Assembly (NCBI GenBank): GCA_963796055.1
Contig: CAWCKH010000001.1
Span: 285,642 to 349,641, forward strand
DNA from: an uncultured delta proteobacterium
Lineage (GTDB): Bacteria; Myxococcota; Myxococcia; Myxococcales; Myxococcaceae
Reading direction: 5' to 3'
Length of the DNA stretch: 64,000 bases
Every line of letters starts with the position of its first letter. Within the stretch, counting starts at the first letter, position 1. Below the pieces are notes generated by a model, which worked only from the letters and a program-made list of their open reading frames with translations, was not told the origin of the DNA and did not search any database. This document shows, piece after piece, positions 1-64,000 of this stretch. A program made the position numbers and the translations under genes.

Positions 1-81
1 ATTGGCTTCCGGCCCGAGTACCCGCTCGACCCGGGTCTGGAGAACACCGTCGCGTGGTACCGCACGCAGGGGCTGGCATGA
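1..81 (+). CDS. C-terminal end of an NAD-dependent epimerase/dehydratase-family protein (5' end outside window)
   Basis: Frame 1 reads IGFRPEYPLDPGLENTVAWYRTQGLA*, resembling the 'LGFxP..L.EGL..TV.WY' C-terminus of extended SDRs. Its stop overlaps the next start (ATGA at 78-81). Confidence 0.6.
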   Translation: MGFRPEYPLDPGLENTVAWYRTQGLA

Positions 82-1292
82 ACCTAAACTCCGTCCGAAA
101 CCTCCGCAGCGCCCGGCGCAAGGCGAGCAAGCCCGCGACCCCGGCCGTCCTTCCCTCGACCGGCGTCCAGGTCACGCCGGTCCGCTCGACGTCGGAGCTC
201 GACGAGTTCATCCGCTTCCAGCTCGAGCTGTACCGGGACGACCCGTACTTCGTGCCGCCCATCGTGGCCGAGCGACGCGACTTCCTGAACCGGCGGAAGA
301 ACCCCTTCTTCACCCACGCCGAGGTGGAGCTATTCCTGGCGCGGAGGAACGGCAAGGTCGTGGGCCGCATCGCGGCAATCGACGACGCGCTGTGGAACCA
401 GTTCCACAACACCGAGACCGGCTTCTTCGGGATGTTCGACGTGCCGAACGATCCGGAGGTGGCGAGCGCGCTCCTGGACGCGGCGGCCGGGTTCGCGCGG
501 AGCCGGGGAATGAAGACGCTCACCGGGCCGGTGAACCTCTCCACCAACCACGACTGCGGCGTGCTGGTGGAAGGCTTCGAGTTCCCGCCGGCGATGATGA
601 TGCCCTACAACTACCGGTACTACGGCGCGCTCCTCGAGGGCTGGGGCCTGAAGAAGATGCGGGACCTCTACGCCTACGACATCTCGGCGGCCATGACCCC
701 GCCGGAGAAGATGGTCCGCATCGCCGAGCGCCTGAAGGAATCGGAGCAGGTCCGGGTCCGGCCGCTGAACATCCACGATCTCCCGGAGGAGATCCGCAAG
801 CTGAAGAGCATCTACAACGCGATGCTCGACCGGAACTGGCTCTTCCTCCCGATGAACGAGGAGGAGTTCGATTCCATCACCGCCCGGCTCCGGCCGCTGG
901 TCCGGGTGCGGCCCGAGCTGTGCCTCATCGCCGAGGTCAAGGGCGAGCCGGTGGCGTTCTGCATCACCCTCCCCGACTCGAACCTCGCCATCCGCGAGGC
1001 CGGCGGGCAGCTGACCCGCTGGGGCGTGCCGGTGGGGCTGGCGAAGATGGCCTGGGCGGCGCGGCGCATCGAGCGGCTGCGGGTCCTGCTCTTCGGCATC
1101 AAGCCCGGGTACCGGCGGCGGGGCCTGGACGCGCTGCTGGGACTGGAGACGCTGCGGGCGGCTCGTCGGCTCGGGTACGACGGCGCGGAGCTCGGCTGGA
1201 CCACCGAGGACAACGAGCTGATGAACCGGGCCATCGAGTCGATCGGCGCGCGCCGGTACAAGACCTACCGGATCTACGAGAAGGCGCTCTGA
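78..1292 (+). CDS. GNAT-family N-acyltransferase, YghO/bacterial ceramide synthase (bCerS)-like
   Basis: Motifs LYRDDPYFVPP...KNPFFTHAE.ELFLAR..GKVVGRIAA, GFFGMFD, MMPYNY.YY, C-terminal GIKPGYRRRG and ELGWTTEDN..MNR; ATGA coupling to upstream gene. Confidence 0.75.
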   Translation: MNLNSVRNLRSARRKASKPATPAVLPSTGVQVTPVRSTSELDEFIRFQLELYRDDPYFVPPIVAERRDFLNRRKNPFFTHAEVELFLARRNGKVVGRIAAIDDALWNQFHNTETGFFGMFDVPNDPEVASALLDAAAGFARSRGMKTLTGPVNLSTNHDCGVLVEGFEFPPAMMMPYNYRYYGALLEGWGLKKMRDLYAYDISAAMTPPEKMVRIAERLKESEQVRVRPLNIHDLPEEIRKLKSIYNAMLDRNWLFLPMNEEEFDSITARLRPLVRVRPELCLIAEVKGEPVAFCITLPDSNLAIREAGGQLTRWGVPVGLAKMAWAARRIERLRVLLFGIKPGYRRRGLDALLGLETLRAARRLGYDGAELGWTTEDNELMNRAIESIGARRYKTYRIYEKAL

Positions 1293-1413
1293 GACCCGCT
1301 CAGGGGGGCGTCAGGGTTGCGCAAGGCTTCCAGTCGTCTGGCCCCGTGCTCATCCACGTGCTCCGGTGAAGGCGCTGGCCGCGGGTGCGTCACACCCGTA
1401 AGTTCTCGCTCCG

Positions 1414-1899
1414 ATGTGGAACCTCGCCCACCTGCACATCACGATCAACCACATCCCGGTGGTGCTGGTCCCGGCCGCGCTGGTGATCTTCGCGGTGGCC
1501 GCCTGGCGCAAGTCGCTCCCGGTCCTGCGGACCGGCATCGTGGTGGCCTGGGTCGCGGCGCTCTTCGCCCTGGCCTCCTTCCTCACCGGTGACGCCGCGG
1601 CAGATCTCGTGATGGCGGTCGAGAAGGCCCAGGAGAAGACCCTGGACCCACTGGTCGAGGCGCATGACGATTCGGCCGCCTGGGCGCTCGGGTCCTCCCT
1701 CCTCCTCGCCGCCGCCGGGGTCTGGGGCTGGCGCCGCAAGGGGCTCGGGAACGAGGTCACCGTCCCGTTGCTCGTGCTCTCGGCCCTGGGCACGGCCATC
1801 CTGGCCAGGACGGCCTACCTGGGCGGTCAGATTCGCCACCCCGAGGCCCGCCCGGGCTTCGTCGCCCCGGCTGGTGGCGAGCACGAGCACGAGAAGTAG
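1414..1899 (+). CDS. Membrane protein, DUF2231-like
   Basis: Four hydrophobic segments; N-terminal HxHxxxxHxP and C-terminal 'AYLGGQIRHPE'. Confidence 0.65.
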   Translation: MWNLAHLHITINHIPVVLVPAALVIFAVAAWRKSLPVLRTGIVVAWVAALFALASFLTGDAAADLVMAVEKAQEKTLDPLVEAHDDSAAWALGSSLLLAAAGVWGWRRKGLGNEVTVPLLVLSALGTAILARTAYLGGQIRHPEARPGFVAPAGGEHEHEK

Positions 1900-2029
1900 G
1901 TCCCCGGAGACCGACCTGACTGTTCGGCCGGGGTCCCTGCGGGGCCAGCAGAGGGGTGACAGGCTCCCGGCGGAGCGTGTAACACCTGGTCGCCGTTCGA
2001 CGTCCCCCACGGGACTCCGGAGAATCGAC

Positions 2030-2950
2030 ATGCGCCTGACCGACCGCGTGAAGCAGATCCTGTCCTGGTATCCGTCCGACAGCCCGGGCACCAAGACCAA
2101 CCTGGCCCGGTTGCTCAACACCGGCACGCTCGCCGGGACCGGCAAGCTGGTCATCCTCCCGGTCGACCAGGGCTTCGAGCACGGCCCAGCCCGCTCCTTC
2201 GCCCCGAACCCGCCCGGGTACGACCCGGACTACCACGTGCAGCTGGCCATCGAGGCGGGCTGCAACGCCTACGCCGCCCCGCTCGGGTTCCTGGAGGCCA
2301 TCGCCGGCAACTACGCGATGGAGATCCCCCTCATCCTCAAGCTCAACAACTCCGACTCGCTGAGCAAGCTCGAGCCGGCCTCGGCGGTGACCGGCTCGGT
2401 GAAGGACGCGGTGCGCCTCGGCTGCGCCGCGGTGGGCTACACCATTTACCCGGGCAGCGCGCAGCGGAACGTCCTGCTCCAGGAGCTCCGGGAGATCCTC
2501 GAGGAGGCCAAGGAGCACGGCCTCCCCACGGTGGTCTGGGCGTACGTCCGCGGCTCCAGCATCCCCAAGGAGAGCGAGCAGGCCGTCGACCTCATCGCCT
2601 ATGCCGCCCAGGAGGCGGCACAGATGGGCGCGCACGTGGTGAAGGTGAAGCCGCCCAAGGACCAGGTGGAGCTGGCCGAGGACAAGAAGGTCTACGAAAA
2701 GTACGCCGTCCCCACCAAGACGCTGGCCGAGCGCGTCCGCCACGTGGTGCAGAGCTGCTTCAACGGCAAGCGGATCATCATCTTCTCCGGGGGCGAGGCG
2801 AAGGACACCCCCGCGGTGCTGGAGGAGATCCGGGGCATCCGGGACGGCGGCGGATTCGGCTCGATCATGGGCCGCAACGCCTTCCAGCGCCCGAAGGACG
2901 AGGCGGTGAAGCTCCTCCGGGACGTGATGGGGATCTACCAGGGCAAGTGA
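2030..2950 (+). CDS. fbaB: Class I fructose-bisphosphate aldolase (DhnA/FbaB type)
   Basis: GKLVILPVDQGFEHGPARSF, LILKLN, GYTIYPGS, VVKVKPP and GSIMGRNAFQR motifs; GGAG upstream of ATG 2030. Confidence 0.9.
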   Translation: MRLTDRVKQILSWYPSDSPGTKTNLARLLNTGTLAGTGKLVILPVDQGFEHGPARSFAPNPPGYDPDYHVQLAIEAGCNAYAAPLGFLEAIAGNYAMEIPLILKLNNSDSLSKLEPASAVTGSVKDAVRLGCAAVGYTIYPGSAQRNVLLQELREILEEAKEHGLPTVVWAYVRGSSIPKESEQAVDLIAYAAQEAAQMGAHVVKVKPPKDQVELAEDKKVYEKYAVPTKTLAERVRHVVQSCFNGKRIIIFSGGEAKDTPAVLEEIRGIRDGGGFGSIMGRNAFQRPKDEAVKLLRDVMGIYQGK

Positions 2951-3597
2951 GACCGGCTACGGCGCGAGGATGGCGCCTCCACCGCGCTCCTGAACGAGGG
3001 TGACTCGGGCGGCTCCGGCGGGGCCGTCTTGCTGCGCTCCACGGCCTGGCGCACCAGGTTGTCCACCACCGCGTTCAGCGCCGCCCAGTCGGTGAACACC
3101 ACTTGCCGCGTGGGCTCGTCGGGCGCGTTGCGGTGCACGATCTTCCGCATCAGCAGCCGGGTCAGCGCACCGTACGCGGTCTCGGTCAGCGCGCCGGCGA
3201 TCGGGACCGCCTTGTCCGGGCGCCAGCCGGTCTCGAGCACGAAGTCGTCCAGCACCTTCCGGGTGGCGCGCTGGGCCTCCAGCCGCTCGCCGTCGGGCCG
3301 GTGGACGTCCTCCGCGGCCGCCTCGGTCAGGCTCACCGACAGAAAGAGTGTAGGAACCACTTCCAGCTCGAGGCGGCGCGCCCGCACGAACTTCACCAGC
3401 TCCCGCTCGTGGTGCCCGAGGTGGACGCCCCCGGCCAGGATGACCGCCGCGTAGCGCTCCAGCGGGGGCAAGGCCTCGGTCCGGACGTCCTGGATCTGCG
3501 CCTCGTGGGCCAGCGTGCGAATGCGGTCGGCGATGCGCTGGGCCACGCGCCGGGTGTGCCCGCTGCGGGTGGAGTAGACGACGAGGAACGGTTTCAT
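2935..3597 (-). CDS. Flavodoxin-domain protein, HemG (protoporphyrinogen oxidase)-like
   Basis: VVYSTRSGHTRRVA flavodoxin start, 'AVILAGGVHLGHH', FLSVSL, 'IAGAL' and 'FTDW' motifs. Confidence 0.75.
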   Translation of the reverse strand: MKPFLVVYSTRSGHTRRVAQRIADRIRTLAHEAQIQDVRTEALPPLERYAAVILAGGVHLGHHERELVKFVRARRLELEVVPTLFLSVSLTEAAAEDVHRPDGERLEAQRATRKVLDDFVLETGWRPDKAVPIAGALTETAYGALTRLLMRKIVHRNAPDEPTRQVVFTDWAALNAVVDNLVRQAVERSKTAPPEPPESPSFRSAVEAPSSRRSRSHLPW

Positions 3598-3782
3598 GCC
3601 TTGTGAATGCTGCATCGACCGTACCCTCTCCGATGCCTGGACGAACGGGCGGGGTGGTCTGCAAGCCCTGCGCATGCCCGCTGCCCGCAGCGCAGCCGCT
3701 GCGCCCGGAAGGGACGCTCGACGGGGCTTCTTCGCGCACGCCGGATGCATTGCATCAAGTGTGCGCCGAGGAGGGCGTCGTC

Positions 3783-5267
3783 ATGTCCCAGCCGCACGTG
3801 GTCATCGTCGGTGGCGGGTTGGCCGGCCTCTCTGCCGGGTGCTACGCGCGGGCGTCCGGATTTCGCACCACGGTGGTGGAGCACAACATCGCCCTGGGTG
3901 GGGTCTGCACCGCCTGGCCCCGCGGTCCGTACACCGTCGATGGCTGCATCCACTGGCTGACCGGTGGTGCCTTCGCCCCGCTGTATGAGGAACTGGGCAT
4001 CGTCCCGCCGGTTCGGCTCCACGTGCTGAAGGAATGGACCGCCTACCGTGACGCGCGGAACGGCCGGACCCTGCACTTCACCCGGGACCTCGACGGGCTC
4101 GCCCGCGGGCTGAGCGCGCTCGCGCCCGAGGATGGCGCGGAGATCGATCGGATCGTCGCCGGTGCCCGCAGGGTGGCCGAGCTGAAGCACCCCCTGGATC
4201 AGGACCACCGCACGTTCTGGGACCAGATCGCCGAGTTCTGGCAGATGCGCGACGAGCTGGGGACGGTGATGCACTTCCGGAAGCCGCTCGCGCTCTACGT
4301 TCGCGAGCACCTTCGCTCCCCGGTGCTCCAGCGGATCTTCACCCAGCTGCTACCACCCGAGGCGCCGGCGCTCTTCCTGCTCATGGTCCTGGGATATCTG
4401 GAGGCCGGCCATCTCTCGCGTCCCATCGGTGGAACTGCAGCCTTCCGCGACGCTCTCATCGCCAGCTACCAGCGGCTCGGGGGAGAGATCCAGCTCCACG
4501 CCACGGTGGACGAGGTCCTGATCGAGGAGCACGAGGCACGCGGCGTCCGGCTGTCGGACGGCAGCTTCGTGATGGCCGACGCGGTCATCTCCACCTCCAG
4601 CATGCCGGAGACGGTGCTCCGCCTCCTCGGCGGCCGGTTCGGGGGCGACGACGTGCGGGCGAAGCTGGCGCGGTGGCGCACCTTCCAGCCGGTGGTGCTG
4701 GCGAGCTTCGGCATTGCCCTTCCGCTCTCCGACCTTCCCTCGCTGATGGTGCTGGACCGGGTGGAGCCGTTCGAGGTCGGCGACGTGGTGAACGACGCGC
4801 TGTACGTCCGGGTCTGCAACGACGACACCAGCTTCGCCCCCGCGGGCCACACCGTCATCCAGGCCATGCTCGGGTCGAATTACGAGTGGTGGGCCACCCG
4901 CGGCGCCCGGTACACCGCCGAGAAGGACAACGTGGGGGACGTTGCGGTCGCGCAGCTGGCGAAGCAGATCCCGGGGCTGGCCGGCGCGGTCCGGATGGTG
5001 GACATTGCCACCCCGCTGACGTTCTGGAGCAGCGCGCGTGCCTGGCGCGGAGCCTACGAGGGCTGGCTCCCCAGCTCCGAGTCGTTCTTCGGTCAGGTGC
5101 GGAAGACCTTGCCCGGGCTGCACCGCTTCGTCATGGCCGGCCAGTGGGTCGAGCCCGGCGGCGGTGTGCCCACCGCGCTCCTCAGCGGCCGGCAAGCGGT
5201 GCAGCTGCTCTGCACCGAGCTCGACGTGCGGTTCCGGCTGCCACCGCCGGGAGCCAGTCTCGCGTAG
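3783..5267 (+). CDS. Phytoene dehydrogenase-like NAD(P)/FAD-dependent oxidoreductase
   Basis: Rossmann IVGGGLAGL..G; GGVCTAW.RG.YTVDGCIHWL; C-terminal MAGQWVEPGGGVPTA. Confidence 0.85.
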   Translation: MSQPHVVIVGGGLAGLSAGCYARASGFRTTVVEHNIALGGVCTAWPRGPYTVDGCIHWLTGGAFAPLYEELGIVPPVRLHVLKEWTAYRDARNGRTLHFTRDLDGLARGLSALAPEDGAEIDRIVAGARRVAELKHPLDQDHRTFWDQIAEFWQMRDELGTVMHFRKPLALYVREHLRSPVLQRIFTQLLPPEAPALFLLMVLGYLEAGHLSRPIGGTAAFRDALIASYQRLGGEIQLHATVDEVLIEEHEARGVRLSDGSFVMADAVISTSSMPETVLRLLGGRFGGDDVRAKLARWRTFQPVVLASFGIALPLSDLPSLMVLDRVEPFEVGDVVNDALYVRVCNDDTSFAPAGHTVIQAMLGSNYEWWATRGARYTAEKDNVGDVAVAQLAKQIPGLAGAVRMVDIATPLTFWSSARAWRGAYEGWLPSSESFFGQVRKTLPGLHRFVMAGQWVEPGGGVPTALLSGRQAVQLLCTELDVRFRLPPPGASLA

Positions 5268-5599
5268 GACCGGGTGGACCAAGGTCCCGAGTGACCAGGG
5301 TTCTCCGCATGCGCTGCGCCGCGCGCCGGGCTTTCGGCCTGTAGAAATCTGTAGTCATCCAAACGACCCATCCGTTTCTGTTCAGGTCGGGAGCGAAGCG
5401 TCCGCTCGCTGAGCCGAAAGTTCCCCGTGACACCTGAACAGGCTGACGCGGTTCTGAACGCGTGGCCATGTCAGGCCGCCGGCTGCGTGGACACCGTTCC
5501 TCCGTGAAGGAGCGGCCAGCGCTCAGCCGGGGAGTGCCGTGCTCCAGCGCGCCCCACCCCGCTCCGGCGTGCGTTTCCGCCAGCCGGGCGGTCGACCCG

Positions 5600-6727
5600 T
5601 CATCCGTTGATGGCGACTCCGAGCAGACGTCCCACACCGTAGGTCAGCGCGGCGGCAGCCATCCCCAGCACGAGCTGACGCGTGCCACTGCGGAGCACGG
5701 ACTTTCCGGTGAAGAGAGTGATGGCAGCCCCGATGCCGAAGAGCCCCAGGGCGCTGAGGACCAGGCTGGCCACCAGGGCCCGGCTCCCCTCGAGGAAGAA
5801 GAACGGAAGGACGGGGATGACCGCTCCCAGGGCGAACAGCGCGAAGGATGTCGCCGCGGCCGTGATCGCCGAGCCACCCAGTTCCTGGGGATCGATGCCC
5901 AGCTCCTCGCGCCCGAGCACGTCCAGCGCCGCTTCCGGCCGGGAGATGAGCTCGCGGCTCAGGGTCGAGGCTTCCTCGGCGCCGAGGCCCTTGGCCCGGT
6001 AGAGCAGCTCGAGCTCCTCCCGTTCGTCCTCGGGATCGAGCTCGATCTCGCTCCGCTCGGTCTCCAGCTCGCGTTCGGCCAGCTCGCGGGAGCTGGTGAC
6101 GCTCACCCACTCGCCGAGCGCCATCGAGGCGGAACCCGCCAGCAGTCCCGCCACCCCGGCGAGGAGGACGGCCTTGCCCGACGGAGCAGCACCGGCCACG
6201 CCCATCACCAGGCTGAGGTTCGAGCAGAGCCCGTCGTTGGCACCCAGGACCGCCGCGCGGAGGGCGTTCCCGCCGACGTTACGATGACGCCCTTCCAGCC
6301 GTGCAACCTCGCTCCCTCCCGCGCCCCGGCCCGAACGAGCCAGCGCGCCCAGGAGCCGGGAGTGCATGCGCTCCTGGGCCGGCATCTTGGTGCCCGACGC
6401 TTCCCGCTGGCTGTCGTAGCCGGTCCGACCGGCGTGCTCGTCGCTGGCGACGGTGGCCAGGATCGCCTCGGATCCGAACCGGCGCGCCAGCCAGATGAGG
6501 ATGCGGGCGCGGGTGGAGAGGCGGCGTTCGCCGGGAGGAACGCCGGCATCGCGCATCCGCTGCTCCCAGAACGCCGCATGCTTCTCCTCCATCCCCGCCA
6601 GGTCCCGGTACACCTGGGCGACTCCGGGGCGCGGCTCCCCTTCGGCCATCGCCCGGTAGCGCGCGGCGCTGTCGATCTCCTCCTGCCAGTTGGCACGGTA
6701 ACGGCGAACGTCGTCCTGGCCGGTCAT
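5600..6727 (-). CDS. VIT1/CCC1-family metal transporter with N-terminal ferritin/rubrerythrin-like domain
   Basis: LRAAVLGANDGL..N.SLVMGVAGA and SMALGEWVSV (VIT1); N-terminal ExxH pairs (EEKH, ERMH). Confidence 0.85.
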   Translation of the reverse strand: MTGQDDVRRYRANWQEEIDSAARYRAMAEGEPRPGVAQVYRDLAGMEEKHAAFWEQRMRDAGVPPGERRLSTRARILIWLARRFGSEAILATVASDEHAGRTGYDSQREASGTKMPAQERMHSRLLGALARSGRGAGGSEVARLEGRHRNVGGNALRAAVLGANDGLCSNLSLVMGVAGAAPSGKAVLLAGVAGLLAGSASMALGEWVSVTSSRELAERELETERSEIELDPEDEREELELLYRAKGLGAEEASTLSRELISRPEAALDVLGREELGIDPQELGGSAITAAATSFALFALGAVIPVLPFFFLEGSRALVASLVLSALGLFGIGAAITLFTGKSVLRSGTRQLVLGMAAAALTYGVGRLLGVAING

Positions 6728-8985
6728 TCGAGGGAGGACCCTCCGGCCGCGGACGCGCGGGCGTACCACTCCACGAGCACCGTTCCGAGCGCCGCACGGG
6801 TGATGACTCCTTCCCCCGTCGGCTCCGTGGGAACGATCAGCGCCGGTGCGTCGGCAGCGAAGCACTGGGCGACGAGTTGAGCAAACGTCGCATCCGGGGC
6901 GACACGCGGAACCAGGCGCACCAGGTCCGCTGCCACCAGCATGCGCTGGAGCTGCTCATCGTGGAGGAAGTCACGAACGTGCTCCAGCAAGACGACGCCG
7001 GTCGCTTTCCCCTCGGCTGAGTGCACGATGACCACGTCGCTGGCCGACGTTGCCAGGCTGTCGACCAGTACGTCCATCGTGGCGCCCCCGGTCAGAACGG
7101 GGGCCGGACGGACCAGGTCCCTTGCGCGGACGTCGTCAGGGCCAATCGGCGAACGACCCTCGACCTTCGGGCCTGGTTCGGCGCCGACCGCCCGGGCGTG
7201 CGCGCGGATGAGATCGGTGATGGTCAGAACCCCCACCACGCGAGAAGCTGTTCGCTCGTCGAGCACCACCAGCTGCCGCACGCCCTTCTCGCTCATGCGA
7301 ACGACGGCACGCGCAAGCGGCACGTCGGCCAGGATCGTCTCCACGTGCTGAACGAGCTGGGAGATGGGGGCCGCCGCAGGAGCGACCCGCAGCGAGGCCA
7401 GAGGCACCGCACCGAGCAGGTCTCCCCGGTCATCGAGCACCGGCAGGATCTGGAACGTCCTTGCCGCAAGCGCTTCCCGCACCTCCCCCGCCGCTCCTTT
7501 CGCCTGCACGGACACCACCGCGGTAGTCATCGCACCCGCGACCGTCAGCTGGTCCAGCGGATGGAACCTCGGCGAGGCGTGAGGGAGGAAGACGCCGTCC
7601 TGCTCGAGCAGGGCCTCGTAGATAGGAGTCGCTCGATATTGGCGTGCCAGGACGTAGGCCGTCATGTTCGCCAGCATCAGAGGAAGAATCAGGCCATAGC
7701 CTCCTGTCATCTCGAAGATGATCAGGACGGATGTGATGGGCGCGCGGATGACACCAGCGAACACCGCCCCCATCCCCACGAGGGCGAACGCCCCGAGCTG
7801 GCGCTCCTCGTGATGGAAGGCCGCGACATCGAGGTACCCCACCGCCCCGCCAAGCATGGCGCCCACGAAGAGGGCCGGGGCGAAGATGCCGCCGGCACCG
7901 CCACTGGAGTAAGAGAAGACAGTCGCGATCAGCTTGACCGCGCAGAGCGCGAGCAAGGCGGTAAGTCCCAGCTGCCCGCCAAGGGCTCGTCCCAGGGTCT
8001 GGTAGCCGCCGCCGGTGACTCCTGTCGTGCCGAAGAACTTCATCACCAGCACTGCGAGGATTCCGGTGACCAGCCCCCCGACTGCTGGCTGAGACCACAT
8101 CGGGAGCGCCGAGAAGGTCCGAAACCGCTCCCTCAGCCTGAGCAGCCCGTCGGTGAAGACGATCGACACCAGGCCTCCGGCGAGGCCCAGCAGCGCGTAG
8201 AAGACGAGCGACGAGGCATGCTCGAGCCCGTATTGCTGCTGCACCTCGATGATCGGGTGGACTCCGAGAACGCCGCGCTCGATGACCGCCGCGAGCGCCG
8301 CCGCGACCACGACGCCGGAGAGCACGGCGTGGTCCAGGGACCCGACGATCTCCTCGATGGTGAACGTCACCGCAGCGATGGGCGCGTTGAAGGCGGCCGC
8401 GATGCCCGCGGCCACTCCGACCGGCAGGAGGCGGCGCATGTTCTTTGCTGGCAGCGCCGTCAGCCGCCCCAGGAGGCTCGCGGCACCCGCGCAGATCTGG
8501 GCCGTGGGCCCCTCGCGGCCCAGCGATGCACCCGAACCGATCTGGAGAATGCCCACCCAGAACTTGCCAAATGCATCTCGAAAGCGAACGCGTCCACCCT
8601 CGAGCGCAAAGGCGGCCTTGACCTGTGGGATCCCGGAACCTCGCGCCCCCGGGACGAGGAACGTGAGGATCGCGCCAGAGACCAGGCCACCGACGGTTGG
8701 AGAGATGACCGTCCACGCCATCCAGCTGTTGCCCGGCGCGCGGAGCGCCCGTTCGATCAAGAGCGACTCTGCCGCCATGATGCCCAGGTGAAAGGCAACG
8801 GCGACCAGGCCGCACACCACACCGACGGCCACCGTCAGCGCAAACAGGTGCTGCGACTCGGTGGGGAAGTGACGCTGCAGCAGCGCGCCAGCTCTTTCGC
8901 GGATCTGTGAACCGCTGACTCGCACGCGTTGCGACACGGCGCGCAGTTGTGCGAACAGCGCCAGAGGCCTGGAGTCACTCCCCAT
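6724..8985 (-). CDS. ClC chloride channel/H+-Cl- antiporter with C-terminal CBS domains
   Basis: GSGIP, GREGP, GGIFAP and terminal IY selectivity motifs; CBS repeats; ATGA coupling to VIT1. Confidence 0.9.
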   Translation of the reverse strand: MGSDSRPLALFAQLRAVSQRVRVSGSQIRERAGALLQRHFPTESQHLFALTVAVGVVCGLVAVAFHLGIMAAESLLIERALRAPGNSWMAWTVISPTVGGLVSGAILTFLVPGARGSGIPQVKAAFALEGGRVRFRDAFGKFWVGILQIGSGASLGREGPTAQICAGAASLLGRLTALPAKNMRRLLPVGVAAGIAAAFNAPIAAVTFTIEEIVGSLDHAVLSGVVVAAALAAVIERGVLGVHPIIEVQQQYGLEHASSLVFYALLGLAGGLVSIVFTDGLLRLRERFRTFSALPMWSQPAVGGLVTGILAVLVMKFFGTTGVTGGGYQTLGRALGGQLGLTALLALCAVKLIATVFSYSSGGAGGIFAPALFVGAMLGGAVGYLDVAAFHHEERQLGAFALVGMGAVFAGVIRAPITSVLIIFEMTGGYGLILPLMLANMTAYVLARQYRATPIYEALLEQDGVFLPHASPRFHPLDQLTVAGAMTTAVVSVQAKGAAGEVREALAARTFQILPVLDDRGDLLGAVPLASLRVAPAAAPISQLVQHVETILADVPLARAVVRMSEKGVRQLVVLDERTASRVVGVLTITDLIRAHARAVGAEPGPKVEGRSPIGPDDVRARDLVRPAPVLTGGATMDVLVDSLATSASDVVIVHSAEGKATGVVLLEHVRDFLHDEQLQRMLVAADLVRLVPRVAPDATFAQLVAQCFAADAPALIVPTEPTGEGVITRAALGTVLVEWYARASAAGGSSLE

Positions 8986-9075
8986 GGTCCTCGTCCGGCT
9001 TTCCGCTGGGCCTCTGCAGTACCCGAGGTCCGACCGTATGGCTACCCTCGCGCATCCGCCGAAGCCGCGCCTTGG

Positions 9076-9582
9076 TCATGGCGAGGGGCCCAATGTCCTC
9101 TCCCGCGCCACGGAGTGTCGGAGTCGTTCCAGCACATCCCGCGCCGCAGCCAGTTGACCGGGGGGGAGGTCACGGAGCATTCGAGAGACCGCGGACTCGA
9201 CGGTCCCTCGATGGTGCCGGTCAATCCGCGCTCCTCGAGCGGTCAGGGCCAAGAGGACACGACGACCGTCGCCAGGGTCCCGACGGCGACGGACCAGCCC
9301 TGCCCGGCCGAGACGCATGACGACCCCGGTGACCGTGCTGGGATGCAGACGCATCGCCGAGGCAAGAGCGCCAGCAGGGAGTGGTTCGGACCGTCCAATG
9401 ATGCGGAGGGCCAGCCTCTGCGGCCCGGTCACGCCCAGACGGAGCTGCATTCGCTTGGAGAGGACTCGCAGTTCCTGGTCCAACGCCCAGAGGACGCCCA
9501 AGAACTCCAGCGTTTCCGCCGACCCAGATCGAGTCGTCTTGTCCGCTCTTCTCTTGCCGGCGGGTACAGTGGCGAGCATCAC
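9076..9582 (-). CDS. MarR-family transcriptional regulator (start uncertain)
   Basis: GVTGPQ, LHPSTVTGVV.RL...GLVRR..DPGDGRRVLL.LT..G. Confidence 0.8.
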   Translation of the reverse strand: MMLATVPAGKRRADKTTRSGSAETLEFLGVLWALDQELRVLSKRMQLRLGVTGPQRLALRIIGRSEPLPAGALASAMRLHPSTVTGVVMRLGRAGLVRRRRDPGDGRRVLLALTARGARIDRHHRGTVESAVSRMLRDLPPGQLAAARDVLERLRHSVARERTLGPSP

Positions 9583-9629
9583 CCGATTCCAATCGTGGAC
9601 GTCGTTGGTGTACCAAGTATTCTAGCAAA

Positions 9630-9965
9630 ATGCTTCCGAAGCAGACCGAGCGAAATGCGCGCGGGGCGAAGACGATCCTGATCTGTGGCGCGGGCATCGC
9701 CGGTCCGACACTGGCGTACTGGCTTGCAGAGCACGGGTTCGAGCCCACGCTGTTGGAGCGAGCGCCCAGGTTACGGACCGGGGCGAACGGTTCTCATCGG
9801 TGAGGCTGCGTACTGCCCTTCCCTTCTCGCTGGGGAAGGGGCAGCTCTCGCGATGGCGGGGGCGTACCTCCTTGCGAGAGAGCTCGATCGCGCAGCTGGC
9901 GACCATGCCGCTGCCTTCGTTCGCTACGAAGGGCTTTACCGCCCATTCATCGAACGGAAGCAACT
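9630..9965 (+). pseudogene. FAD-dependent monooxygenase remnant with large internal deletion and frameshift
   Basis: ATG 9630 frame gives ILICGAGIAGPTLAYWL..HGFEPTLLERAPRLRTG. Another frame immediately continues GRTVLIGEAAYCPSLLAGEGAALAMAGAYLLA...FIERKQ. Confidence 0.8.
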
Positions 9966-9998
9966 ACGAGGGAGCCGACGTCCATGGGCCCAGGAGCC

Positions 9999-10883
9999 TC
10001 ACTGTTCGACGCGCGCCCGGCCGTGCTCCGCCGGCCGTGGTGAACTCGCCGTCCGCGGGTACGCTGCGGCGAGCACGACACCCAGCACCGTCGCGCCCAC
10101 TCCGAGCGCCGCGTTCAGGAACGGGGGCGCGGTCAGCGCGATGCGGATGAGCACGGTGACGACGGCGTAGCCCGAGCTCCGGAAGACATCCTCGTAGGTG
10201 AAGCTGTGGCGGAGCGAGAGGAAGACGATCAGCAGGTCGGCGAAGACCAGCACGGTGTACAGCGAGTCGAAGAAGACGTCGTAGGCCTCGTCGCCCCCGC
10301 GCCCAAGCACGGCGCCGGCGATGCTCTGCGCCCCGAAAGACAAGAAGATGGCGAGGACGATAAGGGCCACGGCCTCCTTCGAGGCAGTGAACTCCGCTTG
10401 CTCCGCCTCGTCGCTCTCGTGCTGCAGCTTGTAGAAGAGCCCGACGAGCGCGAACACCAGGACCGCGCTCGCGGCGTCGGCGACCATCGTCGGGACGAAG
10501 GGGCGCAACGTTTCCCAGCGGATTGGCTCGGAGGCGTGCACCAGCTCCTTGAGGCTCTGCCGCAAGAGGATGAGCGAGAGGATCTCGAACTGCCGCCCCA
10601 TCGTCCGCCCCGCGCTCCCGGAGAGGCCAAAGACCAGTCCGAGCACCTCGACGACTAGGAGGAGGTTGAAGCCGAGACGGACGGCGTGGAAGTGGTTCGA
10701 CGGAATCCACTCCATGGAGACGATGCCGAGGCGTCGGAGCTCGATGAGCACGAGTGAGGCGACGAAGATCGCGAGGAGCACGCTCGCGACGGTGCGCTGC
10801 GCGCGCGGAGCTTCCCAGCCCCGGTGGAGCCACCCGTAGATCCGGTGCGTCCAGGCGAGCGGGGGCGAGAGGGCCATGCGCAC
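9999..10883 (-). CDS. Hypothetical multi-pass membrane protein
   Basis: About 8 hydrophobic segments; GC3-biased frame. Confidence 0.7.
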   Translation of the reverse strand: MRMALSPPLAWTHRIYGWLHRGWEAPRAQRTVASVLLAIFVASLVLIELRRLGIVSMEWIPSNHFHAVRLGFNLLLVVEVLGLVFGLSGSAGRTMGRQFEILSLILLRQSLKELVHASEPIRWETLRPFVPTMVADAASAVLVFALVGLFYKLQHESDEAEQAEFTASKEAVALIVLAIFLSFGAQSIAGAVLGRGGDEAYDVFFDSLYTVLVFADLLIVFLSLRHSFTYEDVFRSSGYAVVTVLIRIALTAPPFLNAALGVGATVLGVVLAAAYPRTASSPRPAEHGRARVEQ

Positions 10884-11023
10884 CTCGTTCTAGTCGATCC
10901 TGAGGGGGCCCCATGCCAGAGCGACCGGGGCCTGGCGGCGTCGCCGATGCAGAGACGCCGAGCGTCAACGGCGGCGCGTGGGCATTGGCAGGAGCGACGA
11001 CCCGCGCGTCGCGGTCCGTCCGT

Positions 11024-11470
11024 CTATTCGGCGCGGTTGACCTCGGCGGTGAACACGGCCCCGTGCGTTGGCGCGGCCATGCGTGCGCTGGGCTCGGGGG
11101 TGACGGTGAGCGTGAAGGTTCGATGGGGCGTCGTGGTGTCCAACTTCCCGACGAGATCTGCGTCGATCTTGAGCGCGCCCACATTCTGGATCTCGGCATT
11201 GCGTGGCTGGATCCAGACGACATAGACGGAGGCGTCAGAAGCAACCCTCGCCGGCTCGGACAGGTGCTTCACTCGGACCTCGATCTGGGTGTTGTCGTTG
11301 GGGCCGGCCTTGGCCTGAACCGTCCCCTCACCGGAGGTGTTTGCGACGCTCGACTCCATCGACTGCTTCGGCGCGCTTGCGCACCGCGCTTGGCTGAAGG
11401 CGAGCATGCCGACGGACGCCAGGGTCATCACGCGGATGGGACGGCGGAAGCTGCTTCGAATGAATCGCAT
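11024..11470 (-). CDS. Hypothetical exported protein/lipoprotein
   Basis: Signal-like N-terminus ending in C; beta-rich 'YVVWIQP..NVGAL' domain; GAGG upstream. Confidence 0.6.
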   Translation of the reverse strand: MRFIRSSFRRPIRVMTLASVGMLAFSQARCASAPKQSMESSVANTSGEGTVQAKAGPNDNTQIEVRVKHLSEPARVASDASVYVVWIQPRNAEIQNVGALKIDADLVGKLDTTTPHRTFTLTVTPEPSARMAAPTHGAVFTAEVNRAE

Positions 11471-11699
11471 GACACTCACCTCGCAAGGAGAGAAGAAAGG
11501 ACGCACTATCCCCACCGCCGCAGGAACGTTCGGCACTCTCGCCCGCGCTCCGAGGAGGAGGTCGGCGAGCACGCGGGACAGTGCGCCGGACCGCTGCCAA
11601 AGGCAAGATACCGTTATGCTGTAGCGGCCGGACCCCTGTCGCTCGAGCGGCTGTCGGCGTTGCCTGTCCGCAGACCGCGGGCGCGCGTCGCTCGGAGAA

Positions 11700-11964
11700 G
11701 ACGCGCTGGTTTGCGCTGTCTACCCAGGCCGCGGCGACGCGCGCCGGAGTCAGCCACAAGCTGACCTTCCACGACTTGCAGCGTACCTACGGAGCGATGC
11801 TCATCGAGGCAGGCGTGGACATCTACACCGTCTCCCGGCTGCTCGGGCACCCCGATGTCCGCATCACGGCAGCGAAGCTCGGTCGGCACATCGGACGAGC
11901 ACTCGTGCGGGAGCTTCCGCCCGTTCCGAGCCTCCGAAAACCGGCCGGAAGCGTGGATCAGTAG
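11700..11964 (+). pseudogene. Tyrosine recombinase/integrase C-terminal remnant
   Basis: FHDLQRTY (degenerate HxLR) and VSRLLGH.DV.IT motifs; no N-terminal domains and no catalytic Tyr after the LGH motif. Confidence 0.75.
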
Positions 11965-11968
11965 GAAT

Positions 11969-11990
11969 CACGCCAACGCCACGCCAACGC
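11969..11990 (+). repeat. Tandem 11-bp direct repeat CACGCCAACGC x2, possible integrase arm-type site
   Basis: Exact duplication between the integrase remnant and the tRNA 3' end. Confidence 0.5.
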
Positions 11991-12058
11991 GGCCGATGCA
12001 CAAAATCGGCGTTTGGCGCAAATCTCGAAAATCCTCAGCAGTGGCGAGAAGTTTCGAG

Positions 12059-12131
<73 letters not shown>

Positions 12132-12303
12132 GGGCCCTTCTGCGGCCGCCCCTGGGAGGGCTGCCGAACGGGGGCAGGCTCATAGCGCAGCCGCGCCGCG
12201 GGCGCCAGTCCCCTGCCTCCTGGGCGTTCGCCTCGCCCGGTCGGGCAATCGGCCGTCGGCTGGCCCGTTTCTCCGGGCGCCGGACCACACGACGGAGCCA
12301 GCC

Positions 12304-12795
12304 ATGGTGGTTTCTCTCCTCCTGCTCGCGGCGCTCCTCGGCGCCCCGGATGCCGGCTCACCAGGCGCCGATTCCCATTCCGCTCACGCCGCCGGGGTGG
12401 ACCGCCGCGGTGACCAGGGAATGGGGTTCTCGCACCAGACCACGGCGCACCACTTCACCCTCACCGCGGACGGCGGGGTCATCTCCGCCGACGCGCTCGA
12501 CCCGGCGGACACCGACACCCGTGACAACATCCGCGGCCACTTCGCCCACATCGCGAGGGCCTTCTCCACCGGGGACTTCCACCTCCCGATGTTCATCCAC
12601 GAGACGATGCCGCCCGGCGCCGAGACCATGCAGCGGCTCCGCGCGAAGATCTCGTATCGGGCCGAGGACATCCCGGGAGGGGCCAAGGTGGTCATCCGCA
12701 CCGCCAATCCGGAGGCGCTCGCCGCCGTCCACGACTTCCTCCGATTCCAGATCGCCGACCACCGGACGGGGGACTCCCCGGACGTCCGGAGATGA
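12304..12795 (+). CDS. Hypothetical exported His-rich protein
   Basis: Signal peptide; 'MGFS...T.HHF' and 'AVHDFLRFQIADHRTGD'; ATGA coupling to the kinase. Confidence 0.7.
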   Translation: MVVSLLLLAALLGAPDAGSPGADSHSAHAAGVDRRGDQGMGFSHQTTAHHFTLTADGGVISADALDPADTDTRDNIRGHFAHIARAFSTGDFHLPMFIHETMPPGAETMQRLRAKISYRAEDIPGGAKVVIRTANPEALAAVHDFLRFQIADHRTGDSPDVRR

Positions 12796-13982
12796 CCGCG
12801 CCGGTCACCGCATCTCCGGGCCGCCGTGCTGCATCGGGGACCCTGGGGGGACACTCAGATGGTCTGCTCGACCGGATCATGAGCCCCGCGCGCCCCTCCC
12901 CCGCCCCCGCGGGTCCCCTCCGCGCCCTCAGGGACCCGCGGCTGTGGATCTGGTCGTTCGCCGGCTGGACCGCGGTCGGGGTGTTCGTCCTCGCCCAGCG
13001 GGCCCTCTTCAAGTACTCGCTTCACGAGCCTCCCGGGCTGGACGATCTCGGACCCACCCTGGCCAGCATGTGGATCTGGGCGGCGTTCACCCCACCCATC
13101 TTCGCCCTCGCCGACGCCCTGCCCGTCAGCCGCTCCAACTGGCGGCGTCGTGTTCCGCTCCACGTGCTGCTGGGAATGAGCACGGCGGCAGCCGACACGG
13201 TGGTGAGCAACGGGATGCTCCGGCCGCTGCTCGGCTGGCCCGAGCGGAGCTACCTCACCTACCTCGCGAGCGAGCTGTTCGTCTGCACCTTCAGCTACGG
13301 GCTCCTGGTCGCCATCCGCCAGGCGATGAACGCGTACCGGCTCGCCGCCGAGCGCCGGCTGCGGGCCTCGGAGCTGGAGACCGAGCTGGCGCGGGCGCAT
13401 CTCCGGGCGCTCCAGATGCAGCTCCGGCCCCACTTCCTGTTCAACGCCCTGCACACCGTGGCGGCGCTGGTCCGCGGCGGCGAGTCGCGCGCGGCGGTGC
13501 GCACGCTCTCCGAGCTGGGCGAATTCCTCCGCTGGGTGCTGGAGCAGGACGATGCACAGCTGGTCCCCCTCCGCCGGGAGCTGGACCTGCTCGACCGTTA
13601 CCTGCGCATCGAGCAGATCCGCTTCCAGGACCGGCTGACCACGCAGGTCGACGTCGAGCCGCGCGCCCTCGAGGCGCTGGTCCCGGCGCTCATCCTCCAG
13701 CCGCTGGTGGAGAACGCCGTCCACCACGGGCTGGCCAGCGCCTCCCGGCCCGGACGGATCGATGTCACCGTGCACGTGGACGCGCCGATGCTCTGCATCG
13801 AGGTCCGGGACAGCGGCGCCGGCCCCTCGCCGTCCGGGCGGCAGGGAATCGGCCTCGGCAACACCCGCGCGCGGCTGGAGCGCCTGTATGGCAGCGACCA
13901 TCGCTTCGAGCTCCGTCCCTCCGAGGAGGGCGGCGCGGTCGCCCAGCTCCGCATCCCCTTCCGGCCGGCGGTGAGGTCGTGA
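12792..13982 (+). CDS. LytS/YehU-family sensor histidine kinase (alternative start 12879)
   Basis: TM region, LQMQLRPHFLFNALH, LQPLVENAVHHG, D.G.G and GIGLGNTRARL. Confidence 0.9.
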   Translation: MTAPVTASPGRRAASGTLGGHSDGLLDRIMSPARPSPAPAGPLRALRDPRLWIWSFAGWTAVGVFVLAQRALFKYSLHEPPGLDDLGPTLASMWIWAAFTPPIFALADALPVSRSNWRRRVPLHVLLGMSTAAADTVVSNGMLRPLLGWPERSYLTYLASELFVCTFSYGLLVAIRQAMNAYRLAAERRLRASELETELARAHLRALQMQLRPHFLFNALHTVAALVRGGESRAAVRTLSELGEFLRWVLEQDDAQLVPLRRELDLLDRYLRIEQIRFQDRLTTQVDVEPRALEALVPALILQPLVENAVHHGLASASRPGRIDVTVHVDAPMLCIEVRDSGAGPSPSGRQGIGLGNTRARLERLYGSDHRFELRPSEEGGAVAQLRIPFRPAVRS

Positions 13983-14725
13983 ACGCGCGCCTCCTCCGGG
14001 CCCTGGTGGTCGACGACGAGCCGCTGGCCCGCCAAACCCTCCGGGCGTTGCTCGAGCGAGAGCGCGACGTGGAGGTGCTCGGCGAGTGCGGTGACGGGCC
14101 GAGCGCTGCCGAGGCGGTGCGCGCCGGACGGCCCGACCTCCTGTTCCTCGACGTGCAGATGCCGGAGCTCGATGGGTTCGGGGTGCTCCGCGCGGTCCGC
14201 GACGTCCAGGTACCGGCGGTGGTCTTCGTCACCGCCTACGGAGAGCACGCCGTCCAGGCCTTCGACGAGGAGGCGACGGACTACCTGGTGAAGCCCTTCG
14301 ACGACGAGCGCTTCGGCCGCGCGCTCGACCGCGCCAGGGCTCGCGTCGAGGCCACGCGTCGAGAGATCGCGCCTCCGGAGGGCCCGGGTCGCTGGCTGGA
14401 GCGCTTCGCCGTCGAGTGCGGGGGCCGGATCTCCATCGTGCCCGTGGACACCGTCCAGTGGATCGAGGCGCAGGACTACTACGTGCAGATCCACGCCGAC
14501 GGGAAGGAGCACCTCCTCCGCGAGTCGCTCCAGAACCTCGAGACCCGGCTGGATCCGCGGCGCTTCGCGCGCGTCCATCGCTCGGCCATCGTCAACGTCG
14601 GCTGCGTGAAGCAGCTCAGGCGGCGCACCCATGGCGAGTACGCGCTGGTGCTCGAGGACGGGACCGAGCTGAGGCTGAGCCGGACGCACCGGGACCAGCT
14701 GCAGCTGCTCCTCGGGATCTGCTGA
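13979..14725 (+). CDS. LytTR-family response regulator
   Basis: VVDDEPLAR, FLDVQMP, FVTAY, DYLVKPF; LytTR 'FARVHRSAIVN'; GTGA overlap. Confidence 0.92.
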   Translation: MNARLLRALVVDDEPLARQTLRALLERERDVEVLGECGDGPSAAEAVRAGRPDLLFLDVQMPELDGFGVLRAVRDVQVPAVVFVTAYGEHAVQAFDEEATDYLVKPFDDERFGRALDRARARVEATRREIAPPEGPGRWLERFAVECGGRISIVPVDTVQWIEAQDYYVQIHADGKEHLLRESLQNLETRLDPRRFARVHRSAIVNVGCVKQLRRRTHGEYALVLEDGTELRLSRTHRDQLQLLLGIC

Positions 14726-14742
14726 CCGCGCCTCTGCAGAGC

Positions 14743-14830
14743 CCGAGCAAGTACCTCACCGTCCGGGCGCGCCAGCCGGACGGCACGTGGAAGTACATCC
14801 TCGACGGCAGCAACAGCCGACCGCCCACCC
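14743..14830 (+). pseudogene. Remnant of the C-terminus of a DUF4440/SnoaL-like (NTF2-fold) protein
   Basis: SKYLTVRARQPDGTWKYILDGSNS resembles 'GKYLTVW.RQPDGSWK...D'; no start or N-terminal part. Confidence 0.45.
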
Positions 14831-15016
14831 TCCCCCGAGCTGGGCAGGCCGTCGTCGACGGGCCCGGCGGGGAAGTCCGATCAGTCGGGGTTCTCCGATG
14901 CCCATCGTCTGACAGGCGACGGAGGCGCAGCGAGTCGTGTCAGACCCAGTGAACATCCTTGCGGTCGACGGGGCCGACGCGGGCTCGGCTGAAACTGTGT
15001 GAGCGCAACCTTGCGC

Positions 15017-15514
15017 TCACGGAGGACAGGTTCCGGAACAACTGTAAACACCAGCGTCAGCGTTACAGACGGTCGCTGCCTCGAGCTGTCCACAGGCGAC
15101 CGTGCAGGTGCCGTTGTGGCAGTCGGCCAGGCAGGTCTGTAATGGAGTGCAGCTCATCGAGCAGTCGACCTTCTCGCCGTTGGGCACGCAGGTCAGCTGG
15201 CAGAGGCCGGGATCGCACGTGGGCGTGCATGTCTGGCCGGAGCGCTCGCAACTGAAGCTGCAGCTCGTCCCCGAGCAGCTCGTCGTACATTCCTCGAGCT
15301 GCGTGCACCCGGCGCGGCAGAGCTGCGAGCCACACACCGGACTGCAGTCGACACCGGTTCCCGGGCAGATGGGCGTGCCCGCGTCGGGGCCGGCGTCCGG
15401 TCCGCCGTCGGCGCCTCCATCCACCCCGGCGTTCTGGCCCACCACCTCGTCCACCGTGCAGGCCACCGCCAGACCGAGGACGACCGCGGAGAGAACAGCT
15501 GCCCGCGCCGTCAC
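15017..15514 (-). CDS. Cys-rich lipoprotein
   Basis: Lipobox LAVAC, DGG/DAG linker, regularly spaced Cys (CxxxC repeats). Confidence 0.7.
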   Translation of the reverse strand: MTARAAVLSAVVLGLAVACTVDEVVGQNAGVDGGADGGPDAGPDAGTPICPGTGVDCSPVCGSQLCRAGCTQLEECTTSCSGTSCSFSCERSGQTCTPTCDPGLCQLTCVPNGEKVDCSMSCTPLQTCLADCHNGTCTVACGQLEAATVCNADAGVYSCSGTCPP

Positions 15515-16257
15515 CGGTGTTCCCGCAGCGCGGCGTCGATGCCGGGGAGCTGGATGCTGCGCGGATGCGCCTTCCGGAAACGCACGGCCCGCGCCCGGGC
15601 CTCGGACTCACGACCCTCGCGCACCAGGAGGCGGATGATCAGCGCTTCGCGCTCCTCCACCAGATGCCCCGTGGGGAACTGCGCGGCGTGCCGGTCGAGC
15701 AGCCCCGCGGCCTCGCGGAGCTGGCCCCGGACGATGTCCTGCCGTGCCCGGTCCAGCAAGGTGCGCTCCTCGCCGAGGGTGTCCGGGGGGGCCTCGGGCT
15801 GCGCCTCGGGGGCCGGTGGCTCGATGGTCGGCGGCGCCACGGGCCGGGCAATCGGCGTAGGGGCCGGGACGGGCGCCGTGGTCGCCGCGCGGCTCTTCGC
15901 TCGCTCGGAGCGGACCTCGATGTAGGCCGCCGTGCCTCCGCCGACTCCCACTGCGGCGGCCACGCCGAGCACCAGCACCTTCTTCGCCAGCAAGGTGCCG
16001 GCGAGCCCAGTCGCCGCTGCACCCGTCCCGCCCACACCCCCGGTTCCGCCCGCCGTCCCTGCGGCGGCAACGCCCGCGGCGGCGGCAGTCGAGGTCCCGG
16101 CGGCGGCGGCGAGGAAGCCTGCACCCAGCCCGAGCGTCAGGGCCACGCGCCGCTGCACCCGCTCCCTTGCGCCATCGGGCGGTGCGAGCGCGGCGGCGTC
16201 CTCGCGCTCGAGGTCGGCCCATCCGGCGGGGAGCTCCGGGATCAGCCGCTCGCTCAC
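15511..16257 (-). CDS. Putative anti-sigma factor (Ala/Gly-rich linker, single TM, C-terminal TPR-like helices)
   Basis: GTGA-coupled directly after the ECF sigma gene; 'LGEERTLLDRAR...FPTGHLVEEREAL'. Confidence 0.65.
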   Translation of the reverse strand: MSERLIPELPAGWADLEREDAAALAPPDGARERVQRRVALTLGLGAGFLAAAAGTSTAAAAGVAAAGTAGGTGGVGGTGAAATGLAGTLLAKKVLVLGVAAAVGVGGGTAAYIEVRSERAKSRAATTAPVPAPTPIARPVAPPTIEPPAPEAQPEAPPDTLGEERTLLDRARQDIVRGQLREAAGLLDRHAAQFPTGHLVEEREALIIRLLVREGRESEARARAVRFRKAHPRSIQLPGIDAALREHR

Positions 16258-16802
16258 GGCCCACCTCGCAGCGCCGCGGTGATCTTCGCCCGGCCGAGCC
16301 GGAGCCGCGAGTACACGGTGTTCAGCGGGACGTCGAGCGAGGTGGCAATCTCCGGGACCGGGATCCCGTTCAGGTCGTGCATCACCACCACCACGCGCTG
16401 GTCGATGTCGAGCTGCGCCAGCGCCGCCTGCAACCGGCTGCGGGCCTGCTGCGAGGCAACCATGTCGTCCGGCGACCGTGCGTCGTCCGCGCGTTCCGGC
16501 ACGGGCTCGGCCACAGTCACCTCCAGCCGGTGCCGCCGGCGCCACTGCGCGGCGATGCGGAAGGCGATGCCCAGGAGCCAGGGGCGGAGCGGGCGCGACG
16601 CGTCATACGTGCCATAGCGGCGGTGGGCCACCACGAACACGTCATGGACCGCATCCTCCACATCTGCCTCCGGTACCCCGAGTCGTCTCAAGTAGAGCCA
16701 GACCGCCTCGAACTCCGCGTCGTAAGCTGCGGCGAAGGCCGCGTCGTCGGGGACGGTGGCCGCGGGGGCCAGGGAGGCGGCGGACTGCACTCCCTCATTC
16801 AT
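16254..16802 (-). CDS. ECF-family RNA polymerase sigma-70 factor
   Basis: Region 2 'DVEDAVHDVF...LRPWLLGIA'; region 4 'EIATSLDVPLNTVYSRLRLGR'. Confidence 0.9.
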   Translation of the reverse strand: MNEGVQSAASLAPAATVPDDAAFAAAYDAEFEAVWLYLRRLGVPEADVEDAVHDVFVVAHRRYGTYDASRPLRPWLLGIAFRIAAQWRRRHRLEVTVAEPVPERADDARSPDDMVASQQARSRLQAALAQLDIDQRVVVVMHDLNGIPVPEIATSLDVPLNTVYSRLRLGRAKITAALRGGP

Positions 16803-16830
16803 TGTCGGGGTCGAAGCCGATCCGTCACCG

Positions 16831-18165
16831 TCAGAAGCTTCCAAAGAGGCCTCCCCCCACCCACACCGAGATCGGCGGGACGGCCCATGCCTCCTGGGAA
16901 TCCACGAGGAACCGCGGACGGACCACGTTCACCGCGCCATCGAGGTGCAGCCGCAGACCCACTGGGTCAGCGAAGAGCCACTCCCACTGTCCCCGGGCAC
17001 CCACGGAGACCATCCAGGCGCTCACCTCCTGGGAGCGACTGTACCCCTCTCCCTTTCCGCTGACCGGGCCGGCCTGGGTGAGCCCACAGGCGGCCCAGCT
17101 ACCGAACCGCGCGCAGCCCACCAGGGCGCCGCTCACCAGCGAGGTGGAGATGGAGCCCGTGCCGAACGCCAGGCTCGTTCCCGGGAGCCATCGGCCCTCG
17201 AGCTCGACGGACGCGGTGCTCGAGGCCGCGCCGGCGTGCACCAGGACTCCGCCTGCGATGCCGGGGAGGACCCCGCCAGCGCCCACCGCACCGACGCCGA
17301 CCACCGGTCGCCAGCCGGTCCGTGGTGCAGGCGCGGCCGCGGCAACAGCGGGTTCGGCCAGAGCCTCGGGCACGGCGGCGTCCCCGGCGGGCGCCAGGAC
17401 GATCCCGGCGTCCGGTGCTCCTGCGCCCGCGTCGGCGAGGGCCAGACCCGCATCGGGAGCCATCGTCCCGGCATCGCGGAGCGCGGGCCCCGCGTCGGGC
17501 GGCGGGAGTCCCGCGTCCCGAACGGCCGGAAGGCGCCCGGCGTCCGGCCCGGAGGCGAGCGCCAGGGGGACCAGGCCGAGGGACGCGAGCGGTCCGCCAT
17601 CGGGCAGCAGCCCCCTCCGGGCCGCGGAGCTCTCCCGCGGGGCGGCGCTGACGCCCGGCGTGGAGGTGAACACCGGCGGCGACGTGGTGCCGGGCGACGC
17701 GGACGCGGTGGACGGGGTCCTGGGCGGAGGCGGAGGCGCGGGTGCCCTGGGCGGAGGCGCGGGGGGCGGCGGCGGGGCGAGCGGATCGATGGCCAGCGCG
17801 ATGGCCAGGGCGACCGCGCTCCCGAGCTCCTCGCACCCAGGACCGGCGGCCGAGAGCTCACGCACCCCGAGCACGCGGCCGGAGCGGGTGTCCAGGAGCT
17901 GCACGCGCGCGGCGATGTCGGTGCCCTCGCCCCGGAGCACGCAGCGGACGGTGCGCGGCGCCTTCCGGGTGAAGGGACGCTGGTGGAGGATCTCCGAGAC
18001 CTGCGCCTCGAGCGCGCGCCTCGTCGGACACCGCTCGGCTCCAGGCAGGCGCCGATAGGCGAGAGCCACGCGGGGGGGCGGCTTCCGGACGCGTGCACTC
18101 ACGGTCGCCGCGCCGGTCAGCGCGAGACAGAGTCCACAGAGCAGCGGGCTCGCCCGGCGATACAT
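16831..18165 (-). CDS. Hypothetical exported protein with Pro-rich/DAG-repeat linker and C-terminal beta-strand-rich domain
   Basis: Signal peptide, CP...C pair, heptad DAG repeats, alternating beta strands, terminal F. Confidence 0.65.
   Translation of the reverse strand: MYRRASPLLCGLCLALTGAATVSARVRKPPPRVALAYRRLPGAERCPTRRALEAQVSEILHQRPFTRKAPRTVRCVLRGEGTDIAARVQLLDTRSGRVLGVRELSAAGPGCEELGSAVALAIALAIDPLAPPPPPAPPPRAPAPPPPPRTPSTASASPGTTSPPVFTSTPGVSAAPRESSAARRGLLPDGGPLASLGLVPLALASGPDAGRLPAVRDAGLPPPDAGPALRDAGTMAPDAGLALADAGAGAPDAGIVLAPAGDAAVPEALAEPAVAAAAPAPRTGWRPVVGVGAVGAGGVLPGIAGGVLVHAGAASSTASVELEGRWLPGTSLAFGTGSISTSLVSGALVGCARFGSWAACGLTQAGPVSGKGEGYSRSQEVSAWMVSVGARGQWEWLFADPVGLRLHLDGAVNVVRPRFLVDSQEAWAVPPISVWVGGGLFGSF
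17390..17552 (-). repeat. Protein-level heptad repeat DAG-x4 (six consecutive units)
   Basis: DAGLPPP DAGPALR DAGTMAP DAGLALA DAGAGAP DAGIVLA, preceded by DAGRLPAVR. Confidence 0.7.
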
Positions 18166-18279
18166 CGGCGAGGCATCCTGCCGACTCGGCGGGCGTCAGG
18201 CGAGAAAACAGAGGACGGCCCGGGCATGCGACCGCGCCCCCGGACTCCGGCCCACAAGCGTGCGTGGCGTGCACCGCGC

Positions 18280-19317
18280 TCAGGGCGGGAGGGTGATCCT
18301 CCCGGGCGCGTTGCTGGTCCCGCTCTGGGTGTGGCAGCTGTTGCAGTCGCCGGTGGAGACGGCCGTCCCCATCGACCGCGTCTTCCCGTTGAAGGTCACC
18401 CGGGCGGTGATGGGGAAGGTGAGCTGGGCGGAGCCGTGGAAATTGCCGGACACGCTGCTGGCGGTGAACGTTGCCGTCACACCGTTCACGTCGGTGACCA
18501 TCACCACCGCCCCGCCGGCCGCGCTTCCGTTGCAGTCGTCCGGCTCGTGCCCGGTGGGGAAGACGGTCCCGCCGACGTTGAAGCTCGGGCCCCCCTGCTG
18601 TCTGTGGCAGACGATGCACGGGTGGCCCGGCTCCATGTCGGAGCTCCCTCGCGTCCCGCCGGTCCAGTGCGAGTTGCTGGTGCACACCGGCGCGGCGTCG
18701 AGGGGGTCCGGCGGTGGAGGAGGTCCGGCGTCCGGCGGCGGCGGTGGAACCCCACCGTCCGTGGCGCAGGTCCCCGCAGGCATGCCGGCATTGACCCAGG
18801 CCTGGAAGGCGGTGAGGTCCGCGGCGGGCACCGCGGCGTTCGGCGGCGGTGGCATCGGCGAGGTCGACGACTGCATCCGCACCACCGACCTCGCTCCATT
18901 GTTCTGCGATGGGTACCCGGGCGCGGCCGCGAGCAGCGCGGCGGGCGTGGCGAGGGACTGGGGGGCGCCACCGGCCGGAGTCGCCCCGTGGCAGCTCCAG
19001 CAATGCACGCTCAGCACGTCGTACGCCGCACAGGGGAACTCGGACGAGAGCACCACGCCGCCATCCGGTGCCGAGCCACCCGTCCCACCATCCTGACCCG
19101 GAGGGGTGCTTCCACCGTCTTGACCCGAGCCCGCGCCCGGAGCGCCGCCGCCCTGGGTGCCAGCGGGAACGCCACCGGTCGGCCCCGACCCCCCTCCGGG
19201 GGTGATGGTGCCGTCGCAGCCACCGAGCCCGGCGGCGAGCGTGACCGCGAAGAGGAGTCCCAGCGCACATCTGCTTCCGAGCGCGCGCGCACCCACCACA
19301 CCCTGTCGTCCGTGCAC
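18280..19317 (-). CDS. Triheme c-type cytochrome lipoprotein (start uncertain, possibly about 19299)
   Basis: Lipobox LGGC; CWSCH (with downstream MPP), CIVCH, CNSCH. Confidence 0.8.
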   Translation of the reverse strand: MHGRQGVVGARALGSRCALGLLFAVTLAAGLGGCDGTITPGGGSGPTGGVPAGTQGGGAPGAGSGQDGGSTPPGQDGGTGGSAPDGGVVLSSEFPCAAYDVLSVHCWSCHGATPAGGAPQSLATPAALLAAAPGYPSQNNGARSVVRMQSSTSPMPPPPNAAVPAADLTAFQAWVNAGMPAGTCATDGGVPPPPPDAGPPPPPDPLDAAPVCTSNSHWTGGTRGSSDMEPGHPCIVCHRQQGGPSFNVGGTVFPTGHEPDDCNGSAAGGAVVMVTDVNGVTATFTASSVSGNFHGSAQLTFPITARVTFNGKTRSMGTAVSTGDCNSCHTQSGTSNAPGRITLPP

Positions 19318-19497
19318 CGTCCTGCCTCCGCTCGCGCCGTTCGAGCAGACTCCCGCCCGTCCATTGCGTGCGCGGCTCGCTCTCCGTCACGGTCGACGGA
19401 CACAGCGACGGAAACGGCAGGTGCGAGGAACTGCGCTCTTCTGCGCACCTCGGCTCGCGCGAGGGCTAGTCTCGGGCTCGCCCACCAGGGAGGGCGC

Positions 19498-19851
19498 ATG
19501 CGCCATTCGGTCCGATTTCCCTTCGCCGCGACGCTATTGCTGGTCGGCTGTCAGCATGACGCCGGGGTGACGCGGCTGGCAACCGCGCCGCCGAAGCCCG
19601 CGGGCTGCCAGCTCCAGCTCTTCGCCACTGAGGCCGAGGTGAACCGCCCGTTCGAGGCAGTGTGCCTCGTCGACACGGCCTTCCTCGCCACCATGCGCCG
19701 ACCGAGCAGCGTGGCGGAGGTTCCCGAGACCGCGCGCACGCAGGCCTGTCAGTGCGGAGGCGATGCACTGATCATCACCGGGCCCGCGGATGCAGGCGCC
19801 CCCGAGGGCAATGCCTCGGTGGTGAAGGTCATCCGGTTCACCGGCCCATGA
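19498..19851 (+). CDS. Small hypothetical lipoprotein
   Basis: GGGAGG then ATG; lipobox LVGC; 'QACQCGGDALII' motif. Confidence 0.6.
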   Translation: MRHSVRFPFAATLLLVGCQHDAGVTRLATAPPKPAGCQLQLFATEAEVNRPFEAVCLVDTAFLATMRRPSSVAEVPETARTQACQCGGDALIITGPADAGAPEGNASVVKVIRFTGP

Positions 19852-19873
19852 GTCGTCGCCGTGGAGACCGCGC

Positions 19874-21493
19874 CTAGCGCGCCTGAACGACCCCGTCCAG
19901 ATGCGTGGAATGTCCGGACGCATCCACCTTGATCGCCCCGCCCGAGGTGACGGAATCCGGGTGACAGCCAGCGCACTGGGTGATGCTGGTCACGCCATCG
20001 TGGTGGTGCTTGCCAGGAATCTGCGTCGGAATCCCATGGCAGCTGCCACAGGCCGCCTGTCCCGGTCCGCCGTTCCACACCGGCCTTCGATTCACGCTGG
20101 CCGACGTGTCCTGTGACAGGCGCGCGCCCGAGCCGTGGCAGTACGCGGTGCAGGTCGCAGTGGTGGGGTCGTAGGAGGCCGTGGCGCCATCCGCCACCGC
20201 CAGCGTCCCCGCCCCCGGCGGGAAGACCTCCGCGGGCGGACCGGTGTCGATGTGACCCGGGCTGTCGAGCTGCGTGGGCACGTGGTGGCACTCCCCGCAG
20301 GCCACCGGAGCGGAGACCTTGTGCAGCGCGCTCAGGTGATCGCGGTGGGCTCCCACGGTCTGGAGCGCAGGGTCCGACCGGCCGAGCAGATCCACCGGGG
20401 GCGCCGGGCTGTCGCCGCTCCCATGGCAGCCCACGCAGCTCCCGGGCGGTGCGGCCACGTCGATCTGCCCGTTGGCATGCAGCACGGAGCGTGGTTCCCC
20501 GTCGATGAAGGTGCCGTGGTGGCAGGCTTCGCAGCGCGGATACGGTGAATGCCCCGCCGGAGGATAGCCGTGACAGCTGCCGCAAGGCGCCTGATCCTGC
20601 CCCACCTTGGTCCAGACCGGATTGATCAGGTTGGCATTGGCGTCCTCGAAGGGGGCATGGCAGTAGCTGTTGGTGCAGCTGGCGGCCGTCCGGTCCCAGG
20701 AGAAGGTGCCCGCGAAGCCGCTCTTGCTGATCACCGGTGCTGGCCCGGTGAGGAGCCTGCCTCCCGACTGATAGTGGCCCTCGTCTCCGGGCTTGGTGGG
20801 GGTCTTGTGACACACCTCGCAGGAGAAGCCGGTGTGCAGCGGGCCGTCCATGACGTGCGACTGATGCGCACCCACCGTCACCAGCGAGGTGGCGGAGTTG
20901 TAGTCCAGGTTCCTGGGGGGAGCCGCGTTCGCCTCGCTGCCATGGCAGGTGTTGCACGCCATCACTCCGGAGGCGTGGCAACTCTGGCAGGCGACGCCGG
21001 CGCTGCCCCCGCTCAGGTCCTCCCCGTGGCATGCCTGGCAGCTGCTCAGGTCGTAAACGGCCTGTCGCAGCACGCGACCGTGGAACTGGTCCGTGTTTCC
21101 GGGGTCCATCCAGCCATTGATGTGCGTGGTGTAGGGCTTGGGCTTGAGGGCGCACCCGACCACCCAGGTCTGGAGCTCGGTGATCTCGGCCTGGGCGATC
21201 GCCGTATGCCCCCCGGGCAGCGTCCCCCGCGCCGCCTGGAGCAGCGGCGAGTTGTCGTCTCCGGCCCGCACGCGCGGCGTCCCGTCGGGGCGGCGGGCGA
21301 TGGCGGCCTGGTAGCTGTCCACGCGGTAGTCGGCCTCGGCCCTGGCCGCGGAGTGGCAGGACGCGCAGCGCGACTGAAGCAGCGGCCCCACGCCCTGGGC
21401 ATAGCTGTCATCGCACTGGGCCTGTCCCAGGTTCTGGGAACGCCCCTCGCACGCCGCCAGCGCCAGCAGCGCCCCGAGCAGCGCGACCCGCAT
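19874..21493 (-). CDS. Multiheme c-type cytochrome lipoprotein of CxxxxCH/CxxCH type (13 motifs)
   Basis: Lipobox LAAC; 11 CxxCH plus CTNSYCH and CTAYCH; repeated 'VGAH..H', 'P.W' and 'H..G' units. Confidence 0.88.
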   Translation of the reverse strand: MRVALLGALLALAACEGRSQNLGQAQCDDSYAQGVGPLLQSRCASCHSAARAEADYRVDSYQAAIARRPDGTPRVRAGDDNSPLLQAARGTLPGGHTAIAQAEITELQTWVVGCALKPKPYTTHINGWMDPGNTDQFHGRVLRQAVYDLSSCQACHGEDLSGGSAGVACQSCHASGVMACNTCHGSEANAAPPRNLDYNSATSLVTVGAHQSHVMDGPLHTGFSCEVCHKTPTKPGDEGHYQSGGRLLTGPAPVISKSGFAGTFSWDRTAASCTNSYCHAPFEDANANLINPVWTKVGQDQAPCGSCHGYPPAGHSPYPRCEACHHGTFIDGEPRSVLHANGQIDVAAPPGSCVGCHGSGDSPAPPVDLLGRSDPALQTVGAHRDHLSALHKVSAPVACGECHHVPTQLDSPGHIDTGPPAEVFPPGAGTLAVADGATASYDPTTATCTAYCHGSGARLSQDTSASVNRRPVWNGGPGQAACGSCHGIPTQIPGKHHHDGVTSITQCAGCHPDSVTSGGAIKVDASGHSTHLDGVVQAR

Positions 21494-21507
21494 TGGCGCA
21501 GAACCGT

Positions 21508-22569
21508 CTAGTGGTGACATGTCAGGCACATGGAGTTGCGGTTGATTTCCGAGGCGGGGTGCTTGGTCGTGAAGCCCGGTGGGTGCGGGTCGCCGCCGGG
21601 GCCGCCCACGCGATGGCAGCTCACGCAGTTGGACGCGGCACCCTGCTCATGGCAGGCGGCGCAGCTCACGATGTCCCGCCGCGCGGCCGAGCCGTGGAAG
21701 CTCGGGCTCCCGGTGGTGAGCCAGCCGGCCGGGTGCGGGTTGAGCGGGTTGTCCGAGTCGGGCGTCAGCCGCTGCTTCTTGTGGCAGTCCGAGCAGAAGC
21801 TGACCGGGTGGCACTTCTGGCAGGCTGCCTCGTTCCCCCGCGCCTCGATCGAGTGACGGGTGAGGAAGTCGCCCCAGTGGATGAAGTTTCGGTCCGGTCG
21901 GTCCGGGAGGACCTCCTCGACCCGCATCGGACGGGTCCTGGCGGCGTGGCAGTCCGCGCAGAACTGCTGCTGGTGACAGGTGTCACACGCCGCCGAGGTC
22001 GACCGGGCGATGGACGGATGGAGGCGAGTGAAGTTCCCCTGGTGGCTGAAGACGGTGGTGGGCCTGAGCGGAAAGTGGGTCAGGTCCAGGTGGCAGGCGT
22101 AGCACTGGCCGGCCTTGAACTGATCATCGTGGTTGTGGCACGCCAGACAGGTCTTCATCGGTGGGACCGGCTTGTCCAGCTGGCCGCGGGCCGGAAGCGC
22201 GAGGTGGCAGACCTCGCACTTCTCGTCCTTCTCCAGATGCTTGGCGTGGTTCATGATCAGGTACGGCGGCTTGCTGGCGTAGGTGTGCGGCTTGTCCGCG
22301 TCCAGGTGGCACATCCCGCACTTGCCCTCTTCCTTCTCCTTCTTGTGGCAGCCGAGGCAGGTCTTCTCCTTCGGGAAGGCGCCGGGTTGCCCCAGGGCGG
22401 TCTGGTCGAAGATGGTCTCGTGGCAGGTGAGACACTCCAGCCCGGCCTTCTTGTGGCCGGCATGGTTGGGATCGATCGTGAGCGGCTCGCCGGCGTTCGC
22501 GGACCAGACCCCGCCCAGAAGCAGAATGGCGACCAGCGGACCGCGCGCGCGGAATGGTCGCCGGATCAT
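21508..22569 (-). CDS. Periplasmic 13-heme cytochrome c (c3-like N-terminus; ExtA-like)
   Basis: Signal peptide ending SANA; 13 CxxCH in about 350 aa; ATGA coupling with the porin. Confidence 0.88.
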   Translation of the reverse strand: MIRRPFRARGPLVAILLLGGVWSANAGEPLTIDPNHAGHKKAGLECLTCHETIFDQTALGQPGAFPKEKTCLGCHKKEKEEGKCGMCHLDADKPHTYASKPPYLIMNHAKHLEKDEKCEVCHLALPARGQLDKPVPPMKTCLACHNHDDQFKAGQCYACHLDLTHFPLRPTTVFSHQGNFTRLHPSIARSTSAACDTCHQQQFCADCHAARTRPMRVEEVLPDRPDRNFIHWGDFLTRHSIEARGNEAACQKCHPVSFCSDCHKKQRLTPDSDNPLNPHPAGWLTTGSPSFHGSAARRDIVSCAACHEQGAASNCVSCHRVGGPGGDPHPPGFTTKHPASEINRNSMCLTCHH

Positions 22570-23849
22570 CGAGCGGTTCCCTTCTGCTGGAGCGTCGAGA
22601 AGTTGTATCCGATGCGGGCGGTGGCCGTGTACGCGGTCTGGAAGAAGGGAGTGGATCCCACCGAGCCGCTCAGCATGGCGCTCCACCCCGAGCCGATCGC
22701 CCAGGTCGCGCTGCCGGTTCCCACGATGGACTCGGTCTTGGTGTTGACCGCATCCTTGAGCAGCGTTCCCTCCACGTCGGCGCTCAACCTGATCCGCTCG
22801 GTCAAGGCGTGGGAGAACCACGCGCGCAGGTCGGTCACCCCGTTGGCCGGGACGTAGAGGAACCGCGCATTCACCCCAACGGTCGACTTGCGCGCGAGCC
22901 GGTAGGTGGCCCGGAGCTCGGCCTCGTCGCCGTGCCCGCTGTCCACCCACAGCCGCTGGTACTCGCCGTAGAGCCCGAGTCGCCGGGTTGCCTGCCAGAA
23001 CACGCCTCCTCCCACTGCGTCGCGGTTGGTGTTCGCGAACACGCTGAAGATGGAGGTCATGGGGAGGAACAGGTCCGCCTCGGAGTGCTGTCCCCGGGCG
23101 AAGACCTCGAGGCTGGGGAGGATCTGCCAGTGGACCTGGAGATCCGCGTCCGCGAAGCGGGATTGCTGCAGGCTCAGGATGCCCGAGGCGCTCGCCGAGA
23201 GGTTGGAGAGGATTGCCCAGCGTCCATCCAGCCCCAGGTCCTGCCTGGAGAGGACGCCGTCGCTCAGGATCTCGAGGAAGGAGACTCCCACCTCGCTCCC
23301 GTACGAGGGTCTCCAGAAGGCTCTCCCTCCGAAGGCGAACTCACCGACCGGATAAGTGAAGCGAGAGACCGTGGGGGCACCGGCGTAGCCCGTGACTCCG
23401 AAGCCCTTGCCGATCATGCCCGTGGCGTTCACCCCATCCAGCTGGAGGACGCGCGCCGCCCCGCCGGAAACGAGCTGCCGGCCGACGGTGAGACTGAGAT
23501 GCCGGTGGAACAGCGCCCCCTGGATGTAGAGGAGATCGATGTCGCCGGTGGTGCCGGTATAGATGGTGTTCTCCAGCGACGACACCTGTCCCCAGGCGGA
23601 GAGCTGGATGTTGAGGTCGTCCACCCCGGACACCTCGATCCCTCGCACCGAGACGCCCACCATCTCCGTGCCCCAGAAGCCGGTCCGCGTGTCGCCCGCC
23701 TTCCACTCCGGCTTGAGCCGCAGCATCGTGGTCGAGCTGGCGTCGACGACCTCGGCCGCTGCCACCGGCGTCGAGGCGGTCAGGATCAGCGCAAGGGCCG
23801 CCCACCGCGACCCAGCCCCAGCGATGTAACCGAAGATCTCCCGGTTCAT
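22566..23849 (-). CDS. Putative outer-membrane beta-barrel (porin of a porin-cytochrome conduit)
   Basis: Signal peptide, no Cys, amphipathic aromatic-rich beta strands, 'ARIGYNF' near the C-terminus, flanked by multiheme genes. Confidence 0.75.
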   Translation of the reverse strand: MNREIFGYIAGAGSRWAALALILTASTPVAAAEVVDASSTTMLRLKPEWKAGDTRTGFWGTEMVGVSVRGIEVSGVDDLNIQLSAWGQVSSLENTIYTGTTGDIDLLYIQGALFHRHLSLTVGRQLVSGGAARVLQLDGVNATGMIGKGFGVTGYAGAPTVSRFTYPVGEFAFGGRAFWRPSYGSEVGVSFLEILSDGVLSRQDLGLDGRWAILSNLSASASGILSLQQSRFADADLQVHWQILPSLEVFARGQHSEADLFLPMTSIFSVFANTNRDAVGGGVFWQATRRLGLYGEYQRLWVDSGHGDEAELRATYRLARKSTVGVNARFLYVPANGVTDLRAWFSHALTERIRLSADVEGTLLKDAVNTKTESIVGTGSATWAIGSGWSAMLSGSVGSTPFFQTAYTATARIGYNFSTLQQKGTAR

Positions 23850-23899
23850 GATCCGGTGGCGCTCCTGTCGGCTGCGGTCCGAGGGATGGCTTGCTGCGG

Positions 23900-26480
23900 T
23901 TATTCCTTCTCGCGTGGGTACGGGGGAACGTAGGGAGAGGTGATGTTGTGCACCTTGGCCACCGCTTCGGGCCGGTCCGCTCCGTGGCACAGCTCGCACG
24001 TCTCCACCGGCGTACCGTTCATGTCGGCGGTGTTCTGCTTGGCGTGCTCGCTGGCTGCGGCCGAGTCATGGCAGGTGATGCACGCTCGGGTGGTGGGAGC
24101 CTGCCAGGCGACGTTGAGGCACTTGCCGTTGGCGCTGCAGGTCTGTCCGTAGCCGCAGGGCACGCTCGACGAGCAGGTCGCATTGGTGTCCTGGTGGCAG
24201 TTGGTGCACGACCGGACGTCGAGCGGCGCAAGGATCTCCTGGAAGTCGAGCAGACGGTTGCTGTTGCCCAGGTAGTTCAGAGTCGCCGGCGCAATGCTCG
24301 GGGGCAATCCGAGGTTCTCACGCTCCTTGTAGCCCTCGCGCAGCCGCGCGAAGTGGATGTTGTGCACCAGCTGCTGGTAGTCGACGACGATTCCGGGCGT
24401 GGGGTCCTTGGTCACGACGCAGGTCCCGGACTGGCACTCTTCCCAGCCGGCCGAGAAGCCTGGGCAATCGGCGTTGCCGTTGGTGGTGCAGCTCACCCCC
24501 TTTGACCCGATCACCCGGTCGAACGCGCCCTCGCTGTGGCAGGTGCTGCAGGTCTCGCCGTTCTTCCGCTGGCCGCCGTGGAGCGCCAAGTGCGGGAACC
24601 CGCCAGGAGACATGCCGTGGCACGCACCGCAGGCGGCCTGCGTCACCACCTGACGTCCCGTGGCCTTCTGGTTGACTCCGAAGGCGACCGCAACCTGTGC
24701 ATCGACCGCGTCACGCACTCCGCCCGGCGCAGGCGGCGGCGGCGTGGTCTTCGCCCAGTAGAACCAGACCGTGTAGTTCCCCGGCGGATTGGTCTGCGTT
24801 CCGCCGTCCGCGTTGACCGGGGGCAGTGGGTTGGTCGGCCAGGTCCCCGGCGGGACATAGGTGTAGGTCTGCGACGTCGAGTCGTAGGTCAGCGTCCCCG
24901 ACGTCTTCATGCTCAACCCGCCGGTGGCAGTGCCGTAGACCCGCTGGGGGTTCGAGGTCGGACCGGCCACGAGGAACGTGCCGGCCCAGGCGCCATTGGG
25001 CTTGAGATCCGCCACCGACGCCGGGGTCGACTGGTTGTCGAAGAGCTGGAACTTCAGGGTCAGGGTGTCGTTCACCTGGAAGCTGCCGCCCGGCCCGCTC
25101 CCGCCGGTCACGGTCACGTTCTTGAACGTGTAGCCGTCGAGGCTGACCTGCGGATCGTATGGGGTGATCTGGTGTGCCAGAGTGATCGGAGAGAGGCCGT
25201 TGCTCGGCCCATGGCAGGTGGAGCACTGGGCATCGTCGTCCTGCCTCGGGTGAAAGGTCAGCTCGCAGTTCTTGGTCGTGGTGTTGCACGTGGCGAGGGA
25301 GCTCAGCGCGCTGCAGCTCGCATCGTTGGTGCAAGGAGTGTTCGGGGCGGGGAGACCGAGCACCGTGGGCGGGGTGATGGCGACGGTCCCGCTCGGGTCG
25401 ACGCCTCCATCCGGCAAGAGCGGTCCGGCGAAGAAGACGTTGTCATGACAGGTCCCGCAGGCCGCGCGGGAGGGCTTGTTCTTCCACGCCTCGTCGACGT
25501 GGCAGCTGGTGCAGCTCTTCTCCATCGCCACCGAGGCAGGCAAGGCCACGCCTGGCGTCCCCCCGGTGGGCATCGCCGGGAAGCCGACGTTGAGGAAGGC
25601 GGAGAGCGTGGTGTCCGTGCCGTAGCCGTATTCCGGGTGCGCCACGCCCGCGGCCAGCTGGTGCTCGCCGCGGTGAACCCCGTGGGTCTTTCGCAGCAAG
25701 GGATTGGGGCTGTACCCGGCGTTGTTGTGGCAGGCCTTGCAGCTGCCGATGGGAAGCGAGTCGAGCGCGTAGTCGCCCACCGGCGCGCGGGGTGGCGCCG
25801 GGACGATGTGCGCCATGTACATCTTGCCGCCAGGGGCGACGTTCCGGTGGCAGCTCGCGCAGCTCGAGTCCTCCGCAGGTCCGCTCGCGTTCGGCTCGAC
25901 CGTGGCCGTCCCGATCTGGAAGTCCTCGAGGACGAACATCTGGTTGAGCGGGTCCGGGCCGCTCGCCCAGACCGAGGCGGTGTACGTGCCGGGCGCCTCG
26001 GTGGTGATCGGGTTGAGGGTGTAGACGACCGTCCCATCCGGCTGGACGGTCATGTTCGGGTTCGGACTTCCACCGTCCGCGAGCGGTTTGAGACCCTGGG
26101 CTCTGAAGGGCCCCGGAGCGCCGCCGTCAGGGAGCAGCGAGTTCAGCAGGTTGTACGCAGTCACCGTCTGGAGGGGTGAACGGGGGCCCACCACGAAGAA
26201 GTCGGCGGTGGAGCCGAGGCTCGCCGGAGGCACCTTTCCGCAGGCATTGGCGAAGGTGATGGTCACCACCGGCCGTTCCCCGGCTGCGAAGTAGCTGCCG
26301 TTCACCGGGCTCGAGACCGCCAGCGTGGCGCCGATCCTCGGGGGACTGCACGCAGGGGTTAGGACCGGCGTCGCCGGTGGTCCCCGTGGGGCCTGGCGGG
26401 CCCGGGGGGCCCTGCGTTCCTTGCTCCCCGCATCCGAGGCCGACGACCACCACCCCCAACAGCGACAGCGCCAGCCGCAT
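23900..26480 (-). CDS. OmcA/MtrC-family decaheme lipoprotein, split by a +1 frameshift near 26320-26350
   Basis: ATG 26480 frame gives lipobox GLGC and a collagen-like GPP linker. A second frame holds 10 CxxCH in a 5+5 layout with 'PSRAACGTCH', 'RQVVTQAACGACH', 'LALHGG.R' and 'ETCELCHG'. Confidence 0.85.
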
Positions 26481-26638
26481 CGCCGTCCCCCTGTGCTGTG
26501 TCACCGGAGGCCCTCCCGAGGCGGCGGACTGTACCCCCTCATCCTGCGGGAAGGAATCAGCCTTTCGGCCTACGCCTGCCCGGCGCGAGCCACCGACCCA
26601 CCGGCCCGCGTCGCCCTATCCCACCGGCGACAGACACC

Positions 26639-26678
26639 TGAACATTCTTGCGACTCCCCCGTCGATCCGCTAGGCGTC
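26639..26678 (+). promoter_or_regulatory. Duplicated upstream element, copy 1; sigma70-like TTGCGA-N17-TAGGCG
   Basis: Near-identical to 27465-27504; -35/-10-like spacing of exactly 17 nt. Confidence 0.55.
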
Positions 26679-26698
26679 ACGCAACTCGGAGGGCTCGC

Positions 26699-27052
26699 AT
26701 GAACCACGTCCGTCTCCTGGCCTCGATCGCAGCCGGTTCAGTTCTCCTCAGCACCACGGTGATGGCCCAGGCCGACCCCAAGAAGGTCGAGCGCGCGTGG
26801 AAGGCCAAGTGCTCGTCCTGCCACGGGGCGACGGGCAAGGCGGACACCGAGAAGGGTCAGCAGATGAAGATCGTCGACATGACCACGCCGGCGTTCCAGG
26901 CGAAGAAGGACGACGAGCTCAAGAACGCCATCCTCAACGGCGTGAAGAAGGAGAAGGGGGGCGTGAAGCAGGAGATGGACGCCTTCAAGGGCGACCTGAC
27001 GCCCGAGCAGGTCGACGCCCTCGTCGCCTACATCCGCGCGTTCAAGAAGTAG
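26699..27052 (+). CDS. Monoheme class I cytochrome c (c553/c6-like), paralog 1
   Basis: Signal peptide, CSSCH, EMDAF Met ligand motif. Confidence 0.9.
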   Translation: MNHVRLLASIAAGSVLLSTTVMAQADPKKVERAWKAKCSSCHGATGKADTEKGQQMKIVDMTTPAFQAKKDDELKNAILNGVKKEKGGVKQEMDAFKGDLTPEQVDALVAYIRAFKK

Positions 27053-27092
27053 CGGTCGGCATCCGCGCCGCCGTCAGCCCCCGGAGCCTCTC

Positions 27093-27428
27093 ATGAACCT
27101 CGTCCGTTTCTCGGCATCGCTCGCCGCCGCCTCGCTTCTCCTCGGTGCCACGGCGATGGCACAGGCAGATCCCAAGAAGACCGAGCGTGCGTGGAAGTCC
27201 AAGTGCGCCTCCTGCCATGGCGCCGCCGGCAAGGGCGACACCGACAAGGGCAAGGAGCTCAAGGTACCCGACATGACCACGGCGGCCTTCCAGGCGAAGA
27301 AGGACGACGAGCTCAAGAAGGTCATCCTCGAAGGCACGGAGAAGCACAAGGACCACGCCTTCAAGAGCGAGCTGACCCCCGAGCAGGCCGACGCCTTCGT
27401 GGCGTACATCCGCAGCTTCAAGAAGTAG
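27093..27428 (+). CDS. Monoheme cytochrome c, paralog 2 (no M-x-x-F ligand motif)
   Basis: Signal peptide, CASCH; KHKDHAF aligns with EMDAF/VMPSF of the neighbouring paralogs. Confidence 0.9.
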   Translation: MNLVRFSASLAAASLLLGATAMAQADPKKTERAWKSKCASCHGAAGKGDTDKGKELKVPDMTTAAFQAKKDDELKKVILEGTEKHKDHAFKSELTPEQADAFVAYIRSFKK

Positions 27429-27464
27429 CCGGAGTCGCCCTGCCCCTCAGCCGGCAGATCGTCT

Positions 27465-27504
27465 TGAACATCCTTGCGACTCGCCCGTCGATTCGCTAGG
27501 CGTC
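27465..27504 (+). promoter_or_regulatory. Duplicated upstream element, copy 2; TTGCGA-N17-TAGGCG
   Basis: TGAACATCCTTGCGACTCGCCCGTCGATTCGCTAGGCGTC, 3 mismatches to copy 1. Confidence 0.55.
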
Positions 27505-27525
27505 CATCAACTCTGGAGGGCACGC

Positions 27526-27870
27526 ATGAAGAACATCCGTCTCCTGGCCTCGATCGCAGCGGGTTCACTTCTCCTCAGCGCCACGGCAATGGCCCAAGCG
27601 GATCCCAAGAAGGTCGAACGTGCCTGGAAGTCCAAGTGCGCCTCCTGCCACGGCCAGACCGGCAAGGGCGACACCGACAAGGGCAAGGAGCTGAAGGTCG
27701 AGGACATGACCGCCGCCAAGTACCAGTCCAAGAAGGACGATGAGCTCAAGAAGGCCATCACCGACGGGGTCAAGGCGGACGGGAAGGAAGTCATGCCGTC
27801 CTTCAAGGACGAGCTGACCCCGGAGCAGGCCGAGGCCCTGATCAAGTACACCCGCACCTTCAAGAAGTAG
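27526..27870 (+). CDS. Monoheme class I cytochrome c, paralog 3
   Basis: Signal peptide, CASCH, VMPSF. Confidence 0.9.
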   Translation: MKNIRLLASIAAGSLLLSATAMAQADPKKVERAWKSKCASCHGQTGKGDTDKGKELKVEDMTAAKYQSKKDDELKKAITDGVKADGKEVMPSFKDELTPEQAEALIKYTRTFKK

Positions 27871-27921
27871 GCGTTTGCGGTCAGTGGGCGCCCCAGCGAG
27901 CCCGGGCGCGCCCCCGCCCGG

Positions 27922-29493
27922 TCATGGGGTGCGCCGGTTCCGCTCCTGCGACCGGCGGCGGCTCAGCTCACGGATCTTGAGCCCCATCACCACGGCCAGG
28001 AACGACATCACCCCGATCGAGACCAGGAGCCCGTTGCGCCGGTACCGCTGCTCCTTCCGCGCGGCTCGCAGGAGCGTCTCCGTCTTGGCAACCGCCTCGC
28101 GAGCGCCCTTGGCGCCCTGATCGAATCCGCCACGATCGAAGGTGTGCACCCGGGTCCGTGTTTGCCGGAGGGCGTCGTTGATCTCGTCCAGCGAGGCGAG
28201 GATCGGCTCGGTGTCCAGTCCGCGCGTCGCCAGGTGCTCCGCCTCGGGCCGGAGCTGCTGGCTGGTCGTCACCAGGTCGGTGAGACTGCTCCGGAAGTAG
28301 CGCGCCGTCGCGTTGCACTCCGGATTGTCCTTGGCGTTCTGGGCGTGACACGCACCACACAGGCCGTCCGGCGCATCGGAGATCAGCGTGTCCGTCGGCT
28401 TGGCGATCGCGTGCTTCCCATGACACTTCTCGCACTCTGGCCAGTGGTGTGCCTCGAACGCCTGCTTGTGCTTGCTCCCGTCGAAGAAGATGCCGTTCTG
28501 GGTGTGGCAGGTGCGGCAGACCTGCGAGATCGAGCTCACCTTCGGCGGCATGGCCGCGTGATTGCCATGGCAGTCGTTACAGGCCGGAGCACCCAGGTCT
28601 CCCTTTTCCAGAAGCGCCTTTCCGTGCACTGATTTCTTGAAGCCTTCCAGCTGGTCGGTGGGCAGGGGCGTTCCATCGTCCTTCTTGTATCCGGCCATGT
28701 ACTTGGGGTCGGCATGGCAGTGGCCGCAGGTCTGCGGAATGGCCTGGGGGTACACCATGGACTTTGGGCTGTTGGGGCCCCGGATGCCGTGCACCCCGTG
28801 ACAGCTCACGCACTGCGCCGCCTTGGAGTCCTTCTGTTGCAAGAGGAGGATGCCATGCTGGCTGTCGCGGTACTTGGAGAGCTGGTCGGTGGGGAGCGAG
28901 GGGTTGAAGCCGCGCATGAAGTTGGGGTCCGCGTGGCACCGGGCGCAGAACTCCGGGATCCAGGTTCGGTCCACGTGGCGCACGTCGGCCTTGGGCCAGC
29001 GAGCGGCGATGTCCGGGGTCATCACGTCCTTCTCCGGAGAGCCTCCGTGGCACCCCGAGCAGGAAAGCCCGCGGCGGAAGTGCACGTCGCTCACGAAGTT
29101 CTTGAGGTTCAAGAGCTCCGACGACTGGGTGGCCTTGGGGTCCGGCGAGAAGAGGTGGATCTTCTTCTGCGACTCGGGATCGGTGTGGCAGAGGATGCAA
29201 TTGTCGGAGAAGAGGATCGCCGCCCCCTGCGAGGACAGCTCCAGGGACAGCAGGGCCTTGAGGTGCCTGGCTCCGCCCAGGGTGAGCGCATCCAAGTCCT
29301 TTCCGATGAGCTCACGCGTGTGCGGCGGCAGCTTCTTGAGGTACGTCCGCTCGGTGTCTCCCAGGATGGGCGTGCCGTCCTTCCCCTTCTCCTGGAACAG
29401 CGCCTCCACCGAGGCCGGGAGCTTGCCCTCGTCGGGGGCAGGGGTCGGGGCGGTCTGGCCCAGGATCAGCAGCAGCGGCCACAGTCCCTTCAT
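27922..29493 (-). CDS. Nonaheme cytochrome c with C-terminal membrane anchor
   Basis: 9 CxxCH, 'S.HG' repeats, C-terminal coiled coil and TM helix; ATGA coupling with cytochrome b. Confidence 0.88.
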   Translation of the reverse strand: MKGLWPLLLILGQTAPTPAPDEGKLPASVEALFQEKGKDGTPILGDTERTYLKKLPPHTRELIGKDLDALTLGGARHLKALLSLELSSQGAAILFSDNCILCHTDPESQKKIHLFSPDPKATQSSELLNLKNFVSDVHFRRGLSCSGCHGGSPEKDVMTPDIAARWPKADVRHVDRTWIPEFCARCHADPNFMRGFNPSLPTDQLSKYRDSQHGILLLQQKDSKAAQCVSCHGVHGIRGPNSPKSMVYPQAIPQTCGHCHADPKYMAGYKKDDGTPLPTDQLEGFKKSVHGKALLEKGDLGAPACNDCHGNHAAMPPKVSSISQVCRTCHTQNGIFFDGSKHKQAFEAHHWPECEKCHGKHAIAKPTDTLISDAPDGLCGACHAQNAKDNPECNATARYFRSSLTDLVTTSQQLRPEAEHLATRGLDTEPILASLDEINDALRQTRTRVHTFDRGGFDQGAKGAREAVAKTETLLRAARKEQRYRRNGLLVSIGVMSFLAVVMGLKIRELSRRRSQERNRRTP

Positions 29494-30895
29494 CTCGGAA
29501 CCCCCAGCTGGACGGCGGGCTTGTTCCGCGACGCCACCACCACGCCGGCGATGACCAGGACCAAGGCAACGGCTCCCGCGATCAGGTAGTCGACCCCGAG
29601 CACGCCGTTGAGGAAAACTTGAAGGAGCGCCGCGCCGGAGAAGAACATCCAGCGCTGCCGGTAAGCCAGGAGCCTGAGCATGGCGATGGCCGATGCCAGC
29701 CCCAGCGTGATCCAGGCGCACGTCCAGGCGGTGGACCGGGGATCGGGAAGCTTCCCGGGGACGGCTCCCCCCCGATGTCCCACGCCTTCAGGGTGAGATA
29801 GGCCATGAAGATGATCGCGGCGATCGCCAGATCGGTGAACATGGGAGACGGCTGACCCTTCGCCGCGCGGCGATCCAGCCAGGGCACCAGCGCCCAGATC
29901 CCCATCAGTACCGTCACCACCAGCAGCGCCGCCTGCGGTCCTTCCATCCCCGCGAGGTGCGCCGGGAACTCCTTCAGCAGCTGGTAGATCCAGAGGAAGT
30001 ACCACTCCGGCTTGATGCCCGGATAGGCGGGTGCGAGCGGGTTGGCCTTCTTTCCCAGCTCCCATTCGATCCCGGGGATGCCAGGCCCGTACGGGAGCAG
30101 GTACACCAGCACGCTCAGGAGGATCAGGCACACCAGCCAGAGGAGGAGATCCCTGACAAGAAAGTCGGGGAAGAACTTGAGGCCTGGCCGATCCGGTCGC
30201 TGGTGGTGCATGGCCGGGGCCATTCCCTGGACCTGGATGAAGAGAAGGTGGCCTGACACCACCGCCACGATGACCAGGGGAAGGATGACCACGTGCAGAG
30301 CGAAGAAGCGATAGAGCGTGTTGATGGTGACGTCGGGCCCACCCCGCATCACTTCCAGCAACCACTGACCGATCACCGGCACGCTCTTGACCGAGTCGGT
30401 GCCCACCGCGGTGGCGAAGAAGGACAGCTCGTTCCAGGGGAGCAGGTAGCCGGAGAAGCCGAAGGCCAGGGCGATCCCGAAGAGACCGAAGCCGGTGAGC
30501 CAGGTCAGCTCCCGGGGCTTCCGGTAGGCCTTGAGGATCATCGTGCTGAACATGTGAACCACCAGCGAGATGATCATCAGATGCGCGCTCCAGCAATGGA
30601 TGGAGCGGATCAGCCAGCCGAAGGGCACCCGGGCCGTGATGTAGCGGATCGACTCGTACGAGGTCGCCTCCCCCGCCTGGTAGTACATGAGGAGCAGCAC
30701 GCCCGATGCGACCTGGATGGTGAAGAAGAAGAGCGTCGTCCCGCCCAGGTAGTACCAGACCATCGAGTGGCCACCGACCGGCACCTCCTTGTGGCGGACG
30801 AACTCCACCAGCTTCGCGAGCCCGAAGCGCTCGTCCAGCCATCGGTAGAGGCGCTCGCCCACGGGAAGGGGGGCTTCCGGCTGCGCCCCGATCAT
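29490..30895 (-). CDS. Cytochrome b subunit of a Rieske/cytochrome b complex; frameshift in a G7 run at 29767-29773
   Basis: YYLGG, IRSIHCWSAH...VHMF, RELTW, GYLLPW, RFFALH...GH and KPEWYFL motifs. The hydrophobic C-terminus in the second frame ends in an ATGA overlap. Confidence 0.88.
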
Positions 30896-31350
30896 GCGGT
30901 TCCCATCGTCAGCGTGATCTGGTCCCCTTCCCGGGTGGCGACCCACTTCGCCAGAGGACGGGGCGGCGGCCCGGAGACCACCCGCCCGTTCAGATCGAAC
31001 TTGCCGTTGTGGCAGGCGCACCAGATGAGCGAGTCGCCGGGGACGAACTGCACGGTGCAGCCCTCGTGGGTGCACTTGGCGTCCAGGGCGTGAAGCTGCC
31101 CACCCGCCTCGAACACGATCACCTTCCGGGTGCCGGACCGGGCAATGACGAAGTGTGACTTGTTGAGGGTGGAAACCTCCTCCGCGCTCAGCTTCAAGGG
31201 GCCACCGGCCCCCACGTCATTCAGCGGGCGCAGGTAGCGCAGCGCCGGATAAAGGACGCTGACCGCCCAGCCCAGGACTCCGGCGCCGAGAAGCCAGTTC
31301 AGGAGGTTGCGCCGTGCCGGCTTCGCGCTCTGAGCGACAGGGGCTGTCAT
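30892..31350 (-). CDS. Rieske 2Fe-2S protein with Tat-like signal/anchor
   Basis: RRNLL; CTHEGC and CACHNG; GPPPRPL. Confidence 0.93.
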   Translation of the reverse strand: MTAPVAQSAKPARRNLLNWLLGAGVLGWAVSVLYPALRYLRPLNDVGAGGPLKLSAEEVSTLNKSHFVIARSGTRKVIVFEAGGQLHALDAKCTHEGCTVQFVPGDSLIWCACHNGKFDLNGRVVSGPPPRPLAKWVATREGDQITLTMGTA

Positions 31351-31416
31351 GTCCACCGTCCTGTTCTTCTGGAGTTCGCTGAGCAGCCAGGTTCGTTGGA
31401 AAGGGAAGCGCTGTCA

Positions 31417-31432
31417 CGCACATTCCAGGCCA
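31417..31432 (-). promoter_or_regulatory. Possible sigma54 (-24/-12) promoter for the Rieske operon
   Basis: TGGCCTGGAATGTGCG has GG-N10-GC spacing, about 65 nt upstream of the start. Confidence 0.3.
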
Positions 31433-31659
31433 GGTTGCCTGGTCGAGTGGGCCGGATGATCGAAAGGTCAGCCCGGAGCGTCCACTCACGTTCGACTCGC
31501 GTCGCAACGCGTCGAAGGTCACGCAGGGTGCGTCGATCCCGAGCTGGGAGCTCCCTCGTATCCACGCGATTCCTGCATTCGTGAGGAGAGTGCGTGCAAC
31601 CCTTGCGCTCCGGCTGATGCGCCGCGCCGAGAACGCCTGCGGCACCGGCGAAATCCGAG

Positions 31660-31675
31660 GGGTCCGGTTCTTGCT
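31660..31675 (+). promoter_or_regulatory. Possible sigma54 promoter for the second MtrC-like operon
   Basis: GGGTCCGGTTCTTGCT has GG-N10-GC with a TTGCT -12 element. Confidence 0.3.
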
Positions 31676-31797
31676 CGGGAGGGCGCCGACCCAGTCCGGG
31701 TCGTGTGCCGTACGCCTATGGTCCACCACGACGAAGCTGCTCCGACTGTTCCAGATTTCGCCTCAAGACTTCTACGCCATGACCTCGAGGGGGTCCC

Positions 31798-34700
31798 ATG
31801 AAAGCGCGCGTTTCGTTGGCGGCAGCAGCATTGACCATCGCCGCCCTCGCACTAGGCCCGGGCTGTAAGGGCGACACGGGGCCACAGGGCCCACCTGGAC
31901 CCCCCGGCGATGGAGGGGCCGGAGGGACGACCCTGATCACCATTCCGAGCAACTCGGAGACCCCCACCAGCGAGTCCACCTCGAACTGGGCTTCGCTCGA
32001 GCCCAAGGTGACCGTCGAGAGCGTCACCATCAGCAGCCCGCCGGTGGTGAAGTTCAAGGTGACCAATTCCTCAGGCGTCCCGATCACGGGCCTGGGCAAC
32101 ACCTCGAAGAGCAGCACCGCCAGCGTCGCGGGCCTGACCAACCTCGCCTTCGCCATGGCCAAGCTGGTGCCGAGCGACAACGGTTCCCCCAGCCATTGGG
32201 TCAGCTACATCGTGACGACGGTGCCGAGTCTGACCGCGGACGGCGGCGTCGGGTCAGCTGCACCCACCCGGCCCAGCACCGACAACACCGGAAGCTTGGT
32301 GGACAACGGGGACGGGACCTACACCTATACCTTCTACCGGGACATCCCCAACATCAAAACCCAGGTGGACGCGATGACCTTCACCGACCCCAACAAGAGG
32401 GAGGACCTGGGCGAACTGACCTACGAGTCGAGCAAGGTGCATCGGCTGACCATCGCGCTGTCGGGTAGCGCGCCCGGCACCGGTACCAACACCCCCACCG
32501 GCGTCCAGAACGTCCCCGGCGTGGTGCTGGAGAAGCCGGTGGAGGCCATCTACGACTTCACGCCCTCCACGGGCACGGCCACGCCCTCGGGTCGAGACAT
32601 GGTCACGACCGAGAACTGCAATACCTGTCACCAGGTCCTCGGCGGAATTCCGGGCGACAATCCCGAGGCCTCCGGTGCGGGCTTCCACGGCGGAAATCGC
32701 AACGAGGTCCGCTACTGTGTCGTCTGCCACACCGAGCAGCGCAAGTTCGGGAGGACGGACTCCACCTTCTCGAACTTGACCTTCCCGCTGCAGTCGGATG
32801 GCGGCGTCGCCTCGACGTATCGAGTCTATGACCGTGCGCTCGGCAACCTCCCGAACGAGATCCACCACATTCACGCGGGCCCGCTCCTGGCACTCAAGAC
32901 GTACAACTATGGCGGCGTGAACTTCAACGAGGTGCTCTACCCCCAGGACCTTCGAAATTGCACCAAGTGTCACAACCCTGAGAATCCTGCGACTCCACAA
33001 GCCAACAACTTCAATACAACTCCCAACCGGCTGGCCTGCGGTGGGTGCCACGACGGCATCGACTTCGCGACCGGCAAGGGCGTGACCCTGGAGGACGCTG
33101 CCAAGGGGCTCACCTCTTCCGACAAGGGCGGGGGCCTTGCCCACGTCGCTGGGCAGCTGCCCGACGACTCGCTGTGCGCGTCGTGCCACGGTCCGGGCGG
33201 CCCCTTCGACGCCGACCTCGTCCACCGGCCGGTGACACCGCCCAATGACGACAACGCGCTCGTGGCACACCCGGACGGCGGCGCGGGGAACAACCAGACG
33301 AATGCGGCCTCGATCGCCTCCAACCCGGCTCGGCTGCCAGCCGGGGCGATCGCCGTCAGCTACGACCTCAAGAGCATCTCGCTGACCGGGAGCAACAGAA
33401 ACCCGGTGGTGGTGTTCCGGCTGCTGCAGAACGGCGCCCGGAAGGACCTGAACGACGCCGGCACCTCGACAGAAATCTGGGACAACTTCATGGGGTCGCC
33501 GAGCTTCCAGTTCGTCTACGCGGTGCCGCAGGACGGGATCGACACTCCTTCCGATTTCAACGTGGCCCCCAGCGCGTATTTGAGGACGGTCTGGGCCGGC
33601 AAGGGTGGAACGCTGAGCGGTCCCGACACCAATGGCTACTACACCGCTACGCTCACCGGGATCAGCATTCCCCCGAACGCGGTCATGCTCACCGGCGGGA
33701 TCGGGTATTCGTACGGCCTCACCAGCACGCTGCCGCTGACACAGACCAACCTCGACACGTATCCGGTCTCACCCCCGACCGCGCTGAATACTGACGGCGG
33801 CGTGCTGGGCTGCACCAATCCCCCGAACTCGCAAACACCGAAGTGCGCGATGGGCGGCTTGATCGTCATTGCCCCCAGCGTCCAGAAGGTCGCGACCGGA
33901 TTCACTGGCCGGCGGGCAATCGTCGAGGACAAGCGCTGCAACGCCTGCCACCAGGAGCTCGGCACGTTCACCGAGGATGCGTTCCATGCCGGACAGCGGA
34001 ACGACGGGACGACCTGCTCGTGGTGCCACACGCCGAACAGGGCGAGCAGCGGGTGGTCGGCGGACTCCGTCTACTTCGTCCACGCCATTCACGCGGGTGC
34101 AAAGCGAACAACGGAATTCACCTGGCACGCCGAGAGTCCGACCTCGTCGTTCAAGGAGGTCGCGTACCCCGGCATCCTGAACTTCTGCGAGGGCTGCCAC
34201 ATCCCCGGCGCGTACAACTTCGCCAACTCCGACTCGGAGGCCCAGCAGCCGTTCCGGCTGTACCGGACGGTCGCGGCCGGCTCCTTCAGCGGCACGGCGG
34301 GCGATACGTACACCACCTACTCGGGCCCGACCTGCGCCACTGCGACCCAGTCGTCGCCCGCGACCGAGGTGAGCGTGCAATCGCTCGCTCCATACTTCCA
34401 GGCCACCGCGAATATGACGTCCGTGCCCAGCTATGGCATCAACCCCACCAGCTTCTACAATACCGGCTCCACGGACTCGAAGCCGTGTGCGCCAGATGTT
34501 CCAGGCAACTTGGTCACGATTCCGAGCGGTGGAACCATCCAGAAAAATCCCGATGGTACGCCAAATGCCGCTGGTACGGCTTCCATGGCTCAGAATCTCG
34601 TGAACTCCCCTGTCGCAGGGGTGTGCTTCGCGTGCCACGACTCGTCGGCCGACATGGCACACTTCGACCTCAACGGCGGTTCGATCTACAAGAAGCGCGG

Positions 34701-34806
34701 CACTGCTGATGGAGCGGTACCTGGGGCGCTGACCCAGGCCGAGACCTGTCTGATCTGCCACGGCCCCGGGAAGATCGCGGACATCGCGGAAGTGCACTCG
34801 CACTAG
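31798..34806 (+). CDS. OmcA/MtrC-family decaheme lipoprotein (1002 aa)
   Basis: Lipobox GPGC, GPP linker, 'LVDNGDGTYTYTF', 10 CxxCH in 5+5 layout, 'FHGG.R', 'RRAIVEDKRCNACH', 'ETCLICHGPG'. Confidence 0.92.
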   Translation: MKARVSLAAAALTIAALALGPGCKGDTGPQGPPGPPGDGGAGGTTLITIPSNSETPTSESTSNWASLEPKVTVESVTISSPPVVKFKVTNSSGVPITGLGNTSKSSTASVAGLTNLAFAMAKLVPSDNGSPSHWVSYIVTTVPSLTADGGVGSAAPTRPSTDNTGSLVDNGDGTYTYTFYRDIPNIKTQVDAMTFTDPNKREDLGELTYESSKVHRLTIALSGSAPGTGTNTPTGVQNVPGVVLEKPVEAIYDFTPSTGTATPSGRDMVTTENCNTCHQVLGGIPGDNPEASGAGFHGGNRNEVRYCVVCHTEQRKFGRTDSTFSNLTFPLQSDGGVASTYRVYDRALGNLPNEIHHIHAGPLLALKTYNYGGVNFNEVLYPQDLRNCTKCHNPENPATPQANNFNTTPNRLACGGCHDGIDFATGKGVTLEDAAKGLTSSDKGGGLAHVAGQLPDDSLCASCHGPGGPFDADLVHRPVTPPNDDNALVAHPDGGAGNNQTNAASIASNPARLPAGAIAVSYDLKSISLTGSNRNPVVVFRLLQNGARKDLNDAGTSTEIWDNFMGSPSFQFVYAVPQDGIDTPSDFNVAPSAYLRTVWAGKGGTLSGPDTNGYYTATLTGISIPPNAVMLTGGIGYSYGLTSTLPLTQTNLDTYPVSPPTALNTDGGVLGCTNPPNSQTPKCAMGGLIVIAPSVQKVATGFTGRRAIVEDKRCNACHQELGTFTEDAFHAGQRNDGTTCSWCHTPNRASSGWSADSVYFVHAIHAGAKRTTEFTWHAESPTSSFKEVAYPGILNFCEGCHIPGAYNFANSDSEAQQPFRLYRTVAAGSFSGTAGDTYTTYSGPTCATATQSSPATEVSVQSLAPYFQATANMTSVPSYGINPTSFYNTGSTDSKPCAPDVPGNLVTIPSGGTIQKNPDGTPNAAGTASMAQNLVNSPVAGVCFACHDSSADMAHFDLNGGSIYKKRGTADGAVPGALTQAETCLICHGPGKIADIAEVHSH

Positions 34807-34978
34807 GAACGCATCCCATCACCCGATGCAGGGGATGGAGATGCGGGAGTCGGGCGGAGGCCGAGGGAGCTCTCGGTCTCCGCCTCGTCGCAAGAGAGGA
34901 TGGCGGGGGCGCATCAGCCAGGTGCAGAGCCACAGCTCGACCCCGGCGTACCCCTTGCAGCGCGCTTCGAGGGGCACC

Positions 34979-36637
34979 ATGGAGACCCGCCTGCGAGCAC
35001 TCGAGGAGCAGGTGACCCGGCTGACCGGACGGGTCGAGCAGCTCGAGGAGAAGCTTGCGGCGCTCCCTCCGCCCGCACCGGCCTGGCCGGAGGGCGAACC
35101 TCAGCTCCACCTCCCCCCTGCCGGCGCCGAGGCGACCCGCTGGGTGACGCTCGTTGGTCGGAGCTGCATCGTGCTCGGCGGCGCCTTCTTGATCCGCGCT
35201 CTCACCGAGGGCGGAACGTTGTCCGGCGGCGTCGGTGTCGCCCTGGGACTGGCCTTCGCCGCCACCTGGGTCTTCTTTGCTCACCGCGCTGGGGCGAAGG
35301 GCGCAACGTCGAGCGCAGGGTTCCACGGGGTCACCGCCGCACTCATCGCCTACCCCTTGATCCTGGAGGCGACCACGCGGATGGGGGCGATGTCGAGCCT
35401 CGCTGCGGCCCTGGCGCTCGTCGCCTTCACCGGCCTGCTCCTGGTCGTGTCCTGGCGGGACCACCTCGGCTGGCTCGCCTGGATCGGCGTCCTGTCCTGC
35501 GTGCTCACGACCCTGGCTCTGCTGAGGGTGACCGGTGCCGGAGCGGAATTCACCGCAGTGCTCCTCGTCGTGGCGGCGGCGACCTTCTGGCTCGGCGAGC
35601 GTCCGCGGTGGGGAGGCCTCCGGTGGCTGCCGGCAGTGGTTCTCGATCTGGTCGTCCTACGCGCGGTGGTCACGTCCACGCCACCGCTCCTCGTCTACTC
35701 GGTCGCGCTCGCCGGCGCGTCCCTGGCCCTGGTGCTTTCCCGGACGGCAGGCCCCGGGCGGCCGGTGGGTGCGTTCGAGATCTTCCAGACCGTGGCCGGG
35801 CTCGGCATCGGGCTGGCCGGCGCTCTCCGAGCGTCCGCCGAGGCAGGGCAAGGTTCGGGGGCGGCGGCGGCGGCGGTCCTTGCCGCGTCCCTGCTCGCGG
35901 CCTTCGTCGCGGCAGGGATCGTTCCTCGACGAGGCAACCGCGACCAGGATTTCCTCTTCTACGCGACCCTGTCTCTCGGTCTGCTCTCCACTGCAGTGTC
36001 GCTGCTGACCTCGGGAGAGCTGCGGGGCGTGCTCTGGTCCATCCTCGCGCTCCTCACCGTGCTCCTGGGGCGCCGGAGGCAGCCCGGCTGGTTCTGGTCC
36101 GTCTCGGTGCTCCTCGCCTTTGGCGCGGTGTTCAGCACGGGATTGGGGCGTGGGGTCGACCAGGTGAGCCCGGCCAGCGTCGCGGTCCTCGTCCTGGTGA
36201 TCGTCTCGTACGTCCTGACCGTCCGGCCGCTCCCGGCCGGGGCCGCTCCGTCGACTGTGCCGAGCTGGGCATCGCCTCGCCTGCCCGCAGCGGCGCTGCT
36301 GCTGCTCGCCAGCGCCGAGGCGGCCACCCTGCTCTTGCGAGCGCTTCGCCCCTTCAGCACCGATCCGGCACGCCTCGCCACGGCCACCACGCTGGTGGCG
36401 ATCGCGATCGCGTTCGTCCTTGCACTGCTCCGGCGGCGTATGCCATGCCCCGAGCTCACGTGGATCGCGAACCTCGCGCTGGCTCTCGCGGGAGTCGAGT
36501 TGGTCGTCAGGGGTTTACCGAGTGGGAGGCCACTCTTGCTGCTCGTCTCCTTCGTCCTCTACGGAAGCGCCCTGCTTCTCATCCCACGCCTGGCTCCTCC
36601 CCGTCGTGATCCACTGTCCCCAAGCCGCCCGCACTAA
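34979..36637 (+). CDS. Large polytopic membrane protein (DUF2339-like) with N-terminal coiled coil
   Basis: N-terminal 'RLRALEEQV.RL..RVEQLE' and roughly 16-18 hydrophobic segments. Confidence 0.7.
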   Translation: METRLRALEEQVTRLTGRVEQLEEKLAALPPPAPAWPEGEPQLHLPPAGAEATRWVTLVGRSCIVLGGAFLIRALTEGGTLSGGVGVALGLAFAATWVFFAHRAGAKGATSSAGFHGVTAALIAYPLILEATTRMGAMSSLAAALALVAFTGLLLVVSWRDHLGWLAWIGVLSCVLTTLALLRVTGAGAEFTAVLLVVAAATFWLGERPRWGGLRWLPAVVLDLVVLRAVVTSTPPLLVYSVALAGASLALVLSRTAGPGRPVGAFEIFQTVAGLGIGLAGALRASAEAGQGSGAAAAAVLAASLLAAFVAAGIVPRRGNRDQDFLFYATLSLGLLSTAVSLLTSGELRGVLWSILALLTVLLGRRRQPGWFWSVSVLLAFGAVFSTGLGRGVDQVSPASVAVLVLVIVSYVLTVRPLPAGAAPSTVPSWASPRLPAAALLLLASAEAATLLLRALRPFSTDPARLATATTLVAIAIAFVLALLRRRMPCPELTWIANLALALAGVELVVRGLPSGRPLLLLVSFVLYGSALLLIPRLAPPRRDPLSPSRPH

Positions 36638-36679
36638 CCCGAGTGAAGGCGCCTTGCGCGCCTCGATGGGAAGCTGCTC

Positions 36680-38101
36680 GTGAACTACATTCTCAAAGTT
36701 CTCTCGGCAGTTCGAGATTTTCTGTGGCGAGCGACGGCAAACTGGGTCTCCGCGATCGGAGTGGCTCTCGCCACACTGGCCTCGATCTCGTTTCTGGCGA
36801 TCCTTGCATTTGAGCTCGCTGGCGTCCCGATTGGAAACTATGCCGGGATCGTCAGCTATCTGATCCTCCCGGCGATCTTTCTTGTCGGGCTAGCGCTGAT
36901 CCCGATCGGGCTACGCCTGCAGCGCAAGAAGGAGCAGAAGGCGGGCCAGCCGAGGCGTTTCCCCATCCTTGACTTCAATGACCCCCGCCTGCGCTCCGTC
37001 ATCCTGCTGGTCCTCGTGCTGACCGTGGTGAATCTGATGATCGTCTCCACGGCGACGTTCAAGGGTGTCGAGGTGATGGACTCGACGCACTTCTGCGGGG
37101 GCACCTGTCACACGGTGATGACCCCCGAGTTCACCACGTACCAGAGATCGCCGCACTCGCGAGTCAAGTGTACCGAGTGCCACATCGGCTCGGGAGCCAA
37201 CTGGTTCGTGAAGTCGAAGCTCTCGGGGTCGTGGCAACTGATATCCGTGGCGTTCGACCTCTACCCGCGGCCCATTCCCACCCCGGTGAAGGACCTGCGG
37301 CCGGCCCGCGACACCTGCGAGCAGTGCCACTGGCCCACCAGGTTCGTCGGCGAGCGGCTTCGGTTCTACAACCGTTTCGCCGAAGACGAGAAGCAAACCG
37401 AGAAGAAGACGGTCCTTCTGATGAAGACCGGGGGCGGAGAGACAGGGCGCGCTCACGGCATTCACTCGCACGTCGATCCAGACCTCACCATTCGCTACCG
37501 GTCGGACAAGTCACGGCAGAAGATCTTCGACGTCGAGCTGACCCGGGCCAACGGCAAGCCGGAGGTGTACAAGCTCGACGGCGCGAAGCCTGACGGGGCC
37601 GAGCCGGGGTGGCGGGTGATGGACTGTGTGGATTGTCACAATCGCCCGACCCATGTCTACCAAATGCCCAAGGACGAGCTGGACGCCGTTCTCACATCCG
37701 GCGAGCTGGACAAATCGCTCCCCTTCATCAAACGCGAGGGGCTCAAGGCCATCCAGCAAACCTATACATCACACGCTGATGCCAAAGAGGGCATTCACAA
37801 GGCGCTGACCGAGTTCTACCGGACCAACTTTCCCGATCTACTCGAAAAACACGCGGACCGAATCGATCGCGCTGCCGATACGCTCACCCGGGTATACGCG
37901 CGAAACGTGTTTCCGGAGATGAAGGTCACCTGGGGCACCTACCCTACTTTCCTCCAGCACGAGCCCGGCTGCTTCCGTTGTCACGACAACGAGCACAAGA
38001 ACGAGCAGGGAAAGAAGATCTCCAAGAGCTGCAGCCTCTGCCACGAGGTTCTGGCGGTCGAGGAAGAGAAGCCAGAAATCCTCGAGGTGCTCCACCCGTA
38101 G
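36680..38101 (+). CDS. NapC/NirT-family inner-membrane multiheme cytochrome, ImcH-like
   Basis: 3 N-terminal TMs, 'FCGGTCH.VM.PE', 'SPHSRVKCTECHIG.GA.WFVKSKLSG', 'LRPARDTCEQCHWP', 'MDCVDCHNRPTH', 'FPEMKVTWG'; 5 CxxCH plus 1 CxxxCH. Confidence 0.85.
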   Translation: MNYILKVLSAVRDFLWRATANWVSAIGVALATLASISFLAILAFELAGVPIGNYAGIVSYLILPAIFLVGLALIPIGLRLQRKKEQKAGQPRRFPILDFNDPRLRSVILLVLVLTVVNLMIVSTATFKGVEVMDSTHFCGGTCHTVMTPEFTTYQRSPHSRVKCTECHIGSGANWFVKSKLSGSWQLISVAFDLYPRPIPTPVKDLRPARDTCEQCHWPTRFVGERLRFYNRFAEDEKQTEKKTVLLMKTGGGETGRAHGIHSHVDPDLTIRYRSDKSRQKIFDVELTRANGKPEVYKLDGAKPDGAEPGWRVMDCVDCHNRPTHVYQMPKDELDAVLTSGELDKSLPFIKREGLKAIQQTYTSHADAKEGIHKALTEFYRTNFPDLLEKHADRIDRAADTLTRVYARNVFPEMKVTWGTYPTFLQHEPGCFRCHDNEHKNEQGKKISKSCSLCHEVLAVEEEKPEILEVLHP

Positions 38102-38121
38102 CAGTCTCATCGGAGGGGAAA

Positions 38122-40344
38122 ATGAACAGGTTTCGCTTCGCTCTGGTGGTGAGACCGGGCTCGAGCGTGCTGATCGCCCTCTGGGCGTCGCTCTCGATGA
38201 CGGCCCCGGCGGCCGCGCAGGACGCTGGAACTCTGCCTGGCGCGGCCAGGACGGTGCAGCGACTGCCGTCCCCCGAGGCGAGAGCGAAGAGCGCCGCATG
38301 TACCGCCGGCTGCCATCAGGATCTGAAGGCGGTCGAGTACCCGGCACACAAGGAGCTCGCGTGCACCCAGTGCCATGCGAACGTGACCGACGGCCAGGTA
38401 AAGCACGCAAGCGCGCTGGACGAGCTCCCTCCAGAAAAGACATGCACGGGATGCCATTCGGAGGAAACACGCAAACAGACCTCGGGGCTGCACAAGGATC
38501 TGTTGTGCGAAAGCTGCCACGGGTCCGCTCACGGAGCGTTCAAGCGTTACGACAGCTCGACCTGCAAGGGGTGTCACGGCGACCAGGTGAAGGCAATCAA
38601 TGCCAGCATCCACGGCACCAGCGAGAAACAGCGGGTCCGCTGCATGGACTGTCACGGCGACCTTCACGACGTGAAGAAATCGTCGAATCCGTTAGCTCCC
38701 TCATCCAAGGTGCTGCAGGTCACGACCTGCGGCGAATGCCACAACGATGCGTACGTCCGCGCCTTCCGGGACAGCGTGCACGGCCAGGGGCTGCTCCGCT
38801 CCGGGCTCGCCGTCGCGCCGACGTGCAGCACGTGCCACGGCGCGCACGACATCGCCAAGGTCAAGAGCCCGGCCTCGAAGGTCGCGAAGGTCAACTCGGT
38901 CGAGACCTGCGGCCAGTGCCACGAGTTCATCGTCACCCGCTGGAAGGAGAGCACGCACGGACAGAAGTGGCTCGGCGACAAGGAGCCGGCGGGGGTCAAG
39001 CCCGGCGCCGAGCCCGAGACGCCCATGGCCGAGCGGCCCAAGACGTACCCGGTCTGCGTCGACTGCCACTCGGGCCACAAGACCTTCGACCCGATGGTCT
39101 ACGCCAACAACCTCAAGATGGCCGACACCTGCGGGGCCTGCCACGAGGAGGCCAGCCGTACCTACCGCGAGAGCTTCCACGGCAAAGCGACTCGGCTCGG
39201 CCAGGCCGCCGCCGCGACCTGTGCGGACTGCCACACCCCACACCACATGCTGCCCGCGACCGATCCGCAGTCGACCGTCCAGCCAGCGAACCTGGCCGCG
39301 ACCTGCGGCCGCTGCCACCCGGGCGCGAGCGGCGAGTTCCTCAAGTTCGACGTCCACGCCAACCCGGACAGCAAGGCGCGCAACGCCAAGGTGTACTGGA
39401 TCTACAAGTTCATGAGCCTGCTCCTCTTCGGGGTCATGGGCTTCTTCGCTGTGCACGCGGTCCTGTGGCTGCAGCGCGCCCTCGTCGCGGCGTGGCGCCA
39501 CGAGCTGCCCAACGGCGAGAAGCCGGGCGAGCCGTGGGTGCGCCGCTTCCGGCCGATCCACATCGGCATCCACGTCGCCATCGTGCTGACCTTCCTCACT
39601 CTCGGCGCCACCGGCCTGCCGCTCAAGTTCAGCGGCCAGGCCTGGGCCCGGCCGATCGAGAGCCTGTTCGGTGGACCGGGGGCGAACCAGCTCCTGCACC
39701 GCATTGCCGGCGTCCTGACGTTCGGCTACGCCGCGGTCTACGTCGCCTACCTGCTCTACGAGGCGCTGGTGAAGCGCACCAAGGGCCTGTTCTGGGGCTG
39801 GGAGTCGATGACGCCCCGGTGGAAGGACCTTCAGGACCTGTGGGCCAACGTCAAGTGGTTCTGCTACCGGGGCAAGCCGCCGCACCTCGACCGCTGGGCT
39901 TACTGGGAGAAGTTCGACTTCTTCGCGGTCTTCTGGGGCATCCCGATGATCGGCCTCTCGGGCCTGATGCTGTGGGCGCCGATGTGGTTCACGAAGTTCC
40001 TGCCCGGCTGGGCGCTCAACGTGGCCTATGTCATCCACAGCGACGAGGCGCTGCTCGCGACCGGCTTCATCTTCTTCTTCCACTTCTTCCACACCCACCT
40101 GCGTCCCGAGGCATTCCCGATGGACACGGTCATGTTCCTCGGCGGCATGCCGCTGTCGCGCTTCCAGCACGAGCGGCCCGACGAGTACGCGCGCGCGGTT
40201 GCGGACGGCACACTCGACAAGCTGCTCATGCCGCCGCCCAGCGAGCACGAGCGCCGGCGCGCGAACATCTTCGGCGCGGTGACGCTGGCCATCGGGGTGA
40301 TCCTTGCCTTCCTGCTCCTCGTGACCGGAATTAGCGCCCTCTGA
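38122..40344 (+). CDS. CbcL-like fusion: multiheme c domain (13 motifs) plus FdnI/HydC-like cytochrome b domain
   Basis: 12 CxxCH plus CTAGCH, followed by TM helices with 'RRF...H', 'TGLPLKF', 'HRIAG', '[13 protein letters not shown]' and '[27 protein letters not shown]'. Confidence 0.88.
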
Positions 40345-40360
40345 TGGAGGCCCCGCAAAG

Positions 40361-40446
40361 TGGCCCTCCCCGGACTCGAACCGGGACGCGGGGTCAGCCG
40401 CAGCGGATTTTGAGTCCGCCTCGTCTACCAATTTCGACAGAGGGCC
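40361..40446 (-). tRNA. tRNA-Leu(CAA), CCA not encoded
   Basis: Reverse complement GGCCCTCTGTCGAAATTGGTAGACGAG GCGGA CTCAAAA TCCGC ... CCCGG TTCGAGT CCGGG GAGGGCCA; long variable arm. Confidence 0.93.
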
Positions 40447-40485
40447 TTGCGACGGCGCGGGCGCGGGTCTAGCACCTCCCGGGCC

Positions 40486-41217
40486 ATGTACAACCTCCTC
40501 ATCGCGCTCGCCGCGGGGGTCGTCGTCACCGTTGCGGTGCAGCTGGCCGGCCTCCCGTTGCTCGCGGGAATCGTGCCCGGGGTGCTGGTCTTCTTCGGGG
40601 CTTACATCCTCCTCGCCCGGCGCATCGCCGAGCGGCTGAAGGCCCTGGTGGCCTCGGCGCAGAAGGAGCTGCAGACCATCTCCTCCCCCCGTGACCGGGA
40701 CGCCAAGGTGGCCAAGGCGGTGAAGACGCTGGAGCAGGGGCTGCAGTACGACCGGTGGCAGATCATGGTCGCCTCCCAGGTCCACGGGCAGATCGGCATC
40801 CTCCACTACATGATGAAGGACTACGCCGCCGCCGAGCCCCACCTGGTCGCGGCGAGCAAGCGCGACCCGATGTCCCAGGCCATGCTCGGGGCGCTGCACT
40901 ACCAGCGCAAGCAGACCGGGCCGATGACCGAGGCCTTCGAGCGCGCGGTGAAGGCCGGCAAGAAGGAAGGGCTGGTCTGGGCCGTCTACGCCTGGTGCCT
41001 TCAACAGACGAAGGAGCGCGACAAGGCCATCGCCGTCCTCGGTCGGGCGGTGGCCGCGAACCCCAGCGACGAGAAGCTCAAGTCCGCGCTCACCGCTCTG
41101 CAGAACGACAAGCGGATGAAGATGAAGGCCTGGGAGCCGATGTGGTGGCAGTTCAATCTGGAGGTTCCCCCCCAGGACCTCGGTGGCGGCCGGCGGGTTC
41201 AGTTCCAGCGTCGATGA
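40486..41217 (+). CDS. Membrane-anchored TPR-like protein
   Basis: Two N-terminal TMs and helical repeats; TTGCGA-N17-TAGCAC promoter-like element at 40447-40475. Confidence 0.75.
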   Translation: MYNLLIALAAGVVVTVAVQLAGLPLLAGIVPGVLVFFGAYILLARRIAERLKALVASAQKELQTISSPRDRDAKVAKAVKTLEQGLQYDRWQIMVASQVHGQIGILHYMMKDYAAAEPHLVAASKRDPMSQAMLGALHYQRKQTGPMTEAFERAVKAGKKEGLVWAVYAWCLQQTKERDKAIAVLGRAVAANPSDEKLKSALTALQNDKRMKMKAWEPMWWQFNLEVPPQDLGGGRRVQFQRR

Positions 41218-41417
41218 GCAGGAGGGCTGGAGTTTCTTCCTGTCGTTTTCCAGCATACTCCTCAACCCGCTGAACTGACTGGGGCGGCGGGGGCACGTCG
41301 CTTGCTGCACGGTCAGCGCGCTTCCGTGCTTCGCGGGAGCCACGCCGCAGAAGAGGAGCGCCACCCCTGTCCGTCCGCGGACTTCAATCTCCGTCGTCGG
41401 ACTCCAGGCGGCCCGCG

Positions 41418-42344
41418 ATGGATCGACGCCCTGCCCGCCCCGTGCTCCTCATCGTCGAGGACGACGGGCCGACCCGCGCCGGGCTGGCGGAGCTGCTCGG
41501 GGGTGACTGGGACATTCTCACTGCCGAGGACGGCACCGAGGCGGTCGCCCTCATCCAGGCCCACGTCCCGGACCTCGTCCTGGCAGACCTGGCCATGCCC
41601 CGGCTCGGTGGGATCGGCCTGCTCGAGGTGCTCCGGTCGGACCCGCGGACCCGCGAGGTGCCGGTGGTGTTCCTCTCCGGGCAGAGCGACGCGAGCACCA
41701 TCGTGAACTGCTTCAGCCACGGCGCGGCGGACTTCATCGCCAAGCCCGGCCGCCCGGACGAGCTCCGCGCCCGGCTCCTCCATGCCTGGACACAGGCCCG
41801 GCGGGTGGCGAGCCTGGAGTCCCTGGCCCGCACCGACGCCCTCACCGGCCTGCACAACTTCCGGGCGCTGCAGCAGAGGCTGGACGAGGAGTTCGCCCGG
41901 GCCGCCCGCTACGCCGAGCCGCTCGCGGTCCTGCTGGTCGACCTGGACCACCTCAAGATGCTCAACGACCGGTACGGCCACGAGGCGGGGAACGCCGCGC
42001 TCCGGGCCATGGGCGAGGTGTTCGGCGAGGAGCTGCGCGAGGTGGACTTCGCCGCGCGCTTCGGGGGCGACGAGTTCGTGGCGCTGCTGCCGCACCAGAC
42101 CGCGGCCGAGGCGGCGGTGGTCGCCGAGCGGCTCCGGGTCCGGCTCGCCTCGCGCGCCTGGCCATGGCCTCAGCCGCTCACCCTGAGCATCGGCATCGCG
42201 GCGATGGAGTCGTCGGTCAACGTGCAGGAGCCGTCGATGCTGCTCGCGGCTGCGGACGCCGCGCTCTACCGGAGCAAGCACCAGGGGCGAAACCGGGTGG
42301 AGGTGGCTGGCCCCGAGGACGGACTCCGTGGGGACACGCACTGA
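41418..42344 (+). CDS. Response-regulator diguanylate cyclase (REC-GGDEF)
   Basis: VEDD/DLAMP receiver; TDALTGL, DLDHLK..ND.YGH, RxxD I-site (REVD), RFGGDEF. Confidence 0.92.
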   Translation: MDRRPARPVLLIVEDDGPTRAGLAELLGGDWDILTAEDGTEAVALIQAHVPDLVLADLAMPRLGGIGLLEVLRSDPRTREVPVVFLSGQSDASTIVNCFSHGAADFIAKPGRPDELRARLLHAWTQARRVASLESLARTDALTGLHNFRALQQRLDEEFARAARYAEPLAVLLVDLDHLKMLNDRYGHEAGNAALRAMGEVFGEELREVDFAARFGGDEFVALLPHQTAAEAAVVAERLRVRLASRAWPWPQPLTLSIGIAAMESSVNVQEPSMLLAAADAALYRSKHQGRNRVEVAGPEDGLRGDTH

Positions 42345-42439
42345 AGAGGACCGCCACGCGGTCGAACGGGCGGGGTGAAGGCATGGGCGGGACGGCGCCG
42401 GGCGATGCTCACCCGCATCCTCGAGCGCCACCGGCTCCG

Positions 42440-43345
42440 TCAGGCCCACCCGGACTCGTCCCACACCTCGGCGTAGGGCGGGGCGACGAAGCGCGTGCCG
42501 GCCTCGCGGCGGAACCAGGTGCGCTGGCGCTTGGCGTACCGCCGGGTCTCGAGGAACGTCTCGCGCTCGGCCTCGTCCGCGGTCATCGTCCCGTCCAGCA
42601 CGCACAGCGCCTGCCGGTAGCCCACGCTCCGCATCGGCGCCGTGTCCCGGAATCCGCGGGCGACGAGGCGCTCCGTCTCGGCCACCAGACCCTGGGCGAA
42701 CAACTGCCGGGTGCGCGCGGCCAGCCGGACGTCGAGGTCCTCTCGGGCCGGGTCGAGGAAGAAGAGGCACGCCGGGTAGCGGGCGGGCTCGAAGGCGTGG
42801 GCTGCGCGGAGCCTGGATGCAGGCGTTCCGGTGGTGGCGTGGATCTCCAGCGCCCGGATCACCCGCAGCACGTCGGCGACGGCGAGCCGGCCGGCGGCGT
42901 CCGGATCCACCTCGGCCAGCCGCCGGTGCATCGCCTCCGGACCCACCCGCCCAGCCTCGTCCTCGAGCGCACGCCGCACCTCGGGATCGGGCGGCGTGTC
43001 GGTGAGACCATGAAGGAGCGCCCGGATGTACAGCCCGGTTCCTCCGACGACCAGCACCCGACGGCCCCGGGCGATGATCTCGGCGATGGCCGCGTCAGCG
43101 AGCGAGGCCCAGCGCGCGGCGGAGAAGGCTTTGGTCGGCTCGACGATCGAGACCAGATGGTGTGGCACCCGCGCCAGCTGCCCGGGGTTGGGCTTGGCCG
43201 TGCCGAGGTCGAAGTGCCGGTACACCGCCTGCGAGTCGGCGCTGACGATCTCCGCGCCCATGCGCTCCGCCAGCTGGATCGCGAGCTCGGTCTTCCCGGC
43301 CCCGGTCGGACCGGCGAGGACGATCAGCGGTGGGCCGGGCTGCAT
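42440..43345 (-). CDS. miaA: tRNA dimethylallyltransferase
   Basis: GPTGAGKT, SADSQAVY, GTAKP, VGGTGLY, TRRYAKRQRTWFR. Confidence 0.95.
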   Translation of the reverse strand: MQPGPPLIVLAGPTGAGKTELAIQLAERMGAEIVSADSQAVYRHFDLGTAKPNPGQLARVPHHLVSIVEPTKAFSAARWASLADAAIAEIIARGRRVLVVGGTGLYIRALLHGLTDTPPDPEVRRALEDEAGRVGPEAMHRRLAEVDPDAAGRLAVADVLRVIRALEIHATTGTPASRLRAAHAFEPARYPACLFFLDPAREDLDVRLAARTRQLFAQGLVAETERLVARGFRDTAPMRSVGYRQALCVLDGTMTADEAERETFLETRRYAKRQRTWFRREAGTRFVAPPYAEVWDESGWA

Positions 43346-43366
43346 GGACCGGGGTATGACGGAGCG

Positions 43367-43813
43367 ATGGGTGACCCGTACGTCGTGGAATTCCGCGCGC
43401 GCTGGGCGGACATGGACTTCAACCAGCACATGCGGAACGCAGCGTACCTCGGATGGGCCGAGGAGACCCGGATGCGTTACCTCGAGGACAACGGCTGGAC
43501 GATGGCCGAGTTCTCCCGCCTGCGGCTGGGGCCGGTGGTGGTGGAGGATCTCCTCACCTACCGGAAGGAGCTGCGCCTCCTCGAGCCGTTCCGGGTGGAG
43601 CTGGCCATCGCCGGGATCACCGACGACGCCCGGAAGATGCGGGTGCAGAACCGCTTCCTCCGCGCCTCCGATGGGGTGCTCTGCGCGACGGTGCGGAGCG
43701 TGGTGCTCTGGTTCGACCTCCACGGCCGGCGAACCGTCCCGCCTCCACCCGAGCTCGCCCGGCTGTGGCTCGGGCTCGCCAGGACCGAGGACTTCGCCCG
43801 GCTGGAGGGCTGA
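43367..43813 (+). CDS. 4HBT/acyl-CoA thioesterase family protein
   Basis: RWADMDFNQHMRNAAY hot-dog-fold motif. Confidence 0.85.
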   Translation: MGDPYVVEFRARWADMDFNQHMRNAAYLGWAEETRMRYLEDNGWTMAEFSRLRLGPVVVEDLLTYRKELRLLEPFRVELAIAGITDDARKMRVQNRFLRASDGVLCATVRSVVLWFDLHGRRTVPPPPELARLWLGLARTEDFARLEG

Positions 43814-43864
43814 GGGCGCCTCCCGGGCTCATGGCCTCGGCCGGAGCAGCCGACCGCGGGCTGG

Positions 43865-45130
43865 TCAGCGCCGGACGGCGAGCGCCGACTCGACTGCATC
43901 GAGCCGCACCTGTACCGGCTCACCGCCGGCCAGCGGCTTGAGCTGCGCCTCACCCGACCCGAGCTCGCGCGAGCCGAGGACCAGCGCGTACGTCGCCCCG
44001 GACCTGTCGGCGCGCTTCATCTGGCTCTTGAGGCTGCCCCCGCGGGCATCGAGGTCCACGCGGTACCCCGCCCGCCGCAGCCGGCTGACCAGGGCCAGCG
44101 CCGCGTCCGCCGCGCCCTCCTCCGCCACCGCGACGAAGAGCTCGGGACGGCCGGGCTGCACCGCCCCCTTCGCCTGGAGGAGCAGGTACAGTCGGTCCAT
44201 CCCCAGCGCCCAGCCCACCGCCGGGGTGTCCGGGCCGCCGAGCTCCTTCACCAGCCGGTCGTACCGGCCGCCGCCGCCCACGGCCGAGGCGGTGCCCAGC
44301 ACCGGGTCGTCGGAGAGGAACTCGAACGCGGTGCGGGTGTAGTAGTCGATGCCCCGCACCATCCGCGGATTCACCCGGAACGGGATGCCGAGCAGCCCCA
44401 GCTGCCGCTGCACCGCCTCGAAGTGCGTCCGCGCCTCTCCCGACAGCCCGTCGGTGATGGCCGGTGCACCGGCGAGCACTGCCTGACAGCCGGGGTTCTT
44501 GCAGTCGAAGACCCGGAGGGTGTTCTTCTCCGTCCGCTCCTGGCACTCGGCACAGAGCTCGCCCCGGTGCGCGCGGAGGAACGTCCGGAGCGACTCGAGG
44601 TAGGCCCCGCGCGTCTCCGGGTCCCCCAGCGAGTTCAGCTCCACCCGGATGCCGCCCAGGCCCAGCGCGCGGAAGAGCTGCATCGCCAGGTCGATGAGCT
44701 CGGTCTCCTGCGCCGGCGCGGAGACCCCGTACGCCTCGGCCCCCACCTGCCAGAACTGGCGGTAGCGCCCGGTCTTCATCCGCTCGTACCGGAACATCGG
44801 CCCCAGGTACCACCAGCGGGTCACCGGCTCGCGCTGCGCCACCGCATGCTCGATGTACGCCCGGACCAGCGGGGCCGTCCCCTCGGGGCGGAGCGACAGG
44901 CTGCGGCCGGCCTTGTCCTCGAAGGTGTACATCTCCTTGCCCACGATGTCGGTGGCCTCGCCGACGCTGCGGACGAAGAGCGCGGTGTCCTCCACCGCCG
45001 GGGTGCGCGCCTCCTCGTAGCCGAAGCGGCGGAACGTCTCCCGGGCCGCGGCCTCCAGCGCGTGCCACACCGCGATGTCGGGGGGGAGGAGATCGTTCAT
45101 CCCCTTCACCCCGGAGATACGCTGGCTCAC
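43865..45130 (-). CDS. hisS: Histidine--tRNA ligase
   Basis: KGMNDLLP, TDIVGKEMY, LRPEGTA, GPMFRYER, RGIDYY, GGGRYD. Confidence 0.97.
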   Translation of the reverse strand: MSQRISGVKGMNDLLPPDIAVWHALEAAARETFRRFGYEEARTPAVEDTALFVRSVGEATDIVGKEMYTFEDKAGRSLSLRPEGTAPLVRAYIEHAVAQREPVTRWWYLGPMFRYERMKTGRYRQFWQVGAEAYGVSAPAQETELIDLAMQLFRALGLGGIRVELNSLGDPETRGAYLESLRTFLRAHRGELCAECQERTEKNTLRVFDCKNPGCQAVLAGAPAITDGLSGEARTHFEAVQRQLGLLGIPFRVNPRMVRGIDYYTRTAFEFLSDDPVLGTASAVGGGGRYDRLVKELGGPDTPAVGWALGMDRLYLLLQAKGAVQPGRPELFVAVAEEGAADAALALVSRLRRAGYRVDLDARGGSLKSQMKRADRSGATYALVLGSRELGSGEAQLKPLAGGEPVQVRLDAVESALAVRR

Positions 45131-45975
45131 GGCGCGCCTCCGATGCGCTGTCCCATCCGCACCCCCGCGCCCGGCACCAGCCATTCCTCCCAGACCACCT
45201 GACCCGGCTCGAAGAGCAGGATGACGGTCGAGCCCATCTCGAAGCGGCCCAGCTCCCCACCCTTCTCCACCGGCCTCGGCGGGAGGTAGGTCCGCAGCCC
45301 CGCCACCTGGCCGACGTGGGTCACCCGGTCGTCGTAGGCGGCGCGGATCCGCCCCACGCAGGTGGCGCCGACCTTCACCACCGCCACCCGGCCGAACGTG
45401 GCGGTGTCGATCACCGTCACCAGCCGCTCGTTGAGGCAGAAGAGCGCGTCACGGTTCCGGACCGTCGCCGGATTCACCGGCCAGAACTCACCGCGGAGGT
45501 ACCGAGAGGCCACCACCGCACCTTCCACCGGTGCGTGCACGCGGTGGTAGTCGCGCGGCGAGAGGTACAGCGTCGCGTAGCTCCCTCCGAGCGCGAAGCG
45601 GCCGGCAAGCTCCCCGTCGTCCAGCAGCCGCTCCACCGGAAACTGGATCCCCTTGGCCTGCAGGCAGCTGCCGCGCTCGAGGAGGCCCGCCTGGCTCACC
45701 ACCCCGTCCACCGGGGAGACAACGGCCCGGGGGTCGGGGTCGATCGGCCTGGCCCCGGCGCGGAGCCCGCGGCTGAAGAAGTCGGTGAACCGGCCGTAGC
45801 CGCCGAAGTCCTGCTCGGCCTCGCTCATGTCCACTCCGTAGGCACGAGCGAAGGCGCGCATCGCGGCCTGGTGGACCGGGGCTGGGGCGGGCAGCCGGGT
45901 GAGCGTCCCGACCGCCCGGGAGAGCGCGGACTTGGGGACGAGGCGCATCAGCGCGAGGAAGGTGCCGTCTTGCAT
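45127..45975 (-). CDS. psd: Phosphatidylserine decarboxylase proenzyme
   Basis: FFSRGL, SPVDG, YLSPRDYHRVH, NERLV and MGST autocleavage site. Confidence 0.92.
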   Translation of the reverse strand: MQDGTFLALMRLVPKSALSRAVGTLTRLPAPAPVHQAAMRAFARAYGVDMSEAEQDFGGYGRFTDFFSRGLRAGARPIDPDPRAVVSPVDGVVSQAGLLERGSCLQAKGIQFPVERLLDDGELAGRFALGGSYATLYLSPRDYHRVHAPVEGAVVASRYLRGEFWPVNPATVRNRDALFCLNERLVTVIDTATFGRVAVVKVGATCVGRIRAAYDDRVTHVGQVAGLRTYLPPRPVEKGGELGRFEMGSTVILLFEPGQVVWEEWLVPGAGVRMGQRIGGAP

Positions 45976-45989
45976 CGGGGCTGCCGACA

Positions 45990-46658
45990 CTAACTCCCGG
46001 CATCGGGCGGCGCAGGGGGCGTGCCGCCGTCCGGGAGCGTGCGTCGCAGCGCGGACTTGGGAACGATCCCCATGACCGTCTGGCTATCGGCGAGGACCAC
46101 CGAGTTCGCCAGGGCCGGCATGGCGCGGCGGCACCGGTCCGAGTCGGTCATGGTGTACGAGTCCCGCGGCCCACGCCCGTTCACCTCGACCGGCCCCGCC
46201 GGCTCGAAGCAGTCGCCGAACAGCCGGTTGAAGTCGCGCATCGCCATGCCTGCGGTGGGCGCCGCGGGGGGCCCGGCGTCCGGGGCCGGAGGAGGCGCGG
46301 GGCGGCTGGAGCCCTGGGGCGCTGATGCCGGGCTCACCGAGGGCCCGGAGAAGGTGGGCGCCGTCCGGGCCGCGGCCATCGCCTTGTCCCGGTCCTTCGC
46401 CGCCTGCTCGATGCGAGACCGATTCTCGCGGATGCGGTTCAGCAGCTGTGCCGAGGCCTGGGCATCGAGCGAGTCCTGGGGGACCTTCTCCAGCAGCGCC
46501 TCCACCTCGTGCATCCCCGGGTCGACGTACGCGTCGTCCAGTTCCTTGGCGTAGAGCTTGTTGAAGCGCTCCGAGGCGCGGGTGTACTCGGGCGACGGCT
46601 CCTTGCGCGCGCAGGCAGCCAGGAGCAGCAGCACGACGGCGAGCGAACGGGTCGTCAC
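45990..46658 (-). CDS. Hypothetical lipoprotein
   Basis: Lipobox LAAC; same-strand operon context. Confidence 0.7.
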   Translation of the reverse strand: MTTRSLAVVLLLLAACARKEPSPEYTRASERFNKLYAKELDDAYVDPGMHEVEALLEKVPQDSLDAQASAQLLNRIRENRSRIEQAAKDRDKAMAAARTAPTFSGPSVSPASAPQGSSRPAPPPAPDAGPPAAPTAGMAMRDFNRLFGDCFEPAGPVEVNGRGPRDSYTMTDSDRCRRAMPALANSVVLADSQTVMGIVPKSALRRTLPDGGTPPAPPDAGS

Positions 46659-46661
46659 GGG

Positions 46662-47393
46662 TCAGACCCCCAGGAAGAGACGGCGGCCGAAGTTCGGCGC
46701 CAGCTCGGCCTCGAAGATGCGGCGGGCGGCGCCCTCGATGTCGTACTCCACGCGGATGTACTCGACGGTTCGGGCGGTGGTGTCACAGACCACGAAGCAG
46801 GCACGGTTGTCGTAGTCGCGGGGCTGGCCCACGCTCCCCACCGAGATGAGGTACTGGTAGCCCCGCCGGAAGGCGAACTTCTGCGCCACCACGTCGTTCA
46901 CCTCGCCATTGCCGAGGGCGAACGCCTTGCAGAGGTGGCTGTGGCCGATGAAGGTCACCTCGGCCAGGTCCTGCATCGCCGGCACCAGCTCCCGGGCCTG
47001 CTCCAGGGCGAAGACGTACTCGTAGGCCCGCGGCTCCACCGGCGAGCCATGGCTGAAGCCGATCTCCCCCACCCGGTAGGTGTACGGGAGGCTGCGGAGC
47101 CAGGCGTGGTTCTCCTCGGTGAGCACCTCGGCCGACCAGTCCAGGGCGTGCCGTGCTCCCTCGTAATAGAACGAGTAGTCCATCCGGCCCGCGACCGCGG
47201 CGTCGTGGTTTCCGAGCAGGGTGACCTCGGCCACGCTCCGCACCAGGTCACAGCAGGCGTTGGGGGAGGCCCCGTAACCGACGATGTCCCCGAGCGACAC
47301 CACCCGGTCCACCTTCTGGGCCTCGACGGAGCGCAGCACCTCGGTCAGGGCCTCGAGGTTGGAGTGGATGTCCGAGATGACGGCGAAGCGCAT
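46662..47393 (-). CDS. Calcineurin-like metallophosphoesterase
   Basis: SDIHSN, LGDIVGYG, GNHD, HGSP, GHSH, GSVGQPRD. Confidence 0.92.
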   Translation of the reverse strand: MRFAVISDIHSNLEALTEVLRSVEAQKVDRVVSLGDIVGYGASPNACCDLVRSVAEVTLLGNHDAAVAGRMDYSFYYEGARHALDWSAEVLTEENHAWLRSLPYTYRVGEIGFSHGSPVEPRAYEYVFALEQARELVPAMQDLAEVTFIGHSHLCKAFALGNGEVNDVVAQKFAFRRGYQYLISVGSVGQPRDYDNRACFVVCDTTARTVEYIRVEYDIEGAARRIFEAELAPNFGRRLFLGV

Positions 47394-47461
47394 CGGCCTC
47401 CTGGCCGCCTGACCTTACACGACCTTGCCGACCCCGGGGCCTCCATGCTTTGCCGGCCTCC

Positions 47462-48424
47462 ATGCGCCTCGTCGTCACCGGCTCGCTGGCCTACGACTAC
47501 CTGATGACCTTCCCGGGGAAGTTCCGGGAGCACTTTCTGTCGGACCGGATGCACCGGCTGACGGTGAGCTTCCTGGTCGACGACATGCGTCGTCTCCGGG
47601 GCGGCGTGGCGGGCAACATCGCCTGGTCCCTGGCCTTGCTGGGGGGGCGGCCGCTCCTGGTGGCGACGGCCGGGGAGGACTTCGCCGAGTACCGGGCGGC
47701 GCTGGACCAGGCCGGGGTGGATACTTCGGGGGTGACGGTGATCCCGGGTGAGTTCACCGCCTCCTGCTTCATCAACACCGACCTGGACGCCAACCAGATC
47801 GTCGCCTTCTACGCCGGGGCGCTGTCGCACGGACACCGGCTGGAGCTGGGGGGGCGGGGGCTGGGTCCCGGCGACCTGGTGGTCATCAGCCCCACAGATC
47901 CGGAGTCGATGCTGAAGGCGGTCGAGGCGTGTCGGACGGCGCGCGTGCCCTACCTCTTCGACCCGGGAAAGCAGACGCCGCGGCTCGAGGCGCCGCAGAT
48001 CATCGACGGGATGCAGTCGGCCGCGGCGGTCATCGGGAACGACTACGAGTTCGCCCTCATGTCCCAGAAGACCGGGAAGAGCGAGGCGGTGCTCCAGTCC
48101 ATCGCCCCGGTGACCATCGTCACCCGCGGAGAGCAGGGGTCGACGGTGCTGGAGCGCGGCAAGTCACCGGTCGACGTTCCGGTCGCCCCCATCTCCGCCC
48201 TGGTGGACCCCACGGGGGCCGGCGATGCGTACCTGGGCGGGCTGGTCTACGGGATGGCCCGCGGGCTGCCCTGGCCGGTGGCCGGACGCATCGGGGCGGT
48301 GGCCGCGGCGTACGCGATCGAGGTCCGCGGCTGCCAGGAGCACCGGTTCACGCCGGCCGAGTTCCTGGCCCGATACCGGGCCGCATTCGGCGACTCCCGC
48401 GAGATCGCTCAGGCGCTCGGGTGA
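47462..48424 (+). CDS. PfkB-family carbohydrate/nucleoside (adenosine-like) kinase
   Basis: GSLAYD, GGVAGNIA, NDYE, DPTGAGDAY. Confidence 0.9.
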   Translation: MRLVVTGSLAYDYLMTFPGKFREHFLSDRMHRLTVSFLVDDMRRLRGGVAGNIAWSLALLGGRPLLVATAGEDFAEYRAALDQAGVDTSGVTVIPGEFTASCFINTDLDANQIVAFYAGALSHGHRLELGGRGLGPGDLVVISPTDPESMLKAVEACRTARVPYLFDPGKQTPRLEAPQIIDGMQSAAAVIGNDYEFALMSQKTGKSEAVLQSIAPVTIVTRGEQGSTVLERGKSPVDVPVAPISALVDPTGAGDAYLGGLVYGMARGLPWPVAGRIGAVAAAYAIEVRGCQEHRFTPAEFLARYRAAFGDSREIAQALG

Positions 48425-48536
48425 CCCTCGGTCGCAGGGCCAGGACAAAGAGGTTCCGGAATGACAGAGGAGTACGCCGCTTGTCCCGGCGGATTCGCAG
48501 GTTGCACCTGGGAACCTGAACCGGACGGTCCGAGCC

Positions 48537-50063
48537 TCACCGTACCGCGCCCGCAGGCACCACCGGGACCAGGGCCTTCAGGTCGTCGTCGGTGAAGACG
48601 ATGCCCGCGCCGAGGAAGAAGTCGCGGCCGGCCAGCACCCGGTTGTCGAGCTGGCTGTAGACCGGCTTGTTGAAGATGTCGTCTACCCCGGCGTTCAGGT
48701 ACAGGTGCTGGAAGAAGGTCAGCTGCAGGCTGGTCCGCACCCGCGGCCAGCGTAGCCGCTGGTTGGCGAAGTCGAAGATGTCGGTCTTGAGCGCCAGCTG
48801 CTCCTTCCAGAAGTGCAGGTCCACCCCCAGACCGCCGGTGCTCTCGATGATGCCGAAGCGGAAGGTGGCCCAGTAGAAGCGCTTGGCAAACTCGGCCGAG
48901 AAGCGGAGCGAGTTGATGCTGGTGACGGTCCGCTTCTGGAGTGCCGGATCGTCGCGCGACGGCGGGTTGGTCTGGATGTACTCCGTGGTCTCGACGCCCC
49001 GGGGATCGCTGATCAGCGAGAGAATGTAGTACTTGTCCGGCCGGGCGATGATCCGCAAGGTGGCGTCGATCTTCGCCGCCCCGGCATTGAACAGGTAATC
49101 GCTCCGGATGTTGGCCTCGAGCTTCAGGCCCACCAGCCGCTGGGCGTAGTTGGAGACGTCCTCGATGGTCTCCCCCACCTGCCGCCCGAGCTTCTCGTCG
49201 GAGACGATCTCCCCCACCGTCCCGCGGCCCTCGCGGATGTTCTCGGTGACCGTCTGGAGGTTGCCCAAGGTGGCATCGAGCTTCCGGAGCGAGCTGCCGA
49301 TGGACGACAGCTGCTCGGCGCCGCCGTCGGTTCCCATGTTGGCCCGGACGTCCGCCACCATCCGCCGCACGTCGCCGGTGAGGACCCGGACGTTCTCCAC
49401 AATCTCCCGGAAGCTGGAGGCCTCGCCCTCGGTCGCGCTGCGCATCGAGGCGGTCACATCGCGCACGTTCTCCAGGATGGACTCGATGTTCTGGCTCGAG
49501 CGCTGGGCGGTATCGTTGACCGACTGGCTCAGCTCGGTGAGGTTCCGGACGATGGTCCTCAGTGACTCGGTCCCCGCGTCGCCGCCCAGGGCCTCCCGGA
49601 GCGAGGTGGTCACCGACTGGATGTCGACGGTGATCTTCCCCAGGGTGTCGAAGAGCGCCTGGAGCCCCTGCTGGTCGATGACGTGGGTGATCTCCCCCCC
49701 GTCGGGCATCAGCGGCGCCTCGGGCGATCCCACCTGGAGGTCCAGGAGGTAGTCGCCAAGGAACGACTCGGTCCGCTTGATGAGCGTGGCGTCGGTCCGC
49801 AGCCCGATGTCCTTCCGCAGCCGGAGCTTCACCCGCGCCCGGGTGCCCACCAGGGTGATGTCCCGGATCTCCCCCACCGGGATGCCCGCCACCTGCACCC
49901 GGCTCCGCGTCCCCAGGCCCGAGGCGTCGCGGAACATCGCGTACACGGTGATGGTGTCCGCCCCCAGCGTGCCCCGCCGGACGAAGATCATGAAGGCCAG
50001 CAGGAAGCCCGCCGCGGCGAGCACCAGCAGCCCCACCCGGAAGGGGGTGACGAGCTTCTTCAA
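48537..50063 (-). CDS. mlaD: MlaD/MCE-family protein
   Basis: N-terminal TM, 'F.DASGL...SRV.VAGIPVG.I', long helical region. Confidence 0.85.
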   Translation of the reverse strand: MKKLVTPFRVGLLVLAAAGFLLAFMIFVRRGTLGADTITVYAMFRDASGLGTRSRVQVAGIPVGEIRDITLVGTRARVKLRLRKDIGLRTDATLIKRTESFLGDYLLDLQVGSPEAPLMPDGGEITHVIDQQGLQALFDTLGKITVDIQSVTTSLREALGGDAGTESLRTIVRNLTELSQSVNDTAQRSSQNIESILENVRDVTASMRSATEGEASSFREIVENVRVLTGDVRRMVADVRANMGTDGGAEQLSSIGSSLRKLDATLGNLQTVTENIREGRGTVGEIVSDEKLGRQVGETIEDVSNYAQRLVGLKLEANIRSDYLFNAGAAKIDATLRIIARPDKYYILSLISDPRGVETTEYIQTNPPSRDDPALQKRTVTSINSLRFSAEFAKRFYWATFRFGIIESTGGLGVDLHFWKEQLALKTDIFDFANQRLRWPRVRTSLQLTFFQHLYLNAGVDDIFNKPVYSQLDNRVLAGRDFFLGAGIVFTDDDLKALVPVVPAGAVR

Positions 50064-50113
50064 GGTCCGTCTGCTCCGAGGCCGGCCAGAGACGCCACCT
50101 TACACTGGAGTAC

Positions 50114-50875
50114 TCACGACTTCCCGAACCACATCTGGAGGAAGTGCTGGAGCTCCGGATGCCGGTTGTGCCTCAACTCCTGGGGTGGGCCCTCGGCGAC
50201 GATCTTCCCCTGGAACAGGAAGGCCACCTTGTCCGCCACCTTGAAGGACGAGGCAATGTCGTGGCTGATGACCACCTGTGTCACCTGGAGCTTCTGCTTG
50301 GCGGTGAGGATCATGTCGTCCACGTAGTCGGTGGTGATGGGGTCCAGCCCCGTGGTGGGCTCGTCGTAGAGGACGATCTTCGGGTCCAGGACGATCGCCC
50401 GGGCCAGACCCACCCGCTTTCGCATCCCGCCGGACAGCTCGGCCGGGTACCGCTCCTCCACCCCCTGCAGGCCGACGATGGCCAGCTTCTCCCGGACCTT
50501 GGCCCGGATCTCCTCCTCGGAGAGCGTGGTGTGCTCGCGCAGGGCGAAGCTGACGTTCTCGTACACGGTCATCGAGTCGAACAGCGCCGCCCCCTGGAAC
50601 ACCATCCCGAACTTCCGCCGGACCCGCTCGAGGTCCACCTCGTCGAGGGGGACGATGTCCTCTCCGTCCACGATGACCTTCCCTCGGTCCGGCTTGAGCA
50701 GGCCGATCATGTGCTTCATCAGCACCGTCTTCCCCGACCCCGACCCACCGAGGATGACCACGGTGCTCCCCTCCTCGACGTCGAGGTCGATCCCGGTGAG
50801 CACGTGGTTGTCCCCGAAGGACTTCCACAGGTCCTGGACCGAGATCATCAAAGGCCTGGTTCCGTCGGCGGTCAT
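50114..50875 (-). CDS. mlaF: ABC transporter ATP-binding protein, MlaF-type
   Basis: GGSGSGKT, FQGAALFDS, LSGGMRKRVGLARA, YDEPTTGLDP. Confidence 0.9.
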   Translation of the reverse strand: MTADGTRPLMISVQDLWKSFGDNHVLTGIDLDVEEGSTVVILGGSGSGKTVLMKHMIGLLKPDRGKVIVDGEDIVPLDEVDLERVRRKFGMVFQGAALFDSMTVYENVSFALREHTTLSEEEIRAKVREKLAIVGLQGVEERYPAELSGGMRKRVGLARAIVLDPKIVLYDEPTTGLDPITTDYVDDMILTAKQKLQVTQVVISHDIASSFKVADKVAFLFQGKIVAEGPPQELRHNRHPELQHFLQMWFGKS

Positions 50876-51687
50876 CGGTGGAACAGCAGCCCCATGAAGT
50901 AGTCCTCGATGAACACGGCCACCGCGGCGTCCACCATGGCACGGGTGGTGGCCTGACCCACGCCCTTGGCCCCCCCGTGGGCGTTGTAGCCCCGGTAGCA
51001 CGCGATGAGGGTCACGGTGAAGCCGAAGACCGCGCCCTTGGCCAGGCCCTCCCAGATGTCCTGGGGCGCCAGGAGGTTCTGGGTCCGGAGCACGAAGGTG
51101 CCCACCGACAGGCCCTTCAGGGGAACGGCGACGAAGAAGCCGCCGCTCAGGCCCGCGGTGTCGAAGATCATGGTGAGCAGCGGCACCATGCACAGCCCTG
51201 CCAGCACCCGGGGCACCAGGAGGAACTGCACCGGGTTGACCGCCATGGTCTCCAGCGCGTCGATCTGCTCGGTGACCCGCATCGTCCCCAGCTCGGTGCA
51301 CATCGCCGAGCAGGCCCGCATGGTCACCATCAGCGCGCTGAACACCGGGGCCAGCTCGCGGGTGACGGTGAGGGCCACCGTGGGTCCGACCAGGCTCTCG
51401 GCGCCGAACAGCTCGAAGGCGCTCCAGGACTGGGTGGCGAACACCATCCCGGAGAAGGTCCCGGTCAGCGCCACCAGGACGATGGACCCCACCCCCACGA
51501 AGTCGAACTGGGCCAGGATGTTCTGCAGCCGGAAGGGCGGCCGCACCGTCCAGAACACGATCGAGATCGCGAGGGTGACCAGCCCGCCGATCGTCTGGAA
51601 GAACGCGAGGACGCCGTTCCCGACGCCCTCCACCAGCCCGACCAGCGGGTTCTTCTTGGGCGCGGAGTCGAGGTCGGATGTGGTCAT
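50872..51687 (-). CDS. mlaE: MlaE-family ABC permease
   Basis: RELAPV, ELGTMRVTEQIDALETM, GGAKGVGQATT. Confidence 0.92.
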   Translation of the reverse strand: MTTSDLDSAPKKNPLVGLVEGVGNGVLAFFQTIGGLVTLAISIVFWTVRPPFRLQNILAQFDFVGVGSIVLVALTGTFSGMVFATQSWSAFELFGAESLVGPTVALTVTRELAPVFSALMVTMRACSAMCTELGTMRVTEQIDALETMAVNPVQFLLVPRVLAGLCMVPLLTMIFDTAGLSGGFFVAVPLKGLSVGTFVLRTQNLLAPQDIWEGLAKGAVFGFTVTLIACYRGYNAHGGAKGVGQATTRAMVDAAVAVFIEDYFMGLLFHR

Positions 51688-51750
51688 CGGAAAGCGCGGG
51701 GCATCCTAGGGCACGTCACCCACCCCGGCACCTTCCAGCACCGCCCGATT

Positions 51751-52887
51751 TCAACTCTCGACGATGACCCGTGGCACCCGCGCCCCGACGGCGCACAGCA
51801 CGTCATAGGCGATGGTGCCCTCCAGCGCCGCGAGCTGGTGGGCGTCCTGGACCTCCGACCCCTGTCGTCCGATGAGCACCACCTCGTCGCCCACCTCGAC
51901 CCCGGGCACGTCGGTCACGTCCACCATGCACAGGTCCATGCACACCCGGCCCACGATGGGCGCACGCCGGCCGCGGACCAGGACGGCTCCCCGGTTGGAG
52001 AGCAGACGCGACCAGCCGTCGGCGTAGCCCACCGGGAGGGTGGCGATGCGCGAGGGCCGGGGCGCGGTCCAGGTACTGCCGTAGGAGATCGGCGTCCCGG
52101 TGGGCACCGCCTTCACGTGCACCACCGCCGTCTTCCAGCTCAGGACCGGCTCGAGCACCCGCGGCGGCTGGAGCCAGGGCGCGGGGGCCAGCCCGTACAG
52201 CGCCAGCCCCGGGCGCGCCAGGTTCATCTCCACACCGTCGCGAGCCTCGGGGAGGGCGAGCAGGCCCGCGCTGTTGGACAGGTGGCGCCAGCGCGGGTCG
52301 AACCCCGCCGCCCGCATCTGCCCCAGCGCGGTCCGGAACCGGGCGATCTGCTGCGCGGTGAGCGCGGCGTCGGCCAGGTCGGCGTTGGCGAAGTGCGAGC
52401 ACAACCCCTCGAGGTCCACCCCCCTGCACCCCCGGGCGGCCTCCAGGAACGCCGGCACGTCGGCCGGGAGAGCCCCGAGCCGCCCCATGCCCGTGTCCAC
52501 CTTGAGGTGCGCCCGCGCCTTCATGCCCCGGGCCCGGGCGGCGGCATCGAGCGCGGTCAGGTGCTCGTGCCGGAAGACCACCGGGATCATCCGGTGCTCG
52601 AGCATCGCCGCCCAGCCGCCCTCGTACGCCCCGCCGAGCACCAGGATGTCGCTCCGGAGCCCGGCCTCGCGGAGCACGAGCCCTTCCTCCACCAGCGCCA
52701 CGCCGAGGAAGCGGACGCCCCCCGCCTCGAGCGCCCGCGAGACGGGCGTCGCGCCATGGCCATACGCGTCGGCCTTGACCACCGCCAGCACGTCCACGCC
52801 GGGTGCCGCAGCGCGCAGCGTCTCGAGGTTACGGGTCAGGGCCCCGAGGTCGATCTCGGCTCGGGTGGGGCGGATGGGCACGGGCAT
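51751..52887 (-). CDS. alr: Alanine racemase
   Basis: AVVKADAYGHG (PLP Lys), HLKVDTGMGRLG, GYADG, GRVCMD. Confidence 0.96.
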   Translation of the reverse strand: MPVPIRPTRAEIDLGALTRNLETLRAAAPGVDVLAVVKADAYGHGATPVSRALEAGGVRFLGVALVEEGLVLREAGLRSDILVLGGAYEGGWAAMLEHRMIPVVFRHEHLTALDAAARARGMKARAHLKVDTGMGRLGALPADVPAFLEAARGCRGVDLEGLCSHFANADLADAALTAQQIARFRTALGQMRAAGFDPRWRHLSNSAGLLALPEARDGVEMNLARPGLALYGLAPAPWLQPPRVLEPVLSWKTAVVHVKAVPTGTPISYGSTWTAPRPSRIATLPVGYADGWSRLLSNRGAVLVRGRRAPIVGRVCMDLCMVDVTDVPGVEVGDEVVLIGRQGSEVQDAHQLAALEGTIAYDVLCAVGARVPRVIVES

Positions 52888-52990
52888 AGGCTACTCTGGC
52901 TCCTGGACCGCGGCGCGTTCTGCATCGCGCAGGCCGGGCACCGGGCTCCCCGGGCCTGCCCCCGGACTGGACAGGCAAGGACGACACACC

Positions 52991-53467
52991 ATGGCGACAC
53001 ATCGGGTCGGCGGCGAGGTGGATGCCACGTGCACGCGCTGCAAGATGCAGCTGGCGCACACCATCCTGGCGATGGTCGGGTCGAAGGTCGCCCGCGTGCG
53101 CTGCAACACGTGTGGGAGCGACCACGTCTACCGCGGGACGCAGACCGCGACCCGATCCGTGGCCGCACGGCCACGCGCCACCGCCGCGGAGAAGACGGTG
53201 GTCGGATGGGACGCCCAGCTGGCGGCGGCCGACATCTCCACCGCCCAGGACTACCGGCCGGAGCAGACCTACGCCGTGGACCAGGTGGTCCGTCACCCCA
53301 CCTTCGGCCTGGGCATCGTCCGGGCCGTGCGCCAGGACAAGATGGACGTGGCGTTCAAGACCGCCGAGCGCACACTGGTGCAGGGACGCGGCCCCGGCAC
53401 TGCTCGCCCCTCCTTCGCCCCACCCCATCGACCCGAGGACGCGGCCGACACCGGCGACGAACGCTAG
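52991..53467 (+). CDS. Hypothetical protein with CxxC/CxxC zinc ribbon and C-terminal Tudor/SH3-like motif
   Basis: CTRC...CNTC; 'VRHPTFGLGIV'. Confidence 0.75.
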   Translation: MATHRVGGEVDATCTRCKMQLAHTILAMVGSKVARVRCNTCGSDHVYRGTQTATRSVAARPRATAAEKTVVGWDAQLAAADISTAQDYRPEQTYAVDQVVRHPTFGLGIVRAVRQDKMDVAFKTAERTLVQGRGPGTARPSFAPPHRPEDAADTGDER

Positions 53468-53509
53468 GGCTTCTGGCAAAGGCTGGTAGCCTCCCCACGC
53501 CCACGCCAC

Positions 53510-54844
53510 GTGCGCCCCGTTCCGCTCCCCGCGCTCCTGACCCTCGCCGTCGCCACCTCCGCACAGGCTGCGCCGGTGGTGGAGGCCGAGCCGTCGCGCC
53601 TGGTGCTGGGCCCCCGCGCCCGGGCGGAGATCACCGTGCGCAACGCCGGACCCGAGCTCCACGCCGCCGTGTCCACCGGCACGCTCACCGCCGGAACCTC
53701 GGGCGAGGACTTCACCCGCTTCCTCTGGACGCCTCCGTCCGACGCCCGGGCGCCGGTGCTGGTGGTGTTCGCCTTCTGGAGCGGCGATGCCCCGTCGCTG
53801 TCCGACATCACCGTGCTCAGCCTCCCCTGCGCGGGACGGACCGAGCTGGCGATCGAGACCGAGCCCTCGGCCCAGGTGACGGTGGAGGTGGCCGGGGCGC
53901 GCTTCGGCCCGCGGCGGGCGGACCGCCAGGGCCGGCTGAAGCTGCCGGTGGAGGTCGGTCCGCACGCCCACGAGGCGCGGGTCACCGCGGAGCTGGCGGA
54001 CCAGAGCAAGATCCGCGTGCTTCCGCTCAGCCTGCCACCCTCGCCCTGGCTGCTCGCGCTCGACCCGGAGTCGAGCTCCGAGGGCGCCCCGGTGCAGGCC
54101 CTGGTGGTGGTGCCCGACACCGAGGAGTCCGCCGGGACCGAGCTCGTCGCCGAGGGGGCGAAGGTCGAGCAACTGCAGTCCCTCGGCCGGCGGCTGCTCC
54201 TCCGCATCACCCCGGAGCGAGGCCGCAGCTCGGTCCCGCTGGTGGCGCGCACCCTGGACGGGTCCATCCGGGCCCAGACCACGCTGGAGGTGGTGCGGGC
54301 CGTCCCCCCGGTCCCGGTCGAGGCCCCTCCTGCCCCACCCCCACCGGCACGCTGGGTGCTCGGGGGCGCCATCGGTGGCTACGTCGGCGGCGGCTCCAAC
54401 GCCGGCCCTCAGGGGGCGCTGGTCCTCGGCTACGGCCTGCCGCAGCTGCCGCTGGTGGCGGAGCTGGAGGTGGGCGTCCGCACGCAGTCGATGAGCACGC
54501 AGGTCGGAACGCTCGGGGTGCAGAAGTCGTCGCTCCTGGTCTTTCCCATCGAGCTGGCGATCCGCTGGGAGGCGGTGACGGCGGGGAACTTCCGGCTCGG
54601 TGTCCGGGGCGGCGGCGGGTTGCTGGTGGGCAGCCACCACCTGTCGAGCAACTTCGACGCCGAGCTGAGCGAGGGCGCGCTCGGGTGGGAGCTGTTCGCC
54701 GCGGTGCAGGCCGGGCTCCAGGTCGGCCCGGTGGAGCCGTACGTGGAGGTGCGGCCCGCGCTCTCCAAGGTGAGCACCGACCACCTCGAGGCGCGCCCGG
54801 GCGGCGTCGTCTTCTCGGTCGGCGTCCGGGGGGAGCTCCGGTGA
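53510..54844 (+). CDS. Hypothetical exported protein with C-terminal beta-barrel-like domain
   Basis: Signal peptide ending AQA, Ig-like region, Pro linker, amphipathic beta strands. Confidence 0.65.
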   Translation: MRPVPLPALLTLAVATSAQAAPVVEAEPSRLVLGPRARAEITVRNAGPELHAAVSTGTLTAGTSGEDFTRFLWTPPSDARAPVLVVFAFWSGDAPSLSDITVLSLPCAGRTELAIETEPSAQVTVEVAGARFGPRRADRQGRLKLPVEVGPHAHEARVTAELADQSKIRVLPLSLPPSPWLLALDPESSSEGAPVQALVVVPDTEESAGTELVAEGAKVEQLQSLGRRLLLRITPERGRSSVPLVARTLDGSIRAQTTLEVVRAVPPVPVEAPPAPPPPARWVLGGAIGGYVGGGSNAGPQGALVLGYGLPQLPLVAELEVGVRTQSMSTQVGTLGVQKSSLLVFPIELAIRWEAVTAGNFRLGVRGGGGLLVGSHHLSSNFDAELSEGALGWELFAAVQAGLQVGPVEPYVEVRPALSKVSTDHLEARPGGVVFSVGVRGELR

Positions 54845-55569
54845 GCCTACAGCAGAAATCGGTTGGGCTGATCGGTCCTCGCTTGCGATCCTCACGACCA
54901 GCCCAACCGATCTCTGCTGTAGCCTCGCTCATCCTCGTGGCCCTCTGTCTGGCCGGCTGCAGCGGGGCGACCCTGCCGCCGCCCACGGTCGTCTCGGTCA
55001 ACCCGGCCGAGCGCCCGGCCTCGACCGCCGGCCCGGTGACGGTGACCCTGGACGCGGTCCTGCCCACCCTGGCCGACCACGGCGCGGGCACGGCCACCGT
55101 CGACGACCGGCTCACCCTGAAGATCGGCCCGCGCCCGTTCGGGCCCTCCCACTGGACCGATGCCGGGGTGGTGACCGATTTTCTGCCCTCGGTGCTCCCG
55201 GAGGGCAGCTACGACGTCACGGTCGCGCTCGGGGACGGACGACTGGCCACGGCCACCAGCGCCTTCCAGGTCACCCACGGCGACTTCCCGGTCGGCTACA
55301 CCGTGGACACCATTCCCGACCAGACCTCCGGAGTCCCCTTCGGGGTGACCATCCGCGCCCGGGGCGCCCCGGACGGCGGCTATGGCGGAACGGTGAACCT
55401 CTCGGTGCCCGGCGCTTCCGTCGCCCCCGGAATCACCGGCGCCTTCGTCGACGGGGTCCGGGTGGAGACGATCACCGTGACCGTGGACAACGCGGGCGTC
55501 CACCACCTCGAGGTCTCCGACCTGGCCGGGCGCACCGGCCAGTCGCTCAACTTCTTCGTCCGTCATTGA
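54841..55569 (+). CDS. Hypothetical lipoprotein with Ig-like domains (start uncertain)
   Basis: Lipobox LAGC; GTGA overlap; N-terminus runs through an 84-bp palindrome. Confidence 0.6.
   Translation: MSLQQKSVGLIGPRLRSSRPAQPISAVASLILVALCLAGCSGATLPPPTVVSVNPAERPASTAGPVTVTLDAVLPTLADHGAGTATVDDRLTLKIGPRPFGPSHWTDAGVVTDFLPSVLPEGSYDVTVALGDGRLATATSAFQVTHGDFPVGYTVDTIPDQTSGVPFGVTIRARGAPDGGYGGTVNLSVPGASVAPGITGAFVDGVRVETITVTVDNAGVHHLEVSDLAGRTGQSLNFFVRH
54843..54926. mobile_element. 84-bp MITE/REP-like element with 28-bp terminal inverted repeats
   Basis: GAGCCTACAGCAGAAATCGGTTGGGCTG ... CAGCCCAACCGATCTCTGCTGTAGCCTC (2 mismatches). Confidence 0.6.
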
Positions 55570-56249
55570 CGGAGCAGCGCCAGCGCCCGGGCCATGTCGG
55601 CCGGGAGCGGGGCCGACACGTCCACCGCCGGCAATCCGTCGCCTTCCGGCACCAGGAGCCGGGCGGCGTGGAGCGGGGTCCGGGCGAGCACCACCGCATC
55701 CGAGGCGCCGCCGAGCCGCCGCTCGGTCACCGGCTCCGGCCGGCCGTACTGCGGGTCGACCAGCAGCGGCGCACCGGCGTGGCGAAGGTGGATGCGGATC
55801 TGGTGGGTACGGCCGGTGAGCGGCCGGGCCTCCACCAGCGCCACGTCGCCGAAGGTCTCCACCGGGGTGAGCTCGGTCACCGCCGGCTTCCCGTCCTCCC
55901 CCGGCCGGGCGACCCGCATCCGGGCACGGCGGGCAGGCACCAGCGCGGCGTTCACCTGCACCGGCCCGGCGAGCGGCGGCGAGACCAGCGCCAGGTAGCG
56001 CTTGTCGACCAGGCCCCGCTCGAAGACGAGGCTGGCCGCCCGGTGGGTGGCCGCGTCGAGCGCGAAGAGGAGGACGCCCGAGGTGTCGCGGTCCAGCCGG
56101 TGGACGACCCACAGCGGACGCCCGAGCTGGGCCTCGAGGCTGGCACGGAGCGGGGGCGCGCCCGACTCGCTCCGCCCGGGGATGACCGGCACGCCCGCGG
56201 GCTTGTCCACAGCCACCAGGCCGTCGCCGGACCAGAGAACGGCAATCAC
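55563..56249 (-). CDS. RluA-family pseudouridine synthase
   Basis: VDKPAG, VHRLDRDTSG, TGRTHQIR.H, LHA. Confidence 0.92.
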   Translation of the reverse strand: MIAVLWSGDGLVAVDKPAGVPVIPGRSESGAPPLRASLEAQLGRPLWVVHRLDRDTSGVLLFALDAATHRAASLVFERGLVDKRYLALVSPPLAGPVQVNAALVPARRARMRVARPGEDGKPAVTELTPVETFGDVALVEARPLTGRTHQIRIHLRHAGAPLLVDPQYGRPEPVTERRLGGASDAVVLARTPLHAARLLVPEGDGLPAVDVSAPLPADMARALALLRQ

Positions 56250-57601
56250 AGCACGTCGTCGGCGGTGAGGACCTCCACCGGGCCGAAGCGCTTGAGCTGT
56301 GCCCGGAGCCGCTGCGCCGGCCCCACCACCACCGTCACCGGCGGCTCGGGGAAGCAGTACCGGGCTGCGGCCTCCTTCGCCTCGGCGCGGGTGACGGCAC
56401 GCACCCGGTCGCGGTAGCGGTCGAGCCAGTCGTCGCCCAGGCCGTACAGCGCCATGTCGGCGAGCACCGCCGCCAGCGACTCGTTGGTCTCGGTGCGCAG
56501 GGGGAAGAGCCCGGCCAGGTAGCGCTGCGCCTTCTCCACCTCGGCCTGGGTGGGGCCGCGGGCGCGCATCCGGTCCACCTCCTGCCGCATGACCGAGAGC
56601 AGCTGGCCGGTGGTCTCCACCTTGGTGAAGCTCGACACCGTGAAGATGCCGCCGGCGCGCAGCGTGTCGAAGGACGAGCCCACGCCGTAGGAGAGCCCAC
56701 GCTTCACCCGGACCTCCCGCACCAGCCTCGAGGTGAAGCCCGCCCCGAGCGTGACGTTCACCACCTGGGCGGCGAACTGCACGGGCGCGCCGCGGCGGTA
56801 CGCCGGGCCGGCGAGCCGGACCTGGCTCTGGGTCTGATCTGGCCGGTCGACGACCACCACCTTCCCCGCGGGGGGCATGCCGTCGGCCGGCGGCACCTCG
56901 GTCCCCTGCGCGGGCCCGCCGGCCCAGGCGCCGAAGGCCTGCTCGACTTGCACGGCGACCGCCTCCGGGTCCACCGCCCCGACCACGAAGAGGTGCGCCG
57001 GCCGCGGTCCGAAGTGGTCGGCGTGGAAGCGGACGGTGTCGTCCCGGGTGAAGCGCGAGACGGAGGCCCGGGTGCCCGAGACGTCGTGCCCGTAGGGATG
57101 ACCGGCCCAGGCGGCACGGATCAGCGCCCGGTCCGCCAGCAGTGACGGATCGTCCACGTCGTTGGCGAACTGGCCGAGGCTCCGCTCCCGCTCGGTGCGG
57201 ACCTCCTCCTCGGGGAAGCTGGGCACGCGCACCAGCTCGGCGAGCACGTCGAGCATCGCCGGGAGGTGTACGGCGGGCGTGGTGAGGGCGACCGCCACCT
57301 GGTCCTCGCCGGCGAAGAGGCCGAGCGAGGCGCCCACGAACTCGATGGCCTCGTCCAGCGCGTGGGCATCGCGGTGGACCGTGCCGCGCCGGAGGAGCCG
57401 CATGGTGAAGTCCGCCAGCCCCTCCTTTCCGGGCGGGTCGCCGGCGGCGCCCGAGGAGAGCACCAGGCGCACGGCGACCAGTGGAATGCGGCCCCGGGGG
57501 GCGATGCTGACCGACAGCCCGCCCGGGGTCTGGAAGCGGTGGAGCTGCAGGCCCCGGCCGGCGGCGCCAGAGCGGGCGCTGCGCTGCTTGCCGGCGTTCA
57601 C
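56246..57601 (-). CDS. M16 peptidase family, non-catalytic partner subunit
   Basis: GLADFT..LLRRGT (no HxxEH), HPYGH, SRLVREVRVKRGLSY. Confidence 0.85.
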   Translation of the reverse strand: MNAGKQRSARSGAAGRGLQLHRFQTPGGLSVSIAPRGRIPLVAVRLVLSSGAAGDPPGKEGLADFTMRLLRRGTVHRDAHALDEAIEFVGASLGLFAGEDQVAVALTTPAVHLPAMLDVLAELVRVPSFPEEEVRTERERSLGQFANDVDDPSLLADRALIRAAWAGHPYGHDVSGTRASVSRFTRDDTVRFHADHFGPRPAHLFVVGAVDPEAVAVQVEQAFGAWAGGPAQGTEVPPADGMPPAGKVVVVDRPDQTQSQVRLAGPAYRRGAPVQFAAQVVNVTLGAGFTSRLVREVRVKRGLSYGVGSSFDTLRAGGIFTVSSFTKVETTGQLLSVMRQEVDRMRARGPTQAEVEKAQRYLAGLFPLRTETNESLAAVLADMALYGLGDDWLDRYRDRVRAVTRAEAKEAAARYCFPEPPVTVVVGPAQRLRAQLKRFGPVEVLTADDVL

Positions 57602-58869
57602 GTCTCCTCCGGTACCAGGGTCACCACCGAGCGCTGGGTGGGGTCGAGCCAGCGGCGGGCGGCGGCCTGCACCCTGGCGGCGTCGATGCGCCCGTACGCC
57701 TCGGACAGGCCAAAGCCGTGCTCCCAGCTTCCCAGGAAGAGCTCGTAGGTTCCGAGCCCGTGGGCCCGGCCGGAGTTGGAGGTGAACTCGCGGAGCAGGT
57801 GCGCCCGGAGATTGTTCCGTGCCTTCTCCACCTCCCGGGGCTCGACCCCGGAGTCGGCGATCCGGCGCAGCTCGGCGTAGAGCGCCTCCTCGGCGGCGCG
57901 CACGTCCGCGTCGGGCTGCAGCTCGAGGTGGAGGACGAAGAGCCCCGGATCTCGCCTCCAGCTCCAGTCGACCCCCACGTTGACCGCGAGCCGCTTGCCG
58001 TAGACCAGCGCCCGCTGGAGCCGGCTGCCCTCCCCCACCCCGAGGATGAACTGCAGCACGTCCAGGGTGAGGGTGTCCGGGTCGGTCACCTTCGGCCCCC
58101 GGTAGGCGACCAGCAACGACGGCGCGCGCGAGGGGTAGCGCAGCTCGGCCCGGCGCTCCCCTCGCTGCGGTGGCTCGGCGTTCACGATGCCCGGCAGCGG
58201 GGGCCCCCTGGGGATGTCGCCGTAGGCCTTGCGGATGCGCGTGAGCAGCGCGTCGGGCTCGAAATCCCCCGACACCCAGAGCGTGGCGTTGTTGGGCGCG
58301 TAGAAGGTGCGGAAGTACGCCTCGCAGTCCTCGCGGCGGATGGCCTCGATGTCCGCCATCCAGCCGATGACCGGCCACCGGTAAGAGTGCGCCTGGTAGA
58401 CCAGCGCGTGCAGCGCCTCGTCCATGAGGCCCGCCGGCTCGTTGTCCACCCGGAGCCGGCGCTCCTCCTTCACCACCTCGCGCTCGCTCCGCAGCGAGCG
58501 GTCGTCGATGGTCAGCGAGCGCATCCGGTCCGACTCGAGGTCGAGCACCGTATCCAGCGCCTCGGCGGCGAAGTCCTCGTAGTACACCGTGGCGTCGTGG
58601 GTGGTGTAGGCGTTGGATCGGCCGCCGCTGGACTCGAGGACCTCGTCGAACTTCTTGGGGCCGTACTTCTCCGCCCCGTTGAACATCATGTGCTCGAAGA
58701 GGTGGCTGATGCCGGTGATGCCCGGCCGCTCGTTGCGCGAGCCCACCTGGAAGAAGGTGTAGAAACTCACCACCGGGGCGTCGTGGTCCGGCAGCATCCG
58801 GACACGCAGCCCGTTGGAGAGGCGGGCCTCGTGGACGGGGAAGAGGTCAGTCTTTTGGCGAGGGCTCAC
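57598..58869 (-). CDS. M16 (pitrilysin-family) zinc peptidase, catalytic subunit
   Basis: GSRNE..G.TGISHLFEHMMF (HxxEH), NAYT, EREVVKEERR. Confidence 0.9.
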   Translation of the reverse strand: MSPRQKTDLFPVHEARLSNGLRVRMLPDHDAPVVSFYTFFQVGSRNERPGITGISHLFEHMMFNGAEKYGPKKFDEVLESSGGRSNAYTTHDATVYYEDFAAEALDTVLDLESDRMRSLTIDDRSLRSEREVVKEERRLRVDNEPAGLMDEALHALVYQAHSYRWPVIGWMADIEAIRREDCEAYFRTFYAPNNATLWVSGDFEPDALLTRIRKAYGDIPRGPPLPGIVNAEPPQRGERRAELRYPSRAPSLLVAYRGPKVTDPDTLTLDVLQFILGVGEGSRLQRALVYGKRLAVNVGVDWSWRRDPGLFVLHLELQPDADVRAAEEALYAELRRIADSGVEPREVEKARNNLRAHLLREFTSNSGRAHGLGTYELFLGSWEHGFGLSEAYGRIDAARVQAAARRWLDPTQRSVVTLVPEET

Positions 58870-59185
58870 GGGGAGGGGCCTGCATACCGCCCCCCCGGCG
58901 CCTTCGCACCGACTTCGCGCGACCGCCCCGCACCGCGGCGAACACGAAGCCACACCAGACGCACTCCGCCCCCCGTGGCCCCGGGGGGAGCTCCAGAAGG
59001 CACCCAGGACAGCGCTCGGCCGTGGACGGGGGGCTGGTGGGCTGGGTCCCCCGGGACGCCCGCCGGCGCGCGGGCCTGTGGGCCAGCTGCCGCTCCAGGG
59101 TGCGCAGCCGGTCCTCCAGCTCGGCGATGCGATCGAGGAGCGCGCTGTCCTCGATCCGACTCGCCCGGGCGCGCGCGTTCACCAC
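58847..59185 (-). CDS. Small hypothetical protein: coiled coil plus CxxC...CxxC zinc ribbon
   Basis: LLDRIAELEDRLRTLE, CPGC...CVWCGF; fills the gap upstream of the M16 pair. Confidence 0.5.
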   Translation of the reverse strand: MVNARARASRIEDSALLDRIAELEDRLRTLERQLAHRPARRRASRGTQPTSPPSTAERCPGCLLELPPGPRGAECVWCGFVFAAVRGGRAKSVRRRRGGGMQAPPREPSPKD

Positions 59186-59252
59186 CCGCGCTACGCTGCC
59201 AGCCAGGACGCCCTCCCGCAAGAAACCGGACTTCCCGGGCACCCCACCACCG

Positions 59253-60932
59253 ATGCTCCGCCGCGACCGTCTGCCCACCCTTCCCGACCAGCCGCTCCAC
59301 GGTGGCATCCACACCCGTCCGTCCCAGCCGGAGGCGGTCCGTGCCCTGGAGGAGGCGCAGCGGGTCCTCTCGGATGCGGAACTCGCCCGCCTGCTCGACG
59401 GGGCGGCGAGGATGCCGGTCGAGCGCGCCCGCCAGGTGTTCGTGAACCGCAATCTCCGGATGGGGAACGTGGAGATGGTGGGGTTCGACATGGACTACAC
59501 CCTGGCCATCTACCACCTGCGACGGATCGAGCAGCTGTCGTTCGACCTGACCCTGTCGCGGCTGGTGACCGACTTCGGCTACCCGCCGGAGCTGGGGCTG
59601 CTCCAGTACGACCACGGCTTCGTGATGCGCGGCCTGGTGGTGGACCGGTCGCACGGCAACCTCATCAAGATGGACCGGTTCGGGAGCGTGGGGCGCGCCT
59701 ACCACGGGCTGTCGCCGCTGCCGCCGGACGTCTGCCACAAGCTGTACCGGAACCAGCGCATCCAGCTGACGAGCGAGCGGTACGCGTGGATCGACACGCT
59801 GTTCTCCCTGCCCGAGGCCTGGCTCTATGCGGCGATCATCGACCTGCTCGAGCGGCTGGGCCGCACCGTCGAGTACGCCCGCCTCTACGACGACGTGCGC
59901 GATTCGATCGACGCGGTCCATCGGGACGACTCGCTGAAGCGCGAGGTGCGCAAGGACATCGGGCGGTACATCTTCCGCGACCCGGAGCTGGGCCCGGCGC
60001 TGCACAAGCTGCGCTCGGGCGGGAAGAAGCTCTTTCTCTTGACCAACTCGCTCTGGGACTACACCGACGTCGTCATGTCGTTCCTGCTGGACGGGGTGGT
60101 GAGCGAGTACCCGTCGTGGCGGAACTACTTCGACGTGGTGATCACCGGGGCGAGCAAGCCGGCGTTCTTCACCGAGGCGCGGCCGTTTCTGGAGATCGAC
60201 GCGAGCACCCGGGAGAACACGGTGCTCGGCGAGGCCAAGGCGCTCGAGCGGTGGAAGGTGTACCAGGGCGGGAATCTCCCGGCGCTGGAGCGGATGACCG
60301 GCATCGGCGGGGAGAAGGTGCTGTACGTCGGGGATCACATCTACGGCGACATCCTGCGCTCGCGGAAGGCGTCGCTGTGGCGGACCTCGATGATCGTCCA
60401 GGAGCTGGAGGACGAGATCCGCTACACCGAGGGGCGGGCGGAGGAGATCGTCCGGCTGGGGGAGATCGAGCTGCTCCTGGCCCGGCTCGACGACGAGCTG
60501 AGCGTCCGCAAGGGCATCCTGAATGCGCTCGACCGGCAGCTGGACCGCAATGGCAGCGGCGTCGGCGACCGCGAGCGGGCCCTGCTGGAGGAGGAGCGGC
60601 GCCGGGCGAAGTCGGATCTGGAGAAGCTGCGGCGGGCGCTGCGGACCTGTACCGAGATCGCCGACGTGCTGGAGCGGGACATCGAGCTCGGGTTCAACCC
60701 CTACTGGGGGCTGATGTTCAAGGAGGGGAACGAGAACAGCCGCTTCGGCTCGCAGGTGGAGCAGTACGCCTGTCTGTACACGTCGCGAGTCAGCAACTTC
60801 CTCTACGTCTCGCCGATGCAGCACTTCCGGGCTCAGCGGGACCGGATGCCGCACGAGTGGGCCGGCGCGCCGACGGGACGGCTGTCGCCGCTGGGGAGCG
60901 AGGGGCCGCCGAAGGGCGCGCAGCGCGGGTGA
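59253..60932 (+). CDS. HAD-IG family 5'-nucleotidase
   Basis: VFVNR, GFDMDYTLA.Y, LFLLTNS, KPAFF, YVGDHIYGDI, YACLYTSRVSN. Confidence 0.92.
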   Translation: MLRRDRLPTLPDQPLHGGIHTRPSQPEAVRALEEAQRVLSDAELARLLDGAARMPVERARQVFVNRNLRMGNVEMVGFDMDYTLAIYHLRRIEQLSFDLTLSRLVTDFGYPPELGLLQYDHGFVMRGLVVDRSHGNLIKMDRFGSVGRAYHGLSPLPPDVCHKLYRNQRIQLTSERYAWIDTLFSLPEAWLYAAIIDLLERLGRTVEYARLYDDVRDSIDAVHRDDSLKREVRKDIGRYIFRDPELGPALHKLRSGGKKLFLLTNSLWDYTDVVMSFLLDGVVSEYPSWRNYFDVVITGASKPAFFTEARPFLEIDASTRENTVLGEAKALERWKVYQGGNLPALERMTGIGGEKVLYVGDHIYGDILRSRKASLWRTSMIVQELEDEIRYTEGRAEEIVRLGEIELLLARLDDELSVRKGILNALDRQLDRNGSGVGDRERALLEEERRRAKSDLEKLRRALRTCTEIADVLERDIELGFNPYWGLMFKEGNENSRFGSQVEQYACLYTSRVSNFLYVSPMQHFRAQRDRMPHEWAGAPTGRLSPLGSEGPPKGAQRG

Positions 60933-60996
60933 CGCTCGAAACGTCTGGCGCGAGGGTGCCGGGCGCGCTAGCCGTCGGTTTCCCGGGAGGGACTCG

Positions 60997-62406
60997 ATGG
61001 CTCGATCCGCGGGACTCGTCTTGCTGCTGCTCGCGCGAGGTTCGCTCGCCGAACCGCCTCCGCCGACCGAGTCGGAGCAGCGGGTCCAGCGCGAGGCGCG
61101 CCGGCTGCTCGCTCAGCTCGTCGGGGTCGAGACGGTGGCCGCCAACGAGAGCCGCGCACTCGGGCCCGTCGCCGAGCACCTCCGGAAGAGCGGCATTCCC
61201 GCCCAGATTCTCGAGTCGGCCCCCGGTCGCGGCAACCTCGTCGCCCGGGTGAAAGGCAACGGGAGCAAGCGCCCTCTCCTGCTGCTCGCGCACGTGGACG
61301 TGGTCCCCGTCGCCGGTCAGGCCTGGACGGTGCCACCGTTCAAGCTCACCGAGAAGGACGGGTATCTGTACGGCCGCGGGGTGAACGACGACAAGGGCAT
61401 GGCCGCGGCCATCGTGGCCATCGCGGTGGAGGCCCGGAAGGCGCCGAAGCCCCTGTCGCGGGACCTGATCATCGCCCTGACCGCCGGCGAGGAGACGGGC
61501 GGCTTCGCTGGCGTGGGCTGGCTGGTCGACCACCACCCGGAGCTCCTGGAGGCGGAGCTGGGGCTGAACGAGGGCAGCGGCGGGGGGATGACCCTCTCCG
61601 ACGACCTGTCGCGCGTGGTGGAGGTGGACATCGGGCTCGGACAGAAGCGCTACCAGAGCTTCCGGGTGAGTGCGCAGGGACGTGGCGGCCACTCGTCCAC
61701 GCCGAGGGTCGATCTCAATCCGATCTACCCGCTGGCGATGGCGCTGGAGCGCGTCGGGCGGTTCCAGTTCCCTCCCCGGGTGCTGCCGGCGACCCGGTCC
61801 GGGATTGCAGCCCTCGCCAAGCTGGAGAAACCGCCGCTCGCCGATGCGCTTCGTCGCACCGCCGAGACCGGAGCGGTCTCCCAGGCCGACGAACCCATTC
61901 TGGCGAAGGACGCGATCGCCAACGCGTTCGTCCGGACGACCTGCATCGCCACGATGCTCCAGGGCTCGAACCAGGAGAACGTCCTGCCAGTGTCGGCCGA
62001 GGCCACGGTCCAGTGTCGGCTGCTGCCCGGGGACACGGTCGACGGTGTTCGGGAGGCGCTGGTGAAGGCAGTGGGCGACGCGAAGGTGGAGATCACCGCG
62101 ACGAAAGACTGGGGCCCGGCGACCACCGCGCCTGCCGAGGGCCTGGTACCGGACGCGATCCGACGCGTCAGCCGCGCCTACTGGCCGGAGGTGCCGATCG
62201 TCGAGGGCTTCGGGTTCGGGGCGAACGACGGGCGCTACGTCGGGGCGCGCGGCACCTTGGTCTACGGGATCCACTCCAACCCCACCAGCATCGAGGACGG
62301 TCGGCTGGGGTTCGACGCCCACGGACCGGACGAGCGCGTCTCGGCGCGCTGGTACGGGGCCGGCGTGCGCTGGCTCAACGCCGTCGTCCTGGAGCTCGCG
62401 CGCTAG
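60997..62406 (+). CDS. M20/M25/M40 family metallo-hydrolase (exported)
   Basis: AHVDVVP, YGRGVNDDKG, GEE, GGHSS, HGPDER. Confidence 0.9.
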   Translation: MARSAGLVLLLLARGSLAEPPPPTESEQRVQREARRLLAQLVGVETVAANESRALGPVAEHLRKSGIPAQILESAPGRGNLVARVKGNGSKRPLLLLAHVDVVPVAGQAWTVPPFKLTEKDGYLYGRGVNDDKGMAAAIVAIAVEARKAPKPLSRDLIIALTAGEETGGFAGVGWLVDHHPELLEAELGLNEGSGGGMTLSDDLSRVVEVDIGLGQKRYQSFRVSAQGRGGHSSTPRVDLNPIYPLAMALERVGRFQFPPRVLPATRSGIAALAKLEKPPLADALRRTAETGAVSQADEPILAKDAIANAFVRTTCIATMLQGSNQENVLPVSAEATVQCRLLPGDTVDGVREALVKAVGDAKVEITATKDWGPATTAPAEGLVPDAIRRVSRAYWPEVPIVEGFGFGANDGRYVGARGTLVYGIHSNPTSIEDGRLGFDAHGPDERVSARWYGAGVRWLNAVVLELAR

Positions 62407-64000
62407 GAGCCTGTAGGGCGTAGCCGCTCTCGTTGGCGCGGGCGCCGTCGGTGGCTGACTGGCGGCCCGTCGGCGCTACGCGGGCATGAGTGCCGGGAGC
62501 CAGGCCTCCCGGAAGAGCTTCAGGAGGTTGTGGGTGAGGCAAACGAGGCCCCACTCGCCCGCTGCCTTCTGCCTGCCCCGCATCGAGAGGCGACGGAAGC
62601 CGCGGACTGCCTTCATCTGCCCGAAGACAGGCTCGACGATGGCCTTCCGGCGCGCGTACACGGCTCTGCCCTCCTCCGACTCGAGCTTCAGCCGCATCGC
62701 GTCCTTCGCCGGAGTCGTTCGTGGGTCGGTGATGCGCCCGTCGTGCGCGTCGCGACCGACGGAGATGTAGGCCGAGATGCCCAAGGAGTCGCACGCCGCG
62801 ACGTTCTCCGCCGAGAAGTAGCCCGAATCCGCAGAGGCCTTCTCCGGTGACGCCCCGCAGTTGGCGACAGCGGCCCTCAGCAGTGGCTCGAGGTACTCGA
62901 CGTCGGGCGGCTGGTTGGACAGGCCGTGCGCGAGAATGACTTGGTGGGCTTCGTCCACCACGACTTGGGCGTTGTATGCCTGCAGAAAGCTGCCGTTCTT
63001 CTCCATGATGCGGCTGTCGGGGTCGGTGAAGTTCCGCTGTGCCTTCGACTTCGGAGTGCCGTCGACGTGAGCCCTCACCCGATGGGTGGGTAGGCCGGTG
63101 GCACCGCCTGAGGGCGGGTCGTCATCGTCGTCCTTTCGTCCGCCGTCGAGCAGGTCCGCTTGAGCGGCGCTCCGCTTGGCGAGGGTGGCTGCTGTCTTGC
63201 GCTGGCGGGCGGGTAGTTGGGCGTTCAGCGCGTCCGCCTCGAGCCCCTCGGCGTTCTCTCGAAGTCTCCGGGCCCGTGCTGCGCGGGCCTCCTCTTCGAG
63301 CGCTGCCTTGGCCTGCCGAATGCGCTCGAGCCGCGTCTCGCGACGCTGCAACTCGGCCGGCAAGTCGTCGGGGGCAATGCCTCTGCCGTAGCGGGCGTCC
63401 TCGGCTTCGTCCACCGCGTCGGCTTGGGTGAGCAGGCTCTCCACTTCTCCTCGCAGCCGCGTCTCGTCCTTCTTCATCCGCTCGTAGCTCATCGCCTTGT
63501 GCTTGCTCGCATTGGCCAGCAGCTTCGTCCCGTCCAGCGCCACGTGTCCCAGCTTCACCAACCCGGCTCGACGGCAGAGCTCCAGCACCTGCACGAAGAG
63601 GCCGGCGATGGCCGTCCGGTGCACCAGCCGGAATTGGTTGATGGTGGTGAAGTGCGGATGCTCTTCCCCCGCCAGCACCCGAAGCGCCACGTCCTCGTAC
63701 GTCCCGCGCGCCAGCCTCCGCGAGGAAAACAGGCCCACGCAGTAGCCGTACATGAGCAGCCCCAGCAACATCCGCGGCGAGTACGGGCGCTCCCCACGCG
63801 GGTCCTTCTGGGAAATGGCTCGCTCGATGGCGGCGACGTCGAGCTGGTCCACCACCTCGAGCACGAAATAGGCGAGGTGCCCCTCCGGGAGCCAGTCCGC
63901 CGGCGACGGCGGGAGCAGGTACGACTGCAGCGGCGCCCACGGGCGGCAGGTCTTCATGCCGCCCAGCGGATCACGCCGCCCTGACCTCTACGCCCTACAG
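62407..64000 (-). mobile_element. IS1182-family insertion sequence (right end cut by the window edge)
   Basis: Inverted ends GAGCCTGTAGGGCGTAG (62407-62423) and CTACGCCCTACAG (63988-64000) flank the transposase. Confidence 0.88.
62476..63957 (-). CDS. IS1182-family transposase
   Basis: LLPPS..DWLPEGHLAYF, YGY..G.FSSRRL, LDGTK..ANASKHKAMSY, TDPDSRIM, ADSGY, YARRKAIVEPVFG. Confidence 0.92.
   Translation of the reverse strand: MKTCRPWAPLQSYLLPPSPADWLPEGHLAYFVLEVVDQLDVAAIERAISQKDPRGERPYSPRMLLGLLMYGYCVGLFSSRRLARGTYEDVALRVLAGEEHPHFTTINQFRLVHRTAIAGLFVQVLELCRRAGLVKLGHVALDGTKLLANASKHKAMSYERMKKDETRLRGEVESLLTQADAVDEAEDARYGRGIAPDDLPAELQRRETRLERIRQAKAALEEEARAARARRLRENAEGLEADALNAQLPARQRKTAATLAKRSAAQADLLDGGRKDDDDDPPSGGATGLPTHRVRAHVDGTPKSKAQRNFTDPDSRIMEKNGSFLQAYNAQVVVDEAHQVILAHGLSNQPPDVEYLEPLLRAAVANCGASPEKASADSGYFSAENVAACDSLGISAYISVGRDAHDGRITDPRTTPAKDAMRLKLESEEGRAVYARRKAIVEPVFGQMKAVRGFRRLSMRGRQKAAGEWGLVCLTHNLLKLFREAWLPALMPA

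Follow-up and report, generated by a model that had tools for sequence, protein, structure and literature searches.

Does a dense cluster of multihaem cytochrome genes in a soil myxobacterium encode one apparatus for moving electrons across the cell envelope, or several respiratory parts that happen to adjoin? The question is raised by a 22-kb island of 15 genes (G1 to G15) in an uncultured organism, at positions 18280..40344 of the stretch analysed here, hereafter the window (64,000 nt; GCA_963796055.1, contig CAWCKH010000001.1, forward strand 285,642-349,641). A first-pass annotation had counted eleven c-type cytochrome genes with 80 haem motifs by hand, and our motif counts match it gene for gene (3+13+13+10+1+1+1+9+10+6+13); 76 motifs are typical CxxCH and four are atypical (two in G2, one each in G14 and G15). 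As that annotation had proposed, the island also encodes a beta-barrel (22 strands; AF2, Foldseek), a Rieske protein (PF00355), and a cytochrome b (PF00033). We think it probable that these genes form a single modular apparatus for extracellular electron transfer, with which the cell most likely respires outwards, on acceptors that are insoluble or of high molecular weight, for instance Fe(III), Mn(IV), or humic substances. Good support for extracellular electron transfer comes from the protein families, the motif counts, the fold of the barrel, a complex prediction that passes, conserved synteny, and joint presence and absence among relatives.

The island and its genomic setting

All six ORFs with at least six CxxCH motifs in the 5.53-Mb genome lie inside the island (the maximum outside is five), as do 73 of the 139 CxxCH motifs counted in genome ORFs with at least two. 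The island genes form four transcription units, with both strands used; a look-up of RNA runs gave none that contains this stretch. They had been described as bounded by tRNA-Leu, which holds for the right end; at the left end neither a tRNA nor a tRNA-derived repeat was found.

40360..40446, minus strand: tRNA-Leu(caa), right boundary, tRNA 3' end towards the island

This tRNA is identically placed in loci L009 and L026, and in genome G110 other genes come after it. Pfam and NCBIfam profile searches found no gene for a terminal reductase in the island, be it a molybdoenzyme, a rhodanese, or another type; NCBIfam profiles likewise gave no member of the MtrA (DmsE) or MtrB/PioB families anywhere in the window. 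Elsewhere the genome encodes ACIII with a caa3-type oxidase, and NrfAH; it has three haem-copper oxidases, and nosZ adjoins its second cytochrome b, away from the island. Aerobic and nitrogen-oxide respiration are served by these separate complexes outside the island.

The island is not an assembly chimera, since its gene order and both flanks recur in an independent genome (locus L009 of G058) and public soil-metagenome contigs span 29, 27, 27, and 12 of 30 bins. Single-base frameshifts in G5 and G10 are, from sequence comparisons, probably assembly errors; relatives speak against them in 5/6 cases for G5 and 6/6 for G10, where the conserved tail is affected. In G5, one base near 26336 separates the signal peptide/linker frame from the body, and omitting one base at 26336 (as in one X3 contig) opens a frame of 859 aa that starts at the signal Met. 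The G10 frameshift, in a C7 run at 29767-29773, alters the protein tail, and an extra C after 29766 (as in one X2 contig) yields a protein of 468 aa bearing the conserved tail; the short-read evidence against each frameshift is one contig with a depth of about 3, possibly from the window's own sample. We note that both frameshifts, and also gene G13, had been missed in the first-pass annotation.

Predicted outer-membrane conduit and candidate surface cytochromes

A conduit operon and two decahaem cytochromes are the candidates for outer-membrane passage.

18280..19317, minus strand: G1, trihaem protein (3 CxxCH; PF00034, 24.3 bits)
19874..21520, minus strand: G2, 13-haem lipoprotein (lipobox LAAC; 11 CxxCH and 2 Cx3-4CH)
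21508..22569, minus strand: G3, periplasmic 13-haem cytochrome of 353 aa (13 CxxCH)
22566..23849, minus strand: G4, outer-membrane beta-barrel of 22 strands (AF2 mean pLDDT 81.8)
23900..26480, minus strand: G5, MtrC/OmcA-like decahaem lipoprotein (10 CxxCH; PF22113, 98.3 bits, cut-off 30)
31798..34806, plus strand: G12, OmcA/MtrC-family decahaem (TIGR03507, 419.2 bits, cut-off 209.3)

Profile searches place G4 in no Pfam or NCBIfam family and none of its 97 homologues carries a name; its Foldseek matches are exclusively outer-membrane barrels (TM about 0.4-0.5). Its likely partner, G3, has 687 homologues of about 350 aa, and all 13 CxxCH motifs are invariant across 42 aligned homologues. The predicted G3-G4 complex scores 0.85 (runs 0.84, 0.85, and 0.87), the best of three controls scoring 0.00, and the mark that it passes is attained by 116/157 solved complexes and 2/215 mismatched pairs. 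At least 85% of contacts are common to the runs (partner pLDDT 78-80), with G3 residues ~151-351 contacting barrel residues around the whole lumen. G3 may thread the G4 barrel, the pass being one of model confidence that may lean on solved MtrAB-type architecture.

The outer-face cytochrome of this conduit is plausibly G2, a candidate by sequence, which carries a CxxxxCH/CxxCH domain (TIGR01904, 71 bits, cut-off 27). G1, the last gene of the operon, has a signal peptide ending in Cys (LGGC) and a Gly/Pro-rich linker, and its homologues come after G2 in loci L001 and L009. A porin-cytochrome conduit is recognisable, in that G4-G3-G2 resemble a Geobacter/Anaeromyxobacter-type (Pcc) module by gene order and features and the predicted complex passes; G4 itself has no detectable sequence family, and any likeness to OmbB is of gene order and features. 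Excerpts of PMC4245776 describe the Geobacter ombB-omaB-omcB clusters and two-gene pcc clusters of Anaeromyxobacter, with the same order of barrel, periplasmic multihaem, and lipoprotein multihaem. They also describe atypical haem motifs as typical of Pcc outer-membrane cytochromes and confined to them, as within this conduit to G2, and periplasmic cytochromes of 338-344 aa with 12-14 haems in Anaeromyxobacter, which G3 matches in size and in haem count (PMC4245776). The island differs in that an MtrC/OmcA-family decahaem gene precedes the barrel gene, and from Anaeromyxobacter in having an outer cytochrome, which its clusters are reported to lack (PMC4245776).

Both decahaems had been likened to the Shewanella surface reductases. 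By sequence, G12 belongs to the OmcA/MtrC family (also PF22113, 167 bits, and PF22112, 28 bits; PDB sequence match to MtrF, 5.6e-14, OmcA/MtrC family) and G5 is a distant relative, its TIGR03507 score of 137.6 bits lying under the cut-off of 209.3. The predicted placement of G3 inside G4 also resembles that of MtrA in MtrB, but the window lacks proteins of either family, MtrB has 26 strands where G4 has 22, and the island decahaems, unlike those of Shewanella, bear collagen-like Gly-X-Y linkers behind a lipid-anchor Cys. In G5 the signal peptide and linker run from 26480 down to about 26340, and in G12 the signal peptide ends in Cys followed by six Gly-X-Y triplets.

Proposed inner-membrane entry points and periplasmic carriers

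The remaining genes encode monohaem cytochromes, a Rieske/cytochrome b module, a polytopic membrane protein, and two putative quinol oxidases.

26639..26663, plus strand: ECF-sigma-type promoter-like motif TGAAC-N16-CGTC, 36 nt upstream of G6
26699..27052, plus strand: G6, monohaem class-I cytochrome c with a Sec signal (PF13442, 44.5 bits; PF00034, 41.6 bits)
27093..27428, plus strand: G7, monohaem class-I cytochrome c, G6 paralogue (1 CxxCH; Pfam)
27465..27489, plus strand: second copy of TGAAC-N16-CGTC, 37 nt upstream of G8
27526..27870, plus strand: G8, monohaem class-I cytochrome c, G6 paralogue (1 CxxCH; Pfam)
27922..29493, minus strand: G9, nonahaem cytochrome c (9 CxxCH; single C-terminal TM anchor, 487-508)
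29490..30895, minus strand: G10, cytochrome b (PF00033, 164.7 bits; PF00032, 38.7 bits)
30892..31350, minus strand: G11, Rieske [2Fe-2S] subunit (PF00355, 47.3 bits; N-terminal TM anchor)
34979..36637, plus strand: G13, polytopic membrane protein, divergent DUF2339 (N-terminal helix and about 18 TM helices)
36680..38101, plus strand: G14, ImcH-like inner-membrane cytochrome (3 N-terminal TM, CX3CH at residue 139, 5 CxxCH)
38122..40344, plus strand: G15, CbcL/MtoC/MtrH-like protein (12 CxxCH and 1 CX3CH, 13 c-haem motifs)

G6 to G8 are a tandem paralogue family. The exact promoter-like motif is present in 7/23 regions upstream of relatives' monohaem genes, and its enrichment across the window is not significant (4 vs 2.09 expected). 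G10 is a fused b6 and subunit IV with two additional C-terminal helices, carrying PEWY and the His pairs; its scores on the b6 model (203.8 bits) and the ExtP model (190.5 bits, cut-off 290) are both under cut-off, as is the b6f-type Rieske score of G11 (72.6 bits), which has the motifs CTHEGC and CACH. We propose that G9, whose start overlaps the stop of the frame bearing the conserved G10 tail, is the c-type subunit of this Rieske/cytochrome b complex. G13, with relatives in 1378 representative clusters, has no Pfam match itself, 34/50 aligned relatives match PF10101, and a PDB comparison of the model (AF2 pLDDT 91.3) gave no informative match. It adjoins G9 or G12 in 6/11 close loci and may have some role in the system.

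The suggestion of Geobacter-type inner-membrane modules holds up well. The C-terminal membrane domain of G15 is of FdnI/HydC type, with seven invariant His among 30 sequences, and its homologues bear PF01292 and are annotated 'cytochrome b subunit of formate dehydrogenase'; CbcL has nine c-haem motifs, four fewer than G15. Among NapC/NrfH-type models, G14 matches PF03264 (31.9 bits, cut-off 24.1) and, under cut-off, the NrfH model (E 4e-14). According to the portion of PMC6295460 used here, the ImcH signature is three N-terminal TM segments, an adjacent CX3CH, and five CxxCH, all of which G14 has; the assignment is by signature and not by identity, just as G15 is assigned by architecture to the proteins CbcL of G. 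sulfurreducens and MtoC/MtrH of Fe(II) oxidisers and Rhodoferax. Most Geobacter likewise have both ImcH and CbcL kinds in one organism (PMC6295460, in part), but here the two genes are adjacent and adjoin outer-membrane parts.

A probable single system, its direction, and its precedents

All envelope compartments are represented, as had been claimed, and an electron path can be proposed. Menaquinol would be oxidised at the inner membrane via G14, G15, or G11-G10 with membrane-anchored G9; which entry point would feed which route is conjectural. Across the periplasm the monohaem carriers G6-G8 could relay the electrons, together with the N-terminal third of G3, which protrudes; the 13 G3 haems, sheathed by G4, would take them through the outer membrane. 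Hand-over would then be to the presumably surface-exposed lipoprotein cytochromes G2 (13 haems), G5, G12, and G1, with G5 and G12 held on their short linkers.

Do these modules belong together? Class-I monohaem cytochromes and Rieske/cytochrome b complexes are generic respiratory parts, and G9-G11 with the monohaems could serve ordinary periplasmic respiration (cbb3/caa3, NosZ, or NrfA), and merely have a separate porin-cytochrome/MtrC module and two self-sufficient quinol oxidases as neighbours. We regard this as improbable, although several observations favour it: the division into four transcription units; the shuffled order of the modules among the 11 close loci; G043 and G095, where the bc module and barrel are on separate contigs and G12 has no match; the monohaem (G8) family, which is multi-copy, adjoins island modules, and occurs in 114/151 genomes; and the many larger genomes with MtrC-like and barrel clusters lacking G9. 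Even with their order shuffled, however, the modules stay together in the 11 close loci. Among 151 sampled genomes of the family, 34 have G4, 39 have G12, and 12 have G9, and the barrel is present in 12/12 genomes with G9 vs 22/139 without (G12 in 10/12); these counts overstate support because the genomes are related, not independent. The relatives are all uncultured MAGs, with the possible exception of one closed genome. The marker set is gained or lost jointly within the genus, where six of ten other genomes have G4, G12, and G8 (five with G9 too) and four lack all four. A locus in Tectomicrobia, another phylum, has Rieske, cytochrome b, G9 homologue, CbcL-like, and NrfH-like proteins beside an OmcA/MtrC decahaem (310 bits vs 209) and a DmsE/MtrA decahaem (209 bits vs 192), placing the inner-membrane trio seen in the island beside a conduit of Mtr type. 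A quinol-to-oxidase route is, moreover, already supplied by ACIII and caa3, and the Geobacter ext cluster likewise links its Rieske/cytochrome b pair with porin and cytochrome components (PMC5877670, in part).

Describing a single apparatus as 'quinol-to-surface', as the first-pass annotation did, presupposes a direction. The same hardware could run the other way, its electrons supplied by a partner cell or by Fe(II), Mn(II), or reduced humics outside the cell. They would reach haem-copper oxidases or N2O reductase downhill via the monohaem cytochromes, and the quinone pool uphill by reversal of the Rieske/cytochrome b complex or the CbcL-like protein; we consider this unlikely, if the most serious competitor. 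The three haem-copper oxidases and nosZ would offer sinks, the island's three class-I monohaem cytochromes could play the part that monohaem MtoD plays in Sideroxydans, and models of reverse electron flow employ a Rieske/cytochrome b complex. Inward flow has to be entertained because CbcL homologues (MtoC/MtrH) also occur in the mto clusters of Fe(II) oxidisers, with no sequence feature separating the directions in the material drawn from PMC6295460. Against inward flow, ImcH is implicated so far in quinol oxidation only (PMC6295460), it is reducers that are known to have surface decahaems of MtrC/OmcA type and outer cytochromes of Pcc type, and an outer cytochrome is often missing from oxidisers' clusters (PMC4245776, in part). 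The conduit might instead reduce acceptors other than minerals close to or at the outer membrane, among them oxyanions in soluble or colloidal form (selenite, tellurite, and iodate; also DMSO-like compounds). This is suggested by the ExtP score of G10 and by the Geobacter selenite/tellurite reduction operon, which pairs porin-like ExtI with cytochromes and a Rieske/cytochrome b pair (PMC5877670, in part). It strikes us as very improbable, given that G10 scores better on the generic b6 model, the island has no terminal reductase gene, and two MtrC/OmcA-type decahaems indicate surface electron transfer.

Outward extracellular electron transfer, our preferred reading, has precedents in clustered form, and the earlier statement that such parts are scattered was overstated. 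In the parts of the sources used, G. sulfurreducens extHIJKLMNOPQS combines porin and cytochrome genes with those for a Rieske protein and a cytochrome b (PMC5877670), Rhodoferax has two cymA, mtrH, and mtrABC in a single cluster (PMC6295460), and some pcc clusters include a CbcL-like gene (PMC4245776). G10 is related to ExtP, but the island lacks the rhodanese and selenocysteine cytochrome of ext, its cytochrome b and subunit IV form one fused protein, followed by an anchored nonahaem subunit, and it additionally holds ImcH-like, CbcL-like, and MtrC/OmcA-type genes. Desulfuromonas acetexigens and other Desulfobacterota have Mtr, Omc, and Pcc pathways together, D. acetexigens combining unrelated MtrC-family and Pcc-type parts with ImcH and CbcL homologues, in separate clusters with genuine MtrAB (PMC12133095, in part). 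The myxococcotal island instead puts an MtrC-type gene and a Pcc-type barrel and cytochrome in one transcription unit, with a Rieske/cytochrome b complex alongside.

Nor is the system wholly undescribed, as had been suggested, since a 2022 preprint reports Myxococcota MAGs with many novel multihaem clusters plus MtrC, ExtABC, and CbcL. The parts belong to known families and their combination looks new; clustered precedents such as Geobacter ext and Rhodoferax mtr were known before this island, and it is in the combination that the novelty lies. As predicted from its genes and models, the island looks like a self-contained kit with which this myxobacterium may deliver electrons from its respiration to extracellular minerals.

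Gene content and haem motifs of the island

Because the window is about 70% GC, the genes of the island were chosen by third-position GC together with motif content. This gave fifteen genes, G1 to G15 in coordinate order, which lie in four transcription units at 18280-40344 and are followed by tRNA-Leu(caa) at 40360-40446.

Transcription units and genes of the island
Unit A, minus strand: G5 (decahaem cytochrome), G4, G3, G2 and G1
G4, unit A, minus strand: 427 aa, no haem motifs
G3, unit A, minus strand: 13 CxxCH
G2, unit A, minus strand: 11 CxxCH and 2 atypical motifs
G1, unit A, minus strand: 3 haem motifs
Unit B, plus strand: G6, G7 and G8, tandem monohaem paralogues
Unit C, minus strand: G11 (Rieske protein), G10 (cytochrome b) and G9 (9 CxxCH, C-terminal anchor)
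Unit D, plus strand: G12, G13, G14 and G15
G12, unit D, plus strand: decahaem cytochrome, 1002 aa
G13, unit D, 34979-36637, plus strand: polytopic membrane protein
G14, unit D, plus strand: 5 CxxCH and 1 CX3CH
G15, unit D, plus strand: 12 CxxCH and 1 CX3CH, membrane domain

The haem-motif list of the first-pass annotation was reproduced gene for gene, with 76 typical and 4 atypical motifs making up its total of 80. The monohaem paralogues G6 to G8 share 79-81% DNA likeness, and a 49-nt block, 88% conserved, lies 5' of both G6 and G8. Within the block is TGAAC-N16-CGTC (26639-26663 and 27465-27489), a candidate ECF-sigma promoter by its appearance; among the 23 regions upstream of monohaem genes in relatives, 7 have the exact motif at a distance of 34-50 nt from the gene. 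Its count in the window is not significant (4 versus 2.09 expected, with 13 of 100 shuffles reaching 4), and we retain it as a lead because its position is conserved.

The flanking genes are ordinary. Downstream are a TPR protein, a response-regulator diguanylate cyclase, miaA, hisS and psd, and upstream are an ECF sigma factor gene two genes beyond G1 (16254-16844, minus strand) and unknown proteins. One of the latter, of 444 aa (16831-18165, minus strand), has a signal peptide, a central part rich in Pro and Ala, and a C-terminal GSF, an ending frequent in outer-membrane barrels; the gene is kept beside G1 in locus L009 of genome G058, and may be part of the island. Farther upstream is a VIT-family iron transporter gene (5600-6955, minus strand).

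Two genes, G5 and G10, are each broken in the window by a single-base frameshift (26330-26345 and 29766-29773, respectively). The body of G5 has no start bearing a signal peptide; a lipoprotein signal that begins with Met at 26480 is encoded in a different frame, together with a Gly-X-Y linker. Signal and linker are in frame with the body in five of six relatives, and out of frame in the window and in locus L006. The annotated frame of G10 ends in a tail unlike that of any relative, and a two-helix tail, found in the third frame in the window, runs on in frame from cytochrome b in all six relatives. The G10 shift sits at a run of seven C residues (29767-29773). One base is omitted at 26336 in one contig of soil-metagenome run X3 (depth 3.07), which makes the G5 frame continuous (859 aa from the signal Met, 10 CxxCH), and an extra C behind 29766 in one contig of run X2 (depth 3.5) makes the G10 frame continuous (468 aa, with the conserved tail). 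One low-depth contig in each case, together with most relatives, suggests that both frameshifts are consensus errors. They may be of the homopolymer type, and other genes in the assembly may also be affected.

Candidate conduit, surface and inner-membrane components

G4 has no match in Pfam or NCBIfam, and each of the 97 homologues identified for it is a metagenomic protein without a name. An AF2 model built with 42 aligned homologues is a 22-strand barrel (pLDDT 81.8) whose Foldseek matches are exclusively outer-membrane barrels of generic kinds (usher pores, AlgE, Occ porins); MtrB is absent among the matches listed. The G4 and G3 genes overlap by 4 nt (22566-22569), so that a barrel gene adjoins a periplasmic multihaem gene, as in porin-cytochrome conduits (Pcc). 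G3 carries a Sec signal, and its family numbers 687 proteins, around 350 aa long and for the most part with a Myxococcota label; all 13 of its typical motifs are invariant in 42 aligned sequences. G2, the candidate counterpart of the Pcc outer cytochrome, is a lipoprotein cytochrome with the lipobox LAAC, and scores 71 bits against TIGR01904 (cut-off 27). Several features match Pcc clusters as described in PMC4245776: the gene order of barrel, periplasmic cytochrome and lipoprotein cytochrome is that of G4, G3 and G2; the atypical motifs of the conduit are confined to the lipoprotein G2; and G3 matches the Anaeromyxobacter Pcc cytochromes in size and haem count.

A predicted complex of G4 (residues 33-427) and G3 (27-353) gave an ipSAE of 0.85, with 0.00 for the best of three controls; this mark is reached by 116 of 157 solved complexes and by 2 of 215 mismatched pairs. 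The partner is modelled at pLDDT 78-80, and the runs agree in no fewer than 85% of contacts. In the model, residues ∼151-351 of G3 touch the entire inner barrel wall, and the first third of the protein protrudes. As a prediction, this lends support to binding, with G3 placed inside the G4 barrel. The solved MtrAB-type architecture may help the complex model, though G3 and G4 match no Mtr families by sequence; the best window scores against the MtrA-type model TIGR03508 are 68.1 (G15) and 35.8 (G9) versus a cut-off of 192.2, and G3 is unmatched.

The first-pass annotation had assigned the decahaems to Shewanella-type terminal cytochromes, and the OmcA/MtrC model (TIGR03507, cut-off 209.3 bits) bears this out for G12 (419.2 bits over model positions 2-672 of 672) and not for G5, which falls short of the cut-off at 137.6 bits (E 5e-40). 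G12 has an OmcA-like N-terminal domain and MtrC/MtrF domain II/IV in Pfam, and its sequence matches in the PDB, MtrF and MtrC, are distant. Despite its score, G5 is clearly related to the OmcA/MtrC family by profile comparison, as it exceeds the cut-off for PF22113 (MtrC/MtrF domain II/IV; 98.3 versus 30); a PDB sequence search with G5 gave no matches. Each protein has ten CxxCH motifs in two pentahaem groups, at residues 274-460 and 714-984 in G12 and 149-361 and 559-770 in G5, and the signal peptides of both end in a Cys within a non-canonical lipobox (GPGC and GLGC).

Straight after the lipid-anchor cysteine, the putative surface decahaems carry 6-11 collagen-like Gly-X-Y triplets (26400-26430 in the G5 leader frame and 31870-31925 in G12, and also in L001, L003, L004, L008 and L009). 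The stretch could be a stalk or trimerising linker, and MtrC and OmcA of Shewanella are not known to have one like it. Between the pentahaem halves of G12 is a CX10C cysteine pair (residues ∼640-655; 33700-33740), which is reminiscent of the domain III disulphide that gates flavin binding in Shewanella MtrC and OmcA.

The first-pass annotation had also placed Geobacter-type modules at the inner membrane, and proteins of both kinds, ImcH-like and CbcL-like, are encoded. ImcH is described in PMC6295460 by three N-terminal transmembrane motifs, an adjacent atypical CX3CH and five to nine CX2CH; G14 has hydrophobic segments at residues 21-52, 53-81 and 102-130, CGGTCH at 139 and CxxCH at 164, 213, 316, 431 and 451, and scores 31.9 bits against PF03264 (cut-off 24.1). 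CbcL, MtoC and MtrH are described in the same paper as having an N-terminal periplasmic multihaem part (3-23 CX2CH) and a membrane domain like formate dehydrogenase cytochrome b, with six (rarely five or four) transmembrane motifs and conserved His ligands (PMC6295460). This is the architecture of G15, in which all 13 motifs precede residue 400. At a strict hydropathy threshold, five segments follow (426-451, 476-503, 528-546, 599-619 and 713-740), with a sixth at ∼640-662 under the threshold, and seven histidines (H445, H484, H526, H639, H654, H657 and H659) are invariant in 30 sequences. G15 has more than 1100 homologues, many of which are annotated as the cytochrome b subunit of formate dehydrogenase and bear PF01292; G15 itself has no PF01292 match at E 0.01, and its only match in a PDB sequence search is NrfB (3.7e-4).

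The order of G11, G10 and G9 (Rieske protein, cytochrome b and c-type subunit) is that of a bc/b6f-type complex. G11 matches PF00355 (47.3 bits), with CTHEGC and CACH motifs in its translation, and G10, which is b6-like and fused to subunit IV, matches PF00033 (164.7 bits). The G10 translation contains the Qo motif PEWY and the two His pairs of a cytochrome b. The Ser and Tyr by which bc1-type Rieske proteins gain a higher potential are absent from the motif CACHNGKF, which would fit a menaquinol-based, lower-potential complex. The G9 anchor is one C-terminal helix, and a PDB sequence search with G9 gave no matches.

G13 has no match to PF10101 (DUF2339) at E 0.01, and 34 of its 50 aligned relatives do; its atlas feature score is 0.96 to clusters in which 31-46% of members have PF10101. 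The model is confident and all-helical (pLDDT 91.3, ∼18 transmembrane helices); Foldseek returned nothing at E 0.001 or better, and the VIA-align matches in the PDB are confined to designed helical repeats and toroids (Z up to 16.6), a kind of match that says little about a helical bundle. A G13 homologue is conserved adjoining G9 or G12. The family of G13, probably a divergent branch of DUF2339, is very large and uncharacterised, with 1378 representative clusters.

Genomic setting and distribution

The source genome (G000; 5.53 Mb in 7 contigs, rated 98.5% complete) has the window at the end of its contig C1, where a DDE transposase gene (62476-63987, minus strand) may account for the assembly break. 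All six frames were scanned irrespective of composition, which yielded 31 open reading frames (ORFs) with at least two CxxCH. All six with at least six CxxCH are inside the island, the maximum elsewhere is five, and the island holds 73 of the 139 CxxCH counted in these 31 ORFs. One five-CxxCH ORF (C4:1719101-1720804) is treated as a wrong-frame artefact because it overlaps nosZ and cytochrome b in another frame. The smaller multihaem proteins outside the island are parts of familiar complexes: an ACIII pentahaem subunit adjoins a caa3-type oxidase (C4:1926001-1945000), and NrfA and NrfH are at C4:980907-983151. With nosZ, which adjoins a second cytochrome b and a glutamate-synthase-like Fe-S flavoprotein (C4:1716543-1724107), these sets are the respiratory profile of a facultative organism.

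An assembly chimera, a concern raised in the first-pass annotation, is unlikely. The gene order is identical in an independent genome (G058, locus L009) from the TPR gene and tRNA-Leu to the unknown gene past G1, and 29, 27, 27 and 12 of 30 bins are covered by contigs from four soil-metagenome runs in public archives, most of them with 99% likeness or more, although these runs may include the source sample and hence are not independent support. Skips of 2-16 kb in these contigs, with joint sides of only 20-24 letters, were discounted as probable cross-matches of haem-motif repeats or other organisms and not read as rearrangement. As to origin, we found no integrase, and no direct repeat of the 3' part of tRNA-Leu anywhere in the window. 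At third codon positions, the GC range of the island genes (0.81-0.95) overlaps that of the genes on the flanks (0.81-0.96, leaving out the flank row 42440-43400). Overall GC is lower in the island (0.672 versus 0.708), and because this stems from codon positions 1 and 2, a recent foreign origin is not indicated. In genome G110, tRNA-Leu is followed by a lipoprotein gene, pgi and the contig end, which is suggestive of a variable site rather than an excision scar.

A search with G9 identified 11 close loci (79-87% identity), all in uncultured metagenome-assembled genomes (MAGs) labelled Myxococcaceae or delta proteobacterium, with one Thermoanaerobaculaceae, in addition to one Tectomicrobia and one Acidobacteriota locus. 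On the synteny check proposed in the first-pass annotation, the modules stay together in the 11 close loci with their order shuffled. The wider distribution was sampled in 151 genomes of the same family, evenly drawn from 51 genera.

Distribution of island genes in the family sample
G4 (barrel): 34/151 genomes, 13/51 genera
G12 (decahaem): 39/151 genomes, 18/51 genera
G9 (nonahaem): 12/151 genomes, 3/51 genera
G8 (monohaem family): 114/151 genomes, 43/51 genera, counting one genome flagged unpublished (G049)

G4 is present in all 12 genomes bearing G9, and G12 is in 10 of these 12 and in 22 of the 34 bearing G4. Since the genomes are related and hence not independent samples, such co-occurrence counts are descriptive and do not amount to tests. 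Of ten other genomes in the genus, six carry G4, G12 and G8 together, with G9 as well in five, and the remaining four (95, 89, 75 and 68% complete) lack every one of these markers. The bc module and the barrel are on different contigs in G043 and G095, which are near-complete genomes from a sister genus.

Clusters of an MtrC-like gene, a barrel and multihaem cytochromes are also found in larger genomes of the family. One, in a closed 9.0-Mb genome (locus L027 of G009, 2710-11989), encodes a barrel 25% identical to G4, cytochromes like G3 and G2, a 582-aa ORF with 23 CxxCH and a 997-aa MtrC-like decahaem. The Tectomicrobia locus (L012, 2269-18945) has an OmcA/MtrC decahaem (310 versus 209), a c554-like tetrahaem and an octahaem, a Rieske protein with a b6-like cytochrome b and a nonahaem G9 homologue (36% identity), a CbcL-like 11-haem protein and an NrfH-like 11-haem protein, and a DmsE/MtrA-family decahaem (209 versus 192). 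A 700-aa protein of no assigned family may be an MtrB-like barrel. The inner-membrane trio of the island thus has a counterpart there that is paired with another type of outer-membrane conduit.

Proposed electron flow and possible implications for the lineage

Every part of the island belongs to or resembles a known family. The island most likely works as a modular apparatus for extracellular electron transfer (EET). Quinol would be oxidised at the inner membrane, where there are three alternative points of entry, and electrons would be carried over the periplasm by the monohaem cytochromes and by that end of G3 which protrudes. They would then cross the outer membrane via G3 inside G4 and reach G2, G5, G12 and G1, the putative lipoprotein cytochromes of the surface. 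Direct outcomes of the analysis are the family assignments, the barrel fold, the modelled complex and the shared distribution; the direction of flow, its acceptor, exposure at the surface and what each point of entry does are inferred.

The same hardware could instead pass electrons inward. MtoC is a CbcL homologue, with no feature that tells the two apart (PMC6295460), so that the architecture of G15 suits either direction. The same paper describes ImcH as so far implicated in quinol oxidation only (PMC6295460), and clusters of iron oxidisers often come without outer cytochromes, according to PMC4245776. Outward flow is favoured for these two reasons, and we regard inward flow as improbable. 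With electrons flowing outward, it is conceivable, if rather doubtful, that G11-G10-G9 is a Q-cycle-capable entry to EET in which the nonahaem protein is an anchored 'wire', forming a further class of quinol oxidoreductase dedicated to EET at the inner membrane, beside CymA, ImcH, CbcL and CbcBA. It would plug into interchangeable conduits, Pcc-type with MtrC-type caps in these Myxococcota and Mtr-type in the Tectomicrobia genome, and with the ImcH-like and CbcL-like proteins would form a three-gear, potential-matched system in a genome devoid of large multihaem cytochromes elsewhere. If true, extra proton-motive energy would be conserved on high-potential extracellular acceptors.

Grouping of inner- with outer-membrane components has precedents. 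The Geobacter ext cluster likewise groups porin, cytochromes, Rieske protein and cytochrome b, and the role of its equivalent Rieske/cytochrome b genes is still described as uncharacterised in PMC5877670. Rhodoferax has cymA, mtrH and mtrABC in a single cluster (PMC6295460), CbcL-like genes occur within some pcc clusters (PMC4245776) and Desulfobacterota combine Mtr, Omc and Pcc pathways (PMC12133095). In a 2022 preprint, Myxococcota MAGs head the list of novel multihaem clusters, with MtrC, ExtABC, CbcL and Cyc2. In the main texts of the literature searched, we found no description of an MtrC-family gene inside a Pcc-type operon, of a Rieske/cytochrome b complex with a nonahaem subunit that is tied to conduits of this kind, or of a genome with all its large cytochromes in one gain-or-loss block.

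Model metal reducers have dozens of multihaem cytochromes, and because these are redundant their electron routes are hard to dissect. Here all the large cytochromes are apparently in one 22-kb locus that is gained or lost as a block among sister species, which therefore provides a natural minimal system for transplanting or deleting a whole route. The Rieske/cytochrome b complex is linked to outer-membrane conduits in two phyla and, if the link is real, it bears on the energy conservable from extracellular acceptors. The closed genome G009 offers an experimental route if it comes from a cultured myxobacterium, and the larger-genome clusters, this one included, may be testable in culture. With this system, mineral respiration would also reach an uncultured lineage of Myxococcaceae from soil that has small genomes.
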